A stretch of 64,000 nt of DNA, taken from NCBI GenBank assembly GCA_043228905.1, contig JBHGNT010000017.1, positions 10,788,001 through 10,852,000 of the forward strand, in the 5' to 3' direction. Within the stretch, counting starts at the first letter, position 1. Each line of letters begins with the position of its first letter. Below, piece after piece: positions 1 to 64,000 of the stretch. The position numbers were made by a program, and so were the translations under genes. The notes below the pieces were generated by a model, which was not told where the DNA came from, searched no databases, and saw nothing but the letters and a program-made list of their open reading frames with translations. The stretch is from Azolla caroliniana (lineage: Eukaryota > Plantae > Polypodiophyta).

Positions 1-1461
1 TTCCTCGGCATCGAGGTAATTCGGACTCCGGACGGAATCATGATCTCTTAACGGCACTACATCCTCAACTTGTTATACAAGTTCGGGATGGCTGAGTGCA
101 AATCCGTGGCAACCCCGCTGGATCGTAATCTCAAACTAGATGCGAACTCCGGCACCAAAGCGTGTGAGCCGACTCAGTATCGGCAACTCATCAGGAGTCT
201 CATCTACCTCATGATCACACGACTCGATCTCAGTTATCTGATCGGTCTCCTTAGCCAATTCATGCAAACACCGTGTGATACTCACATGGATTGCGCTAAG
301 CGAGTTCTACGCTACGTGAGTAGCACAATAGATTGTGGCATCCTCTACAAGACCGTGATGCCAATACGACTCGAGGGGTACATAGACGCCGATTGGGCCG
401 ACTACAAAGCCGATAGAAGATCAACCTTCGGATTTGTTTTCTCCCTCGGCAGCGGAGCAATATCCTGGAGTAGCAAGAAGCAGCCCACCGTTGCTCTTTC
501 GAGTACGGAGGCGGAATACAGGGGCGCAGTTGTAGCTGCGTGTGAAGCCGTGTGGCTCAAGAGGATTTTGAAGGATCTGGGCGTACCCATCAAGGATCCG
601 ACGTCCCTTTACTGCGACAACATGAGCAGTATCTATCTGGCTCGGAACTCGGTGTTCCACGCGTGGACAAAGCACATCGAAGTGCACTATCACTTCATCC
701 GAGAGCGCGTTCTGGCTGGCGATGTCGACCTACAACACATTAGCACCAATCTTCAAACGGCCGACATCTTCACTAAAGCCTTAGGAGCCGACAAGCTATG
801 GCAATTCATGACCGATCTCGGATTGACGATCCCTGACCTGCCAAGCTTGAGGGGGAGTACTGAAGACACTACGCAATAACGCGTAGATTCCGCAACCATG
901 CAACAAAGCCGCGAAGAAAGACGCCGAATCACAGACTTCGTAACTACGCACAACACAAGCTGGAGCACGGATTCCGCAACTCCGCATACATGCGAGTTGA
1001 CACGAGTCGATGCGGACTCCAGAACGCGAGTTGAAGCGGATTTCGGATACCGTCTGAAACCGACGCAACTTGAGCTTGAGGGGGCGTGTTGAGAATCAAG
1101 CTCAACTTGGTCTAGTGTGTGAACTCACCTTGAGAGTGAAGAGACACTCCAACGGTCAAGAGTCACCATTATGTCACCACTTTGTATTCTAGCATTTAGT
1201 ATGAGTCATAGAATATAATTCTATGACACATAACTTATGAGCTTTCACATTCCTCATGCTCCATGAGTCTTGTAGTTAATGAAGAAAGAGGGTGACTACA
1301 TAAAGCACCCTCCTCCCACCTTGTAAAATGTTGAGTCTTTCTCCTTTGTCAATGTAATTTTACCTTGCGTATTCCTTGTCTCTCTCTCTCTCTCTCTCTC
1401 ATACACACACATAACTCATATCTCTTCGGCTTCACAAGAATCCATCTCTTGATTATTTACA
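1..1461 (+). mobile_element. Ty1/copia element, 3' part (RT/RNase H, spacer, PPT, 3' LTR 1087-1461)
   Basis: ORF 70-879 has copia RT/RNase H motifs (YIDADWA, SSTEAEY, YCDN, KHIEVHYHF, ADIFTK). PPT ttgagggggcg at 1076-1086 is followed by TGTTGAG at 1087. The LTR contains a (TC)n run and ends ..tttaCA at about 1461. Confidence 0.9.
70..879 (+). pseudogene. copia pol fragment (RT C-terminus + RNase H)
   Basis: Motifs as above. An in-frame TAA lies upstream at 49-51. Confidence 0.9.
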
Positions 1462-1947
1462 CCCTTTCTAATAACTGCATGTAACTTTGGTGCATGTTCA
1501 TCTTTCTGAAAAATCGAATAGCCTAGGCGAAGTCGTTGGAATCCCAAACAAGGATGCCTCGAAGATCGGGGTGTAGCAGCAGGTGTGTTTGTGATTGACA
1601 GAATTTCGTAGTACAGTTGATTTTTGCCTTTAGTGATGATTTGAGTTTGTGCTTCCCTTAAGTGGTTTAGGGTTTCTGATTACAAATTTTAGATTAAAAG
1701 TGTCTAGTTACAAATTTCTAATTACAAATTTCTGATTACTGTCCCAATGTGTTGTAATTTTACACCAATTCTCATGACAAATTCTGGTTAGGGTTTCTAA
1801 TTTTTTAAGTGGTTGATTTCTGATACATGTTGAAAAGGACAGATTACAAATTTCAGATTACTGTCTCAAAGTGTTGTAATTTTGCACCAAATTCAAATTA
1901 AAAATTCTGTTTTTGCACCAATTCTGATTACTGATTTTCTATTTCAG

Positions 1948-2482
1948 GTGGCTCGTTCCTCCCTATCCTAGACTGCTGAACTTCGCAAAATTTTGCGAGA
2001 CAAAGGAGGACTTTCACAACATATATGGTATGTGGCTTGAGGGTATTGACCCTGCTATTCTAACAGATAGATTGATTAGTGATGTAGATTGGATGTCAGT
2101 ACATAAAGTGCCTAGAGTGAAAGGCAAGGTCAAGCTCAAGCATGTACGACCGGACCTGTACGGCGACTGCATGAGACCGCACTAGAAAGTACATCAAGAT
2201 ATCCCAGTCAACGAGTTGTCCGTTTCATTTGCCAGAGCTTTTGCATACGAGTATTGCAAAATAGTGAAGGAATCTCGTGACCCTGAAATGTACATGGTAG
2301 CTTGGGCAATTTATGGTGAGGCATCGGTAGAAAGATGTCGGAAGATGGGGAGTTTGCAACAAAAAATGGCAAGATTTTGGAACATGGCAGTTGATGATGC
2401 AACTGCCGACTCCAAACAAACCCACAAGTATACGCCTCACCGACACACAATGAAAGCCAATGTCGATGGAGACATTGATTAG
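1948..2482 (+). pseudogene. Decayed exon of an unknown protein (possibly TE-associated), preceded by a putative intron 1583-1947
   Basis: After a tttcAG acceptor, one frame reads WLVPPYPRLLNFAKFCETKEDFHNIYGMWLEG...RPH*KVHQDIPVNELSVSFARAFAYEY..VAWAIYGE with one stop. A cag|GTgtgt donor-like site lies at about 1583. Confidence 0.4.
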
Positions 2483-2599
2483 CTATATGCTAAAAAAATG
2501 TCCATGAAGCCTATGAGACATTGGTCTTCCATTCATCTCCTAGTCGGATCCATATGAGGTTATATGCTCCTCTTATGTCGATCTTTGTGAAGAACCTTA

Positions 2600-3979
2600 C
2601 ACCATTGATCCATTCTAAAAGACTTGAGATAAGGGGAAGTGCGTACCTATTCCTGATGGTGACCTTATTCAAGCCACGGTAATCTACAACAAGGCCGATT
2701 GATCCTTTTTCTTGTTGAAGAAAATGGGTGCGCCGGCTGGAGATTTCAAATATCGAATGAAATCATTTGCCAAATTCTCCTCTATATAAGATCGAAGGAC
2801 TTCTAGCTTGGTTGGTGACAAATTGTAGATCAATCCCCATGGTGGCTCTTTTCCTGGTTGTAAATCGATGGGGCAATCATACGGTCGATGGTGAGGAAGC
2901 ATATTGGCTTGTACTTTATCGAACACATCGACATAATGATGATACTTCTCTGGAAGTTGAATGGTGGACTCCTCTTTAGTGGTGTTGGGAGGTTTAACTT
3001 ATACTACGAAGAGAAACATTTCTTCCTTGAGTCCTTCCTCACGCAACTAATGCAGCGAAATGGTTGCAATCTTATGAGTAGATCCTCAGCTTTGTCGATA
3101 CCGTATTTCCCTTGTTCTCCAATATATGTCTAGGTTATATAATTCGAACCATGGTAATCCCAAAACAATGGGATGTTCTAGGATACTAATTATATTAAAG
3201 GATACTACACACGCTAAATTATCTAGGACAATATTAATGGGCTCTGACTCTTCTATGATATTTCTGGAAGCAATGGGACGACCATCAATGACTACTAACT
3301 ACAGAGACTGGACACGAGAGTTTTCTTAGGGATATCAGATTAGCTTGGATGATCATCTTGACATAATCGTCGGATTTTATTGATTGTTGTCATGCTGTCA
3401 GTATCTCCAAAACATTCTTTAAACTCACTTAAAAACTCTTCAAAATTGTTTAGTAAAGGAGATTCCTTTTCTAACAATGGAGCAAACTATGCCAAAGTTG
3501 AGCCACTTAACAACGTGCCTACTAAACCCACTCGCATTGGTTCAAATTGTCAGGAAGAGAAGGAGACAAAATTGGTTCAAATTGTCAGGAACAGTACTAA
3601 GACAGAGAAGGAATTAGTACTAAAAGGTGAGGATTAGTACTAAGGGAGGTGTAGAACTCTCGAGAGAAGGAGAGAGAGAGAGATGATAACAAAAGATATA
3701 TATTATGTTAAGAGAATATACAATAGTAGCTAGGAGGCTTAAGACTGGCGTTAAACCGATTTGGTTCGAAATAATGCCTTGTGCCTGCTTTTATAGTGTT
3801 CTCAGGAGTACTCCTAAAGCTTCTAGAATGTTCCAGAGAAATCTAAAATATACATCAATTTTCTATAGTGAAACTTAAATGAAAATAATATCTTTCGTAT
3901 TACAACATATAGTCTAATGGTCAAGAGCTCGACCCATGTAACATAAGGTCATGGGTTTGAGTCTTAGCATATCATGACA
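2600..3979 (-). mobile_element. Tcn1-like chromoviral Ty3/gypsy 5' fragment (5' LTR about 3583-3979; decayed gag, PR and RT start)
   Basis: LPHHRPYDCPIDLQPGKEPPWGLIYNLS...SPAGAPIFF is a Tf1/Tcn1-type RT N-terminus. The LTR reads TGTCATGA..TGACA on the minus strand. Confidence 0.8.
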
Positions 3980-5606
3980 ATGACGCGTGTTCTGAAACAT
4001 TCTTCCTCCCTTGGAGTGACGTTCTCCGTCCTCGATTTATTGGTTTCATCCTTCTCCGTTGTTTCTTAGCAAGATGAGAAGGTGACTTGTACTGCACTTT
4101 CCCTAGTGGTACCTTCATACCAAACTTGAGCCTTCAAATCCACCACGTCATTAATCTACATTTGTGGATAGGTCTCTTCTTCCTCAACCATTGTTCACCT
4201 CAGTTTTTATCCCTTTTGAAGCTTCTCTTCAGCCTCAACTTTCGCCTTTAAGTTCTCGACTCCCTTTCTCATAAAGACTTCTATGTCGAGTATCATCGAA
4301 CCTCCCCTCTTTGAGCTTTCTTTCTTCAGTGGTGGCATGTTGTTGCATCTTGTCCTCCTTCGACATTGTCGACAAGATTCCTATCCTCCTCTTTTCAATG
4401 CGGCCATTTGCACCATCGTCATCCTTGATTCGACCCCACCAATCCTTGATCCTACTCCGAGAATTGAGCGAATTGACACTCATACTCAGCGAATGCATGC
4501 ATAGCATTCTGGTGGGTCTTCCTCAATGACACCCATTGGTCAAACTCGTATAGACCTCGTCTCACAAAGGACACCCACGAATCGTGAGCTTTTTGAAGCT
4601 CTTTCATCTCTTCGTAGATTGGTTTGGCCACCACTCGACAAGAGTACTCCAACCTCTTTGCTTTGTTCACACATCTTGAATCCATTTCAGCATTGTTGGC
4701 CTCTAGAAAATTTTGGACTTTGCCCCATCGAAGTAGCCGACTCACTCGACCACGCTTTCGATGGCTTGTTGGGCCGCATCTCGTCTTTTCCCTTCTCTTG
4801 AAAATTCCATTATCATCTTTGGCATTGCCTCCATGTGATATTCCTCATCCATCTTTATCCTCCCTTGCAGCTCTTCACATCGGGTTCACCAAAAAAGGTT
4901 GTGAGGATGCGCGTGAGTGCATGCTTCGTACAAGTAGGACCACCAGTGCCACGGACCGAGGAGACAGAAGAGGGGAGGAAGTGGGAGATTAAGACGATGA
5001 TGCATATGTACGAGTCAGGAAACCAATATCACATTTGAAAAGAACAAATATTTTTATACTCAAGAAGAAGATAGATGTCAAGAAGAATATTATATTATTG
5101 ATGATGATGATGATGATGATCTTGATCTCCAAATTGATACCCCTTTACACAAGCCCAACTAGAGGTTTATATAGGTCTCTCCATGCTTGTCACATGCACA
5201 AAACCATGGGCTAAAACCATGGTTTTTTGGGTTTAGGGTTTAGGGGTTAGGGCTAAAACCATGGTTTTTTGCACACGGTTTTGCTTATGACATGCACAAA
5301 ACCATATGCTTAAAACCATGGTTTTGTGCACATGGTTTTTTTACATTTGTTTCCTATGGAATACTCTAACAAGAAAATATAGAAAATCTAAAGTACTTGG
5401 TAGTAGCTTTAGTGGTAGGTTAATTGCCTCCTATTTTGGATGTGTAAGGTTCAAATCTTACTTGCACCTCTTTATACGCACTCAATGCCATTAGGCCATA
5501 GGATTATTTATTATTGATTTATTTTCATTTTTAGAAGTATTTGTGTAATGTGCATGTATCCTCAATTTTTCACTTTTTCTCGCATTAAACACGCCACATC
5601 ACGACA
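3980..5606 (-). mobile_element. TGTCG..CGACA (Ylt1-like) gypsy family 5' fragment: 5' LTR 4900-5606, tRNA-Trp PBS, decayed gag
   Basis: The LTR starts TGTCGTGATG on the minus strand at 5606 and is homologous to the LTR piece at 38951-40091. A gag-like frame lies at 4452-4745. Confidence 0.75.
4876..4891 (-). promoter_or_regulatory. Primer binding site complementary to tRNA-Trp
   Basis: TGGTGAACCCGATGTG lies 8 nt inside the LTR edge. Plant tRNA-Trp ends CACGTCGGGTTCA-CCA (recalled), giving one G:U/transition difference. Confidence 0.75.
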
Positions 5607-7017
5607 CCATCGGCTCCCCCTTTCTCCTTTCCGAAGTGTCGAGAATTCTTCGAGAAGTGCCCCGACTTTCCACAGTAAAAGCATGTTGGCCTTCCCCTCG
5701 ACTTCGACCTCGTCCCCATGTTCTCTCGGTTCTGGGGACTCCGATTGCGGCCTCTCCCTCTATGTGTATCCCTTTCTGTGACTAGGGCCTTCGGATCGAA
5801 AATTGCATCCTTGTCCTTCCGACGAGCTTCCTCATTCAATTGGTTCAATTTCACCTTCTCTAGGGTCAGATGCTTCCCTTCCAGTTCAGCAAGTCCCAAT
5901 GTGACACCAAGTGTCTCCCAACTATCTGGAAGGGATCCCTGCAAAAAAGGTGCTAATATCTCGTCGGCTAGAGGTACTTCTAGAGAGGTGGTCTAATTGA
6001 TATATACTTGGAAGGCATTCGTGTGCTCTACCATACGAGAGCCATCCTGATACTTGAGTCTCACAATCTTTCGGAAAACTATGACTCTATTTACATCATT
6101 TCTGTTTTCGAACATGATGTTGATCTTCTCCCAAAGGACATATGCTTTGTTCTCATCATCAAATTTGTTGTATAGACTCATTTCTATAAAACACCTGATG
6201 TATGTTGTTGCCTTTAGATGCAACACTTCCTAGGTCGATGCATCAATCTTGTCCGGCTTTTTACTTCCGAACTGTACTGGCAACCACAGATCTTTGCATA
6301 CAAGCATATCTCTCATCTTCGATTTCCACACTGAGTAGTTGGAGCCGGTTAGATTGAACATACCCCCAAATAAATCTTCCATTTTTCTAAGTTATGCTCT
6401 GAGACCAGCTTGTTACTAAAAACGGGAACTCAGCCACAACAGAGTCAAATGCGGAATGGGTATAAGCAAATACAAATAGAAACATAAATGAAAGTACACA
6501 AGATATTAACATGGAAAACCCTAAATCAGGTAAAAACCACGTTTGCCCAGATACACCGAACAAATCACTCGAAGAGAAAACTACAACAGGACAACCTCAC
6601 AGGCACCGACCTGAATTTGTACTCTTGGCCAACAAGCGGTTACAATAGAGATGATTTGGCTCTCTCTTGCTTCGTCTGTTGTGTTGCAAAGGCAAAGACC
6701 TCGCATGTGTTGTACACTGTAACACAGACCATTCTCTCTACAAGATAAACAAGAAAACTGAACCAGATAAACATAATGTTTTCCCTAGTTATCTTTATAC
6801 TTAGATAACTTTCAGACCATTAACATAACTGACCCAAGTAGGCTCGACTCAAAACCTATTTACATTTTTTACCTTCTTTCCGGATACTCATTCAGACTTC
6901 ATTCGGTTTTGGAATGGATCCATTTGATCCATCTCAAACTTCTCCGGCTTCCGACTAGGTGTCACATTATCCTCTATCTTTAATTTGGCCCATCCAAAAG
7001 GGACATAATTTTCAACA
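5607..7017 (-). mobile_element. Ty1/copia (Tnt1/Tork-like) 5' fragment: LTR 6411-7017, PBS 6396-6407, decayed gag with CCHC knuckle
   Basis: PBS TGGTCTCAGAGC is a tRNA-iMet variant. Gag motifs are SLPDSWETL, LLNEEARRK-like and CFYCGKSGH. Confidence 0.85.
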
Positions 7018-7093
7018 AAAGGATGATAGCAATGTGAAAGTGCCAACAAAACGGGAATGTTCGTGTCGAGGCAGATACACTAACTGAAGGAGA

Positions 7094-8410
7094 TGTTAGA
7101 GTCAAGTGTTCCAATCAATGAGAAAGCCGATGAATTCTTCGGTCAATTAGAGATGATGAAGGCATGTGGGATCGACGTGCAAGGCACTGTTCCATGGACG
7201 TACCAGATGTACCTAGAGTTGACTGTGACAAGGGTGAAAGAGTAAAGTGTTGATTTCTATGTGTAAATGTGCACAGGTGTAATTGTGAGTGTGTGTAGAT
7301 GCCTATGTGAACACATGCACAAGTGTGTGCATGTGGACAGATAAGAAGAGGTGGGAGTGAGTGATTAGTGTAAATGGCCATGGGGCTTGCACCCCTATGG
7401 ATCTAACCCTCTTGTAACTAATTAACCCCCTTATGAGGAATGAATGAAACAATGAATATGTTCTCTCTTAATCTATCTCTTTCTCTTTGACACCTTTTAT
7501 CTTCTCTCTCCCTTTCGTTGAACCCCCTTGGGGGGGGGTTGGAGCCATTCTAGGCACCACCCCCCACCACGCAATGATTCTCAATGCACATCGCGATCAT
7601 TCCCATCAATCCTGCAACGCTTATTATATATCCCCATCGGAACTCTAATCTACCATTACCATTCATAATCATCACTAACCCTATTCCTATCTTTATCACC
7701 ATTAAAATTAACCCTAAAACATACAACACGACAAAGCCACAGGCTTTAGCAATCTCGAATGCCACGACGTTGCTCGCCCTGTATAGGTCATCACATAACC
7801 TGATGTGGAGCAGCTCGAGTCTACATCCCCTAACATGTCTAAGTTAGTAAAACCTTACCTAAGGCATACCTGAAGTGCCTTTCAAGTACCTAGCAAAGCA
7901 AAACTAGCCAGGAAGTCCTCTCCCCACTTCATCTGGATATTGAAAGCACCTGTCAGACCAACCCCTCACCACGACAAACAGGGCCTACTTACGATACCTT
8001 CAGACGATCTACGTACACCACCATGGCCTTCTCTTATCCCCATTATAGCTGTGAACCTGATGAGGAGGCTCACACCCAATCTTTCCTCAACATTTGGAAT
8101 GTGAACCATGTGTCATAGAGACTCCTGGAGGCCGAGGTCAACGCCTCTAAGATCGTCGATTTCAGGCTTACTCTCGACAATTGAGTACCGCGATGGCACT
8201 CGCAGCTCGATCTCTTGACTTTTACGACTTTCAATCAGCTTCGCATAATGTTTCTTCGATTATTTCACCGGAGCATCTTGCATCGAGAAATCATCGGGCA
8301 ATTCTATTCGATCTGACTGTTCAATCAGGAATCGGTCGCTGATTTTATCATCCGATTCCAGAACCTAAGAGGCCAACTTACGTAGGCACCGACCAAGGAT
8401 GAGGCTAAAG
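7094..8410 (+). mobile_element. Degenerate gypsy fragment: LTR-like segment plus gag homologous to the 13952-22445 element
   Basis: 8023-8400 reads MAFSYPHY..EPDEEAH..FLNIWNVNHVS*RL, matching MPYPYPKYRDEPDGEAH..FLRTWEANHVSQRL of the young element. Confidence 0.6.
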
Positions 8411-8617
8411 ATTACAAGGTTCAAGGTTCAAGTTTGGGTGACGCCATAATGGTCATGTGTTCATGACACTATCCCTCCTTCGAGAACGCCGAGTGGAAAT
8501 CGACGTTAACATTGTAGGGCTGGGTTTATTTGGATAGTGGCGATAGAAGTCATCGACAAGAGCTTGAGCATTCCAAATGTTATCGACAGGTTCCCAAGTG
8601 CGATCACTCAGAGGATA
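8410..8617 (-). mobile_element. Tcn1-like 3' end: chromodomain tail, PPT and start of 3' LTR
   Basis: SDRTWEPVDNIWNAQALVDDFYRHYP is followed by PPT gaaggagggatag and TGTCATGAAC at 8468. Confidence 0.75.
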
Positions 8618-8899
8618 TATAGGGGTGAAAGCATGCGAGTGGAAACAATTAGCTATGCAAAAAGTTATCATTAATAAATAAGCATTTTTGCAAAAAGCTA
8701 CCATTGAAAATAGTAGAGAGTTTTAATTATATAAATGAGCACGATAAATGTGCAACATAAACGTGCAATATAAATTGATATGTGCACCATAAATTATATA
8801 CCGAATTTCTAGGCCCATTATGCATGATCCTTTGCCGCATCACGTGGGCCATCTTTGGTTGAGTATTATGGCTTAGATTACTACCACTATTGCGAAACC

Positions 8900-9630
8900 C
8901 TATTGAGTCCACTCCTCCATTGCCGCCATTCTACACTCAGTTACCGACACTGTGTGGTCCAAGTATCATCTACCACTGTTCGATCCGACAGAGTTCACTC
9001 TTCCATTGCCGCCATTCTACACTCAATTGCTGCCACATTTCAGTCCAAGCATCATGTGCCAAGTTCACTCCTCCATTCCCACCACTCTACACTCAGTTAC
9101 CGCTACTGTGAAGGTCGTATATTGCTGCCACTTTTCGATCCAACAGAGTTAACTCCTCCACTGCCGCCATTCTACTCTCAGTTGCCATCACTGTGTGTTC
9201 CAAGCATCATTTGCCACTGTTTGATCTGACGGAGTTCACTCCTCCATTGCCATCATTGTACACTTAGTTGCTGCTACTGTTCAATCCTGGATTGCTCCCA
9301 CTTTTCGATTTGACGAAGTTCACTCATCCATTGCCATCATTCTACACTTAGTTGCCACTACTGTTTGGTGGTGTATTGTTGCCATTTTTCGATCCGAAGC
9401 AGTTCACGCCTTCTCCACTACTTCCAGTTTTCGTCACTGTGTGTTCCAAGCATCATCTGGCATTGTTCTATCCGATTGAATTCACGCCTCCATTGCCATA
9501 ATTCAATACTCAGTTGCCACCATTGTTTGGTCCTAGATTGTCAAAATTGTTCGATCAAACGGAGTTCACTCCTCCACTGCCGCTATTCTACACTCAGTTG
9601 CTGCCACTATTCAGCCTTGGATTACCGCCA
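8900..9630. repeat. Degenerate tandem repeat, unit about 83 bp
   Basis: The core ttcgatccgacagagttcactcctccattgccgccattctacactcagttgc recurs at about 8979, 9134, 9221, 9304, 9387, 9466 and 9550. Confidence 0.85.
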
Positions 9631-9797
9631 CTATTTGTTCATGGATTTGAATAACTATTCTATCTATTGATTATCTTGTGTATTGTTGTGTATAATCTTG
9701 TGTATTGCGGAATATTTTTGTGTATTGTTGTTGCCCATAGGCATCTTTAATACGTGTCTTTTTTTCGAGAAAATTAGGGTTTAAACCCGTCGAGCCA

Positions 9798-10380
9798 AAT
9801 GGAAGGGGAAGGAGGGTGTTTAGAATTACCCCCCAATGATCATCAGGATAGGGATGACGTTATTAGGACACAACAAGCGATACGAAAGTATTGGGCAGAA
9901 AAAAAAAAAGTAAACATTGTCAATTGTTGAAGGATACGAAAGCCACACTCACTAAAGGTAAAGATAGTATTGGTTGCGTTATAGGTCTAAATATCACTGA
10001 GAATGGAAGTAATGAGACTACTATCATAGAGAGAAAGGTTGTAGATTATTTCAATGTTCAAACTAAGCACATCAACAATGAAGACAAGAAGGTAGTACTT
10101 TATGGAATATTAAATGATCCATCGATAAAGGAATTAGTTGATTGTGATGGTCTTAATGCAAACATAATAACATCTGTACTAGTAAATAATCTCCGTAATA
10201 GTTTCGTATCCATGAGCAAGTCACGCAATAAACATAAACATCATAAATCAATGATATAGTCACAATATTTTGGACTAATGAGAGTAGGGTTCACCCAATA
10301 AGAAGGATTTATGCAGGAAACGTGTTGGAATAAATCAATACGAGGAGCATCCCCATTCATCTTCTTGATGTACCTCAGGT
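9798..10380 (+). pseudogene. N-terminal remnant of a Sola2-like transposase (paralogue of 45237-48772)
   Basis: SPNKKDLCRKRVGINQYEEHP..LLDVPQ|gt matches SPNKKDVCRKRISQGKYQIHPRHFLEMTE|gt at 48151-48245, including the donor position. TKHINNEDKK aligns with TKRFSEEDRR. Confidence 0.65.
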
Positions 10381-10729
10381 ATTTACATTTATTTCAACAT
10401 TTGTTTTGACTTTTGAGCTTAGTTAGTTAACTTATTAGCTACCTCTGAATATGACCATTGTCAAGGCCTTAGCTTGACAAAAGAAGATTGAACAACAGAG
10501 GAAAAGAAAGAGAGAACAATGACTATATTTTATTATAATAGGAAAATATACAAGAGCAAGAACTAGAATATTTGCTAAAGACTCGTGTTGAACCAGAATG
10601 GTTCGAACAATACAATATGTCCGATTTATATAGGAGTAGTATGTGTTGGATGTTTGTAGGGTCATGATACCCTTTGGGATATTGAAGGGTCATGGCACCC
10701 TTTGGATATTTATAGGGTCACATTATCGA

Positions 10730-12910
10730 TAGTAAATTATAATATCTTTATGTAGAACATATATAACCTAATGGCTAGAGTTGAGGGCTCCTCCTTAGGA
10801 GGTCACCCTAAACCACATGGGGTTTCATCTACTCATGACACCATTGATGACGAGTTCCACAAGTCGTAATGCATGAATTGGGGCTCGGCTTATTTGGATA
10901 TTGATGATGCAATTTAGTTACCAGATCAGAGGCGTTGTCAAGGTTCTCGTCCGGTTACCATCTCCCTCCTTCGATGATGAGTTCCACGAGTTGTAATGCA
11001 TGAATTGGGGCTCGGCTGATTTGGATATTGATGATGAAATTCAACTACCAGATCGGAGGCGTTGTCAAGGTTCTCGGCCGGTTCCCAAGTATGATCATTA
11101 GGTGTATAACCTAACCAGTCCACGAGATAATAAAGCTTCTTACGTACTATCTTGGAGTCCAAAACAACTTTGACTTCGAATTCTGGGCCATCAACAAGTT
11201 GAACCGGAGGTGGGGGTAGAACTGGAATGGAACTAGCATTGTAAGGTTCCAACAATGAGACATGAAATACTGGGTGTAGATGCATGTGTGGGGGCAACAG
11301 ATCAAGGCAGAATGCAATAACATTGATTTGATGAGAGATAATAAATGGACCAAGCCGTTGATAATCCAACTTATCACAAGGTCTAGTGGTCTTCACATTA
11401 CGTCGTAATAGCCATACACGATCCCCGATTCGAAATTTTGGTTCCTCTAGTGAGGAGTAAAGATGATGATGATCTGCAGCCTTCTTGTTTGTGGCTTGAG
11501 CCATATGCAAATGGTGAGAAAGTGGAACATGAACTTCTTGGAGTTGGCGTAGATGGTTCTCAGCGGTAGGGTTTTTTGAGATTTTTGGATGTTTGATCAT
11601 CATCCAACGGGGATGATATCCTATTGAGGAATGACGCGAATTATTGTATGCAAACTCTACAAAGTGTAAAAAATCCACCCAATCATCCTGTTGATAATTG
11701 ATGAAACATCGAAGATATTGTTCTATAGTTTGATTTGTGCGCTCGGTTTGACCATCACTTTGTGGATGATAGCTTGAAGAAACTTTACAAGAGACTTTGA
11801 GCATCTCAAGCAAGTGTTTCCAGAATTTTGAGATGAATTGTGGGCCACGATCACTAATGATGTCATTTGGAAGACCATGAAGCCGAAATACTTCTTTCAT
11901 AATGATGTTTGCAGTTTCTTTATTGTTGTTAGTTTTCGTGCATGGAAGAAAATGCGCCATCTTTGTGAATCGATCTACTACAATTTCTTTACTGTTGAAT
12001 TGTGGGCCACGATCTCTAATGATGTCATTTGGAAGACCATGAAGCCGAAATACTTCTTTCATAATGATGTCTGCAGTTTCTTTATTGTTGATAGTTTTCG
12101 TGCATGGAAGAAAATGCGCCATCTTTGTGAATCGATCTACTACAGTGAGGATAGCATCAAAACTCTTTGAAAGTGGAAGATCTGTTATAAAGTCCACAGA
12201 GATGGATTTCCACGGACTAGTAGGAACTGGCAATGGATGAAATAACCCATATGGTCGATGTAACAGAATCTTTGACCGACAACACATGTCACAAGTACGA
12301 ACATAATCCTCAACAAACTCTTGAAGATGAGGCCACCAATAGTTTTGAGAAACTAGCTCCAAAGTTTTATGGATTCCGAAGTGACCAGCCATTGGGTTGT
12401 CATGACAATATTGCATTACTTGGAGTCGAGACGAACCATTGGGGACATACAAAAGAGTGTTATGAAAAAGTAACCCATTTTTCCATTGAAATTAGTTATA
12501 ATCTTTACAAGGATACTTGGATTTTGAAGAAGATGCACGATCTAAAATGATATGATTCAATACATCTTGAGCAAATTCATCAAAAATGATACCTATTCGG
12601 ATTGAATCAAGGAGCCTGGAATCTTTAGGTGCTTTAGAGGCATTAATAGTCAATAGCTGAAACCGATCAGGCCCTAGGATGACTTGCTTTTGATGATCAA
12701 ATGTGGGTTCACCTGGTTGTGGCGCCAAATAAGATCATCGTGATAGAGCGTCTGCCTTTCCTTGTTGTACTCCAGGGTGATAACTGATGAGGAAGTCAAA
12801 ACGCATCAGGAATTGTGCCCAACAAGCTTGGCGTCGACTCAAGACACTAGCATTTTGAATGTATGTGAGGTTTTTATGATCATTGTAAACAATGATTTGA
12901 TGGGGAGAAC
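10730..12910 (-). mobile_element. Tcn1-like chromovirus 3' fragment (RNase H end, integrase, chromodomain, 3' LTR start at 10840)
   Basis: ORF 10938-12452 has HHCC zinc, DFITDLP, SDRGPQF, DGQTERTNQ, a GPF module and a chromodomain (YLVDWLGY..TWEP). Confidence 0.92.
10938..12452 (-). pseudogene. Chromo-integrase with an in-frame 53-aa internal duplication
   Basis: The segment VVDRFTKMAHFLPC...DRGPQF occurs twice. Confidence 0.9.
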
Positions 12911-13951
12911 TGTTGAGAGACAAGCTCAACATTCGGTGCGTAAACCGGTGCGCAAACCAGTGCGCAACGAGAAGCCGTAGCGGTGCGTAAACCGAGAGGC
13001 CGTTGGAAAGATATTCTGCGTAGGAATATATTTTGGGAGTTAGTGTAGAGCTCAGTTATGAGCATTGAAGTACATGTCAGTACTTCTGTCAGTCCGTATG
13101 GACTTGTATAAAAGTGCTCACTAAGCACATTCTATGTTTGGACTGAGTATTATTTTTGAATTGAGTTGTGTGTGTTCCCTCTCTCACTCTGTCTCTCCCA
13201 CGTACTGTGTGCGTCCAAGCTCTCCATTAAACATGTGTTTTCCTACGTTCTTCTTTCTGTTGCTTCCACGCATTGTTCTTTTTACATGGTATCAGAGCGC
13301 GAGGGTTGAGAAGCTTTGCAGCCGACCTTAGCTCAAAGAAGAAAACATAACCTTCGTAAAGAACAGGAAAAACAAAGTGGATAGAGGCATCGCTAGCTCG
13401 CTTCGGACCGAGAAGCTCGATAGAAACAACTACGTGTCTTCGTCCTACAAGATGCACCAGTACCTGTTCGGGCATGGATACTAGAGCTATGTCGACGGAG
13501 TAAATGACACAACACCCGATTCGACACACAAAGACTTTCCGTCTTGGGAGCAGTCGCGAGCAGAGTTCTCTACTGCTTTGCGTCTTGTGTGGGCAAACAA
13601 CTTCTGAGCTATATTCGGGATGCTTCAGGAAATCTAAAAAAGATTTTTGCCGCAAGCACCACAGCTAGAAAGCTCCAACTCTAACAGGAGTTGAGCAACT
13701 TGCGACAACGCGATTTGTCGGTGGCTGATTACACCTCTAAGATTAAAGATATATGCGATTCCTTAGCCTCCATCGATGTGAACGTCGAGGAAGGCAAAAT
13801 GGTGCATATCTGTCTTGGGGGACTGGTGTCGACCTTCGGAGCGTTCCGAACTGCTGTGTGCACACGGGAGAATACGCCATCGTTTTTTGACCTACAATCG
13901 ATGCTCCTTATAGAGGAGAACCACGTGGGTGCATCGACGAGTACGCACACC

Positions 13952-14321
13952 TGTTGTATGTATGGCTGGACTAGCCGCAACACAGGTGTCTATCCGACAC
14001 TTCTCCAAAGGGGTGGTAGGGATAGGATGTTAATACACGCGTATGATAATTACACTTAAGCACAGACGAAGACAAGATCAATAAGCATAAGCAAAACTAT
14101 ATTAATTCTTCGTAACTTCATTACAAAACATCGGATCCTTTTATAGGCATCCGGCCAGATTACAATCGGTGCTCTTAGGCAACCGTTAACCGAAACCGAA
14201 TCGGTTCGGATCCGGATCGGTTACAACTACCGGATCCGTCCCTCCTAATAATTCTATTCCTATTTCTATATTTATCCGATCCGACCTTGCTTTCCCATTT
14301 GCCTTCTCTGACCGGTCAACA
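13952..14321 (-). repeat. 3' LTR of the gypsy element
   Basis: TG..CA direct repeat of 22076-22445. Confidence 0.97.
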
Positions 14322-14323
14322 CA

Positions 14324-14339
14324 TGGCACGCCCGTGGGA
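14324..14339 (+). promoter_or_regulatory. Inward-facing PBS-like site (tRNA-Arg(UCU)) at the position of the PPT
   Basis: TGGCACGCCCG-TGGGA lies 2 nt from the 3' LTR, and no purine tract is adjacent on the element's sense strand. Confidence 0.6.
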
Positions 14340-14371
14340 AAGTGCATTGCACTTCGAACCCACAGCCGGCT

Positions 14372-16099
14372 TCAGTCTTCCTCCAAAATATCCAGCAAAC
14401 TCCGCTCAGAGGTTTCAAGTGTTGTCTTGCCTGTGCCGTCTCCGACTTCCGATTGGATTGGCTGCCTTTTCGCATCTTGCTGCTCCGACTCTGCTTGTAC
14501 CGGTGGTACCGGTGTTTCTTCTGTATCCTGTCCGGGTCTGTCCTGCTCTACCTCCGTTCCGTTCCCGGTATCGCTCTCTCCGGTTTCCACTGGTTGTGTC
14601 CTTTCCTCCCCGGATTCGGTACTTTCCTGTCTCCACTCTGCATCATCCCCGGCATCAACCTGTTCTTGCTCCGGAAGTTCTTCCTCGGGTAATTCTTGTC
14701 GGGGTGCGTTGTCGGTTGGGTCCTCTTCAGCCGGTCGCTCACCCTCACTGATGGAGATCGGCGTTGTGTGTCCCTCGGCTTCCTGTCGCAGTCGGTCCTT
14801 CTCGTACCCTTCCAATTCTAGTTGGGTTTCGAGCTGCCCGTCATCCAACCTCTCTACTAACCCTCGGATTTCCTTGAGATGCTCTTCTGCTAGAGCATAG
14901 AAATCCTCCGACAGTTCTTCCCGGATGTTGACGATACTTTCTTCGTCCATTTTATAGAACCCATCTCCGGTTATCCTCCGATTTTCTGCATTAGCTCGGA
15001 GTGTCTGCAGTTCAGCTGCCTGTTGTGCCCATTCCCTCCAGAGCTTCTCCGTGCTTTCATTTATGCTGGCCTGAGCTCGGGTACTCCAACTTGACATGAT
15101 GAACTTAATTCGGCCAACCCCTGCTTTAGCCTGTTCCGAAGCTGCTTGTTTTTCCTTCCTTATCCGTTTGATGATGTCGGCCATTAACTGAGCTTGAGCT
15201 TCAGAGTCGGCTTTTTGCTTGTCACAGGTACTCCGCCATTTGTTGATTTCGAAAGTCGACTTCACTTTTTCCTCGTTCCTGCTCTTTGTCAGCTCCCCTA
15301 CTTTCTGCCGAAGTACTTCCATCTCCTTTCTTTGTTCCGACGTCAAGGTCTTCTCCGCCGATACTTCCTCCCTTGCTTTGGACAATTCCAAGCGGTTTTC
15401 CTTGAGCTGCTCTTTCAGCTTCTCTATCTGTCGGTCGTACATTGCTGCCTGATTCTTGATGTCCGACGTGGCCTGTTTATAATCCTTACATAGTCGGTCG
15501 AATTCCTCCGTCTTCTGTTTTAGGCGTCGGTTCGCCTGAGCTCGCAACCGATCATCCCGGTCCTTTTGTTGTCGGAGTTCCTCTCGCATCCGCTCGATTT
15601 CCTGCTCCATTCGTCGGCGCAGCCTATCTTTTTCCTTTTGCAGCGTCCCGTTTTCTTCTTGTAGTCGGTCATTGATGGCTTTGCTTCGGCGAAGGCCTTC
15701 CTCCATTCGCCGTCTGTCGTCTTCTACCAACTTCCGCTGCTCCCTTTCGTTATCTCTCAATGCCTCCTGAGCCTGTAATTCTTCTTTCAAAGTTGCTATT
15801 AACTTCGCGGTCTCAGGGCCGGTTTGCAAGGCCTTCTCCTTCTCCGTTTCTGGTTCGGCTTGCTTTTCTGATGTCTCGACCGGCTCGGTGCCATCTTGTG
15901 CTTGTCGGTTGCCTTCTTTTGCCTGTGCTAGCTCTTCTTGCAGCTCATGTAATTGTGCCCGGAGCATGACCATATCCTTAGTCGTCGTCCTAGTCACTTG
16001 TTCCCTTTGCTCCTCCTCTTTCTCCATTTGGCCCCCCACGTTCTGTGCTTTAAATAGCTCGTGCACCCGTGTGACGGTTGTAACTACTTCCTTCATCAT
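14372..16099 (-). CDS. Extra ORF (eORF), 575-aa coiled-coil protein with acidic tail, function unknown
   Basis: Uninterrupted E/K/R/Q-rich ORF between the pol stop and the 3' LTR, in sense orientation. No obvious transmembrane segment. Confidence 0.85.
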   Translation of the reverse strand: MMKEVVTTVTRVHELFKAQNVGGQMEKEEEQREQVTRTTTKDMVMLRAQLHELQEELAQAKEGNRQAQDGTEPVETSEKQAEPETEKEKALQTGPETAKLIATLKEELQAQEALRDNEREQRKLVEDDRRRMEEGLRRSKAINDRLQEENGTLQKEKDRLRRRMEQEIERMREELRQQKDRDDRLRAQANRRLKQKTEEFDRLCKDYKQATSDIKNQAAMYDRQIEKLKEQLKENRLELSKAREEVSAEKTLTSEQRKEMEVLRQKVGELTKSRNEEKVKSTFEINKWRSTCDKQKADSEAQAQLMADIIKRIRKEKQAASEQAKAGVGRIKFIMSSWSTRAQASINESTEKLWREWAQQAAELQTLRANAENRRITGDGFYKMDEESIVNIREELSEDFYALAEEHLKEIRGLVERLDDGQLETQLELEGYEKDRLRQEAEGHTTPISISEGERPAEEDPTDNAPRQELPEEELPEQEQVDAGDDAEWRQESTESGEERTQPVETGESDTGNGTEVEQDRPGQDTEETPVPPVQAESEQQDAKRQPIQSEVGDGTGKTTLETSERSLLDILEED

Positions 16100-16164
16100 T
16101 ACCTTGATTTTCTTGATCCTCTCTTTTATTGCTTTTCTTAATTATGATTTGCTTTTCTTTTCTT

Positions 16165-16195
<31 letters not shown>

Positions 16196-16287
16196 TCTCT
16201 TCTTGTCTTGAATTTCTAACCGTAGCACCACGTCATTTTTTTTTATTTTTTATTTTTTTTGTTTTTTATTTTCACCCATGTGCCGCA

Positions 16288-19200
16288 TCATTGTTCGGTT
16301 CCCCCCGATGTGTTCGGGTCGGTGCGTACTGTTGTCGGTTCCTCGTTGTTCCGCCTCGGTGTCGGCTCCTCGGTCCTCCGGATCTGTGTCGGTTCCTTGC
16401 CATTCAGGATGTCCGGGTCTTGCTTGAAGGGGTTAGCTGGCATGTGCCCCTTATACGGTTTTAGGCGAAACCCATTTGCCCATTTGCCCACAACTTCTCC
16501 TGACAACGTCCCGAGCTGGTAAGACCCATTGTACTCCTTTGTGATCCAGAATGGTCCGGTCCATCGAAATCGCAATTTCCCCGGCATGTTCCCCATCCGT
16601 GTCTGGAACAGCAATACTGGTTTCCCGACTTCGAATTCCTTTTCGTTACCCCGCAGGTGTCGGTCTACGAAGGCTTTCCTCCTCCTTTGCTCTAGTTCTA
16701 GCTGTAGCAGGCTGGCTATTCGATTTTCTTCCAGTTCCAACAGCATCGCCAGCCGGCTTCGTTCGAATTCCTTCTCGCTTAACCGCTCCTTAACCTGTAT
16801 TCTTAAGCTAGGAATTTGGAATTCTACTGGCATGACTGCTTCCAAGCCGAATGCCAGTCGGAACGGGGTCGTCCGGATGCTAGTCTTGTACGCCGTTCGG
16901 TACGCCCACAGCACGCTCTGCAACTTCGTGTCCCAGTCGGTCCGGTTCTCATTGACGATTTTTCTAAGGATGTTCTGTAGCGTTTTATTCGTTGATTCCG
17001 CTAATCCGTTGGCTTGAGGGTAGTAGGGAGTGCTTCGTTTGTGTACTACCGCATAGAATGATGTCAAACTTTCCACCACCTGCCCGAGGAAATGTCCTCC
17101 CTGGTCACTGATCAGCTCAATCGGGCATCCGTACCGACACCATATGCATTCGTATAAAAATTTGGCCGTGGACGCCGCCGTGTTGTCCCGTAATGCCTTT
17201 GCTTCTACCCATTTCGTGCAGTAGTCGGTAGCCACTATTATATACCGATTTCCGGTCCGCATTGCCGGTGGCTTGAATGGACCGACAAAGTCCAAGCCCC
17301 ACTTTTGGAATGGTTCTAATGGCAAGACTGGGTGATGTGGCATCCGGGCCTGCTCCGTGGGTTGGCCCAGTCGTTGACACAGGTCGCATTCCCTGCTATA
17401 CTTAACGGCATCTCTCATGGTAGTCGGCCACCATAGTCCGCTCTGCCATATCTTCCGGGCTGTTGTTTCGCCGGCATAATGCCCGCCTGCAATTCCACAG
17501 TGGGCTTCCCTCAGGATCAGATCCTTTTCATCGCTCCGCACTGCTCGCCTCCATACGCCATCTGCCCCCTTGTGATAGAGGGTGTCTCCTACCAAGCAGA
17601 AATGTCTGCTCCGTACTGCCATCCTTTTCCGTTCGTCTCGGTCCAGATTTTCCGGGGGAACTCCGGTGCTCAGGAACTGATGCATTTCGGTTAACCATTT
17701 GTCTTCGTCCGCTACTGTGGCCTCCGTTGCCGGTGCCGTCGTGACCCTAAACAGCTCGGCGTCGGGAAATTCGTCCTGTACGCCGTCCCCTGATTCTCCG
17801 GATTCTAGTCTGCTCAGGTAGTCTGCTACCGCATGCTGCACCCCGGGTCGGTGGAAAATGTCGAATTCGAATTCCTGTAATAGCAGCGTCCATCGTGCGA
17901 GTTTTCCTGTCAAGGCTGCCTTTGAGACCAGGTAGAGTAGTGCCGAGTGGTCAACGTGGAAGGAGAACTTTCGTCCGAGCAGATAGTGCCTGTACTTTGT
18001 GACACTGTACACCATTCCTAATGCCTCTCGTTCCGTTGTAGAGTAGTTCTGTTCGGCTTTCGAGAGTTTCCTGCTTGCGTAGTACACCGGCCGATACCAT
18101 TTCGGTTCCGTGAGTTGCATCAAAACGCTGCCGATTGCTACGTCCGACGCGTCGACGAAGACGTGAAAGCTTTTACTCCAGTCCGGCGGCTGCACCACCG
18201 GAGCTTGTGACAGCATGACCTTCAACGCTTGGTAGGCTTTCTCCTCCGTTTCTGTCCATTGGAAAGGTACTCTATGTACAGCAGCGTGCAATGGTGTAGC
18301 AAAGTCGGCAAGGTGCCGTATCATCCGACTATGCCACCTTATTTGACCAAGGAATCGGCTTAAAGCCTTTGCGTTATTCGGTGCCGGTGCGTCGAGAATT
18401 GCCTTTACTTTATCCGGATCTACCGCGATTCCTTCCCGACTCACCACGTGCCCTAACAAGTTGCCGCTTGCGACTCCAAAGACGCACTTAGCCGGGTTCA
18501 GACTTAATCGGTACTCGCGGCACTTTTCTAAGCATAGTCGTAGGTGATCGAGATGCTCTCCGTGTCGGCTGTAGACGGCGAAATCGTCTAGGAAGACCTG
18601 CATAAAACCGGGAATAAAATCCCCGAAGATTTCCATAATTATCCTTTGAAATGTTGCAGGGGCTGTCTTTAATCCGAACATCATCACGACCGCGACGAAC
18701 ACTCCCCATTCCGTCACGAACGTTGTTTTCTCTTGGTCGGCCGAGTTCATTCGGATTTGGTTGTAGCCGCTGAATCCATCCAGGAAGCTGTAAACTTCGT
18801 GGCCGGCCACCGCATCTAGCACGCCGTCCGTGAATGGTAGTGGAAAAGCGTCGGTCACTGTCGCGGCATTTAGTTTTCTGTAGTCCACACATACCCGGAT
18901 TTTGCCGTTCTTTTTCGGGACCACCACTATCGGGCTCAGCCAGGTTGCCTGCTTGACTGGTCGGATAAATCCGACCCGGAGAAGCTTGTCAATTTCCTCC
19001 TTCACCTTTGCCGCATAGTTTGGATTCATCCGGTACCGGCGTTGAGCGATGGGTTTCGCGTCAGTACTTAGATGAATTTGGTGCTGGTAGAGCTGGGGGT
19101 CCAGCCCTCGCATGTCTTCGTATGACCATGCGAACACGTCCTTGAAATCCGTTAATAGTGCTACCATTGCCTGTTTTTCCTCCTTCGGCAATTCCTTCGC

Positions 19201-22024
19201 GACTTTTACTGGTCGGGGTTGTTCTGTTGTGCCGAGGTCCACCTCTTCCAGCTGGGATGCTTTCACCCTTTGGGATATCGTCATTTCTCTTTCTAGGGCT
19301 TCCTGTGCTTGGCGTAGTTCCCGGATCGCCGCTTTGTCCGGCTCGTCCGGCATTGTGATGTACGGCTCTACTGCTGCCGTGATATCCACCTCAAAAAGTG
19401 GGACGATCTGTGGGTGTTCCTCGAGGTACCGGTCAACTTCCTCATCCGGTAAGCCCTCCAACATGTTGATGCTTTCGGCATATAAAGGGGTTGCCTCCTT
19501 GCTAGTGAGCACCCGTGGTTGCGTGGCTACCCGTACCTTTGTTTTCCCTCGTCAGAACGTGATCATATTCTTTTGCCAGTTTTGCTTGATATGCGCCGTT
19601 CGCAGCCATGGTCGTCCTAACAGTAGGGGATATGTGCCTTGTTCATTCAGCTCTAGTACCACGGCCGATATCCGGAATACGTGGCCTCCTATCGTTACTT
19701 CCAAGTCCCGGATAAGACCGGTTGGTCGGACTGAGCTTGTATCCGCCATGCGTAACCAGAAGGGGCATGGTTCCCACTCCTGGATGCCTAGGTCGTCGCA
19801 TGTCTGTCGACTGATGACGTTCACCCCGGAGCCTCCGTCAATAATTGTTCCTGGAATCTCCTTTCCTTTGACGATTGTCGTGATTGCTGGGCTACTGGTA
19901 TCGACCACCGCTGGGCCTTCCTCCGGGTTGGAGAAAAATGCCGGTGCTGGCGTCGACGTCGGTTTGCTCACGGCGGCTTGTAAGTCTGCTGTAAACCGCG
20001 GCACCAACTGCAGTAACCGTGCCAACAGCAGCACGATCTGACAATCTTGTAATGCTTGCCATGTCGGGTTTTCTCCTGGCTATACGATTTCCTCATCCTT
20101 TGGCATATTTTGGTCTCTTACTTCCGCCGCACCTTGTTCGTTGGCTTCTTTGATCCATTGTGCCGCTTGTTTTCTGATTGCTTCCTGGGCTTCCCATTCG
20201 GCGGCCTTCCCCTTCGACCGCGTGGTAACCTGCTGTACTTCGGCTGTCACCATGTTGACTGCCGGCTGCTTGTCGGTTGTTTTGCTTGGGCATTGATTAC
20301 TGTAATGCCCCTCTTTTCGGCAGTAATAACAGTACACCCTGTGCGTGTTGCTGGATTCTCCTTTTTCCCCTGTTTGGGGAAGGGGCATTCCCCGGCGGTT
20401 GTCCTCGGTTTGTCGGTTCTCCGGTGCCGCTATTGGTTTGTCATTCCTTGCTGCCTCCCGACGCTCCTCTCTACGGAAGAATCCACGCCTTTGGTTCCGT
20501 CGGAAATTCCGGTTCCCTGGCCGCCTTTCTTCTCTGCGTCGCTCGTATTCCAGGGATTCGTCTCGGTCGTACCGGTCCCGGGGGTAGCTATCCCTGCGGT
20601 TCTCCTCTCGGTCATAGCTGTCGCGTCTTCTATCGGGGTATCTGTCGCCGCGTTCTCGTCGGTAGCGGTCGTCCCTCCGGAATCAATCCTCTTCCGGGTC
20701 CCGGTTGCGCGGTTCTATGTGTCGGACTGGTGCCGCTTGTCGAGTTAACAGGTTATACTCGCATCGGTTCGTTGTGTGGGCGCGAGAATTGCATATCATG
20801 CACTGTGCACGCAGGGTGCAGTCGACGGTCGAGTGCCCCGAATTTAGGCATGTTGTGCATTGTAGGGCTTGTCGGAACCGGAGGTCCTCCTCCTTCGGAA
20901 GCGCCTGGTGTAACGCCCCCATCGGCAAGAAGGGGCTCGTCTTGTCCATTTCCAGGACCCGATCAATGACTTGGTCCATTGTGCTGGTGCTGAAATCGAG
21001 GATTCCACACATCGCTCGAAGTGGCTCTTTCAACGCAGCCAAAAAGACTGCTTTGGCCTCCTCTTCGGGTGGTGCTCTTGCTAATTGACTGTGCAAGGTC
21101 TGGAAACGAATGATAAATTGTGGGACCGTCTCGTTTTCTCCCTGCCGGGTGGTGTAGAATTGTCCGACCAATTCCCTTTGTTCCACTCGTCTATGAAACA
21201 GGCGTAAAAACTGGGTTTTCAATGCCTCGAACGTGGCGAAGCTGCCTGGTAAGTGCTTTGCGTGCCACCGGGCCGCCGGTCCTTCTAATGTCATGCCGAA
21301 TTCGGCGACTTTGGATCGGTCGGCCTCGGGCTCCGTCAGTCTCTGGGACACGTGGTTGGCTTCCCATGTTCGCAGGAATGCATACACATGTGCCTCTCCG
21401 TCGGGCTCATCCCGATACTTTGGGTACGGATACGGCATCGTGTCGTCCCACTGATTCTCCTGCGCTGGTTCCTCCGAAGTCAGTATCCGCTCCTGCGGTT
21501 CCTCCGCAGGTGGTGTTGGTATCCGCTCCTGCGGTTCCTCCGCGGGTGGTGTTGATAACCGCTCCTGCGGTTCCTCCGCGGGTGGTGTTGGTATCCGCTC
21601 CTCCCTCCTCGGCGATTGCCGGTCACCGAACTCCAGAGTTATTTCCTCCTCTGGCTCCGATGTTGCTGAGTAATCCGACTCAAAGGGGTTGTTCTCGTGG
21701 CTGCTTTTATAACGGGATCCCACGCTTTCCCCGCTATCCGAATCCGCCTCTAATGTTGCAAATGCCGCTGCGTCCCCGTCGCCGCCGACGAGAGTCTGTA
21801 GTAGTGTCTCCGCTTCTTGGAGGCTAGTTATGCTACTGCCTTCGTCGGAAGCTTGTAGAACCTGGAACTGCAGTGCTTCTTCTGCGATTTGCCGAAGCGT
21901 TTTGGAGAATGACCGATCGCGCCGGATCTCGTCGACGGCTTGCTGCAGGGCTTCCCGTCGTCGCTGCCGTTCGGCGTGGCGTCTCCCTCTTTCGGTGATG
22001 TGGTCGTTATTTTGTCTAGACATC
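16288..22024 (-). pseudogene. Single-frame gag-pol (gag, zinc knuckles, protease, RT, RNase H, integrase) broken by three in-frame stops
   Basis: ORFs 20683-22107, 20080-20388, 19552-20034 and 16288-19512 share one frame. Motifs are CYYCRKEGHYSNQC, IIDGGSG, FLDD, DAS, WGLDFVGP, SDQG and NGLAES. The RT-RH-INT part (1074 aa) is open. Confidence 0.93.
21484..21600 (-). repeat. 36-bp coding tandem repeat (ERIPTPPAEEPQ, about 3 copies) in the gag N-terminus
   Basis: Visible in both DNA and translation. Confidence 0.9.
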
Positions 22025-22058
22025 CATCCCCCGGTTGTCCTCTGCACTCTGCAGGAAT

Positions 22059-22069
22059 CATGGTCGCCA
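22059..22069 (-). promoter_or_regulatory. PBS, tRNA-Arg-like (TGGCGACCATG)
   Basis: Lies 6 nt inside the 5' LTR and resembles the complement of plant tRNA-Arg ends ..GTGGTCG-CCA (recalled). Confidence 0.6.
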
Positions 22070-22075
22070 AAATAG

Positions 22076-22445
22076 TGTTGTATGTATGGCTGGACTAGCC
22101 GCAACACAGGTGTCTATCCGACACTTCTCCAAAGGGGTGGTAGGGATAGGATGTTAATACACGCGTATGATAATTACACTTAAGCACAGACGAAGACAAG
22201 ATCAATAAGCATAAGCAAAACTATATTAATTCTTCGTAACTTCATTACAAAACATCGGATCCTTTTATAGGCATCCGGCCAGATTACAATCGGTGCTCTT
22301 AGGCAACCGTTAACCGAAACTGAATCGGTTCGGATCCGGATCGGTTACAACTACCGGATCCGTCCCTCCTAATAATTCTATTCCTATTTCTATATTTATC
22401 CGATCCGACCTTGCTTTCCCATTTGCCTTCTCTGACCGGTCAACA
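22076..22445 (-). repeat. 5' LTR of the gypsy element
   Basis: Direct repeat of 13952-14321. Confidence 0.97.
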
Positions 22446-24521
22446 ACACCGATAGCAAGATGATGTACATGGAGGGAGATAGGCCCCGTGGTCGTGGTGG
22501 ACGAGGTGAGTCGGTGTACAATGGAGGCGGCCAAAGGAAGAAGACACCGAAGTGATGCCCACAACAATTTCGGACCCTCTGGAAACAGGGGGAGTCAAGG
22601 CAATGAGAACCGGCAAGTGAAACCCGTCGCAGATTGTTGGTATTATGGGAAGAAAGGCCACAAGGAGAGTGAGTGTTGGAAGAAGCGCGCCGATTCAGAG
22701 AAAACCGGATCAGGATCCGAACAAACCGACAAAGGAAATCGGCAGCGATCACACTACGCCAAAGGATCCGAAAATGTTGGAAAGGGGGCAACCTTTGTGA
22801 CGAGACACGAGGCGAACTCGATGAAGAAGACCACCCCGAAATCGGACAAGGTGTGGTACGTTGACTCCGGCGCGTCAAACCACATGACGAGCCATATAGA
22901 GTGGTTCTCATACCTTGAGAAACCGATGCAATAGAAGACTACACTTCGCATCCGATCGAGAATGTCGTTGAAGTTCCCCTGAGCCATGTCAAGCAAAAAG
23001 GGAAACTCATGAACGTGTTACACGTCCTGACAATCACGAAGAATCTGGGGATGCAAGTTTGGTTCACGCATCTCGGGTGCTTCATCGAGGAGGAAGGCCA
23101 AGTTATTGCGTAAGGGCACAAAGATGGGAGGATATTTATCCTCGACACCAATGACGTTGGCATCGCAATGTTCGCAAAAGGACAAAAAGTCGAGTCGGAT
23201 ATCGACTTGTGGCACAAGCAGATAGGCCACATCAATTATCAAAGGCTTCAGGACTTGCAATCTAAACAAGTTGTGTTCAGATTGCCCAAATTCGGTGGCC
23301 GGAAGGCCCCAATTTGTGAAGCCTGCCAGCTAGGGAAGCAACACCAACTTCCTTTCCCCAACAAGCGTAATTGAAGCCGGAACAAGCTCGACTTGATACA
23401 CTCGGATGTATGGGGGGCGACACAGAACGTTATTCTTGGCGGAAGTCAATATTTTGTCTCCTTCATCGACGACTACACGCAGCACACATGGACCTATCTC
23501 ATTGAAAAGAAGAGTGAAGTCTTCGACTATTTCCGGGACCTCAAAAGCTTCATAGAAAGGGAAACAGGGAGAAAGATCAAGTGTCTGCGGTCGGATGGCA
23601 GAAAAGAGTACTTTTCCGCCTAATTCAACGTTTATCTGCAACAAATGGGAATTTAGCGCGAATTCAGTTACAGGTATACACCGAAGCAAAAAGGAAAAAT
23701 CGGTCGGTTGTGGAAGTAGCGCGGGCAATGCTCGAAGAAAAGAGCTTGCTCAAGTTCTATTGGGCCAAAGTGGTACGAACCACGGTCTACATCCAGAATT
23801 GGACCAGAGACAAAGTGTCAGTGCATGAGCTGTATTTCGGAAGGAAGCTGAATCTACTACACTTGAGAGTTTGTGGTAGCATTACGTATGTGCATGTGCT
23901 GAAGGAGAAACGGAGGAAGTTGGACACGAAATCCAAGAAGTGTATCTTGGTCGACTATTCGGACGAACAGAAGGGTTATAAGTGTTATAACCCCCGAACC
24001 AAACAAGCTCGCGTGAGCCGCAATGTTGTGTTTGAAGAGTCCGCATCCTGGTACTTGCCTCCGACTCCGGACCTCAACTTCAACTCCGAACCTCCGGACC
24101 CGAGTTTTGACAATGAGGTCAGCGAGGCTGAAATGCCTCTAGATGACCGCGAAATCGAGACCCTCAATGAGAGTCCGATTTCATTTCAGCTAAGTGGACC
24201 GAATGAGCAACTAGGTCAGTTTGACCAGTCCGAAGACGAACCGACGAGTAGTGGAGACTTGGTCGAGGAAGCCGAGGAGACAGTTTACGCACAAGGAAAA
24301 AGGGAAGAAGAAGATGCCGGAGTATGACAAGGACAAGGGTGAGTCAGATTGACGCGAATCCGACTCTGAGGAGAGCGATGACGGGCCTTCGAGAGTGAAG
24401 TCCACGTCAGCCAAGAAAGCCCCAACATCGGCTAATGAGAAATTATGTCGATCTACTCGCCAGATGAACCTTGTTGTGTGGTTCATATACAACGAAGCAC
24501 ATGGTGCATCACTATGCATAC

Positions 24522-24753
24522 ATTACGTGTGCGTGGAGGCCGTTACATCAAAACATATCAAATTAATTCTCTGTCCCTTCGGACAGAGATACGCGTCGAT
24601 TTCCTAGCTAATAAATATGTCATACCTAGTATATTTACATGAGTCGTCCTATTCCTAGTTATGTACAATGTATCAATTCGCGCACACTCGTGCAAGGGCA
24701 GGTTCACGCCTTAAATTTCTTGATTCCTCTGAGGGCCGGTTTTCTTCACGACA
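24522..24753 (-). mobile_element. LTR fragment of the TGTCG..CGACA family
   Basis: Its reverse complement aligns with the start of 25130-25757 (tgtcgt..aaaa..ccc, aatcga.gcgtatc.ctgtcc). It is flanked by ACGT. Confidence 0.7.
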
Positions 24754-25129
24754 ACGTTGGCTATCGCGACAAGTGAGTAGGAATTGCTACTCATAAGTGA
24801 GCAAAATGAACTAAACCTTATCGACATGGTTAGTCGATTTGGGTACATCATTCCACCTAACCCCTGATAGAAAGTACTTCCCATCCTACAAGGCGGGAGA
24901 GCACGACCTTGTAAGGATGGGAAATGAAGGTGAATGCCGAATTGTGAGCATTGGAGATGTGTGCGTTGTAACGTCGATTGGGTGTCAACTAGTACTGAAA
25001 GATGTCTGACACGTTCCAGAGGTTCGACTGAACTTGATATCAGTCGGACGGCTAGATGACGAAGGTTGCACGAATAGCATATGGAATGGATTCATGAAGT
25101 TCAGCAAAGGGAGCTTAATTGTGGCCCGA

Positions 25130-25484
25130 TGTCGTAGAGAAAATCGTCCCTAGGCAGAAACCGGGTATAACGTGCGTAAACTGGCCCTTACACGTGGGCA
25201 CAAGTTTTGTTGTATATTGCGTAGATAGGTACAAGTCGGCTGAGGTGAAATCCTAGGTAGCACGCATTCATTGGGGAGAAAATCGAGGCGTATCCCTGTC
25301 CTTTCGGACAGGGAATAAACATGATGTAACGGGAATAAGGTTATCGCGTTTTGTGGAGGACGAAGTGCTGCCGGACTGGAACCAAGCTCTTCTCCTCTGT
25401 CGTCTCTATAGTCGTTCTGTGCAGGTTTTCGGGAGGCTGACTTTGCTCCACGGAACGCCCGAGTGCTTCCGGTAGAGTCTCCAT

Positions 25485-25521
<37 letters not shown>

Positions 25522-25757
25522 GCGTCGGAGCCTATCACTCGTCGACTTGCCGGTTGCAACTCCTTGATTTATATATAGATATACATTCGTTCTGTCTCCA
25601 TCGTTCAGAGTTAGTTGCAACTCCTGTGAATCTGTGTGTTTGTGCGCGTGTGAAGTACATCGGTAGTTTCCTTCCCCTCTTCTCATTCGGTTATTTCTCG
25701 GTCCAAGGCCCCCGTGGTCCCGCCTCGTTCTCCACGCATGCGCGTAACAACGCGACA
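25130..25757 (+). mobile_element. Solo LTR (TGTCG..CGACA family), 4-bp TSD CCGA
   Basis: ccga|TGTCGT...CGCGACA|ccga, with a (TG)n run inside. Confidence 0.88.
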
Positions 25758-25898
25758 CCGAGCCTGGAGGACGAGCATATTGTACTTAATGCACGCACGG
25801 ATATGTCGGTCAGAAGTGAATGTGGCAACCAACGCTGATAGTGTCGACACATTGTGTCACATGAGTGAGAGGGAATGCAAAGACTTGACGATTAGAAC

Positions 25899-26049
25899 TA
25901 GGGATTGGCAACGGTTTGATTAGAACTAAACCCTGATCCAGGCCAAACCAGCTAAGCCTAAACCGTTTTGGGGATCTCAAACCTGAACCGAACCGGTTCA
26001 CAAACCGGTTTAGGCTGGCCTAAACGGGTTTGGTAAACGGCTTGGAAAC

Positions 26050-26110
<61 letters not shown>

Positions 26111-26322
26111 CTTGTCTGTTGTCTCACTCCCTCTCTCTCTTTCTCTGTCTCCCCCTCTCTCTCTCTCAAGTTTCTAAACGACTTATCCGGCTTAGCCAGC
26201 TTGAGCCGAGCTGAAACCGTTAAGGCAAGTTCAAGCCTAAACCGAGCCTCTAAGTTGCTAAGCCGCTTTAAGCCGACTAAGCCAAACGGTTTAGGCTTGA
26301 GCCGAGCCGTTGTTGATCCCTA
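25899..26322. mobile_element. hAT-type MITE
   Basis: TIRs TAGGGATTGGCAACGG and CCGTTGTTGATCCCTA; 8-bp TSD attagaac/attaaaac; AAACCG-type subterminal repeats; central (CT)n. Confidence 0.88.
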
Positions 26323-29300
26323 ATTAAAACCTCATTCCGAAGGTGAAGATCGTGCAACTCGAGAAGTGCACCGATTTCTTGGCTGACAAACAGAACAAGA
26401 CCTCTTTCCAAACCCGAACCCCGATTAGGAAGATGTTGAGCGGACAAGCTCAACATGATCTGGATTGGTTGAATAAGCCAAGAGCTAGATCGGTGTCCAG
26501 ATCGGTGAGCCAGATCTAGGAGCCGGATCGGAGAGCCAGACCCATATGCAAACAAGTAGGTCGTTAGTGGCCTACACTCCTACTCTATTAGTTAGTTATG
26601 GTTCTAGGAGTTAGTGTCATAGCTCAATACAAGCATTGAAGTGCTTGTTAGTACTTATGTTAGTCTTTTTAAGGACTTGTATAAAAAGTGCTTTAAAGCA
26701 CATTTGTATGTATAGAGTTCATAGAGTATTTTTTGAAATAGAGTTACTGTTCTACTCTCTTTGTCTCTCCCGCGTACTCTCTGTGTATTCTCAAGCTTTC
26801 TATTAGACCTTCATTCTGTTTTCTGTTGATATTTGGCAGAACCGGTTGTGTCAACAAGCTTTTGCACACTATTCTTTTCATGGTATCAGAGCACGAGGGT
26901 TAAAACATCCTCTGTTGCTAACAAGAGTTGTAACACAGACGAACCCTAATACTTGGTAAGAAAAGATAGAAGAAGAAATGGATAGAAGTGTGGCAAGCTC
27001 ACTTCCGATGGAGAAGCTCAATAGGAGTAGCTATGCATCTTGGTCCTACAAGATGCACCAGTACCTGTTGGGGCATGACTACTAGAGTTTTGTCGAAGGA
27101 GCAAACGAGGTAGCACAAGAGCTGACACACAAGGACTTCCCAGCATGAGAACAAGGAGCGAGCATAGTTTTTACTACCTCATGTCCTGTGTGCACGACCA
27201 AATGCTCGACTACATTTGAAACCAAACCCGAAAACATCGAATGAAGTTGGGAGAATCTCAGAAAGATTTTCAGTGCCAACACCACGGCCCGGATGTTGCA
27301 GCTCCTGCAAGAGCTCGACAATGTCTAACAAAGGGACATGTCATCCACCGACTACACCACGAATATAAAGGAGATCTGTGATGCACTAAGTTCCATCAAC
27401 GTGACGGTGGATGAAGATGAAATTGTGCATATCTGCCTCAGTGGTCTAGCGTAGAGGTATGGACCAATTCGGATGGCAATATGCACCCAAGAGAAGCCAT
27501 TGTCCTTCTTCGACTTGTGATTGATGCTGATTGTCTAAGAAAACCACACTAGTGGGTCGAGGAACACTCATTCAGACAACCAGATGCTAAACATGAAAGC
27601 GGATCGGCCCCGTGGGCGTGGAGGAAGAGTTGAATTGGCACGCAATGCAAGCGTCCAACAAGAGAAGGAAAGAAGGCATAGAGGAAGTGCCGACAGTAGT
27701 TCCGAACCCTCCACAACCAGGAGGAGTCAAGGCGGCACCAGAAACCAACAATCAAAGGCTGAAACGGAATGCTAATACCGTGCCAAGAAAGGCCACTGAG
27801 AGAGCGAGTGTTGGCAGAAGCGTGCTGATTGGGAAAAATCTGGATCCGACAAGTCTGGACAAGGGAGTCGACACAACTCGTACTACGTTGAAAGATCTTA
27901 AGGATCCGGAACCCGAAAGACTGAAAACGGGCCAGCTTTTGTGATAAAGCACAAGGTGAACTCGATGAAGAAGATCCCCTCACAATCAGATGAAGCGCAG
28001 TACGTTGGCTCCGGAGCATCAAATCATATGATGAGCCATGACGAATGGTTCTTATACTTAGAGAAACCGGCGCAACCGGGAATGATCCAAACCAGAGATG
28101 ACACTCTGCACCGTATCAAACATGTCGGAGAAGTTCTCCTCAGCCAGGTCGAACAAAAGGGAAAACTTATGAACATGTTGCATGTTGTCGCGAGGATGTG
28201 TGTGTATGTGTGGTTAGCTTGAACGTGACCACAAGGATCTCGGACCAGGGAGGACGTCCGTCAAGTTATTGAGAAGAGGAAGATATGAAAGTAAGGTTTG
28301 AGCAAACAATGCTACACTTCAGAAGATTGGAAATTTGTACACTCGAGAAAAAGATAAACATAAAGAATAATAAGAAGAATGTTGAGAGATAAGCTCAACA
28401 TTGGGAGCGTAAACGGGTGCGTAACCTAGTGCGTAGATTGGGTACGTAAAAACGTGCACAAAATATGGTCGTAGTGGTATATAAACCAAGAAGCCATTAG
28501 AATGTTATTCCTCATAAGGAATAATTTTGGGAGTACATGTAGGATGCTCATTTATGAGCAGACAGGTACTATATGTACTTGTGTCAGCCTGATAGTCAGG
28601 GCTTGTATAAAAGGTACTCACTGAGCACCAAGCATGTACAGAGAACATACAGAGAATTATTTTGAATATAGTTTTGTATTTTCTGTGCTCTCTCGCGCTT
28701 TGTCTCTCCCTCTTTCTTTGTGATTTCTGTGTTTTACCAAACTGTTGTACTTCTGAATCGTGTACTTTGTGCTCTACGCATACGCTTCCGCACACATATT
28801 CTTAACATGGTATCAGAGCGCGAGGGTTGAGACTCCTCTGCAGCCGACAGAAAAGCCTGTGATAAAGACAGAGTTAAGTTGTTATTTTTGGAAAGGATAA
28901 AACAATATGGACAAAGGAATTGGAAGCTCGCTACCGACTGAGAAGCTCGACAGGAGCAACTATGCATCTTGGTCGTAGAAGATGCACCAATATCTGTTGG
29001 TCATGGTTACTGGAGTTATGTCAAAGGAGCTAATGATGTAGCACTGGAATCAACACACAGAGATTTTTCGGCTTGGGAACAAGCGGCTACAAGTCAGACA
29101 GGAGCTCAGCAATGTTTGGCAGAAAGATTTGTTTATGGCCAATTACAAGGCCCGAATCAAGGAGATCTGTGACTCTCTCCCCTTCGTCAACGTGAACGTC
29201 GAGGAGGATGAAATGGTGTAGGTTTGTCTTGGTGGGTTAGCGTCAATGTTCGGAGTGTTCCGGACGGTAGTCTACATAAGGGAGATTACGTCTTTGTTCT

Positions 29301-29601
29301 TCGTGCTTCAGTCGATGTTGCTCGTGGAGGAAAATCACGCTGGTACGTCAACGAGTATGCACACCGACAACAAGATGTTATACACGTAGGAAGATAGGCC
29401 CCATGGTCATGGCGTGTCGAATACAAGTGTATAATGGACGTATTCACACTATCCCTTTCTATAGATCAAGTTTGGGCCATTTGTGTAATTAGCATAAATG
29501 GTAGTTGCCCTAAGTCGATCACTATATATAGTGACCTTGTAACCTTTTTGTAAGGTTGGGTTGTATTATTGTTTCTATTGAATAGAAAGAGTATTTTGTG
29601 C

Positions 29602-29642
<41 letters not shown>

Positions 29643-30424
29643 ACGATCTCAGAAACTGTCATACGCAGGTACTCAACCAGAATCGAATGCTACTTGATCT
29701 TCCGCATTGACGGCCTTGTCTACAACATTTGGTATCAGAGCCTGCACAGTATTCGGTCCTTCAACCCGCTATCGGCCGTCGTCTCAGCCTGCACAGCATT
29801 CGGTTTCTTGCGTCATTCGAAGAAGAGAGAAGAAGAAGAAAAACGAGGCTTGCATCTCATCGCGTTAGATCATCTTCGCCTAGAGTAAGCCAGCCGGTTG
29901 TACTCTGTTCCTTGTGATCGTAACCGCTCGAGGTGAAATCCCCTTGTGCAACATTGACACGATCGTGCTCCACTCGGTTAAACGGCATCCGAAGAGGTCA
30001 TCAAACGCTGCTCGCCACTCATTGTAACCACTCGGTGCAGATCGGTCTCAAGACAACAACCCAAATTCGTGCTTCATCCGGCTGATCGACATTCGGGAGG
30101 ATCAGTTGGATCCGTCTCTCTCGTCGCTGCAGTCACCCGAAGCAGAATCGGTCCAGACAATCGGTTTCAATAATCGGTATTTGGCATATATATTCGGAAG
30201 CGAACCGGGCTCACTCCGACTCGGCAACATTCGGGAAGACCAGTCGGTTCTGTCCCTCAAGTCACCGGAGTCAATTCGAGCAAGTTCAACAATACATATA
30301 TCCGAAGCCGAACCGACTCGGGTTCAAATCCGACTAGAACGATATCGGGTGAGCCAACCAGCTGCACTCCAACAAGGTTCGTAGTCAACTCCGAACCGAG
30401 CTTCGTCAACCGAAACCAAATTTG

Positions 30425-31164
30425 ATGGCATCAACATCCGGCTCGTCAGAAATGAGTCTACGAAAGTTCGATGGATCGAACTTCAACTTCTGGAAGGAGC
30501 AAACGCGCCACGATTCGGATGCACCTATCGGAATCGGTATACTTTACGGTGCAATCGTGTACGACAGCATTCGAACTGTGGAAAACACTGTCGGACACCT
30601 ACGAAAAGAAGGTCGCTGCGACGAAGATGTTTCTGATCCGGCGCCTCTACAACTTGCGGATGAAAGAATCAGATTCGGTTCAAGCACATCTCAATGAGTA
30701 CGAAAGCATAAGCTCCCAAATCTCATCTCAGGGGACGGCAATCGAGGATGAACTCAGAGCAATGATACTCATGAGCAGCCTTCCCTCATCATGGGAAACT
30801 TTCGTCACAACCGTGTGCAACGCACGCGTCAACCACGGCTGTTAAATACTCCGAAGTCACGAGCGCAATCCTGACCGAAGCAGCTCGGAGAAAGTCTTTC
30901 GCCAAAGACTCAACAGACGACGCTTATGTAGTACAAGGTTCGACAGAACGATCGAACATACGAGGAAGAGATTCCTCACGGCAGCCGAACAATCAGCGAA
31001 GACGGAGCCAGTCACGGGATAATCGAATCTGCAACTATTGCAAGAAACCCTGACACATCAAAGCCGACTGCCGCGCACTCAAGAACAAGAACGACAAGTC
31101 TCAGAAATCAGACAAGAAGAGTGGCCGGCATGAGGAGATCAATTACGTCAGCTTCTCAGCTGAT
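30425..31164 (+). pseudogene. Disrupted copia gag
   Basis: MASTSGSS..FDGSNFNFWKEQ jumps by deletion and frameshift to RATIRMHLSES. A second frameshift lies near 30825, and the knuckle contains TGA (CNYCKKP*HIKADC). Confidence 0.85.
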
Positions 31165-34100
31165 GTGCTACCAAACGACCCGAATATACTATCAATCGAA
31201 AATCCAGTCGGATCAGAAGTTCTGCTCACGACTGAAGAATCGAGCACATGGCTCTTAGATTCGGGCGCGTCATTTCACGTGACTCCTCATCGATCCCAAT
31301 TTCGGCAATATACGATCCGTCACTCCGACTCAGTTCGAGTCGGCAACTCGCAACACTGTGACATCATTGGAATCGGCACAGTAGAGCTCAACCTTACAGG
31401 TGGCTCTACACTTGTACTTCACAATGTCCGACATGTACCCGAGCTCTCAAGGCCATTGATCTCAGTCGGACAACTAGATGAAGACGGCATTCGTGCCGGT
31501 TTTTCTTCGGGAGGGTGGACACTCCACAGGGGGAACCTCCTGCTTGCTAGAGGACCCAAGATACACTCACTGTATCCGTTACATGTTACGCTCAGAGAGG
31601 GTAACCTATTTTTGGTGGATATTCCTGTGTCATCACTATGGCACAGAAGATTAGGACACCTCAGCAAGGCCGGCATTACGCACCTATCTAGAGCCGAATA
31701 CATCCCTAAACTCTCCTTCTCGGACCATCAATTCTGCGAACATTGCCAGTATGGCAAACAAGCAGCCACATCACACCCGACTTCAGCACCAAGAGAAACG
31801 AGACCTCTCGATTTAGTCCACTCGGACGTCTGTGGCCCAATGCCACATCAGTCTCTCGGCGGTGCCTCTTACTTCGTCGGTTTTATTGACGATTCGACTC
31901 GAAAGGTGTGGGCTTATCCAATTCGCACCAAAGATCGTGTTTTCTCGATCTTCTCCGATTGGCTCGCTATGGTAGAAAATCAAACTGACCGAAAACTGAA
32001 ATGCCTTCGGACCGACAATGGGGGAGAGTTCAAATCAGAAAAATTCGTCAAATTCTGCCGACAACGCGGCATCCGACGTGAATTTACGGCACCACACAGT
32101 CCGGAGCAAAACGGGATTGCAGAACGCATGAATCGGACAATCCAAGAACGGATAGTTTCCATGCTCCAACACTCCGGACTGTCGGATGGCTTCTGGGCAG
32201 AGGCTCTACTCACGGCAGTACACATAATCAATATGTCGCCAAGCAGACCTCTAGGACTTCAAATTCCTCAGGAACTATGGATCGGCAGTAAGCCAAATTA
32301 CGACAAGCTGAGGATCTTCGGATGCGAGGCGTACGCCCTTATTCCGAAAGATGATCGCCGAAAACTTGCACCTCGGTCCAGGAAATGCATTTTCCTTGGA
32401 TATGGATCAGACGGCGAAATGGGATACCGACTCTGGGACCCCGAACGCAGACAAATCGTTCGAAGTTCGGACGTTGTGTTCAACGAGTCGGCTATGAATC
32501 CATCCGTCGAAAAACCGATCGAAGTCCGAAGGGTAACATTTTCCGATGTGCCGACCCTTCAAGAAGGCCCCGCTCTTAACACACGGTCAGCTTCACGGGT
32601 AGCTGAACCTTACACCACCGACTCGGACAACTCTGACTCGGCACAGCAGAATAATTCGCTTTCGGACCATCCGACCTCGATACCCGATGCAACCAGTCCA
32701 ATTATACCTCGACGATCCGAGAGACTGTCGCAACCTCCGGAGAGGTATTCTCCTGGAATTTTCTTCACCGACGCCGGCGAACCGACGTCTTACGAAGAAG
32801 CATCGACATCTGTCGATTCAGCCACCTGGCATCTGGCGATGGAGTCGGAAATGCACTCCATTCGGGCAAACAAGACTTGGGATCTGGTCGAACTACCTAA
32901 GAATCGACGTGCTCTTCCTTGCAAGTGGGTTTATCGACTAAAAGAGACGTCTGATTCGACCACCCCAAAGTACAAGGCCAGATTAGTTGCGAAGGGCTTC
33001 CGACAAGAATATGGCGTCGACTTCGACGAGATTTTTTCACCAGTGGTGAAAATGACAACCCTTCGTTTTTTACTCGGCGTAGTGGCAGCCGACAACTTGG
33101 AGCTGATTCAGCTAGATGTCAAAACAGCCTTCCTCCATGGTGATCTTGAAGAGGAAATTTATATGGAGCAGCCAAAAGGCTTCGTGGCAACTGGCCAAGA
33201 ACATCTAGTCTGCCGACTCAGGAAGAGTCTATACGGCCTCAAACAGGCACCGCGACAATGGTACAAGAAGTTCGACGACTTCATCCAATCGATCGGCTTC
33301 TCCAAAAGCGATGAGGACCATTGTCTTTTTACCAACACAGCTCAAGATGGATCACCCATCTTCCTCATCATTTACGTGGACGACATGCTAATTTCTGGAC
33401 GCCACGCGGGCGAACTTGCCGATCTCATTCGGCAACTGCGGTTGAAGTTTGCCATGAAGGACCTCGGTCCGGCACGACACATACTTGGCATGAAGATTAG
33501 TCGGCATCGCGATAAACGACATCTTTTTTTGTCTCAGACCGACTATATCGGACGTGTCTTGGAACGCTTCAACATGCAATCAGCCAAATCTGCTTCAACC
33601 CCGCTCCCCATGAATCTTCGGCTCTCTCAGCGAGACTGCCCGACATCCGGACCGGAGGGGGAAGATATGAAGTCGGTACCGTATGCACCGGCAGTCGGCT
33701 CCCTTATGTACCTGATGGTCGCGACACGGCCTGATATCTCTCATGCCGTAGGAGTCGTTAGCAGATTTATGCACAATCCTGGCCGATCGCATTGGAACGC
33801 AGTCAAGCATGTGTTCAAATATCTGGCTGGCACAAAAGATCACGGCATTCTTTTCGGTCCGAACTCAACCTCAGGCGTAGTCGGTTACACCGACTCGGAC
33901 TTCGCCGGCTGTATAGACAGTCGGAAATCAACAACCGGATACTGCTTCAAATTCGGCAATGGAACAATTTCGTGGAAGTCGAAACTTCAGGAGTGCACAG
34001 CGACCTCAACGACCGAAGCAGAATATGTAGCTGCGTCCGACGCTGCAAAAGAAGCTTTGTGGCTCGGCCGGCTGGCGCACACGTTTCGGCAAGTCGACCA

Positions 34101-34356
34101 TGACTCGGCTCCAGTTGTCTATAGCGACAGTCAAGGTGCTGTTGCCTTGTCGAGAAATCCGGTTCACCACAACGCCTCCAAACATATCGACGTTCGATAT
34201 CACTTCGTTCGGGACTGCGTCATTTCAGGGAAAATCGGTCTAGAGAAAATATCCACAACCGACAATGTCGCAGATGGAATGACCAAGTGTCTTTCGGCAG
34301 ACCGCTTTCGGTCCCTTCGGCATCAGATGGGCGTAACGACAAACCAGTCCGGTTAG
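31165..34356 (+). CDS. copia Pol (protease, GAG-pre-integrase, integrase, RT, RNase H), open frame
   Basis: WLLDSGAS, LWHRRLGH, VHSDVCGP, RTDNGGEF, NGIAER, YVDDML, YTDSD, KHIDVRYHF. Confidence 0.95.
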   Translation: MLPNDPNILSIENPVGSEVLLTTEESSTWLLDSGASFHVTPHRSQFRQYTIRHSDSVRVGNSQHCDIIGIGTVELNLTGGSTLVLHNVRHVPELSRPLISVGQLDEDGIRAGFSSGGWTLHRGNLLLARGPKIHSLYPLHVTLREGNLFLVDIPVSSLWHRRLGHLSKAGITHLSRAEYIPKLSFSDHQFCEHCQYGKQAATSHPTSAPRETRPLDLVHSDVCGPMPHQSLGGASYFVGFIDDSTRKVWAYPIRTKDRVFSIFSDWLAMVENQTDRKLKCLRTDNGGEFKSEKFVKFCRQRGIRREFTAPHSPEQNGIAERMNRTIQERIVSMLQHSGLSDGFWAEALLTAVHIINMSPSRPLGLQIPQELWIGSKPNYDKLRIFGCEAYALIPKDDRRKLAPRSRKCIFLGYGSDGEMGYRLWDPERRQIVRSSDVVFNESAMNPSVEKPIEVRRVTFSDVPTLQEGPALNTRSASRVAEPYTTDSDNSDSAQQNNSLSDHPTSIPDATSPIIPRRSERLSQPPERYSPGIFFTDAGEPTSYEEASTSVDSATWHLAMESEMHSIRANKTWDLVELPKNRRALPCKWVYRLKETSDSTTPKYKARLVAKGFRQEYGVDFDEIFSPVVKMTTLRFLLGVVAADNLELIQLDVKTAFLHGDLEEEIYMEQPKGFVATGQEHLVCRLRKSLYGLKQAPRQWYKKFDDFIQSIGFSKSDEDHCLFTNTAQDGSPIFLIIYVDDMLISGRHAGELADLIRQLRLKFAMKDLGPARHILGMKISRHRDKRHLFLSQTDYIGRVLERFNMQSAKSASTPLPMNLRLSQRDCPTSGPEGEDMKSVPYAPAVGSLMYLMVATRPDISHAVGVVSRFMHNPGRSHWNAVKHVFKYLAGTKDHGILFGPNSTSGVVGYTDSDFAGCIDSRKSTTGYCFKFGNGTISWKSKLQECTATSTTEAEYVAASDAAKEALWLGRLAHTFRQVDHDSAPVVYSDSQGAVALSRNPVHHNASKHIDVRYHFVRDCVISGKIGLEKISTTDNVADGMTKCLSADRFRSLRHQMGVTTNQSG

Positions 34357-34736
34357 AGCCGGACACAGCGCAAGATGGTTTCAGACAACCGACATCAGTT
34401 CCCTAATGATCGGCTTCAACTCTTCCGACCCGACCAGTCCGGTCTTCTGCCTTCGGACCCTGCCGACTCGAACAAAACTGATATGTCCGAGAACCTAGGT
34501 TTATACCTGTAATCTTAGATAACCCATGTATACGCCCATTACGGGGGAGTGTCGAATACAAGTGTATAATGGACGTATTCACACTATCCCTTTCTATAGA
34601 TCAAGTTTGGGCCATTTGTGTAATTAGCATAAATGGTAGTTGCCCTAAGTCGGTCACTATATATAGTGACCTTGTAACCTTTTTGTAAGGTTGGGTTGTA
34701 TTATTGTTTCTATTGAATAGAAAGAGTATTTTGTGC

Positions 34737-34784
<48 letters not shown>

Positions 34785-37700
34785 TGCACGATCTCAGAAA
34801 CTGTCATACGCAGGTACTCAACCAGAATCGAATGCTACTTGATCTTCCGCATTGACGGCCTTGTCTACAACATGGCGGACGAGGCGAATCGACGCTCAAT
34901 GGAGGCGGCCGAAAAGAGCAGAATGTGCAGCATAATCAAAATGTCGGAAGCAATTATGAATCCTCCGGAAGTAGGGGGACCCATAGCCGTGCCGGAAGCT
35001 GGCAAGAGAAGGTTGTGATGGAATGCTGGTACTGTGGCAAGAAGGGCCACAGGAAGAGCGAGTGCTGGAAGAAGCGAAACGATTCAGACAAAGCAGAATC
35101 GAGCGGAAGAGATGCAGGAAGTAGTCAGAAATCGCACTATGCCAAAGGCTTTGAATGAGCCGTAAATTGATCGGGCCCAACCTTTGTAATGAAGCACAAG
35201 ACCAATTCAATGGTCGTGGACACCTCAAAATCGAGCGAGGTGTGGTATGTTGAATTCAGGAGCATCAAATCATATGACGACGAGTCATGAGGAATGGTTC
35301 TCATACTTGGAGAAACAGGAAAAACAAGGAGTGGTTGAAACAGGAGACGACACTCCGCATACCATCGAACATGTCGGAGAAGTTCCTCTCAGCCATGTCG
35401 AGCTGAAAGGGAAGCTTATAAACGTGTTGTACATCTTGACAATAACCAAGAACCTAGTGTTGGTCCGTTAGATCGTCGACCAGGGGATGCAAGTTTGATT
35501 CACGCACCTCAGGTGCTACATCAAAGAGAAAGGGCAAGTTATAGTGCAAGTGTGCCGTGGAGGGAGGATGTTCATCCTCGACACCAATCAAGCCGGAACC
35601 CTGCACTGTTCGCTAGAGGACAGAAGGTCGTGTCGGAGATCGATCTGTGGCACAAGCGGTTCGGCCATGTTAACTTCCCATGGTTGCATGAAATGCAGAC
35701 GAAGAACATTGTTTTCGGCTTGCCGAAATTTCGGGGCTGTAATGGCCAAGTCTGTGAAGCCTGCCAACTCGGGAAGCACCATCGACTTCCATTCACCAAT
35801 GAGTGTAATCGGAGTCAATATCCGCTAGATTTGATCCATTCGGATGTGTGGGGACCGACACAAAACGTGAGTCTTGGTAGAAGTTGTTACTTCGTAACCT
35901 TCATCGATGACTTCACTCGGCATACCTAGGCGTGCTTGATCGCAAAAAAGAGCGAAGTCTTCGTGTGGTTCCTGAAGGTGACAAACCTTGCGAAAGGGAA
36001 ACATGGCATAGGATCAAGTGCTTATGGTTTGATGGCGGTAAGGAGTACTTCTCTGACCAGTTCACGAGTTATCTACAGAAGGAGGGAATTCGACGCGAAT
36101 TCTCAGGTAGATATACGTCGGAGCAAAACGGCGTAGCCAAACGGAAGAATCGGACAATTAAAGAAGCGGCCAGGGAGATGCTTGAAGAGAAGCATATGCC
36201 AGGGCAATGCTTGAGGGGTTGGGCCAAAATGGTCAACCAAATGAAGAGCCGGCGAGTAGTGGAAACTCGGCCGTGTTGTCCCCGCGTAAAGAACCGAGGA
36301 GAAAGTTCACGCGTAAAGAAAAAGGGAAGAACAAAATGTCAGAATACGATTTCGGTAGTGCCGAGTTAGATCAGAGCGAATTTGACTTCCGGCCAATCGA
36401 GAAGGAAACTCCACGGAAGGGGTCAAAATTGACCGAAAACGTCGTGGAATCGGGTAATCATGAGTAATCATGAATTATTCCAATCTACCTACCTGACAAA
36501 GCTTGTAAAGAGGTATGGGTACAATGAATACATGTCGCACCATTACACATACATGACACGAGTGGCAGAAGAGCATGAGCCATAGAGCTACGCAGAAGCG
36601 GTGGAAGAGGCAAACTGGCGTACCGCGATGGAGGAAGAGATGTGTGCATTATTGGACAATGAGACTTGGGGGACCTGCTTGACGCACCGAAGGGTGTAAA
36701 GCTGATCGGATGTAGATGGGTGTATAAGTGAAATACAATACCGACGGCTCCGTCAATCGATATAAGGCCCGTTTGGTTGCGAAAGGCTACACGCAAAAGC
36801 ATGGTGTCAATTACGACGAGACCTTCGCTCCTGTCGCGAAGATGACTACCGTGCGAGTTTTGCTAGCTGTAGCTGCAGCGAAGGGGTGGGATCTACATCA
36901 GATGGATGTAAAGAATGTGTTCCTACAAGGTGATCTTGAGGAACAAGTGTACATGGTATAGCCCCCCGGTTTTCTATCCGAACGGAACACTTTGATAGTT
37001 TATTGATTGATGAAGTCATTATACAGCCTTAAGCAAGCCCCACGACCTTGGAACGTGAAGATTATGCAACAGTTGCGTAGAATGGGGTTTACAATGTCCA
37101 AATCAGACTCCTCGTTGTTCGTTCAGCAAGGTCGACATGGACCGGTTTGTCTCTTACTTTATGTTGATGCTTTAGTCATCGCCGGTGCCGATCAGGAAGA
37201 AAACGGCCGTGTAAAGTCTCTGCTTGTGGCATCGTTTGAAATGAAGGATCTTGGTGACCTTCATTACTTCCTCAGGATCGAAGCGATTCGTTCCCCTGAA
37301 GGCATATTGATCAGTTTGCGTCATTAAGTGCTGAATATGCTCTTCAAGTTAGGCATGGCAGATTGTAAGCCCATCTCGACCCCTATGGATAGAAACCTAA
37401 AGCTTCGCCAAGATTCGGGAAAGGTGTGCGACCCGACACAGTTTTGACAAATTGTCAGAAGCCTCATCTGCTTGACGATCACTCGGCCGAACCTCAACTA
37501 TCCGGTCGGAATGATTAGTCAATTTATGTCACAGCCCATGACCGAACACTTCAGTGCGCACAAAGGATATTACGATATGTCAGCGGCACAAAAGACATGG
37601 CGTTGTTGTCTCGTGTAGACATAGTCGAGCAGTTAGTCGGCTACACGGATGCTGATTAGGCTGGAAATGCCCACGATCATAGATCCACATCCGGATACGC

Positions 37701-39038
37701 ATTCTCATTGCGAAGTGCGGCGATCGCGTGGAGCAATAAGAAGCAACCGATAGTAACACTATCGAACACAGAGGCCGAAAATCGAAGGGCAACTGTCGCT
37801 ATGTGCGAAGTCATTTGGCTTAAACGACTATTACGGGATCTGCACGTAGGTGTGTCTGATCCAACAAGGATCTACTGCGACAACCTCAGCAGCATCCATC
37901 TTGCGAAAAATCATGTATTCTACACTCGGACCAAGCACATTGAGGTGCACTACCATTTTGTCCGCGAGCGTGTCCTTTTTGGTGAAGTCGAACTGGTGTT
38001 TGCTTCGACGGGTCGGCAGATTGCCGACACCTTCACCAAGCCCCTTGGTCTCGACAAGTTACGACATTTCTTGGTTGAGCTGGGGGAGACAAGCTACAAC
38101 ACCTAACTTGAGGGGGAGACAGGAACAACAATAGGAGCGTGAAAGAAACAACAACGATGCCGAATTAGATGAAGAATTTGATTTCGTGTTGGCTGAAGAA
38201 GCCGAAGAAGAAAACAAGGGCCTGAAGACAAAAGACGAATTGGAGACAACCAATTTGCGTAAAAGTGAAAGTGAATCGGAAATGTCCGATTTAATCGAAA
38301 TGTTTGATTTGGACATTACGAATTGACTGAGGCCAAGCGGAGGAAAGGGCAGCGAAAGAGGCACCAACACCGCTACCGCAAGGGAGCTGAGAAGGGCCAC
38401 ATGAGCAGACAATTTGACCGGAAGGGTCGAAGCGCACGGAATCGAAGGGGTCGAGGAGCGCGAGCGAGGCGTGAAGCTAGGAGAGGCCAGAGCGAAGATC
38501 CGGAAAAGCATATGGAAACTCAAGTTGAGCTTGAGGGGGAGTGTCGAGAGACAAGCACAACATTGGGAGCGTAACCCAGAGCGTAGACTAGGTACGTAAA
38601 ACCGTGCACAAAATATGGTCGTAGGGGTATGTAAACCGAGAGGCCATTTGAATGTTATTCCTCGTAAGGAATAATTTTGGGAGTAAGTGTAGGATGCTCA
38701 TTTATGAGCAATCATGTACTGTAAGTACCTGTGTCAACTTGATAGTCAGGGCTTGTATAAAAGGTGCTCATTGAGCACCAAGCATCTGCAGAGAACATAC
38801 AGAGAATTATTTTGAATATAGTTTTGTATTTTCAGCTCTCTATCTCTCCCTCTCTTTCTTTGTGATTTTTGTGTTTTACCGAATAGTCGTACTTCCGAAC
38901 CGTGTACGTTGTGCTCTTACGCATATGCTTCCGCACACGTATTCTTTACAAAGATGAATATTATATTGATGGTGATGATGATGATATAACATATTGAGCC
39001 CCCCTTTACACACTCTCTACTAGGGTTTGATAGGTTTG

Positions 39039-39723
39039 TGTCGAGAAATCGTTGCGGAATAGAGCACAATAAACGAACTACGCGCTGAAATACGAATCAC
39101 AGAAATGCCAGAAAAAACAAGACACACAACAGTGCACAGAGATTTACATGTAAACCCTAAAACAGGGAAAACCATGGGTGTACAGAATCTTCACTATACA
39201 AAGTGGATATACAACACCGAGAGGAATACAACACTCTATCGAGTGTATCAGCTGCACAGGGCTCTTCGCATCTGTTGTTACTCACACAGCTATGGCACAA
39301 CTCACACACCCACTCTCTCTCACGCTCTCCTAGACACTACAACTTCTGTTCCTACTCTGTTCATCACACACATAAAGTTTGCCCTAGTTGTATATATACT
39401 TACACAACTTTTTGGCTATTTACATACATAGCCCTCATAAGTATAGTCACCCAAGTTGGCTATTTACACGATTCTGGTTTTGGCCTCGGCCGAGTCACTC
39501 ATCAACTCGGCTCCTCTCTCTTTCCCATCTAAAGGGACTTGTTTCCACACATCATCATTATTATTATTACTATAATAATAATAGTCAAATCTTCAAACAA
39601 TCGACTCATTGTTTTCGACTCTTCGACTATCTGCTTTCCAAACAGTAAGATCTTCCCTGTCATCGACTGTCGGCTTTCCGATCAGTCGGTTCTTCCTCCC
39701 ACTAGAGGGACATATTCCCAATA
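39039..39723 (-). mobile_element. Solo LTR (Tork-like copia), TSD GTTTG
   Basis: gtttg|TGTCGAG..cccaaTA|gtttg. It shares the gatttaca..aaaccctaaa..gggaaaacca motif with the LTR at 6411-7017. Confidence 0.8.
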
Positions 39724-40267
39724 GTTTGTTCATGCATAAAACCATGGGCTAAAACTATAGTCTTGTGCACATGGTTTTGCTTATGACATGCACAAATCAT
39801 AGGTTTAAACCATGGTTTGGTGCACATGGTTTTATACGTTTGTATTTAATACTAAATATGAAAATAAAATATACAAAATCTACAACATTTAGTAGTAGTC
39901 TTAGTGGTAAGTCAATTGTCTCCTAATCTTGAGGTTCAAGGTTCAAATCTTGCTTGCACCTCTTTCTATGCACTTAGCCTTAAGCTGATTTATTTATTTA
40001 TTTTCCTATTTACAAGTGTGTGTGTGTGTAATGTGCGTGGAACCACACTTTGTTTCCCTTTTTCACGCAGTGGACATGCCACATCACGATAACGTTCCAA
40101 CAATCACAAAGAACCTGATATCGTTCGAGCAAATTGTCGACTAGGGGTTGCAAGTTCAATTCACACATCTCGGGTGCTTTATCAAGGAAGAGAGCCAAAT
40201 CATCGTGCAAGGGCGCTGGGACGAGAGAATGTTCATCCTCGACACCAACGACGTTGGCACCACATTT

Positions 40268-42500
40268 TTCATGATATAAAAATATTCCTAAAAATAAACA
40301 CTCTCCACCTTATAATAAAGGTAAAGTTCATGAAAATTAGTAGAAAAACACTCGAATTTAAATGTAACCTTGTATAAAAAACACTTCAAAAAGCTAATAA
40401 AATAGCAATAAAGTTACTATTTCTAATATATCAATCACAAAATTTGTCTCATTGCATCGAGTTCCCGTTGAAAACCACTATCTTTCAACGGGAACTCGAT
40501 GCACTACATCGAGTTGTCCCTCTTTCAATGAGAACTCAATGCAGTGCATCGAGTTCTTGTTGCAAAAAATGGAATCTTTTGGGAATCTTTAGAGAATCTT
40601 AAAAAATAGTTAAAAGAAGATACCTGCCAATTTTCTTGTTCATGTTGCTAATGTCAACTCGAGTTGACCGATGAGGCAAAAACGGAAGGTCTGTGATGAT
40701 CTATGCTCCTTTGCTTCTTGAATGTGATAATGACAATGAAAAGAGGCCTTTCCTATATATAAGTTTTTTAATTGCTATCCCCACTTCAAGCAGACACTGT
40801 CATCGCAATCCAGGATACAGACAGGCTAGGACCAAATTTTTGCAAGGAATCAAGGTACTCGTGATGAAAGAACCTAATGCGCTCTATACATGACATCTTC
40901 TGTCTATAGTCATTATCATTATTGTGATCCCAAGCTAGCTGGGGTAAGAGGATACTCCTTGACAAGTTGACGTTGTGCTTTGGTAGAGTGGAATCCTTCA
41001 ATCACGTAGTATGTGTAATCATCAACCGAATTGTACTTGAAGTCAGCTATAGTTGGGCTTTGATCTAGGTCTACCATACTAAGAATGGCACTACAGTAGC
41101 ATGTGGATTTATCTTCATTTTTCTTTTCAAGTTGTGCACATGCACTGAATGTGGCTCTCTTATGTCTCAAGCCCGTCTTCCCGTTTTTGGATCAATCGAT
41201 GGCCTTTGAATAGAACAAATCTGTAAGTGAAATAGTTGTCCCTTACGGACAAGTTTAGTCTTTACGATATTCTCTCTGATCTGATTTTGCTCTCAAGTGA
41301 GAATCCTCGAGGACATCTAGCCACTTGGAGGAATTACTTCGAGTTGTGTATCTTCCTCCTCATATTCAACGAACTCGAGTACTTCGGGCTTGTCCTCTTC
41401 AGGATGCTATTGTTTCTTGTACTTCTTGTGTTCTGTTTTTCCTTTTCTGGGCGGCTTCGGTGGGGTGCATGCTTGTGCAACCATGAGTTGTCCTTTGATA
41501 TACGAACGCAAAGCAACAATCAAATTGTTTTTTGTGTCTACATCTTTCTTTTAGACTTTGGGGTGGTAGGAGCCCGTTATAAAATTGTCTTCATCAACCA
41601 GGACATTGCACATCCCCAGTAAGCTATCAACATCGAAAAACAGGTTCGATGAGTCATTGTCCTCATATTCAACGTTCTTTATTTGCCCGTAGTGGAATGT
41701 CTTTCCCACTTGAAGCTTTCCTTCACCTTCGGATTTTTCAAGGATGAGGAGCAGATCCCCTTCTTCCTCGGAATAGATCAATGTCCATTCCACATGGGGG
41801 TAGCTCTTAAGGTGAGGCTCCCTAGTCTTAGAGGTCTCATCACCTCCCAACTCCATCAAAGTTTTCCGAGATTCTCGCTTATGCATGTGATCGATAGGTT
41901 TTTTAGTTGGGGAGGGAATCTTCAATTTGAAAGATGGTACCTTCTGACGCGGTTCACTGAAAACAAGTAAAAACATAATGATATAAAATATATTTGTAAA
42001 AATAAACACTCTACACCTTATAATAAAGGTAAAGTTCATGAAAATTACTAGAAAAACACTCGAATTGAAATGTAACCTTGTGTCAAAAACACTTAAAAAA
42101 GCTAATAAAATAGCAATAAAGTTACTATTTCTAAATTATCAATCAAAAAATTTCTCATTCAACGGGAACTCGATGCAATGCATCGAGTTCCCATTGAAAA
42201 CCACTCTCTTTCAATCGGAACTTGATGCACTGCATCGAGTTGTCCCTCTTTCAATGAGAACTCAATGCAATGCATCGATTTCTTGTTGCAAAAAATGGAA
42301 TCTTTTGGGAATCTTAAAAAACAGTTAAAAGAAGATACCTACCAATTTTCTTTCCCTTGTTCAGGTTGCTGATGTCGACTCGAGTTGATTGAGGAGGCAA
42401 AAATGCAAGGTCTAGGATGCTCAGTACTCCTGTGCTCCTGTGCTTCTTGAATGTGATAATGACAATGAGAAGAGACCTTTCCTTTATATAATTTTTAAAT
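40268..42500. repeat. Direct repeat pair of about 520 bp (40268-40785 and 41976-42500)
   Basis: Both copies start ..atgatataaaa..aaaataaacactct.caccttataataaaggtaaagttcatg and stay colinear. They lack TG..CA ends. Confidence 0.9.
40786..42480 (-). pseudogene. Spliced accessory gene with a ParB/Srx-like motif, divergent from the Sola1-like transposase
   Basis: Donor ggtag|GTatct at about 42328 and acceptor ttttcAG at about 41958. Motifs YYVIEGFHSTKAQRQL and LAWDHNNDNDYRQKMSCIERIRFF. Several stops. Confidence 0.5.
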
Positions 42501-42595
42501 TTTTTTTTTAACAAACTATTTATAAATTTGAATTATTATTGAAGAAAGTTTTGAGCTATTTTCAACTCAGTTGAGCTTAGTTAGCCTTAGTTGAG

Positions 42596-45065
42596 ATGTC
42601 CTCAAGCTCGAGTAAAAATTCTCTATTCTCCATTGAGCCTTTTAAATTATCTGATAACTCATTATTCTCTATCGACGAATATAACCATATAAATAATAGA
42701 CGATGCCATGTAGAGTCCAACAATGATGTTGGGCAATGTTCGAATTCACTTTTTTCGATCGAGCCTTTTAACTTAGGTAGACTACAAAAGAGTAAAGTAG
42801 TTACAAATCATGAGTAACCTAGTTTATGTAGTGTTGACAAGGATTGTGTCAATAAGCCTTTGAATTTTCAAAGAGTTCCTCGACAAGTGAGTGTTAAAAG
42901 ATATAATTTTTTTGTGTTCGAATCGCCAAATTGCATTTGATATATGCAAGCCATGTTGTGGGAATCTTTGTCTTTCAAAATTTGGAAAGGAAAACTTTAG
43001 GGGGTTGCGACAAAAGTATTTGTCACTTAATGGTGACGAACAAGATACTCTCTTGATTTCACATATGCAACTTGTTAAGGACCACGTGGCAGTTTCAAGT
43101 TCTCTGCATGTGGAATATTACCTTTCACTTAGTATGAAGAGTTGTCGAGTAGTTTTCAAGATTGCTTATGGCATTGGTAACATGAGGCTCCCGAGAATTC
43201 AACATCGATTAGATAAGGGCTCGTGGGTACCTTTCAACAATACAAAATCTACATGTAAGGGTCTGATTGGGTGGCATGCCGTGAGATGGATGGAGATATA
43301 TTTCTCGAGGCAATATGATGTTATGCCCACCACTGGAAGATTACATTTGTTAGATAACTTTACTTATCGTGAGATGTACCAAACGTAGAAGGATGACATG
43401 TTATTACAAAGTGTACCTTACATACAATATTGGCATTTTAATCAATTATGGAGATTGAAGTTTAACAATGTGGTCATTCCCCACAAGGTCCGGATGGGTG
43501 TTTGCTCTATATTGGTAAGCTTAAAAAGCATGGCAAAGAGTGGGACAATAGATGAAGAAATAAACAATTATAAGAATTTATTAAAAGAGCATCGAGACAG
43601 TCAAGTGTTGGAATGATCTAAAACTATGCACCATCGTTGAAAAGCACTTCAATCACCGGAAATGTATATCTTCTTGATTATAGATGGGATGGATCAAAAG
43701 AAAACTTGTTTGCTACACTTTCGAAGGTTGCCCAAGGATATTAGAGATGAATGCCTAGTGCAGATGCACTTAGTAGGTTGTCTTCTATATTGTCAGACAA
43801 TAAGGCCTCAAGTGTTCCTAACTTATCCAAATATCCAGAACGACCCTATTCTTACAGTAACAATGATGTAGAGAGTTTTACAGACTTGGCAAGGTTTACT
43901 CCCGCCAATACTATATGTGCAACTAAATAACACGGCGAGAGAAAACAAAAACTCAACTGTGTTTGGTTATTTAAGCATGTTAGTAGATAGGGGTTTTTTC
44001 AAATAGATTAAGGTCAACTTCTTGCTAGTTGGTCACACACATGATCACATAGATCAAATGTTTGCTCAGTTCTCCAAGAAATTAGCGAGATGTGATGCTT
44101 TCACACTTCCTATGTTGTCAAAGCTAATCACTGAAGCTTATACCCCAAAGCTAGATGTACAACATTTAGATGAAGTTTATGATTTTAAACGATTCTGTGT
44201 GAATGGGGATGGGACTCGATGTAGGGTTCTTGTTAAGCTTAATAATATAAGTTTTAACCACATCTTCCTCATCCACAAAAGTATGGTCGGTCACAACTAG
44301 ACAATGTTGTATTCCAAACAATACTCATCTAGTTTCCAATGGGAGCCACAAGACGGATGTAGGCTCTTATTGCATTTCTTAGATGCAGTAATCTATGGTG
44401 CAAAACAAATGCCATATGAAGACCACAAAAGTTTGGCCACTAGTAGTTCAATTGAAGAGAAAAAGATATATTGGACGCGGTGCCTTGAGGAAAAACACAA
44501 AAAGATTGAGAGAACCAAAAAGTACAATGGTGATCAAGATGTGGAATGGTGGGATAACTTCTTTAATCATCAACGCACGATATTAGATAACTACTTTGTG
44601 GGAGTATGACCAATACAAATTGAATTCAAATGCAATATTGGTGGCCCATCAATAGAGAGCACGACTCATTTACAACCACTACATAATATTGAATTGAATA
44701 ATCTAATTCGTCCACGACAAAGAGATATTTATGTGGGGCCAAGATTATCGCATGTTGTTGAGGCGAGATGGCAAGGCAATCTACATCAGCTGCAAGTTGG
44801 TATGTTGGTTGCAACATTAGCTGGGGGTGATAAGTTGCACCATCCCTTTTGGATTGCTCAAATCATTGAAATTATTAAGGATGATGAAGGCAATCAAGGT
44901 CAATCCATTGTGGTTCATTGGTATCATACCTCTTCCAAAGATGCATTTACTGGGAAGTATTGTTTAGAGATGATTACGGATGTTGGAGTCACAAACAGAA
45001 AGAGGAGAAAACACTTTAGAAGAAAGACAAAATATATCGATTCATTTGTCAATCATCAAAATTAA
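42596..45065 (+). pseudogene. Sola1-like (DUF7869-type) DDD transposase, decayed
   Basis: CCGNLC N-terminal cysteines, LIIDGMDQKK, YVQL(N)NTARENKN, FLLVGHTHDHIDQMF and C-terminal HPFWIAQI..VVHWY. Multiple stops and frameshifts. Confidence 0.8.
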
Positions 45066-45236
45066 TAACCAATCTAGATACAATGTACAAATAGTGAACT
45101 ACAAGCGGATGTTTTTCAGTTGCCAACTACAATGTATTAATATGGTAACTTTCAAGCATTAAACATAGAGACCTCCCCTTATATGTGTTCACGAACCTCT
45201 TGGGGAACCTTGTAGACAGTGTTGTATCCCTTAACC

Positions 45237-48200
45237 TTATGCTTTGCTTGAGTCATATTGAACTTGATCGCAAGAATGGCAGCAGTGTAGATTATTGCGG
45301 TGGGTGCATCTTTTAGTAATGCATGTGTTCTTGCACTGCGGCAACTTTGCATAATAGTTTCCATACACAACAGACTCACCAACGTTGAACATGTTGCCCC
45401 AACCGTCCCTCACCACGTCTTTCAATAATGTCTTTCCTTGCTTGCACACCATAATGTAGTAGTCTTCTAAATCTTCATTCTGAGGAGATTTGAGCACTGC
45501 AAAATGATCTCCAACTTCAAATAAAACTGCCAAGTCTTTGATGTTGGTTGTAGTACACAATATCATTTGAATGTGCATCCTCTTCAATATCATCTTGTCG
45601 TTCAGGCTCAAGCTTCTGCAGCTTCCAGGGCTCCACGATTGATAGGTTGATGCATTAATCCCAAGCTTCATCTATACACGTGGAACAAAAGCATGATAAA
45701 GTACAGAGTAACAATTGTGTTGTGTCCTTGCGGCTAAACCCTAATACACAATGGGTGATGCGCGTGCGTTTCACGATTTTACAACCATATGATTTAGTTC
45801 TATCGACCTCATCAACGTGAACCTCAACAAACAATATGTTCTTACCATCATTTGACATCTTCCATGTTAGCTACTCCACAACATCATGTGCATTTGGTAA
45901 CTTAGCACCATTATTATCCAACTGCTCACTTGTATGAGCATGTTTGATCACAGCCCCCACACCATCATACTCTCCTTTTCCATGTCCAGACCCGAAGTAG
46001 TTCCATTGCATACGAATGTTGAATAGGGAGAAGTACCTGCTTAAAAGATACATAGTACTATGTTGTTTAGCATCCATTAATACTAATTTAGTACGGATAC
46101 AACACAAAGCATAGTACAATGTGTTCATGGAAAACACTCTACATGTATTAAAAGATAATTAGTACAAACTCTTCAATATAGGACAGTACTATGTTGCTGA
46201 CGACGAGTACTTTACATCCATTAATACTGATTTAGTATAGATAAAACACACAGTACAATACAATGTGTCCATGGAGAACACTCAACATGGATTAAAAGAA
46301 AATTAGTACAAACTCTTCAATATAGAATAGTACTATGTTTACAAGACGTCTACTTTACATCCTTCAATAAATACTGAGTTAGTACAGATACAACACAGAG
46401 TACAATACAATATGTCCATGGAGAACACTCAACATGGATTAAAAGATAATTAGTACAAACTCTTAAGAACAGACAATACTATGAGTACAAGACGAGTACT
46501 TTACATCCTTCAATAAATATTGATTTAGTACAGATACAACACACAGTACAATACAATGTGTCCATGGAGAACACTCAACATGGATTAAAAGATAATTAGT
46601 ACAAACTTTTAAAAACGAACAACACTATGAGTACAAGAAGAGTACTTTACATCCTTCAATAAATACTGATTTAGTACAGATACAACACACAACATAGTGC
46701 ATTGTGTCTATGGAGAACATTTTACATGGATTAAAAGATAATAAACACTATTTCATGTGACAAGATAGTACTATATCAAGAACACTTAACATTGTTACAA
46801 ACATAATTAGTATGCGATCCATTTGAGTAGTACTGTGTTGTTTATCAAGAGTTTTTATGTAGCTGAAAACATTAAATAGTATGGATGCACAAGGGCAGAC
46901 AAAACTAAGTTGGAGGTGACACGATAGAAGAATACCCACTTGTCTTGCAAGAACACTAAAACAGGGAGTACAAACGCAATAGGGAGTACCATATGTATTA
47001 AGATGTAAACTTTGAACCCAACAAGTAGTATTGATTCACGTGAAGAATGAGCACTAACACAAGAATTACTTCCTTAGACATTGCATTATAAGTACTAAAC
47101 ATATGGATTAAAAATTATCTGGCAATAAAGTAGAACGATCGTGCCGCCTTAAATTGCGAGGCAGCACCATCAGACCAAACCCAATGACGGTTAAAGCTAA
47201 ACCCTAGAGACCATAAATCTACATGGTGAAGCTTAAAACAATGTTGAACAAATAGTGTATCATGCTTTTTATCATCTGAAATGTAAAATATTGATTTCTT
47301 ATGTAACTCACCGTCTTGTCTCCAATAGCAAATATGTACAAGTATTGTACATTGATCATTGTACCAATGCATTGATTAAACCTCATTTTGAACTTTAAAT
47401 GTATAGTTTTCTGCAAAGTCAATGACGGATACGATGACACCCATTGGTAAGTTATTAATACATTCCTTGAACTATGAATTTTGCCAATAACTCTGGAAAT
47501 TATGTGGAATGAACTCCCCAAGTTTATTTCTTAAATTCTGAGACAAGGGTAGCAGGACATGTCTCCTTATATACTTCCTTGATACGCTTAGTTACAAGTC
47601 CCTTGCCAATATTTTCAGTCACATACTCTAAATATTTCCATTTCACAATATGATTATTTCCCCAATCAAGCTCCTGCCAACAAAATAATGGTAGCGGACA
47701 AACCTTACATGTTCTTAAAAGACATGAATGACGATGCGACTCACATGATGGTTCTTTTTCATAAACACAATACCTCCATAACTCAAAAACGGATGCATAA
47801 GTCATGTTTCGTGCATTACACCTATTATCCTCCCCATTTGGTCTACAAACCTCACAAGTGCAGACACATAATTCGCTATGTATACCCTTAGAATCAGTAT
47901 GCATTGCATTCACTCCAAGCCTTAACATGTCTATCTTCATGTGGTATACACAACAACATGTATTCCTCTCATTTAATTTTCTAACATAAACCTTGGAACT
48001 TGCGGAATCCAACAGTTAAGCTTGGATGTTGGTCTTTAAAGTTCATGTACAATTCAGCCTACATCAACCAATATATATAGCAAACATTAATATACAATTG
48101 GTCAAAACAAAAACTTTTGGAATGTGAATTGATATAGAAAAATGGAATACCTCCGTCATCTCCAAGAAGTGTCTAGGGTGAATCTGATACTTACCTTGAC

Positions 48201-48772
48201 TTATTCGTTTTCTACATACGTCCTTCTTATTTGGTGAGGCACGCATATTTTTTGCCCAAAATGAATCCACTTTCTCAATAATCTCTTGAGATAAGGCGTC
48301 GTATCGTCATCTACATCCCAATCCTAGCCACTTGAATTGGCTTGAGTGTATATTTCAGCGATGTTCCCTCAAGTTTCTTCTTTGAATTCCCAGGGCTAAG
48401 GCAACTTTAGTATCAGTATATTTTTTTTCTCTCGCACTGTTCACAACCATGTGTAGGGCTCTTTGCAGCAAGTTTGTTTATGCTCTCTACACCTTTCACT
48501 AAGTCTAGGGATGACTTCATAGACTCTACAATCTCTTCTGAAACACATTGGTCCCTAAATTTTATTCTCCCCATGTCTTCATTCAAACGTTGATGGTGTA
48601 ACACTCTACATATAATATCCCTACGATCCTCTTCACTAAATCTCTTCGTTATTTCTACCAAATAACAGACTATGTGAAGAACCACTTGTCTCTTAGTCCT
48701 TTTAGATATACATGAGTTACTTGCCAACTCACTCTCGTTGGGGATCCCCATCTGGTCACTAGATTTATCCAA
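45237..48772 (-). pseudogene. Sola2-like DDD transposase with introns, decayed
   Basis: NTCCCVYH, HWYNDQCTI, YISDDKKHD, WVWSDGAASQFK, WNYFGSGHGKGEYDGVG and LSCFCSTC. Introns at about 48059-48150 and 46038-47118. Confidence 0.8.
46050..46750. repeat. Intronic tandem repeat, about 146 bp, 5 copies
   Basis: The (c)atgga(g/a)aaca anchor occurs at 46126, 46270, 46417, 46563 and 46709. Confidence 0.9.
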
Positions 48773-49780
48773 AAAAATTAAGTGTCTTGCGAGAGTAGTT
48801 AATGCTATATAGACTACACTAAGAAATCACAGTCAAATATTTTAAAATGTGGCCTGCAAAGTGAGAAATCATTCATTTCGGACATTAGAATTATGGCTAA
48901 AAAATGACAATTAATCATTTCTTTATTCACAGATTTCTGAAAATGAAAAAATAGATTTACAAATATGAGACTATAGAATTCTAAAAATGTCAAAATTAAG
49001 AATAGGGATGCTTACCAAATAAATCAATTATTGCTGAAGTCTCAAAACAAGTATTGAAATACTTTCAAATGAGTGGAAGAAGTGACGAAGATGAATCTTG
49101 TATTGTGCCTCCAATCGGTGGACAAACCCTCAAGTCAATGGAGGATGCCTCGTATTTCAGCGATAATATGCCTCAAATCGGTGGAAGGAATCTACAATGG
49201 TGGAGGGAGCCTTGAATCTGTGTGATATGCTACCTCGATTCAGTGGAAGGATCCTCGCCTCAGTGGAAAAAGCCTCAAATCACCATGAGATAAACTACAA
49301 TCGGTGGAAGAAGTAAGAAAATCATTCTCGAAGAAGTCACTATTGGCTGTTATAAGAGGCCTCAGAACATACTCTAATCCTCAACTCAAACCCTAAAACA
49401 TGTTTAGTATTGAAACACCCAAATATCTGAGATAGGCTCCCTAAACCCTAACAAACCTCTAAGATTGGAGGAATACCAGAAACCTGACATGGATGTGTGA
49501 GATGAAGAACTCAGAGGGATAGAGGAAGAGGAGTAAGAAGAGTTGGTTTGAGGGGAAGTGCCAAAAAATGACGTGAGGGGAAAATAGCCCCCAAAATGGA
49601 AAGAACATCTCCTCACGTGTCCCCCCCACTCCTTGTCTTAAATGTCACTTGTACTACACTCAACCCACTCCCCAAAATCGATTTCTTTTTCTTTGAATTT
49701 TTCCCTCAATTATTTAGTACTAACGGTATCGAAAGCACTGACATTTTTTGTGGCCAAGAACAATACTTTTCTGGTACACC

Positions 49781-50436
49781 ATAGCGTGCTTCCACTCGTA
49801 GGATTATCCATTGGGATTGAACTACGTGTTTGCCTTGGAGTTGGACCAGGGCTATATGTTTGCCTTGGGGATGATTGCGTCATTACTGATGCATAAGTTG
49901 GTGTGAATCTTGATCTTGTTATTTGTTGTTGTCGCTCACATCAACGCTCAAAAGGGCGATTATCACATCGTATTGCTCGACTAATAGCTTTTGTAAGTGA
50001 CCTTGGATCCTCGGGGAAGGTAAGAAGTAAGTCTTTGACATCACTACGAAGGCCTAAATGGAATTGTTCCATTAGGGCTTGTTCATCCCAAGGAATATCG
50101 CTTGTGATGAGACAGAAATTGGATGCATATGTCCAAGCTGGCTGATCACCTTGACGTAGTGTACGAATCTTGTTGATAGTTGGGAGGATGATTTTGGGCT
50201 CCTTGATAAGTCCTTGACCTTCGAACCTTTGTTGTTGTAACACTACGATTGTCGACTCTAACTGTTGAACACGTCGCGTGAACTCCTCTTGTTGTTGTTG
50301 CTTCTCTATAGTAACTTTTGTAGATCCCTAAGTAGAAGTTGATTCTCTACTTCAAGAGATGTGAACATAGATTTCAAATTCTCTATTTCTACAACGATAT
50401 TCTTCTGAGTTAATGGCGGCCATGGTTTCGTGATGG

Positions 50437-50467
<31 letters not shown>

Positions 50468-50891
50468 ATCAAACTGTCAGAACCAAGAATAAAAGATAGA
50501 GTGATGGAAGAAGGATATACAGGAAGAAAGGAACGAAATGCTAAGAGAAGAATGGGTGTATTAAGATAGAGAAAGAAAGAGAATGGATACAAGATATGTA
50601 ATGAGAGCTAAAGACTGGTGTTGATTCGAATTGATTTGAGAATACATGTATACCCTTTTTTATAGGTTCCTATAGAATAACTTAGAGATTTCTAGAATGT
50701 CCTAGACCTAGAATGTTCTAGGACATTCTAGAATGATGTAGAGTTTTTACAATAATCAATCTAATACAAAAAGTAGCTTTTATCCTCTCATATGACAATA
50801 AGCTATCTTAATGGTTGAGGTTTTCAATTATGGATTACAAGGTTCGAGGTTCAAGTCTAGGTGACGCCATAATGATCATGTGTTCATGACA
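49781..50891 (-). mobile_element. Tcn1-like 5' fragment: 5' LTR 50475-50891 and gag remnant
   Basis: Gag IRTLRQGDQPAWTYASNF..WDEQALMEQFHLGLRSDVKD. The LTR start is nearly identical to 8410-8468. Confidence 0.85.
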
Positions 50892-51039
50892 TTGTCTCAA
50901 TCTCGAGGATTAAAAGTACTCCTCCCTTTCTTTACGCTCTCATTTAACCCTCACACTTTATCCATATGTATAGTGTTGAGCAGACAAACTCAAACTGGAT
51001 CAGTGTCCGAATGCTATCCGCAACCAAGAGCCGGATCGG

Positions 51040-52766
51040 AGTGTAACCGGTTTGGCGCGAAAGTGTTAAGTGACAGGCAAAGAAGGTATGCCCAAGTGAA
51101 GAGGGAGCTATGGGGGATTGTCTCGGCAATCAAATTTGATCGTGATTACCTTATTGGAGCAGAAGTCATAATTGAGACAGATTGCCTACCAATTTTGGGT
51201 ATGATATCTGGTTGCAATACACCGGATATTGCCATGTTGCGTTGGATTGCATATATCAAATCACTCAACCCGGAGATCCGTCATGTAGCTGGGAAGCGTA
51301 ATGTCGTTGCAGACATGCTATCACGAGCGAGATACGACGGAGAAGAAGATCGACATTCTGATGAAGATGATGTTGGCCTGGATTTCTTTGCAAGTTCCTA
51401 TGCTCGGGTGTTGATTACTTTCATAGAAGAGGACTACGAAGGCGAATTCGTGGAGATCGGGAAATACTTGAGTTCTCTCCAAAAAGATGAATCATGGTCG
51501 ACGGAAGACTTCCATCGAATTCGGAAGAAAGCATACAAGTATTTCCTTAAGGATGGAGCTCTTTGGAAGCATGCAAAAAAGAAGAATGGGACTCCGATGA
51601 GAGTTGTCTGCAAGCTAGAAGACCAACAAAAACTAATGTCCGAATTTCATGATAGTGTTTTTGCAGGCCATCGAGGAATATGGGCTATGTTTGTGAATCT
51701 TAAGGAGAAATATTGGTGGCCGGGCATCTACAAAGATGTAGCAGCTTATGTGGAAACATGTAAGGAATGTCAAATGTTTTCGAATATTCGCCATCGAGAT
51801 GGACTTCATCCGACTTACCCGTTGGCTATGCATTACAAGTGGATGGTGGACATAGTGATGATGCCAATGGGACGATGGCAGATGAAGTATCTTGTGCTCG
51901 CGAGAGAGGATCTTACCAATCAAGTTGAAGGGCGAGCATTAAGAACTAAGGAGACATCATCGGTATGTCGATTCCTTCTTGAAGATGTTATTTGCAGATA
52001 TGGATGCGTCGGCAAGATAGTGGCTGATAGAGGCGAGTTGGACGCCAATGAAGCTAGAGAATTCTTCTCGAGGATGGGAATCAAATTATCTCTTACCATG
52101 GCGTATAATTCGGAAGCAAATGGGAAGGTGGAGCATGGACATGGACCGATTGTGAAGGCTCTAGTGAAAGCTTGCCATGGGAAAATAGGAGAATGGCCAC
52201 GTCTATTGCCATTTGCATTATGGGCTGACAGGACTACTCATAGCACGGTGACGGGATACATGCCGGCAGAGCTCATATTCGGACAAAAGCCAATAATGCC
52301 GGTAGAACAAAGTATTATTTCATGGTTTGCATTGCCATGGCAAGATGAGATAAGTAGAGAAGATCTTCTAGCATTGAGGATTCGACAATTAGAGCGGAAT
52401 TTGGAAGATGTAGAGGTGGCTAAAGCGCGGCTAAAGAATGCAAGGCTAAAGAACAAGAAAGACTTCGATAAACGACATCGACTTCGGCCGAGGAAAATCG
52501 TTGAAGGAGATTGGGTGCTAGTCTATGACAGTAGCCTAGATAACCAACATACTACGGCTCGAAAATTCTCACAACGATGGTTTGGGTCATATGTGGTGAA
52601 GAAAGTGGAAGATAATGCAACATATCATTTAGTAGAACTAGATGGTACACCACTTGCCTTGCCAATTGCCGGTAAAAGAATCAAGATCTTCAAGAGAAGA
52701 GATAGAATAGAAATTGGATTCGAAGCTTTTGACGATTCAGTCTTAAGCATCGATGAAAAAGTATAG
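51040..52766 (+). pseudogene. Ylt1-like Ty3/gypsy RNase H-integrase fragment (no chromodomain)
   Basis: RYAQVKRELWG, ETDC, VADMLSR, H..GHRG..C..C, WMVD, ADRGE, ANGKVE, ALWADR and WFGSY. It is 5'-truncated. Confidence 0.85.
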
Positions 52767-52833
52767 TAAACAAAAATGAATCCTCACTAAAATTGGCACA
52801 TACCGGTGGATGTGCAGGTTTGGTGGGGGTGCA

Positions 52834-54123
52834 TGTCGTGTGAATCTTCACACACTATGTAAAAAAATAATGAAATAATTATTATAGATTAGATTAGTAT
52901 CTTACTATAGAAAGATGGATATACTCAAGAGCTTCAAAACGTATTTTACTATATACAAAATGGAGAAATACATATCAAGTTATGTGAAAATGAAGTTTGA
53001 GAATATAGGAAAATTAGAACTATCCCACATAGATAGGAAACTTAAGGCCCTGGCTATATAGGCACCTTGAGCTCCCTCATTTTTCATTTGTGCTAAGAGC
53101 ACTTTGGCCACTTTGTCTTGATGGATGATGGTGGCCAAAATCCTTAAAACTGGAAATCGGCCAGTAAGCAAATCCGGAAAATGGGTCCGGTAAGCAAATC
53201 CGGAGAACGGGTCCGGTAAGCAAATCTGGAAACGGGCCGGTAAGCAAAACCGGAACCGGAACGGGTATGCAAACCGGAAACCGGCCGGCAAGCAAAACCG
53301 GAAACCGGCCGGTAAGCAAAACTGGAACCGGAATCGGCAAGCAAATCGGAACCGGAATCGGCAAGCAAACCGGAACCGGAACCGGCCGGCAAGCAAAACC
53401 GGAACCGAAACCGGCAAGCAAACCGGAACCGGTCGGCAAGCAAAATCGGAACCGGAACCGACCGGCAAGCAAAATGGAACCGGCTACCGGATGATGTTGG
53501 ACGCGGACGGACGAAAGATTGGATCATGCAACAAACTAAAGTAAAGTGAAGAGAACTAAAGTAAAGGCCATGTGGACGCAAGCAACTAAAGAAGGGAGTG
53601 CATGGAGAAAGTAAAGGTCATGTGGACAGTCACATGCAACCAAAAGAAAAAGCTAGGCAACTAAAAGTAGAGGCCATGCAACAAAAAGTGAAAAAGTTAT
53701 GATCAAGGGAGAACTCCATTTTTATTCCATTTTTTTTCCTACACTAGGATAGACTCTCCATATTATTATTATTATTTTTCTTCTCAACTCCCTTATCTTA
53801 GGGAAGCCATAACTCTCGAAAACCCTAAAATTCCCTACGGAAGCCATAATACTCATATAACCTAATCCTAATCTTCCCTACGGAAGCGATATCTCTCAAA
53901 ACCCCTAATTTTTTTCTTTTCTATTAATCTTAGTCAACCTAAAACTTCTAAATCCCAATCTTGGGACATATTGTAATTTCTTTTTCCTTTGTTAATGAAA
54001 ATTATTAAATTTCTTCTTTCTGTTAATTGTTAAAAATATAAACGCACACATGTGATTATCCTTCGGTCGGAGGCCCCGGGGTCCTGCCTCAAGTTCGCGT
54101 ATCCTCGTCGTATTTTCGCGACA
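52834..54123 (+). repeat. 3' LTR of the TGTCG..CGACA (Ylt1-like) element
   Basis: A G-rich tract precedes TGTCGTG at 52834. The LTR ends CGCGACA|ccgc. Confidence 0.8.
53150..53490. repeat. CCGG-rich minisatellite (aagcaaaaccggaaccgg) inside the LTR
   Basis: More than ten irregular copies are visible. Confidence 0.9.
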
Positions 54124-57100
54124 CCGCTCATGCACAAAGTGATAGTGGACTTCTATGTGCTTTGTCCGAGCATGGAACATGGGGTTCTTGGCAAGCTGAA
54201 TGTTGCCCATGTTGTCATAGTAGATCAGGATCGGGATAGGTACCTCAATCCGTAGGTCTTACAGTAGTCGCCAAAACCAGATGGCTTCACACGTGGCATT
54301 GGTTGCGCCTCGATATTCAGCCTCAGTGCTCGACAGAGCCACTGTTGGTTGCTTCTTGCTGCTCCACTCAACAGCCGCGCTTCCTAGAGAGAACATGTAA
54401 CCAGAGGTGGATCGGCGATCCGATGCATCACCGGCCCAGTCGGCATCTATATATCCAATTAGCTCTTCGGTTATACCATGCCGGTATAACAATCCCTGGT
54501 CCTTCGTGCCGCTCACATACCAGAGTATCCAGTGTGTGCACTGAAGGTGCTCGACGGTTGGTTTCTGCATGAACTGGATGATCACTCCGATCGGATAACT
54601 GATATCAGGTCGAGTGATTGTCAAGTATATCAGGCTTCCGACAATTTGTCGGAACCGTTTCTCATTACAGGCCGGTCTGGAGTTGGGACAGAGCTTCTAG
54701 TTCCGGTCCATGGGTGTGGAGACAGGCCGACATTCCAGCATGCCAAACTTGTACAACATATTCAACACATAGTGTCGTTGTGAGAGCAATATGCCGTCGT
54801 GGGTTTAGATGATATCGATCCCAAGAAAATAATGAAGGTCCCTCGGGTCGTTCATTTCAAATGCGTCCGACAGCTAGGACTTTACTCGGCCGATTTCATT
54901 GAGTCTGGGTCCGGTGATGACTAAATCATCAACATAAAGTAGGATGCAAACCAGACCATCCGGACCTTGCCAAATGAACAAGGAGGAGTCGGATTTAGAG
55001 GTCACAAACCCCATCTTATGCAACCGGTGCATGATCTTCGCATTGCAAGCTCGGGGCTTGTTTCAGACCGTAAAGCGACTTCTTAAGCCAGCATACCGCT
55101 GACTTTTTCATCTCTGACTGAAATCCGGGGGGTTGGATCATAAAGACCTCTTCTTGAAGGTCGCCTTGAAGAAACGCATTCTTCACGTCCATCTGGTGAA
55201 GATGCCACCCCCTTGTCGCAGCAACCGCCAATACCACACGAACCGTCGTCATCTTCGCTACCGGAGCAAAGGTCTCGTCGTAATCGATTCCGTGGGTCTG
55301 AGCATATCCCTTCGCCACTAACCGGGCCTTGTACCGATTAACCGAACTGTCGGCATTGTACTTTACCTTGTACACCCATTTGCAACCGATCGGTTTACAG
55401 TGTCGAGGAGGGTCAACGAGGTCCCATCCGTCGTTGGCATCGAGTGCCTGCATTTATTCTTCCATAGCGGCATGCCAATTTGCGTCCTTTTCCGTTTCTG
55501 CGTAGCTCTCTGGCTCACGCACTTCCGCCACTTTGGTCATGTACGCTTAGTGATGCGCCATGTACTCATTGTACCTGTACCGGATAATGGGGTTCTTCAG
55601 GCGGGAAGACCGGTGTAACTTGTCATCACCCTGTTTGGGGCCCTTCTTGGCTGGTTCGGACTTCGTTCCCGAAGATCTGCCTTAATCCTTTCTGGAGTCG
55701 GATTCGCTCTAATCCGAGTCAACGTTGCCGGTTTTGTATTCCGGCATCTTCTTCTTCCCCTTCTCTTTGCACGTGAACCATCTCCTCGGTTCCTTGCGCG
55801 GGAGAGCACGACAGAGTCTTCACTACTCACCGGTTCTTCATCCGACTGGTCATCTCAACTCAGCCGCTCATTCAGTCCACTGAGCCGGAATGAGATCAGA
55901 CTCTCTTCCAGAGTGCCGAAGTCTTCATCTTCTACCTGGACCTCCTCGGGCTCACTAGCCTCATCTTCCGGAATTGGGTCTTCGTCGGGAGTTGGAATTG
56001 GTAAGGAGTACCATGATGTCGTCTCATCAAAATCGACATCCTGGCTTACTTGGACCTGCTTAGTCCGGGGGTTATAGCACTTATACCCCTTCTGCTCATG
56101 CGAGTAGCCGACTAGGATGCATTTCTCTAACTTCGGATCTAGCTTCTTTCGCTTCTCATCCGGTACATGCACATATGCTATGCTACCGAATATCCGAAGG
56201 TGTCTCAAATTCGGCTTCCGCCCGAAATACAGCTCATGTGATGACACCTTGTCTCCGATCCGGTTTTGGATGTAGACGGCCGTCCGGACCGCCTCAGCCT
56301 AGTAGAATTGGGGCATGCTCTTCTCCTCTAGCATTGCCCTTGTCACGTCGACAATCAACCGGTTCTTCCTTTCAGCCACACCGTTTTGCTTCGGCGTGTA
56401 TCTGCAGCTGAATTCGCTCCAAATTCCGTTCTGCTGCAGATAACTATTGAATTGGCCGGCATTCGACCGCAAGCACTTGACCTTCCTCTCCGTTTCCCAT
56501 ACATCCGAATGTATTAGATCGAGCTTGTTACGACTCCGGTTTCGTTCAATGGGGAATGGAAGCCGATGTTGCTTCCTGAGTTGTCAGGCTTCACAAGTTT
56601 CGGCCTTCGGGCCCCTAAATTTCGGCAAACCGAAGACAACTTGTTTCGATTGCAGGTCCTAAAGCCTCCGGTACTTGACGTGGCCGATCCACTTGTGCCA
56701 CAGGTCGATGTCTGACAAGACCTTTTGCCTTTTGGCAAACATGGCAGTGCCAACGTCATTGGTGTTGAAGATGAACATCCTCCCTTCTTTGCACCCTTGC
56801 GCAATTATCCGACCTTCTTCCTCTATGAAGCACCCTAGGTACGTAAATTGCACCTGCATCCCCTGGTCGACGATTTGTCCAACTGACACCAGGTTCTTTG
56901 TGATAGTCCGAACGTGTAGTACGTTCATCAACTTCCCCTGATGGCTTAAAGGGACTTCTCTGACATGCACAATCGGGTGAGGGGTGTCGTCTCCAATTTC
57001 GACAATCCCCGGTTGTTCCAACTTCTCCAAAAAGGAGAACCACTCTTCATGGCTCGTCATGTGGTTGGACGCTCCGGAATCAACGTACCATACTTCCTCT

Positions 57101-57193
57101 GATTTGGAAGTAGTCTTCTTCATCCAGTTAGCCTTGTGCTTCATCACGAAGGCTAGCCAGCCCTTTACCGGTTTTCTCGGTTTCGGATCCTTC

Positions 57194-57275
57194 TGATCTA
57201 TTAAGAAAGGGAATGGCAAGAGTGGTTGTAATGCAGCGGAAGGTGAGCGTATGTGTGTGTGTGTATAACAACAGA

Positions 57276-57311
<36 letters not shown>

Positions 57312-60300
57312 TAGACAAAAGTATATATGATATTAACAAAACGAGATACATCCAACTATGACTAAATTACAATGAGTTGGTTTATATACCAACTAAGTTA
57401 GGGCAAGCACCCTTTCTACTATTTACACAACTAGCTTGGAGTGTCCATGAGCTAGTGTGAAAACTATCTATGGGAAGTTGAGTTCGATTCTCAACACGCC
57501 CCTTTGAACAGAACTTCCATTTGTCGGAAAGTCATTCTGTTTGTACTTCTACTTGTCTAGTCGGCTGTGTTGCGTATTGCATAGCCTATCCGTGTTGCGT
57601 CTGTGTATGTTTCGTCTGCATCTGCGTCTGCATACTCCCCCTCAAGCTCGGCAATGTGGACGTTGCGAGACCAAGATCCGATGCAAATTGCCCAAGCTTG
57701 TCGATGCCTAAGGCCTTCGTAAAGATATCAGCGACTTGTAGGTGTGTGTTGATGTGTTGGAGGTCAATTTCTCTGGCCTGGACGCGCTCGTGGATGAAGT
57801 GGTAGTGCACTTCGATATGTTTAGTCCGTGCGTGAAATACGGGGTTACGCGCGAGGTAGATATTGCTCATGTTGTCGCAGTACAGGCATATTGGATCTTT
57901 TAGTATACACCTAAGCCATACAGCTTCGCATGAGGCGACTACCGCGCCCCTGTATTCGGCTTCAGTGCTCGACAATGCGATTGTCGGTTGTTTCTTGCTG
58001 CTCGAGGAGATCACTCTGCTGCCGAGGGAGAAGACGAATCCGGATGTGGATTGTCTATCCTCTTTGTATCCTGCCCAGTCCGCGTCTGTGTACCCTTCAA
58101 GTCGACTGGTCGTATTCAACTTATACAAGATGCCGTGATCCATTGTCGCACTGACATACCATAGTATCCTCTTAGCACAATTGAGATGAAGGTTACGCAA
58201 ATTATGCAAGATTTGGCTAAGTAGGCCGACCAAATAACTTAGGTCGGGTCGCGTAATGGTGAGATAGATCAAGCTACCGATCAGTTGGCGATACTGAGTC
58301 GGTTCAGTCTCGACCATGCCAGAACTGGCATCAATCTTGATATTGCGATCAAGAGGGGTAGTTACAGATTTACACTCTGTCATGCCGAATTTGTACAGTA
58401 GGTTGAGGACGTAGTGCTGTTGTGAGATCATTATCCTGACTGGTGTCCGAATTACTTCAATACCTAGGAAGTAATGAAGTTCGTGCAGGTTTGTCATTTC
58501 GAATCTACCGGAAAGAAGTGATTTAACTTTGCTAATCTCGGCGAGATCCTTTTCTCCGATGACCAAATCATTCACGTACAAGATGATGATTATCGGGCTA
58601 TCCGACTCGTTTCGAATGTACAGGGAAGTGTTGGATTTTGACATTTGAAATCCGTCTTGATGAAGATTTTGTGTGATCTTCGAATGCCAAGCACGCAGTG
58701 CTTGTTTGAGGCCATAAAGTGGCTTCTTGAGTTGGCATACAACGTGTGGATGAGTACGCGATTCGAATCCGGGTGGGTATGTCATATACACCTCTTCTTC
58801 TAGCTCTCCTTGGAGGAAAGCGTTTTTCATGTCCATTTGATGGAGGTGCCACCCTTTTGCTACTGCTAGCGCGATTACGGTTCATATTGTTGTCATCTTT
58901 GCCACCGAGGCAAAGGTTTCTTCGTAGTCTACGTCGTGGGTCTGTGCGTAGCCTTTTGCAACGAGCCGTGCTTTGAAGCAATTTACAGAACTATCAGCAT
59001 TGTGCTTCACCTTGTAAATCCACCTGCAACCAATTGGTTTCTTGTTCAGGGGGAGAGGAACGAGATCCCATGTCTCATTTTTGCATAACGCTTCCATCTC
59101 CTCATTCATTGCGTTGACCCATCGTAGATCCTTTGCAGCTTCGGAAAGTGTTTCCGGTTCCCGTACTAACGCTACCTTCATCATGAATGCGTAATGATAT
59201 GCCATGTATTCGTCGTAGCTGTAGCGGTTTACGGGGTTCTTCTCGCGTGTGGATCAGCATGGCTTGTCATTTGTGGGTTCTAGGGGTTTCTTCACACCGT
59301 CCGTGTGGATGTCAAGGCCTTCGACCTCACTGTCGAGATCGAAATGATCTTCATACTCCTGCATTTTCGCCTTGCTTTTGTCTAGTAGTGGACTCGGCCG
59401 TGATGTGCTTTGATCACTTGGGGGCTCTTGTGGTCCGCTTAGCCATGTCGAGATTGGACTTTCTTCGTGCATAGGCGTGAGACGATCTTCGGCTTCTATT
59501 CTTATTTCGGTGTCATCCGCATGAAGCGGGGTTGGAGTCAAAGTATTCTCCGCTGCGTACCACGATGCGTATTCGTCAAAGACTACATCTCGACTTGTTC
59601 GAACCTTACAGGTAGATGGGTTGTAGCATTTGTACCCCTTCTGTTCGAGTGAGTATCCTACGAGGATACATTACTCCGACTTTGGGTCAAGCTTTTGCCG
59701 CGTATCGTCGGGAATATGTATGTAGGCAATAGAGCCGAAAATGCAGACATGCGATAAGTCTGGCTTCTTTCCAAAGAACTTCTCATGAGGAGTTATGTAG
59801 TGTACTCCTGAGGTTGTGTACCTATTCATGAGGTATACGGCCGTGTTCGCCGCTTCTGCCCAGTACGATTTCAGCAGGTTCATCTCATTCATCATGGCTC
59901 GTGCGACTTCTACTATGTGGCAGTTTTTACGCTGAGCTACGCTGTTTTGTTGAGGTGTATGTCAACACGAGAACTCTCATCAGACTCCGTCCTTGCGGAG
60001 ATACGCCGAGAACTCATCCGAAAAATATTCTTTGCCTCCATCTGAACAAAAGCAGCGTACATGCCGACCCGTGGGTTTTTCCACTTCGGCTTTGAACTTT
60101 TGGAAGTGGCCGAACACTTCACTCTTTTGCTTCATCGGATAAATTCAGGTATTTTTGGAGAAGTCGTCGATGAACGTGACATAGTAACGACATCCGCCGA
60201 AAGTAGTTGTTTGGGTTGGTCCCCACACGTCTAAATGTATGACATCCAGGATCCCTTTGCTTACATTCCGCTCTTTTGGGAATGGATGATGACGTTTCTT

Positions 60301-62312
60301 TCCGAATTGGCATGCTTCGCACACGCCCGTGATCTCCTTTGCCGTAAAGTTCGGGAGTCCGATTACGACTCCTTTTGTCTGCATATTCTAAAGCTTCTGG
60401 AGATTGATATGGCCGATTCTCTTGTGCCACAACTTTAAGTTGATTTCGACTTTCCGGCCTTTTGCGTACATGGCTGACTTTATTTCGCTCGACTCAAGGA
60501 TGAACATACGGCCTTCTCATTTACCGTGAGCTATGATTTGATCGCCTTTTTCAATGAAGCACCCATCATTGTTAAAGCGTACCTACATTCCTTGTTCTAC
60601 AATCTGGCCGATCGAGACCAGATTTTTCGTGATGGTGGGAACATGCAGTACGTTCTTGAGGTAGGTCTATTCGCCGTCGTTTCCGAAAGGGACATTCCCG
60701 ATATGTTGTATTGGATGAGTTGTATCATCACCTGTTTCGACATATCCGGGATGTTCGGGCTTCCGTTGTCGCGTTGTTACACGTGTGAGTGTAGAAGGGG
60801 CGGGACCACCGGGGTCTCGGACTAAGGAGTAGAGGAGAAAGAATAAGATATGTTTGGAAGCTTAGCTCAAGAGGAGAAGAAGAGAGAATAGGATCATGAC
60901 AAAGAAGGAGAGATCGGCGGAGGTAAGATACTCAACAAGATATATTAAAACAATGAATGGTTACAACAATGGTGGCCACATGGGCCGCACCAAACGACTA
61001 TGAGAAAACCCTAACCGAAGATGAATAAGGAAAACCCTAAACGAAACCCTAACCCTAAAATGGTAAGAACTCTAGACTAAGTGGTATACCTCTCATACGC
61101 AAAATAGGAAACCCCTTCATAAGTGACCCCTCCCTTCCTTTTATAGCCCAAGGAGGGAGGGACCTTACAATGTGGAATAAAATTTCCCCTCTTATTTCTA
61201 TACACCATTTCCTAGTATACATGTGCACATGTTGCACACCACCGACTTGCCCATTCCACCCCGATTTCACACCGTAGCCGGAAATTTTCACGACACCGTA
61301 ATTCTCGAAACCAATCTTCATGCGAAGTCATCTGATTGGAAGCTCCCGAATCGACAAACCATACACTATTAGGAGTGGAGGTGCTGGTTGTCGCAAATGC
61401 AGACATCGAGTGTGCTTCATGCTTCATTATGAACATTCTGCCACGATCGCCGTAGTTAGAGTTTGTGGCATAGTTCGTGAGTTGTTGGCCTGCCTCACGT
61501 TTCTTCTTCCGGCACTCTTCTTCGTAGTGGTCGGGTTTTCCGCAGTACCCGCACTCGACTGGGTTTCAGCGATTGCTCAGTCCGGCGTTATGACTCCCCC
61601 TTCCGCCAAGCTCTTTGGGCCCGTTCTTGTCCGCTTGCCACTGGTGGGAGTTATGCCCTTGATTCCGTCGATCATTATGGCCTTGTCCAGAACGACCTCT
61701 GTTTCCATGGCCAAAATCTCTTCTATTATCCGACTGGGAGTAGAGCAAATGACCATCTGATGCGTTGTTCCTCTATCGAGCGTGATTCTCTTCAACCAGC
61801 AATATCGATTGAAGGTCGAAGAAGGAGGAAGGGTTATCCCTTGCGAGAATAGCCGATCTAATTGCACCGAAACACGGTGCTAAGCCTCCGAGGCATATCT
61901 GCACTAGTTCGTCATCGTCAATGACGACGTTGATCGATCCGAGGGCGTCACATAGCTCCTTGATCTTCAAGGTATAGTTGCCGATTGACATGTCCCTTTG
62001 TTGAAGATTGTTCAGCTCCTGTCGAAGTTGGAGCTTTTGTGCGGCCGTATTGGCCGCGAAGATCTTCTTGAGGTTTTCCCACGCCTGCTTCGGCATTTTA
62101 GCCTCTCGAATGTAGCCAAGCATATGATCATGAACGCATGATGCAAGGCAATACAACACATGGCTTGCGGCCTGCTCCCAAGTGGGATAGTCAGCGTGTG
62201 TTGGGTTGGGGTGTGATTCATGAGCTCCTTCGGTGTAGCTCCAATAGCCTTGTCCGACAAGATATTGATGCATCTTGTATTCCCAAGATGCAAAGTTCGT
62301 TCAATCGAGCTT
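57194..62312 (-). mobile_element. Nested copia element lacking its 5' LTR (3' LTR 57194-57496)
   Basis: Gag 61773-62273, integrase remnants, RT/RH ORF 57586-58836 and PPT 57497-57505. Confidence 0.85.
60767..61295 (-). mobile_element. Solo LTR (TGTCG..CGACA family), 4-bp TSD CCGT
   Basis: ccgt|TGTCGCG...CACGACA|ccgt. Confidence 0.9.
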
Positions 62313-63390
62313 TGCCGGATCTCTCGATCGGTTTTGCCAGATCTTGATTTGTCCGAATCAACGCGCTTCTTCCAACACTCACTTTCCATGTGACCCTTTT
62401 TGCCACAGTACCAGCATTCCATGTTGGCCTTTCCTTGCCGGTTCCTGGCGCCGCTTTGACTCCCCCTACTTGTGGAGGGTCCGGAACTACTGTCGGCACC
62501 ACCTCTGTGCCTCCGGTCCTGCTCTTGCCGGCCGACCCACCTCGTCCACCATGTCATGGGGCCGATCTGTCTCCATGTACAACATCCGGTCGTCCTATTC
62601 AGTGGTCCTTGACCCACTTGCATGGTTTTCTTCGACCATCAACATCAATTGCAAGTTGAAGAAAGACGATGGTTTCGCCTGGGTGCAGATCGTTGTCCAG
62701 ATTGGCCCGTACCTTTGCGCTAGATCACCAAGGAAGATTTGTACCATCTCGTCTTCGTTCATTGTCACATTGATGGACCTGAGTGCGTCACAAATCTCCT
62801 TTATCTTGGTGGTGTAGTCCATAACCGACCTGTCTCTTTGCCAGATGTTGTTCAGCTCTTGCCGGAGTTGCAACTTACGAGTTGTGGTACTCATGGCGAA
62901 ATTCTTCCTCAGATTCCCCCAGGCCTCCTTCGGCGTTTTTACATCCTTTATGTAGCCGAGCATCTGGTCATGCACACAGGATGCGAGGCAGTACAATACT
63001 CGGTTCGCTCCTTGCTCCCAAACCTGGAAGTCATTGTGTGTCGGCTTCGGCGCTACCTCGTTCGTTCGTTTCACGAAGCTCCAATATCCATGTCCCAGCA
63101 GGTACTGGTGCATTTTATATGACCAGGACACGTAGTTTCTCCAGTCGAGCTTCTCTGTTGGAAGTGAACTCGCCATTTCTCTGTCCATATCTTCTCTTTT
63201 TCTGTTGTTACCGGGTATTAGGGGTTGTCTTCGAAAGCGTCTATCGGCTGCAGAGGTTCTAAACCCTTGCACTCTGATACCATGTGAATGTAAACGTGCG
63301 GAAGTGTTAGACAGAATCGGCTCAGCCGGATTGCAACAGAGAATAAGATGACGGTTTAATGGAGAATCTTAATACATAGAGAGTATACGC

Positions 63391-63490
<100 letters not shown>

Positions 63491-63799
63491 AGAACTTAAA
63501 CTCAATTCAAAATATCACTCTGAAAACTCTATACATACAACGTGCTAAACAACACTATTTATACAAGTCCATAAAGGATTGACAGAAGTACTGACAGGTA
63601 CTTCAATATTCCTACATGCAACTAACACTAACTACGAGACAATGATTACCTAGTAGTCTAGGCTACTACTAGGCTTCCGGTTCCCGCTCAAATTCGGCTC
63701 TCCGATCCGTCTCCCTAATCCGGTTGGTTGTTTCCGGATACTGATCCGGCTCAGGCTTCTTCAGACGATCCGGATCTGGTTGAGCTTGCTCGCTCAACA

Positions 63800-64000
63800 C
63801 AATGCTTTCCAGGATTCGCAAACTTCTATCAAACGTTTATACAAGACTACTCAAAGCTTATTTTTCCGCTCACATAACTTACAAAGAAGGGTCAATCGTT
63901 TGTTTGGTCTAAGGACGCGGACACGGATTTTGAGGGTCTTAAGAAAGCATTTACATCGGCTCCTGTTTTAGCTCATGTGGATCTGCAAAAACCATTTATC
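63800..64000 (+). mobile_element. Tcn1-like gypsy RT-connection fragment
   Basis: QCFPGFANFY..FIQDYSK..LKKAFTSAPVLAHVD. Confidence 0.8.

What the first reader, a model, noticed from the sequence alone, without database searches (positions are those of the whole stretch)
5607..61299. Gypsy family inserts only into 4-bp NCGN (CpG-centred) targets
Seen: every visible junction of the TGTCG..CGACA LTR family has a central CpG or its deamination product. These are CCAT (5607-5610), ACGT (24754-24757), CCGA/CCGA (25126, 25758), ATGT/ACGT (28182, 40092), CCGC (54124-54127) and CCGT/CCGT (60763, 61296). TSDs are 4 bp, whereas the other LTR elements here make 5-bp TSDs with no common motif. All six targets are inside copia coding DNA. 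Inference: the integrase (51040-52766, no chromodomain) recognises CpG, possibly methyl-CpG, which would steer insertions into methylated TE chromatin. Knowledge (recalled): 4-bp TSDs are reported for fungal Ylt1. The sample is only six junctions.
Basis: partly seen in the sequence, partly recalled or inferred. Interest (0 to 1): 0.72.

Follow-up and report, generated by a model that had tools for sequence, protein, structure and literature searches.

The report
Phygy-type retrotransposons inserting at CpG sites
These plant jumping genes insert almost only at a four-base site with CG in the middle, a real habit already published for the moss "Phygy" retrotransposons to which they likely belong, and nothing found here shows that DNA methylation guides them.

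Summary
All six junctions are at the stated places. Five are NCGN and one is a transition variant (P about 4e-6 against 5.9% CG in local copia DNA). Only three have both TSD copies, so 4-bp length is shown for three. An independent test agrees: a pattern made only of LTR-internal sequence gave 63 unique genomic junctions in metagenome contigs, 55 CG-centred and 6 TG/CA, against 3.5% background. The property is in print: Neumann et al. 2019 give the Phygy clade (186 Physcomitrella elements) 4-bp NCGN TSDs, a tRNA-Trp PBS and no extra domain. These elements fit the features I could test; phylogenetic placement against Phygy references was not possible. Corrections: the six copies are about four diverged families of one lineage, and copia-coding hosts are not general (11 of 59 flanks). 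Refinement: the motif is nearer VCGB, ACGT commonest, TCGA absent. Most likely mechanism (inferred): a foamy-virus-like integrase cutting 4 bp apart, bending the central step and reading CG directly. Methyl-CpG reading is untested and less likely.

The parts
4897..5606 (-). Element A: 5' LTR (starts TGTCGTG at 5606; 3' end decayed, boundary approximate)
   Evidence: 78% to LTRs of L079/L048/L041 and 76% to element D
4874..4891 (-). Primer binding site of element A (TGGTGAACCCGATGTGAA)
   Evidence: one transition from the commonest PBS of the loci, 22 of 30; complement of an abundant CCA-ended plant small RNA; tRNA-Trp identity is recalled
4050..4873 (-). Decayed gag region of element A, cut by a nested element whose pieces match the chromovirus-type gypsy; left boundary approximate
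   Evidence: 79% to the region behind the PBS of L079/L048, which matches the N-terminus of the lineage's polyproteins; no direct tblastn hit at E 1e-3
5607..5610 (+). Target site CCAT (one side only), in copia gag
24535..24753 (-). Element B: truncated LTR (5' part only)
   Evidence: 74% to LTRs of L059 and L025
24754..24757 (+). Target site ACGT (one side only), in copia gag-protease region
25126..25761 (+). Element C: solo LTR 25130-25757 with 4-bp TSD CCGA/CCGA
28182..40095 (-). Element D: solo LTR of about 650 bp (28186-40091) split by nested copia 28380-38950 (itself holding copia 29415-34872) and a solo LTR 39039-39723; TSD ATGT/ACGT
51048..52766 (+). Element E: RNase H and integrase coding region (HHCC, DDE, C-terminal domain; no chromodomain); upstream part of the element missing
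   Evidence: Pfam; 95% to P0001, 55-67% to full-length Riccia polyproteins; PDB and fold matches to foamy virus and Ty3 integrase
52817..52829 (+). Polypurine tract of element E
   Evidence: same GGTGGGGG tract before the LTR in outside loci
52834..54123 (+). Element E: 3' LTR, 1290 bp, with a 24-bp tandem array at 53146-53483
54124..54127 (+). Target site CCGC (one side only), in copia RNase H
60763..61299 (-). Element F: solo LTR 60767-61295 with 4-bp TSD CCGT/CCGT

Best explanation
These are LTRs and fragments of a non-chromovirus Ty3/gypsy lineage, likely Phygy, that inserts with a 4-bp duplication centred on CG, likely because its integrase itself reads that sequence. Shown: 4-bp TSD, CG centre, VCGB sub-motif, conserved PBS and PPT, no chromodomain. 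Inferred from foamy-virus intasome work: two active sites cut 4 bp apart, which needs a sharp bend at the central step and favours pyrimidine-purine steps with T and A avoided at the TSD edges. Inferred: base contacts narrow the choice from any such step to CG, with the conserved loop in the C-terminal domain (DSSLDNQH..RKF) as the first candidate. CG-rich mobile DNA is then hit often because CGs are denser there and insertions are tolerated, without need for methyl reading. TG/CA centres would be later deamination.
For: 55 of 63 unique outside junctions are CG-centred and 61 of 63 are CG/TG/CA, background CG 3.5%. Left-end junctions: 7 of 8 CG, the eighth TG. CG is only 14.8% of pyrimidine-purine steps in the flanks but 55 of 62 such centres (P 3e-38), so bending alone is not enough. 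T at position 1 is 3 of 61 and A at position 4 is 2 of 61 against 33% expected in CG context; G just outside is 27 of 61 (P 1e-4): selection extends to bases that carry no methyl mark. The same edge avoidance is reported for 4-bp retroviruses (PMC4422553 passages). Best structural matches are foamy virus and Ty3 integrases. Foamy virus Arg329 in the CTD beta1-beta2 loop makes base contacts (PMC4005685 passages); the matching loop here is conserved across 37 relatives (the correspondence is inferred, the profile alignment did not reach it). Drosophila ZAM integrase binds CGCGCg in vitro (PMC2527525 abstract). Phygy table: 186 elements, 4 bp 100%, NCGN, tRNA-Trp 81%, no extra domain. Insertions also occur at CG in AT-rich flanks (18 of 23 flanks under 40% GC).
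Against: No biochemical or methylome data. All six window hosts and at least 30 of 59 outside flanks are mobile DNA, which a methyl preference also predicts. Phygy reference proteins could not be read, so membership rests on features, not on a tree. Most outside contigs come from one series of assemblies and may represent few host species. L001 has unmatched ends (ACGT left, CCGC right), and 2 of 63 junctions (TGAA, CTAA) fit neither CG nor one transition from it. The residue aligned to foamy virus Ala188 is acidic in 36 of 37 relatives, whereas a compact residue is the retroviral rule, so the foamy-virus model may not transfer in detail.
Confidence: 0.68

Rival explanations
1. The integrase or a cofactor prefers symmetrically methylated CpG, so insertions are steered into silenced mobile-element chromatin.
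For: Strict CG at the dyad centre. All six window hosts and at least half of outside flanks are mobile DNA. TG/CA variants (6 of 63) show that target CGs get deaminated. Phygy was the commonest nester into Tcn1 among repeated pairs in Physcomitrella (PMC6911290 passages).
Against: No chromo, MBD or SRA match. Mobile elements are 57% of the Physcomitrella genome, so about half of flanks is no enrichment if this host is similar. Flanking CGs become methylated after any insertion (general knowledge), so deamination says nothing about the state before. ZAM reaches CG-centred specificity in a fly, where CpG methylation is scant (recalled).
Confidence: 0.15
2. CG choice comes from DNA shape alone (flexibility and stacking of the CG step in a VCGB context), with no base-specific contact.
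For: Central pyrimidine-purine steps are favoured by all four 4-bp retroviruses studied; edge avoidance of T/A matches.
Against: TA, CA and TG steps are 85% of such steps in the flanks yet hold only 7 of 62 centres, most explained by deamination.
Confidence: 0.14
3. The NCGN is an artefact: part of the LTR end, a choice of junctions after the fact, or local CG richness.
For: The termini themselves contain CG, and the first sample was six junctions in CG-rich copia DNA.
Against: At internal junctions the same termini abut the PBS spacer (mostly TCTT or TATT; 31 loci) or the PPT spacer (CGGA, CGAA, TGGA, TGCA), not a variable NCGN. The search pattern held no flank base. Five pattern hits without LTR similarity gave 1 of 5 CG. 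Paralogous empty sites fix the 4-bp length.
Confidence: 0.02

Closest known systems
Phygy clade, non-chromovirus Ty3/gypsy (Neumann et al. 2019, PMC6317226)
   Same: 4-bp TSD with NCGN preference, no chromodomain, PBS that I recall as tRNA-Trp, non-seed-plant setting.
   Different: Described there as specific to Physcomitrella patens; here relatives occur in Riccia (liverwort) and Adiantum (fern) proteins, whose targets I could not see. The motif here resolves to VCGB with G often next. No tree with Phygy references.
ZAM of Drosophila (PMC2527525)
   Same: Ty3/gypsy integrase with a CG-rich specific target (CGCGCg) bound in vitro.
   Different: Retrovirus-like insect element of another lineage, with a longer and stricter motif.
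Prototype foamy virus intasome and other 4-bp retroviral integrases (PMC4422553, PMC4005685)
   Same: 4-bp stagger, central pyrimidine-purine step, T/A avoided at TSD edges; best fold match.
   Different: Only a weak preference among such steps; here about 87% CG. Acidic residue at the Ala188-aligned position.
Selgy and TatI (Neumann et al. 2019)
   Same: 4-bp TSDs in non-seed plants; TatI also uses tRNA-Trp.
   Different: No NCGN preference reported; Selgy uses tRNA-Ala; TatI carries an extra aRH domain, not seen between RNase H and integrase here.
Fungal Ylt1-like Ty3/gypsy (PMC2864245)
   Same: Non-chromovirus; a fungal protein (Smittium, 39%) is among the more distant relatives.
   Different: No Ylt1 reference was compared, and its TSD was not found in the passages read.

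Membership tests
Phygy | Clusters with Physcomitrella Phygy elements in RT/RH/INT trees | not testable with these tools
   The paper's element table and protein FASTA are too large to read. My tree only shows the integrase in a clade with Riccia and Adiantum proteins (99% SH-aLRT, quick tree), apart from the window's two other gypsy integrases.
Phygy | 4-bp TSD | tested here: met
   3 of 3 two-sided window copies; L061 ACGT/ACGT; L001 unmatched
Phygy | NCGN target preference | tested here: met
   5 of 6 in the window, 55 of 63 outside
Phygy | tRNA-Trp primer binding site | tested here: inconclusive
   A conserved 18-nt PBS is present and is the exact complement of a CCA-ended plant small RNA listed as miR894 and mapped to gypsy PBS. 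That this RNA is the tRNA-Trp 3' end is recalled; ARAGORN on 120 viral loci did not confirm it.
Phygy | No chromodomain, no aRH, no extra ORF | tested here: met
   No chromodomain after the integrase and nothing between RNase H and integrase; stop codon then PPT within about 50 bp. The 5' half of element E is missing, so an upstream extra domain is not excluded in this copy.
Phygy | Element length 7.7-10 kb | not testable with these tools
   No full-length copy in the window or in the fetched loci
Chromovirus (Tcn1, Galadriel) | C-terminal chromodomain | tested here: not met
   the window's chromovirus integrase (10938-12491) is far away in the tree
Tat (TatI) | aRH domain | tested here: inconclusive
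   None between RNase H and integrase in element E; Pfam lists of the complete relatives show none, but Pfam may not separate aRH

The most novel reading that the evidence does not exclude
The Phygy-type integrase reads 5-methyl-CpG directly at the centre of its target, a chromodomain-free way of steering insertions into silenced DNA, through a lineage-specific target-binding surface (acidic residue at the foamy-virus Ala188 position, conserved DNQH loop), with a slight orientation bias between the two LTR ends.
Probability: 0.12. Interest if true: 0.75.

Novelty: new member of a known kind. Interest (0 to 1): 0.24.

Why it matters
The headline is already published, so the finding mainly adds members and detail: a sharper motif (VCGB, TCGA avoided), relatives in liverwort and fern proteins, and candidate residues. 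It is the one plant LTR lineage reported with a sequence-specific target, and my searches turned up no test of how it reads CG. If it read methyl-CpG, it would be a new link between DNA methylation and insertion choice. If it reads plain CG, it is a tidy model for how an integrase gains dinucleotide specificity.

Tried and rejected
No whole genome is held, so no genome-wide logo. Loose ends from laid contigs gave no usable set of extra junctions. The PBS complement in viral contigs gave chance hits and no tRNA-Trp call (1 tRNA-Met in 120 loci). Rfam found nothing in the window. The Atlas gave only generic Ty3/gypsy clusters for the stored relative P0001. Pfam on 90 open frames drawn from the 29 unassigned flanks gave only sub-threshold hits: zf-CCHC in L041, RVT_1 in L061, coiled-coil families in L052, and RPN2_N in L074, which I rejected as a host-gene claim after reading the frame. 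tblastn did not link element A's gag directly to the polyproteins; the link runs through L079/L048, and 5 of 16 PBS loci gave no gag hit. The careful tree did not finish; the quick tree is reported. Orientation bias (13 versus 4, P = 0.049, chosen after looking) is kept as a hint only. The Cryptococcus preprint passages had nothing on CG-centred TSDs. Earlier scan findings: none by words or by sequence.

Full report
Setting. The window is a nest of LTR retrotransposons: several copia copies, a chromovirus-type gypsy (integrase with chromodomain, 10938-12491), a young 8.5-kb gypsy (13952-22445, LTRs 99.7% alike), and the lineage in question. No whole genome is held. Named relatives of the lineage's integrase are from Riccia and Adiantum, so the host is likely a non-seed land plant.

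Observation. In element orientation the LTRs begin TGTCGT (TATCGT in D) and, where the end is intact, finish CGCGACA behind a shared GGTCC..GGTC motif. Three copies are solo LTRs with both TSD copies: C (25130-25757, CCGA/CCGA), D (28186-40091, split by later insertions, ATGT/ACGT) and F (60767-61295, CCGT/CCGT). A 4-bp repeat fits each, 3, 5 and 6 bp do not, and the host coding sequence runs on when one copy is removed; a paralogue shows that D's site was ACGT. Public contigs show a related empty site with a 4-letter overlap at F in 2 of 4 runs and bridge D's left junction in 3 of 4 runs. A, B and E are one-sided. Against 5.9% CG in copia coding DNA, 5 of 6 strict CG has P = 4.2e-6. Four other LTR elements have 5-bp TSDs with no motif.

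One lineage, several families. A and D are 76% alike, B and C 71% over 100 bp, C and F share only their 3' ends, and E matches none of them by blastn. They are tied together by termini, PBS, PPT and coding links: 11 of 16 PBS loci with enough sequence match the N-terminus of the lineage's polyproteins, 3 of 6 PPT loci match its integrase, and A's internal region is 79% like L079.

Independent test. A pattern of LTR-internal bases only found 109 metagenome loci. Of these, 31 run into the PBS and 78 into other DNA. I dropped 5 with no LTR similarity (GC 0.61-0.74; 1 of 5 CG), 1 just under the score cut (ATGT), 1 with three flank bases (CCG) and 8 duplicates, leaving 63. Centres: CG 55, TG 4, CA 2, GA 1, TA 1; flank background CG 3.5%. 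Eight left-end junctions give 7 CG and 1 TG; L061 has ACGT on both sides, L001 has unmatched ends. Among the 61 CG/TG/CA sites, position 1 is A 36, C 16, G 6, T 3 and position 4 is T 31, C 15, G 13, A 2; ACGT leads with 17 when TG/CA centres are counted as CG, TCGA is absent though it is 10% of background NCGN, and the next base is G in 27. Most contigs come from one series of assemblies, so few host species may be sampled.

Host DNA. All six window hosts are copia coding DNA, but that class holds 53% of the available CGs here. Of 59 outside flanks of 60 bases or more, 11 are copia coding, 2 copia LTR, 5 the other gypsy, 1 chromovirus-like, 9 the lineage itself, 2 DUF7869 elements, and 29 matched nothing in a library made from the window and the relatives. 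Thirty of 59 is a lower bound for mobile DNA and is close to the 57% reported for Physcomitrella (PMC7466625 passages). Copia targeting is not supported; targeting of mobile DNA is neither shown nor excluded.

What is known. Neumann et al. 2019 state that Phygy elements have an insertion preference for NCGN, the one exception among plant lineages (PMC6317226; passages, section 9). Their Additional file 5, read whole, lists Phygy: 186 elements, 4 bp 100% (NCGN), 7.7-10 kb, tRNA-Trp 81%, no extra domain. Additional files 1 and 3 could not be read and bear directly on membership. Jedlicka et al. 2019 also find 4-bp TSDs commonest in Phygy and GC-rich centres in 4-bp TSDs (PMC6911290 passages). 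The PBS here (22 of 30 loci identical) is the complement of a CCA-ended plant small RNA listed as miR894 (PMC5846777 passages; PMC3225373 passages); its identity as tRNA-Trp is my recall. Drosophila gypsy-group elements also make 4-bp TSDs with clade-specific motifs (PMC3276498 passages).

Mechanism. The integrase has the three catalytic acidic residues and no reader domain. Its model (mean pLDDT 72.7, pTM 0.52) best matches foamy virus and Ty3 integrases. For 4-bp retroviral integrases, the central step is bent sharply, pyrimidine-purine steps are favoured and T/A are avoided at the TSD edges, largely independent of chromatin for foamy virus (PMC4422553 passages). The edge pattern here is the same. 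Bending alone does not explain the data, since CG is 14.8% of such steps but 55 of 62 centres. I therefore infer added base reading. Candidates are the conserved C-terminal loop that corresponds by position to the Arg329 loop of foamy virus, and the acidic residue aligned with Ala188 (36 of 37 relatives; a one-residue gap lies beside it, so the mapping is uncertain) (PMC4005685 passages). ZAM shows that a gypsy integrase can bind a CG-rich target in vitro (PMC2527525, abstract only). Methyl-CpG reading stays possible but has no positive evidence. Searches (40 of 110 listed) showed no paper testing it; the library lacks most subscription journals.

Verdict. Real, well supported and already described at lineage level. 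New member(s) of a known kind, interest 0.24; a methyl-reading integrase would deserve about 0.75 but has about 12% odds.

Noticed in passing
L064 (locus), left end of the LTR: Two copies of the lineage sit head to head with only ACGT between them: each insertion duplicates the CG target, so a TSD can be hit again.
   Followed up: no
window 42891-45065: Decayed DUF7869 coding region (Pfam E 1.7e-20), likely a DNA transposon; related sequence is the host of two outside insertions (L030, L081). A 500-bp direct repeat (40271-40773, 41978-42501) and a 146-bp tandem array (46079-46742) lie nearby.
   Followed up: partly
window 13952-22445: Young non-chromovirus gypsy on the minus strand (LTRs 99.7% alike, 5-bp TSD ACACC) with gag, protease and pol separated by stop codons and a 589-aa extra ORF after the integrase (14372-16141; only a sub-threshold DUF4200 match), Athila-like by layout (recalled).
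   Followed up: no
window 4874-4891 and 30 PBS loci: The PBS is the exact complement of the small RNA catalogued as miR894 in many plants, which fits that 'miRNA' being a tRNA 3' fragment.
   Followed up: partly
window 51576-52763 (integrase): The residue aligned to foamy virus Ala188 is Glu or Asp in 36 of 37 relatives, although acidic substitution there is reported to abolish strand transfer in Rous sarcoma virus integrase.
   Followed up: partly
L063, L079: PPT-LTR-PBS arrangement (one LTR between two internal regions): tandem elements or collapsed assembly.
   Followed up: no
window 8906-9601: Degenerate tandem array of about 84-bp units (higher-order 246 bp) of unknown origin.
   Followed up: no
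P0098 (distant relative): A distant polyprotein of the lineage carries a precomputed C-terminal PF00628 domain (PHD finger by recall), a possible chromatin reader absent from the window's integrase.
   Followed up: no

Follow-up and report, generated by a model that had tools for sequence, protein, structure and literature searches.

A reversed, split tRNA-Arg site replaces the polypurine tract in a clade of Ty3/gypsy retrotransposons, probably from non-seed plants, and may prime the plus strand

A young LTR retrotransposon from Azolla caroliniana has no polypurine tract (PPT) next to its 3' LTR. A split site for tRNA-Arg is found in its place, and this replacement is lineage-wide. We propose that a clade of elements from non-seed plants has lost the PPT and begins its two cDNA strands from two different host tRNA-Arg, with the second tRNA on a split site whose hairpin is looped out at m1A58; we consider this account fairly probable. 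In our judgment, it is probable that plus-strand synthesis is primed by a host tRNA, whether on cDNA or on antisense RNA. More cautiously, and from sequence comparison, we favor the version in which host tRNA-Arg would anneal to the minus-strand cDNA and prime the plus strand there.

The window (the whole stretch of A. caroliniana DNA that was analyzed, 64,000 nt) contains this element at 13952-22445, where it occupies 8,494 bp. The original prediction described a young element on the minus strand, and this was borne out: the two LTRs are identical at 369 of 370 positions (one mismatch), the target site duplication (TSD) is ACACC, a TATA-like sequence (TATAAAA) lies inside the 3' LTR (14139-14145, minus strand), and all of the ORFs are on the minus strand. 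The main parts of the element are as follows.

13947-13951, no strand assigned: left copy of the TSD, ACACC
13952-14321, minus strand: 3' LTR, 370 bp, TG...CA
14372-16141, minus strand: extra 3' ORF in sense orientation, 589 aa from stop to stop, ending 8 nt from the cassette described below
16288-19551, minus strand: RT-RNase H-integrase, open, with catalytic motifs present
19552-22023, minus strand: Gag with zinc knuckle, and protease, in a frame shared with pol
22076-22445, minus strand: 5' LTR, 370 bp
22446-22450, no strand assigned: right copy of the TSD, ACACC

The domain order (Gag-PR-RT-RH-INT) is as in Ty3/gypsy, and the RNase H motifs are intact. No aRH and no chromodomain were found in the focal pol by a domain scan that detects a chromodomain in another element of the window. 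By its predicted polyprotein, the element is a non-chromovirus Ty3/gypsy. The product of the extra ORF (14372-16141) is probably a coiled-coil protein; no Pfam family scored above the cut-off, and there was just a sub-threshold match to DUF4200. The tail of this ORF has a homologue in a relative, L005. An A-rich spacer (16142-16287) lies between the extra ORF and pol, and another relative (L086) has a long unrelated extension fused to pol in place of the extra ORF. In U3, there is a cluster of short palindromic GGATCC/AACCG repeats (14180-14240 and the matching part of the 5' LTR), which is also present in L005.

The gag-pol frame of the focal copy has in-frame stops at 20683-20685, 20080-20082, and 19552-19554. 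We rejected stop-codon readthrough: a 91% sibling (P0001) is open at all three positions, and another sequence (P0002) is open at the two that it spans. Because there are three stops despite LTRs that differ at 1 of 370 sites, the focal copy probably moved in trans or descended from an already defective parent.

An older Copia (13287-13951 and 22446-24327, with a PBS at 13287) carries the element within its gag region. Elsewhere in the window are the chromodomain-bearing Gypsy integrase of another element (10938-12491, minus strand), two tandem arrays (46040-46768 and 53213-53428, whose repeat units measure about 146 nt and 24 nt), and a young Copia (29414-34873) with near-identical LTRs, a 1100-aa pol ORF (31054-34356), and a PBS at 29730 that we take to be of the Met type. 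The young Copia has a normal PPT and serves as a control within the same host.

In Ty3 and HIV-1, the PPT starts the plus strand, and this start fixes the U3 end for integration (excerpts of PMC5371799 and PMC2665208). The focal element, as had been noticed at the outset, has no purine run at its 3' LTR: read in the sense of the element, the 15 nt that precede this LTR contain no more than 3 consecutive purines, and the nearest run of at least 11 purines is about 290 nt off. The plus strand of the window, which for this element is the minus-strand cDNA, reads the CA of the LTR, another CA, and then TGGCACGCCCGTGGGA, in agreement with the reversed tRNA site that was originally predicted at 14324-14339. 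The parts of this cassette are as follows.

14322-14323, plus strand: gap of 2 nt between the LTR and the reversed site; a 2-nt extension is predicted at the U3 end of the cDNA
14324-14339, plus strand: reversed PBS at the position of the PPT, complement of the 3' end of tRNA-Arg(UCU)
14340-14354, plus strand: hairpin, with a core stem of 14342-14345 paired with 14349-14352, sitting between the complements of tRNA positions 59 and 58
14354-14363, plus strand: T-arm complement TCGAACCCAC, tRNA positions 49-58 (5' side of the T-arm and the T-loop)

The reversed PBS (14324-14339) is complementary to the tRNA over 10 nt without error, skips tRNA base 66, and then continues for 6 nt more. If 60 tRNA ends are assumed, the chance of a 10-nt match to a tRNA end at one of 6 offsets is about 3e-4. 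The cassette extends beyond what was first described, as the match to the tRNA resumes after the hairpin and runs into the T-arm (14354-14363); this 10-nt T-arm complement has its single occurrence in the 64-kb window here. No tRNA was found in the window by ARAGORN or Rfam, and the cassette has no tRNA match in Rfam at E values up to 10. This copy is young and has a clean TSD, which shows that correct ends can form without a PPT.

To see how widely the cassette is shared, we aligned contigs from 4 runs (four organism labels and three studies, with 24 runs listed) to positions 14296-14385; this alignment captures contigs that are at least 80% alike. The number of contigs aligned per run was 349, 428, 177, and 173. 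Among these contigs, positions 14296-14345 are free of indels and of variants at 1% or more in all 4 runs, and variants that reach 1% are found only at 14346, 14350, 14353, and 14355, which are in or just behind the hairpin. Over the site, the summed depth reaches maxima of 246,627, 77,446, 46,472, and 35,736 in the four runs (depth is not copy number). For the same runs, the values toward the LTR are 10,274, 600, 0, and 3,573, and those on the inner side are 9,234, 2,232, 2,494, and 2,385. The depth at the site is at least 10-fold that of either flank, and the flanks diverge on both sides. Loose ends of the contigs begin just outside the block on both sides, mostly with low agreement (among the rows listed, 24 of 115), and so the contig sequences indicate that the cassette is common to many families. 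One boundary of the conserved block is the region of 14363. Behind it, as judged by eye in the sense of the element, the inner loose ends close an acidic ORF tail that resembles the extra ORF; this argues that they belong to 3' sites rather than to ordinary 5' PBSs. A single X7 contig spans 14317-14662 with 7 differences.

To place the element among its relatives, an alignment of Pol picked 80, 1, and 56 loci from three collections, and those of at least 4 kb were screened for LTR pairs. The start of the 3' LTR could be placed in 12 loci and in 2 elements of the window; the remaining loci are without an LTR pair. From the scoring of junctions we dropped L021, L026, L068, L110, L127, and L135, which are truncated or not LTRs, and L118, which is of the same family as L116. 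The junction of the 3' end, the LTR, and the PBS is visible in L005 and L015. A quick maximum-likelihood tree was built from 60 RT-RH rows (L009, L018, L045, L133, P0005, P0065, and P0069 were excluded as too short); in it, the window element, L005, and L086 fall in one clade of 12 rows with SH-aLRT support of 99; ends were seen for 3 of these 12 rows. The clade is nested in a group with Riccia proteins and is apart from the Athila-like and Tat-like rows of seed plants. Among named proteins, those nearest to the element come from Adiantum nelumboides (46-57%) and Riccia (46-53%), and these similarities by themselves make a non-seed plant the probable host.

All three of the clade members with a visible 3' junction (the window element, L005, and L086) lack a PPT; the 11 comparators all have one, with runs of 6-11 purines. 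The comparators include the young Copia of the window and L015, which is the nearest outgroup with a visible end (47% Pol identity). L005 has 85% Pol identity, and its cassette is present with a double change in the hairpin stem, CTA for CCA, and one extra base that lengthens the self-stem and interrupts the match to the T-arm. The TATA-like box of L005 has the same sense as that of the window element. L086 is more distant (59-62% Pol identity), and its 1.67-kb LTRs are unrelated to those of the window element. Its 5' end reads CA-CT-TGGCGACTCCGCTGGGGA, a PBS resembling that of L056, and its 3' end, reversed, reads CA-CT-TGGCACACCTGGTGGAG, then a different, longer hairpin, and then AACCC. At the 3' site of L086, acceptor-stem positions are changed, and the TGG, the 2-nt gap (also present in L005), a hairpin after 17 nt, and the AACCC are kept. 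tRNA pattern searches with the two sites of L086 gave no matches. The contig that carries L086 (G001:C10) joins a eukaryotic LTR element to bacterial ABC-transporter genes; it has no TSD, appears to be a chimeric MAG contig, and is probably an assembly chimera. Many other matches in genome contigs look like eukaryotic contamination.

These comparisons upheld the ideas that the motif is conserved across family copies and relatives, being common to many families, L005, and L086; that it consistently replaces the PPT; and, as a check of relatives, that the site recurs with other tRNA-like letters (in L086). Because the cassette is found in many families and in relatives whose Pol is 85% and about 60% identical, whereas the comparators keep a PPT, it is a lineage feature and not an accident. 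It is extremely improbable that the site merely reflects an inverted internal region or a copy of a primer end inserted by a faulty strand jump, given its presence in many families under four organism labels as well as in L005 and L086, the agreement between LTR polarity and ORFs, and a tRNA end that differs from that of the element's own 5' PBS. Inversion of the internal region was rejected, as LTR polarity matches the ORFs in both the window element and L005. An inverted primer copy made by a faulty strand jump is plausible as the origin of the site.

The ordinary primer site at the 5' end has two parts.

22057-22069, minus strand: ordinary 5' PBS, tRNA-Arg type, with a tRNA end that differs from that of the 3' site
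22070-22075, minus strand: gap of 6 nt between the 5' LTR and the PBS

This PBS had been placed inside the 5' LTR, but TGGCGACCATG is actually internal, 6 nt inward of the LTR, and the PPT-bearing relative L015 likewise has 6 nt between its 5' LTR and PBS. A human PBS is assigned to tRNA-Arg in the available part of PMC11905727; it agrees with L005 at 12 of 12 nt and with the window element at 11 of 12 nt, and this is a comparison with a human tRNA site rather than with the host tRNA. A tRNA pattern search with the 5' PBS of the window element and L005 gave 9 matches, and none of the 9 is a tRNA gene. Because the 5' PBS corresponds to a different tRNA end, the 3' site is not copied from the element's own primer. 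The original prediction also paired the TGCA..TGCA hairpins of the two sites, and this did not hold up: position 14346 differs in 84-95% of the contig depth in all 4 runs, L005 keeps no more than part of the 5' hairpin, and the 5' hairpin folds no better than shuffles (z of 0.15). The likeness of the two hairpins is incidental.

As a stand-in for the host tRNA, we used L149, a prophage tRNA-Arg(UCU) (298-391 on the minus strand, 94 nt, with a long variable arm). It was found with a pattern made from the two outer pieces of the cassette, which has one matching locus in viral contigs, and ARAGORN calls this locus tRNA-Arg(UCU). Against L149, the hairpin loops out exactly between tRNA positions 59 and 58, and T-arm pairing then resumes. 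This break is at the limit of the 18-nt PBS, which is set by m1A58 (PMC11251516, in excerpt), and extra pairing with the T-arm is described for the HIV-1 PAS and for Ty1/Ty3 (excerpts of PMC11251516 and PMC5371799). Cofolding with the 3' 29 nt of the stand-in gives a three-way junction at -55.2 kcal/mol, and 0 of 200 shuffles were as low. The cofold shows geometry only, because it uses RNA parameters and a phage tRNA and because the tRNA was picked by a pattern from the same site. The putative isotype, tRNA-Arg(UCU), is based on this prophage tRNA and on Tat-type PBSs: the 3' site has the same start as the ordinary forward PBS of the Tat-type loci L030, L031, and L070. The T-arm extension is absent from L030 and L070. 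Four exact 16-mer matches in viral contigs were dismissed as chance, and the cassette is absent from them. The sole tRNA on a contig that bears a retroelement (G002:C103) is a tRNA-Gln.

In the mechanism that we favor, one tRNA-Arg would prime the minus strand at the 5' PBS in the usual way. After the first strand transfer, RT would copy the cassette and RNase H would clear the RNA. The cDNA would fold with its first 10 nt single-stranded, and the CCA end of tRNA-Arg(UCU) would dock there and invade the stem, so that tRNA positions 76-60 and 58-49 pair and the hairpin loops out at m1A58. RT would then extend the CCA end, so that the plus strand begins 2 nt ahead of the LTR, RNase H would remove the primer, and integrase would trim the 2 nt.

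The polarity and position of the site are exactly those of a plus-strand primer: in the window element, L086, and L005 alike, 2 nt separate the CCA end from the LTR. A tRNA acting in trans is favored for four reasons. First, the site in L086 varies in the manner of a tRNA. Second, the site breaks at 59/58, the m1A58 limit. Third, the insertion would spoil the T-loop of a mimic. Fourth, in the predicted fold of the cDNA, the unpaired first 10 nt are just the 10 perfectly matched bases. Against it, intact RNase H should attack the tRNA-DNA hybrid. HIV-1 RT cuts, and poorly extends, non-PPT RNA primers on DNA (PMC2665208, in excerpt); as the RNase H motifs of the focal element are intact, its enzyme would need adaptation. 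Other points against a tRNA in trans are the CTA for CCA in L005, the greater stability of the sense RNA (-22.6 kcal/mol versus -14.8 for the antisense), hairpins that are not significant against shuffles (as DNA, the 3' hairpins fold no better, with z of -0.6 to -1.8), and L086, whose site matched no tRNA and whose apparently chimeric contig has no TSD.

The more stable T-stem-like hairpin of the sense RNA would also suit a primer in cis: the element's own tRNA-like RNA, ending in CCA, would fold, survive RNase H or a tRNA-processing cut, and be extended. The primer would end at the same place, a second tRNA would not need to be packaged, and L005 lengthens the T-stem-like stem. However, such an RNA would be a poor tRNA mimic, as its T-loop carries an insertion and its acceptor lacks a base, and its last 10 nt would form a normal RNA/DNA hybrid that RNase H could attack. 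A cis primer also leaves unexplained why L086 varies as if toward another tRNA and why the site breaks at 59/58. The variation among contigs bears on this as well. At 14350, C>T reaches 6-49% of depth with no partner change among variants at 1% or more, and therefore a wobble pair is kept on the cDNA/antisense strand only; if truly unpartnered, this variant breaks the sense-strand stem. We view a primer in cis as possible but unlikely.

The G-U wobble at 14344/14350 suits RNA, which brings up a different template. The site could be a true PBS on an antisense RNA, where tRNA-Arg would prime a plus-sense strong-stop DNA, and this product would go on to pair with the minus-strand cDNA. RNA is the normal template of RT, the RNase H problem would be avoided, and the evidence for complementarity to a tRNA fits equally well. 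But this scheme requires a conserved antisense LTR promoter and the packaging of two RNAs together, and the TATA-like box is sense-only in both the window element and L005. We consider it quite unlikely.

Another thought is that the site has some other job, such as packaging or dimerization, acting as a sponge for tRNA fragments, or marking the cDNA end, while the plus strand starts from an unrecognized non-purine fragment. HIV-1 with a randomized PPT does still replicate weakly (PMC2665208, in excerpt). This is hard to square with the 2-nt distance between CCA end and LTR that all 3 clade members seen have in common, or with loss of the PPT exactly where the reversed site occurs, and we judge it to be very unlikely.

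If host tRNA-Arg does prime the plus strand on cDNA, this would be a way of priming the plus strand that is new among LTR retroelements. A successful and recently active clade without a PPT would demonstrate that the second primer is replaceable, and it would offer a natural system for asking what makes the PPT special. Its RT would be able to extend, on DNA, the kind of RNA primer that HIV-1 RT destroys, and the element would rely twice over on the tRNAs of its host, as well as on 3' tRNA fragments. Software that uses the PBS and PPT to filter elements or to assign their orientation may overlook members of this clade or report them in the wrong orientation.

Our literature searches, which covered sources other than subscription journals, Repbase entries, and bioRxiv supplements, found no description of a reversed PBS that replaces the PPT, and the available parts of PMC6317226, PMC11963269, PMC10886601, PMC10085805, and PMC10275265 describe no such site. 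The element misses at least one defining feature of each of Athila, Tat, Phygy, and Selgy. Like Athila (non-chromovirus|OTA in PMC6317226), it has no aRH, a 5-bp TSD, and a size within 7-23 kb, and it shares the lack of a chromodomain and the extra 3' ORF that excerpts of the same paper give for Athila. In contrast, the PBS of Athila is mainly for tRNA-Asp or Asn, and that of the focal element is of the tRNA-Arg type. The Athila-like loci in our collections have a PPT and form a separate clade, with these labels inferred from the PBS and the lack of aRH in a tree without REXdb references. Tat, Ogre, and Retand have tRNA-Arg primer sites, as does the focal element (PMC6317226), and tRNA-Arg is among the main primers of Ogre and Retand (Additional file 5 of PMC6317226). 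However, these elements have aRH and a PPT (PMC6317226, in excerpt) and are in a separate clade, and the focal element has neither aRH nor a PPT. Also, L030 and L056 have an insertion before the integrase, and the window element and L086 are without it. Phygy (4-bp NCGN TSD, tRNA-Trp PBS, and no extra ORF) fits the focal element in none of these features, and Selgy (4-bp TSD, tRNA-Ala PBS, and about 5 kb) does not fit it either (PMC6317226).

Helenus TRIMs likewise carry tRNA-derived sequence in an LTR element, but there, in the excerpted text of PMC10886601, the LTR itself contains the tRNA sequence, which acts as a Pol III promoter, and both PBS and PPT are retained. Canonical replication of LTR elements, as in Ty3 and HIV-1, likewise uses a tRNA-primed minus strand, LTRs, RT-RNase H-integrase, and a plus-strand start that defines U3 (excerpts of PMC5371799 and PMC10886601). 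The canonical plus-strand primer in these sources is a purine tract that is encoded by the element and resistant to RNase H; here a tRNA-end site is found instead. The closest parallel is in the PBS of Ty3/Ty1 and the PAS of HIV-1, where the acceptor end and the T-arm of one tRNA likewise pair with two separate segments (excerpts of PMC5371799 and PMC11251516), and in Ty3 one segment of the PBS is near the 3' end, as here (PMC5371799, in excerpt). In Ty3, Ty1, and HIV-1 as described there, it is the genomic RNA that carries the segments complementary to the tRNA, and they function in minus-strand synthesis. In the elements described here, the polarity is opposite, the tRNA of the 3' site differs from that of the 5' site, and the PPT is absent.
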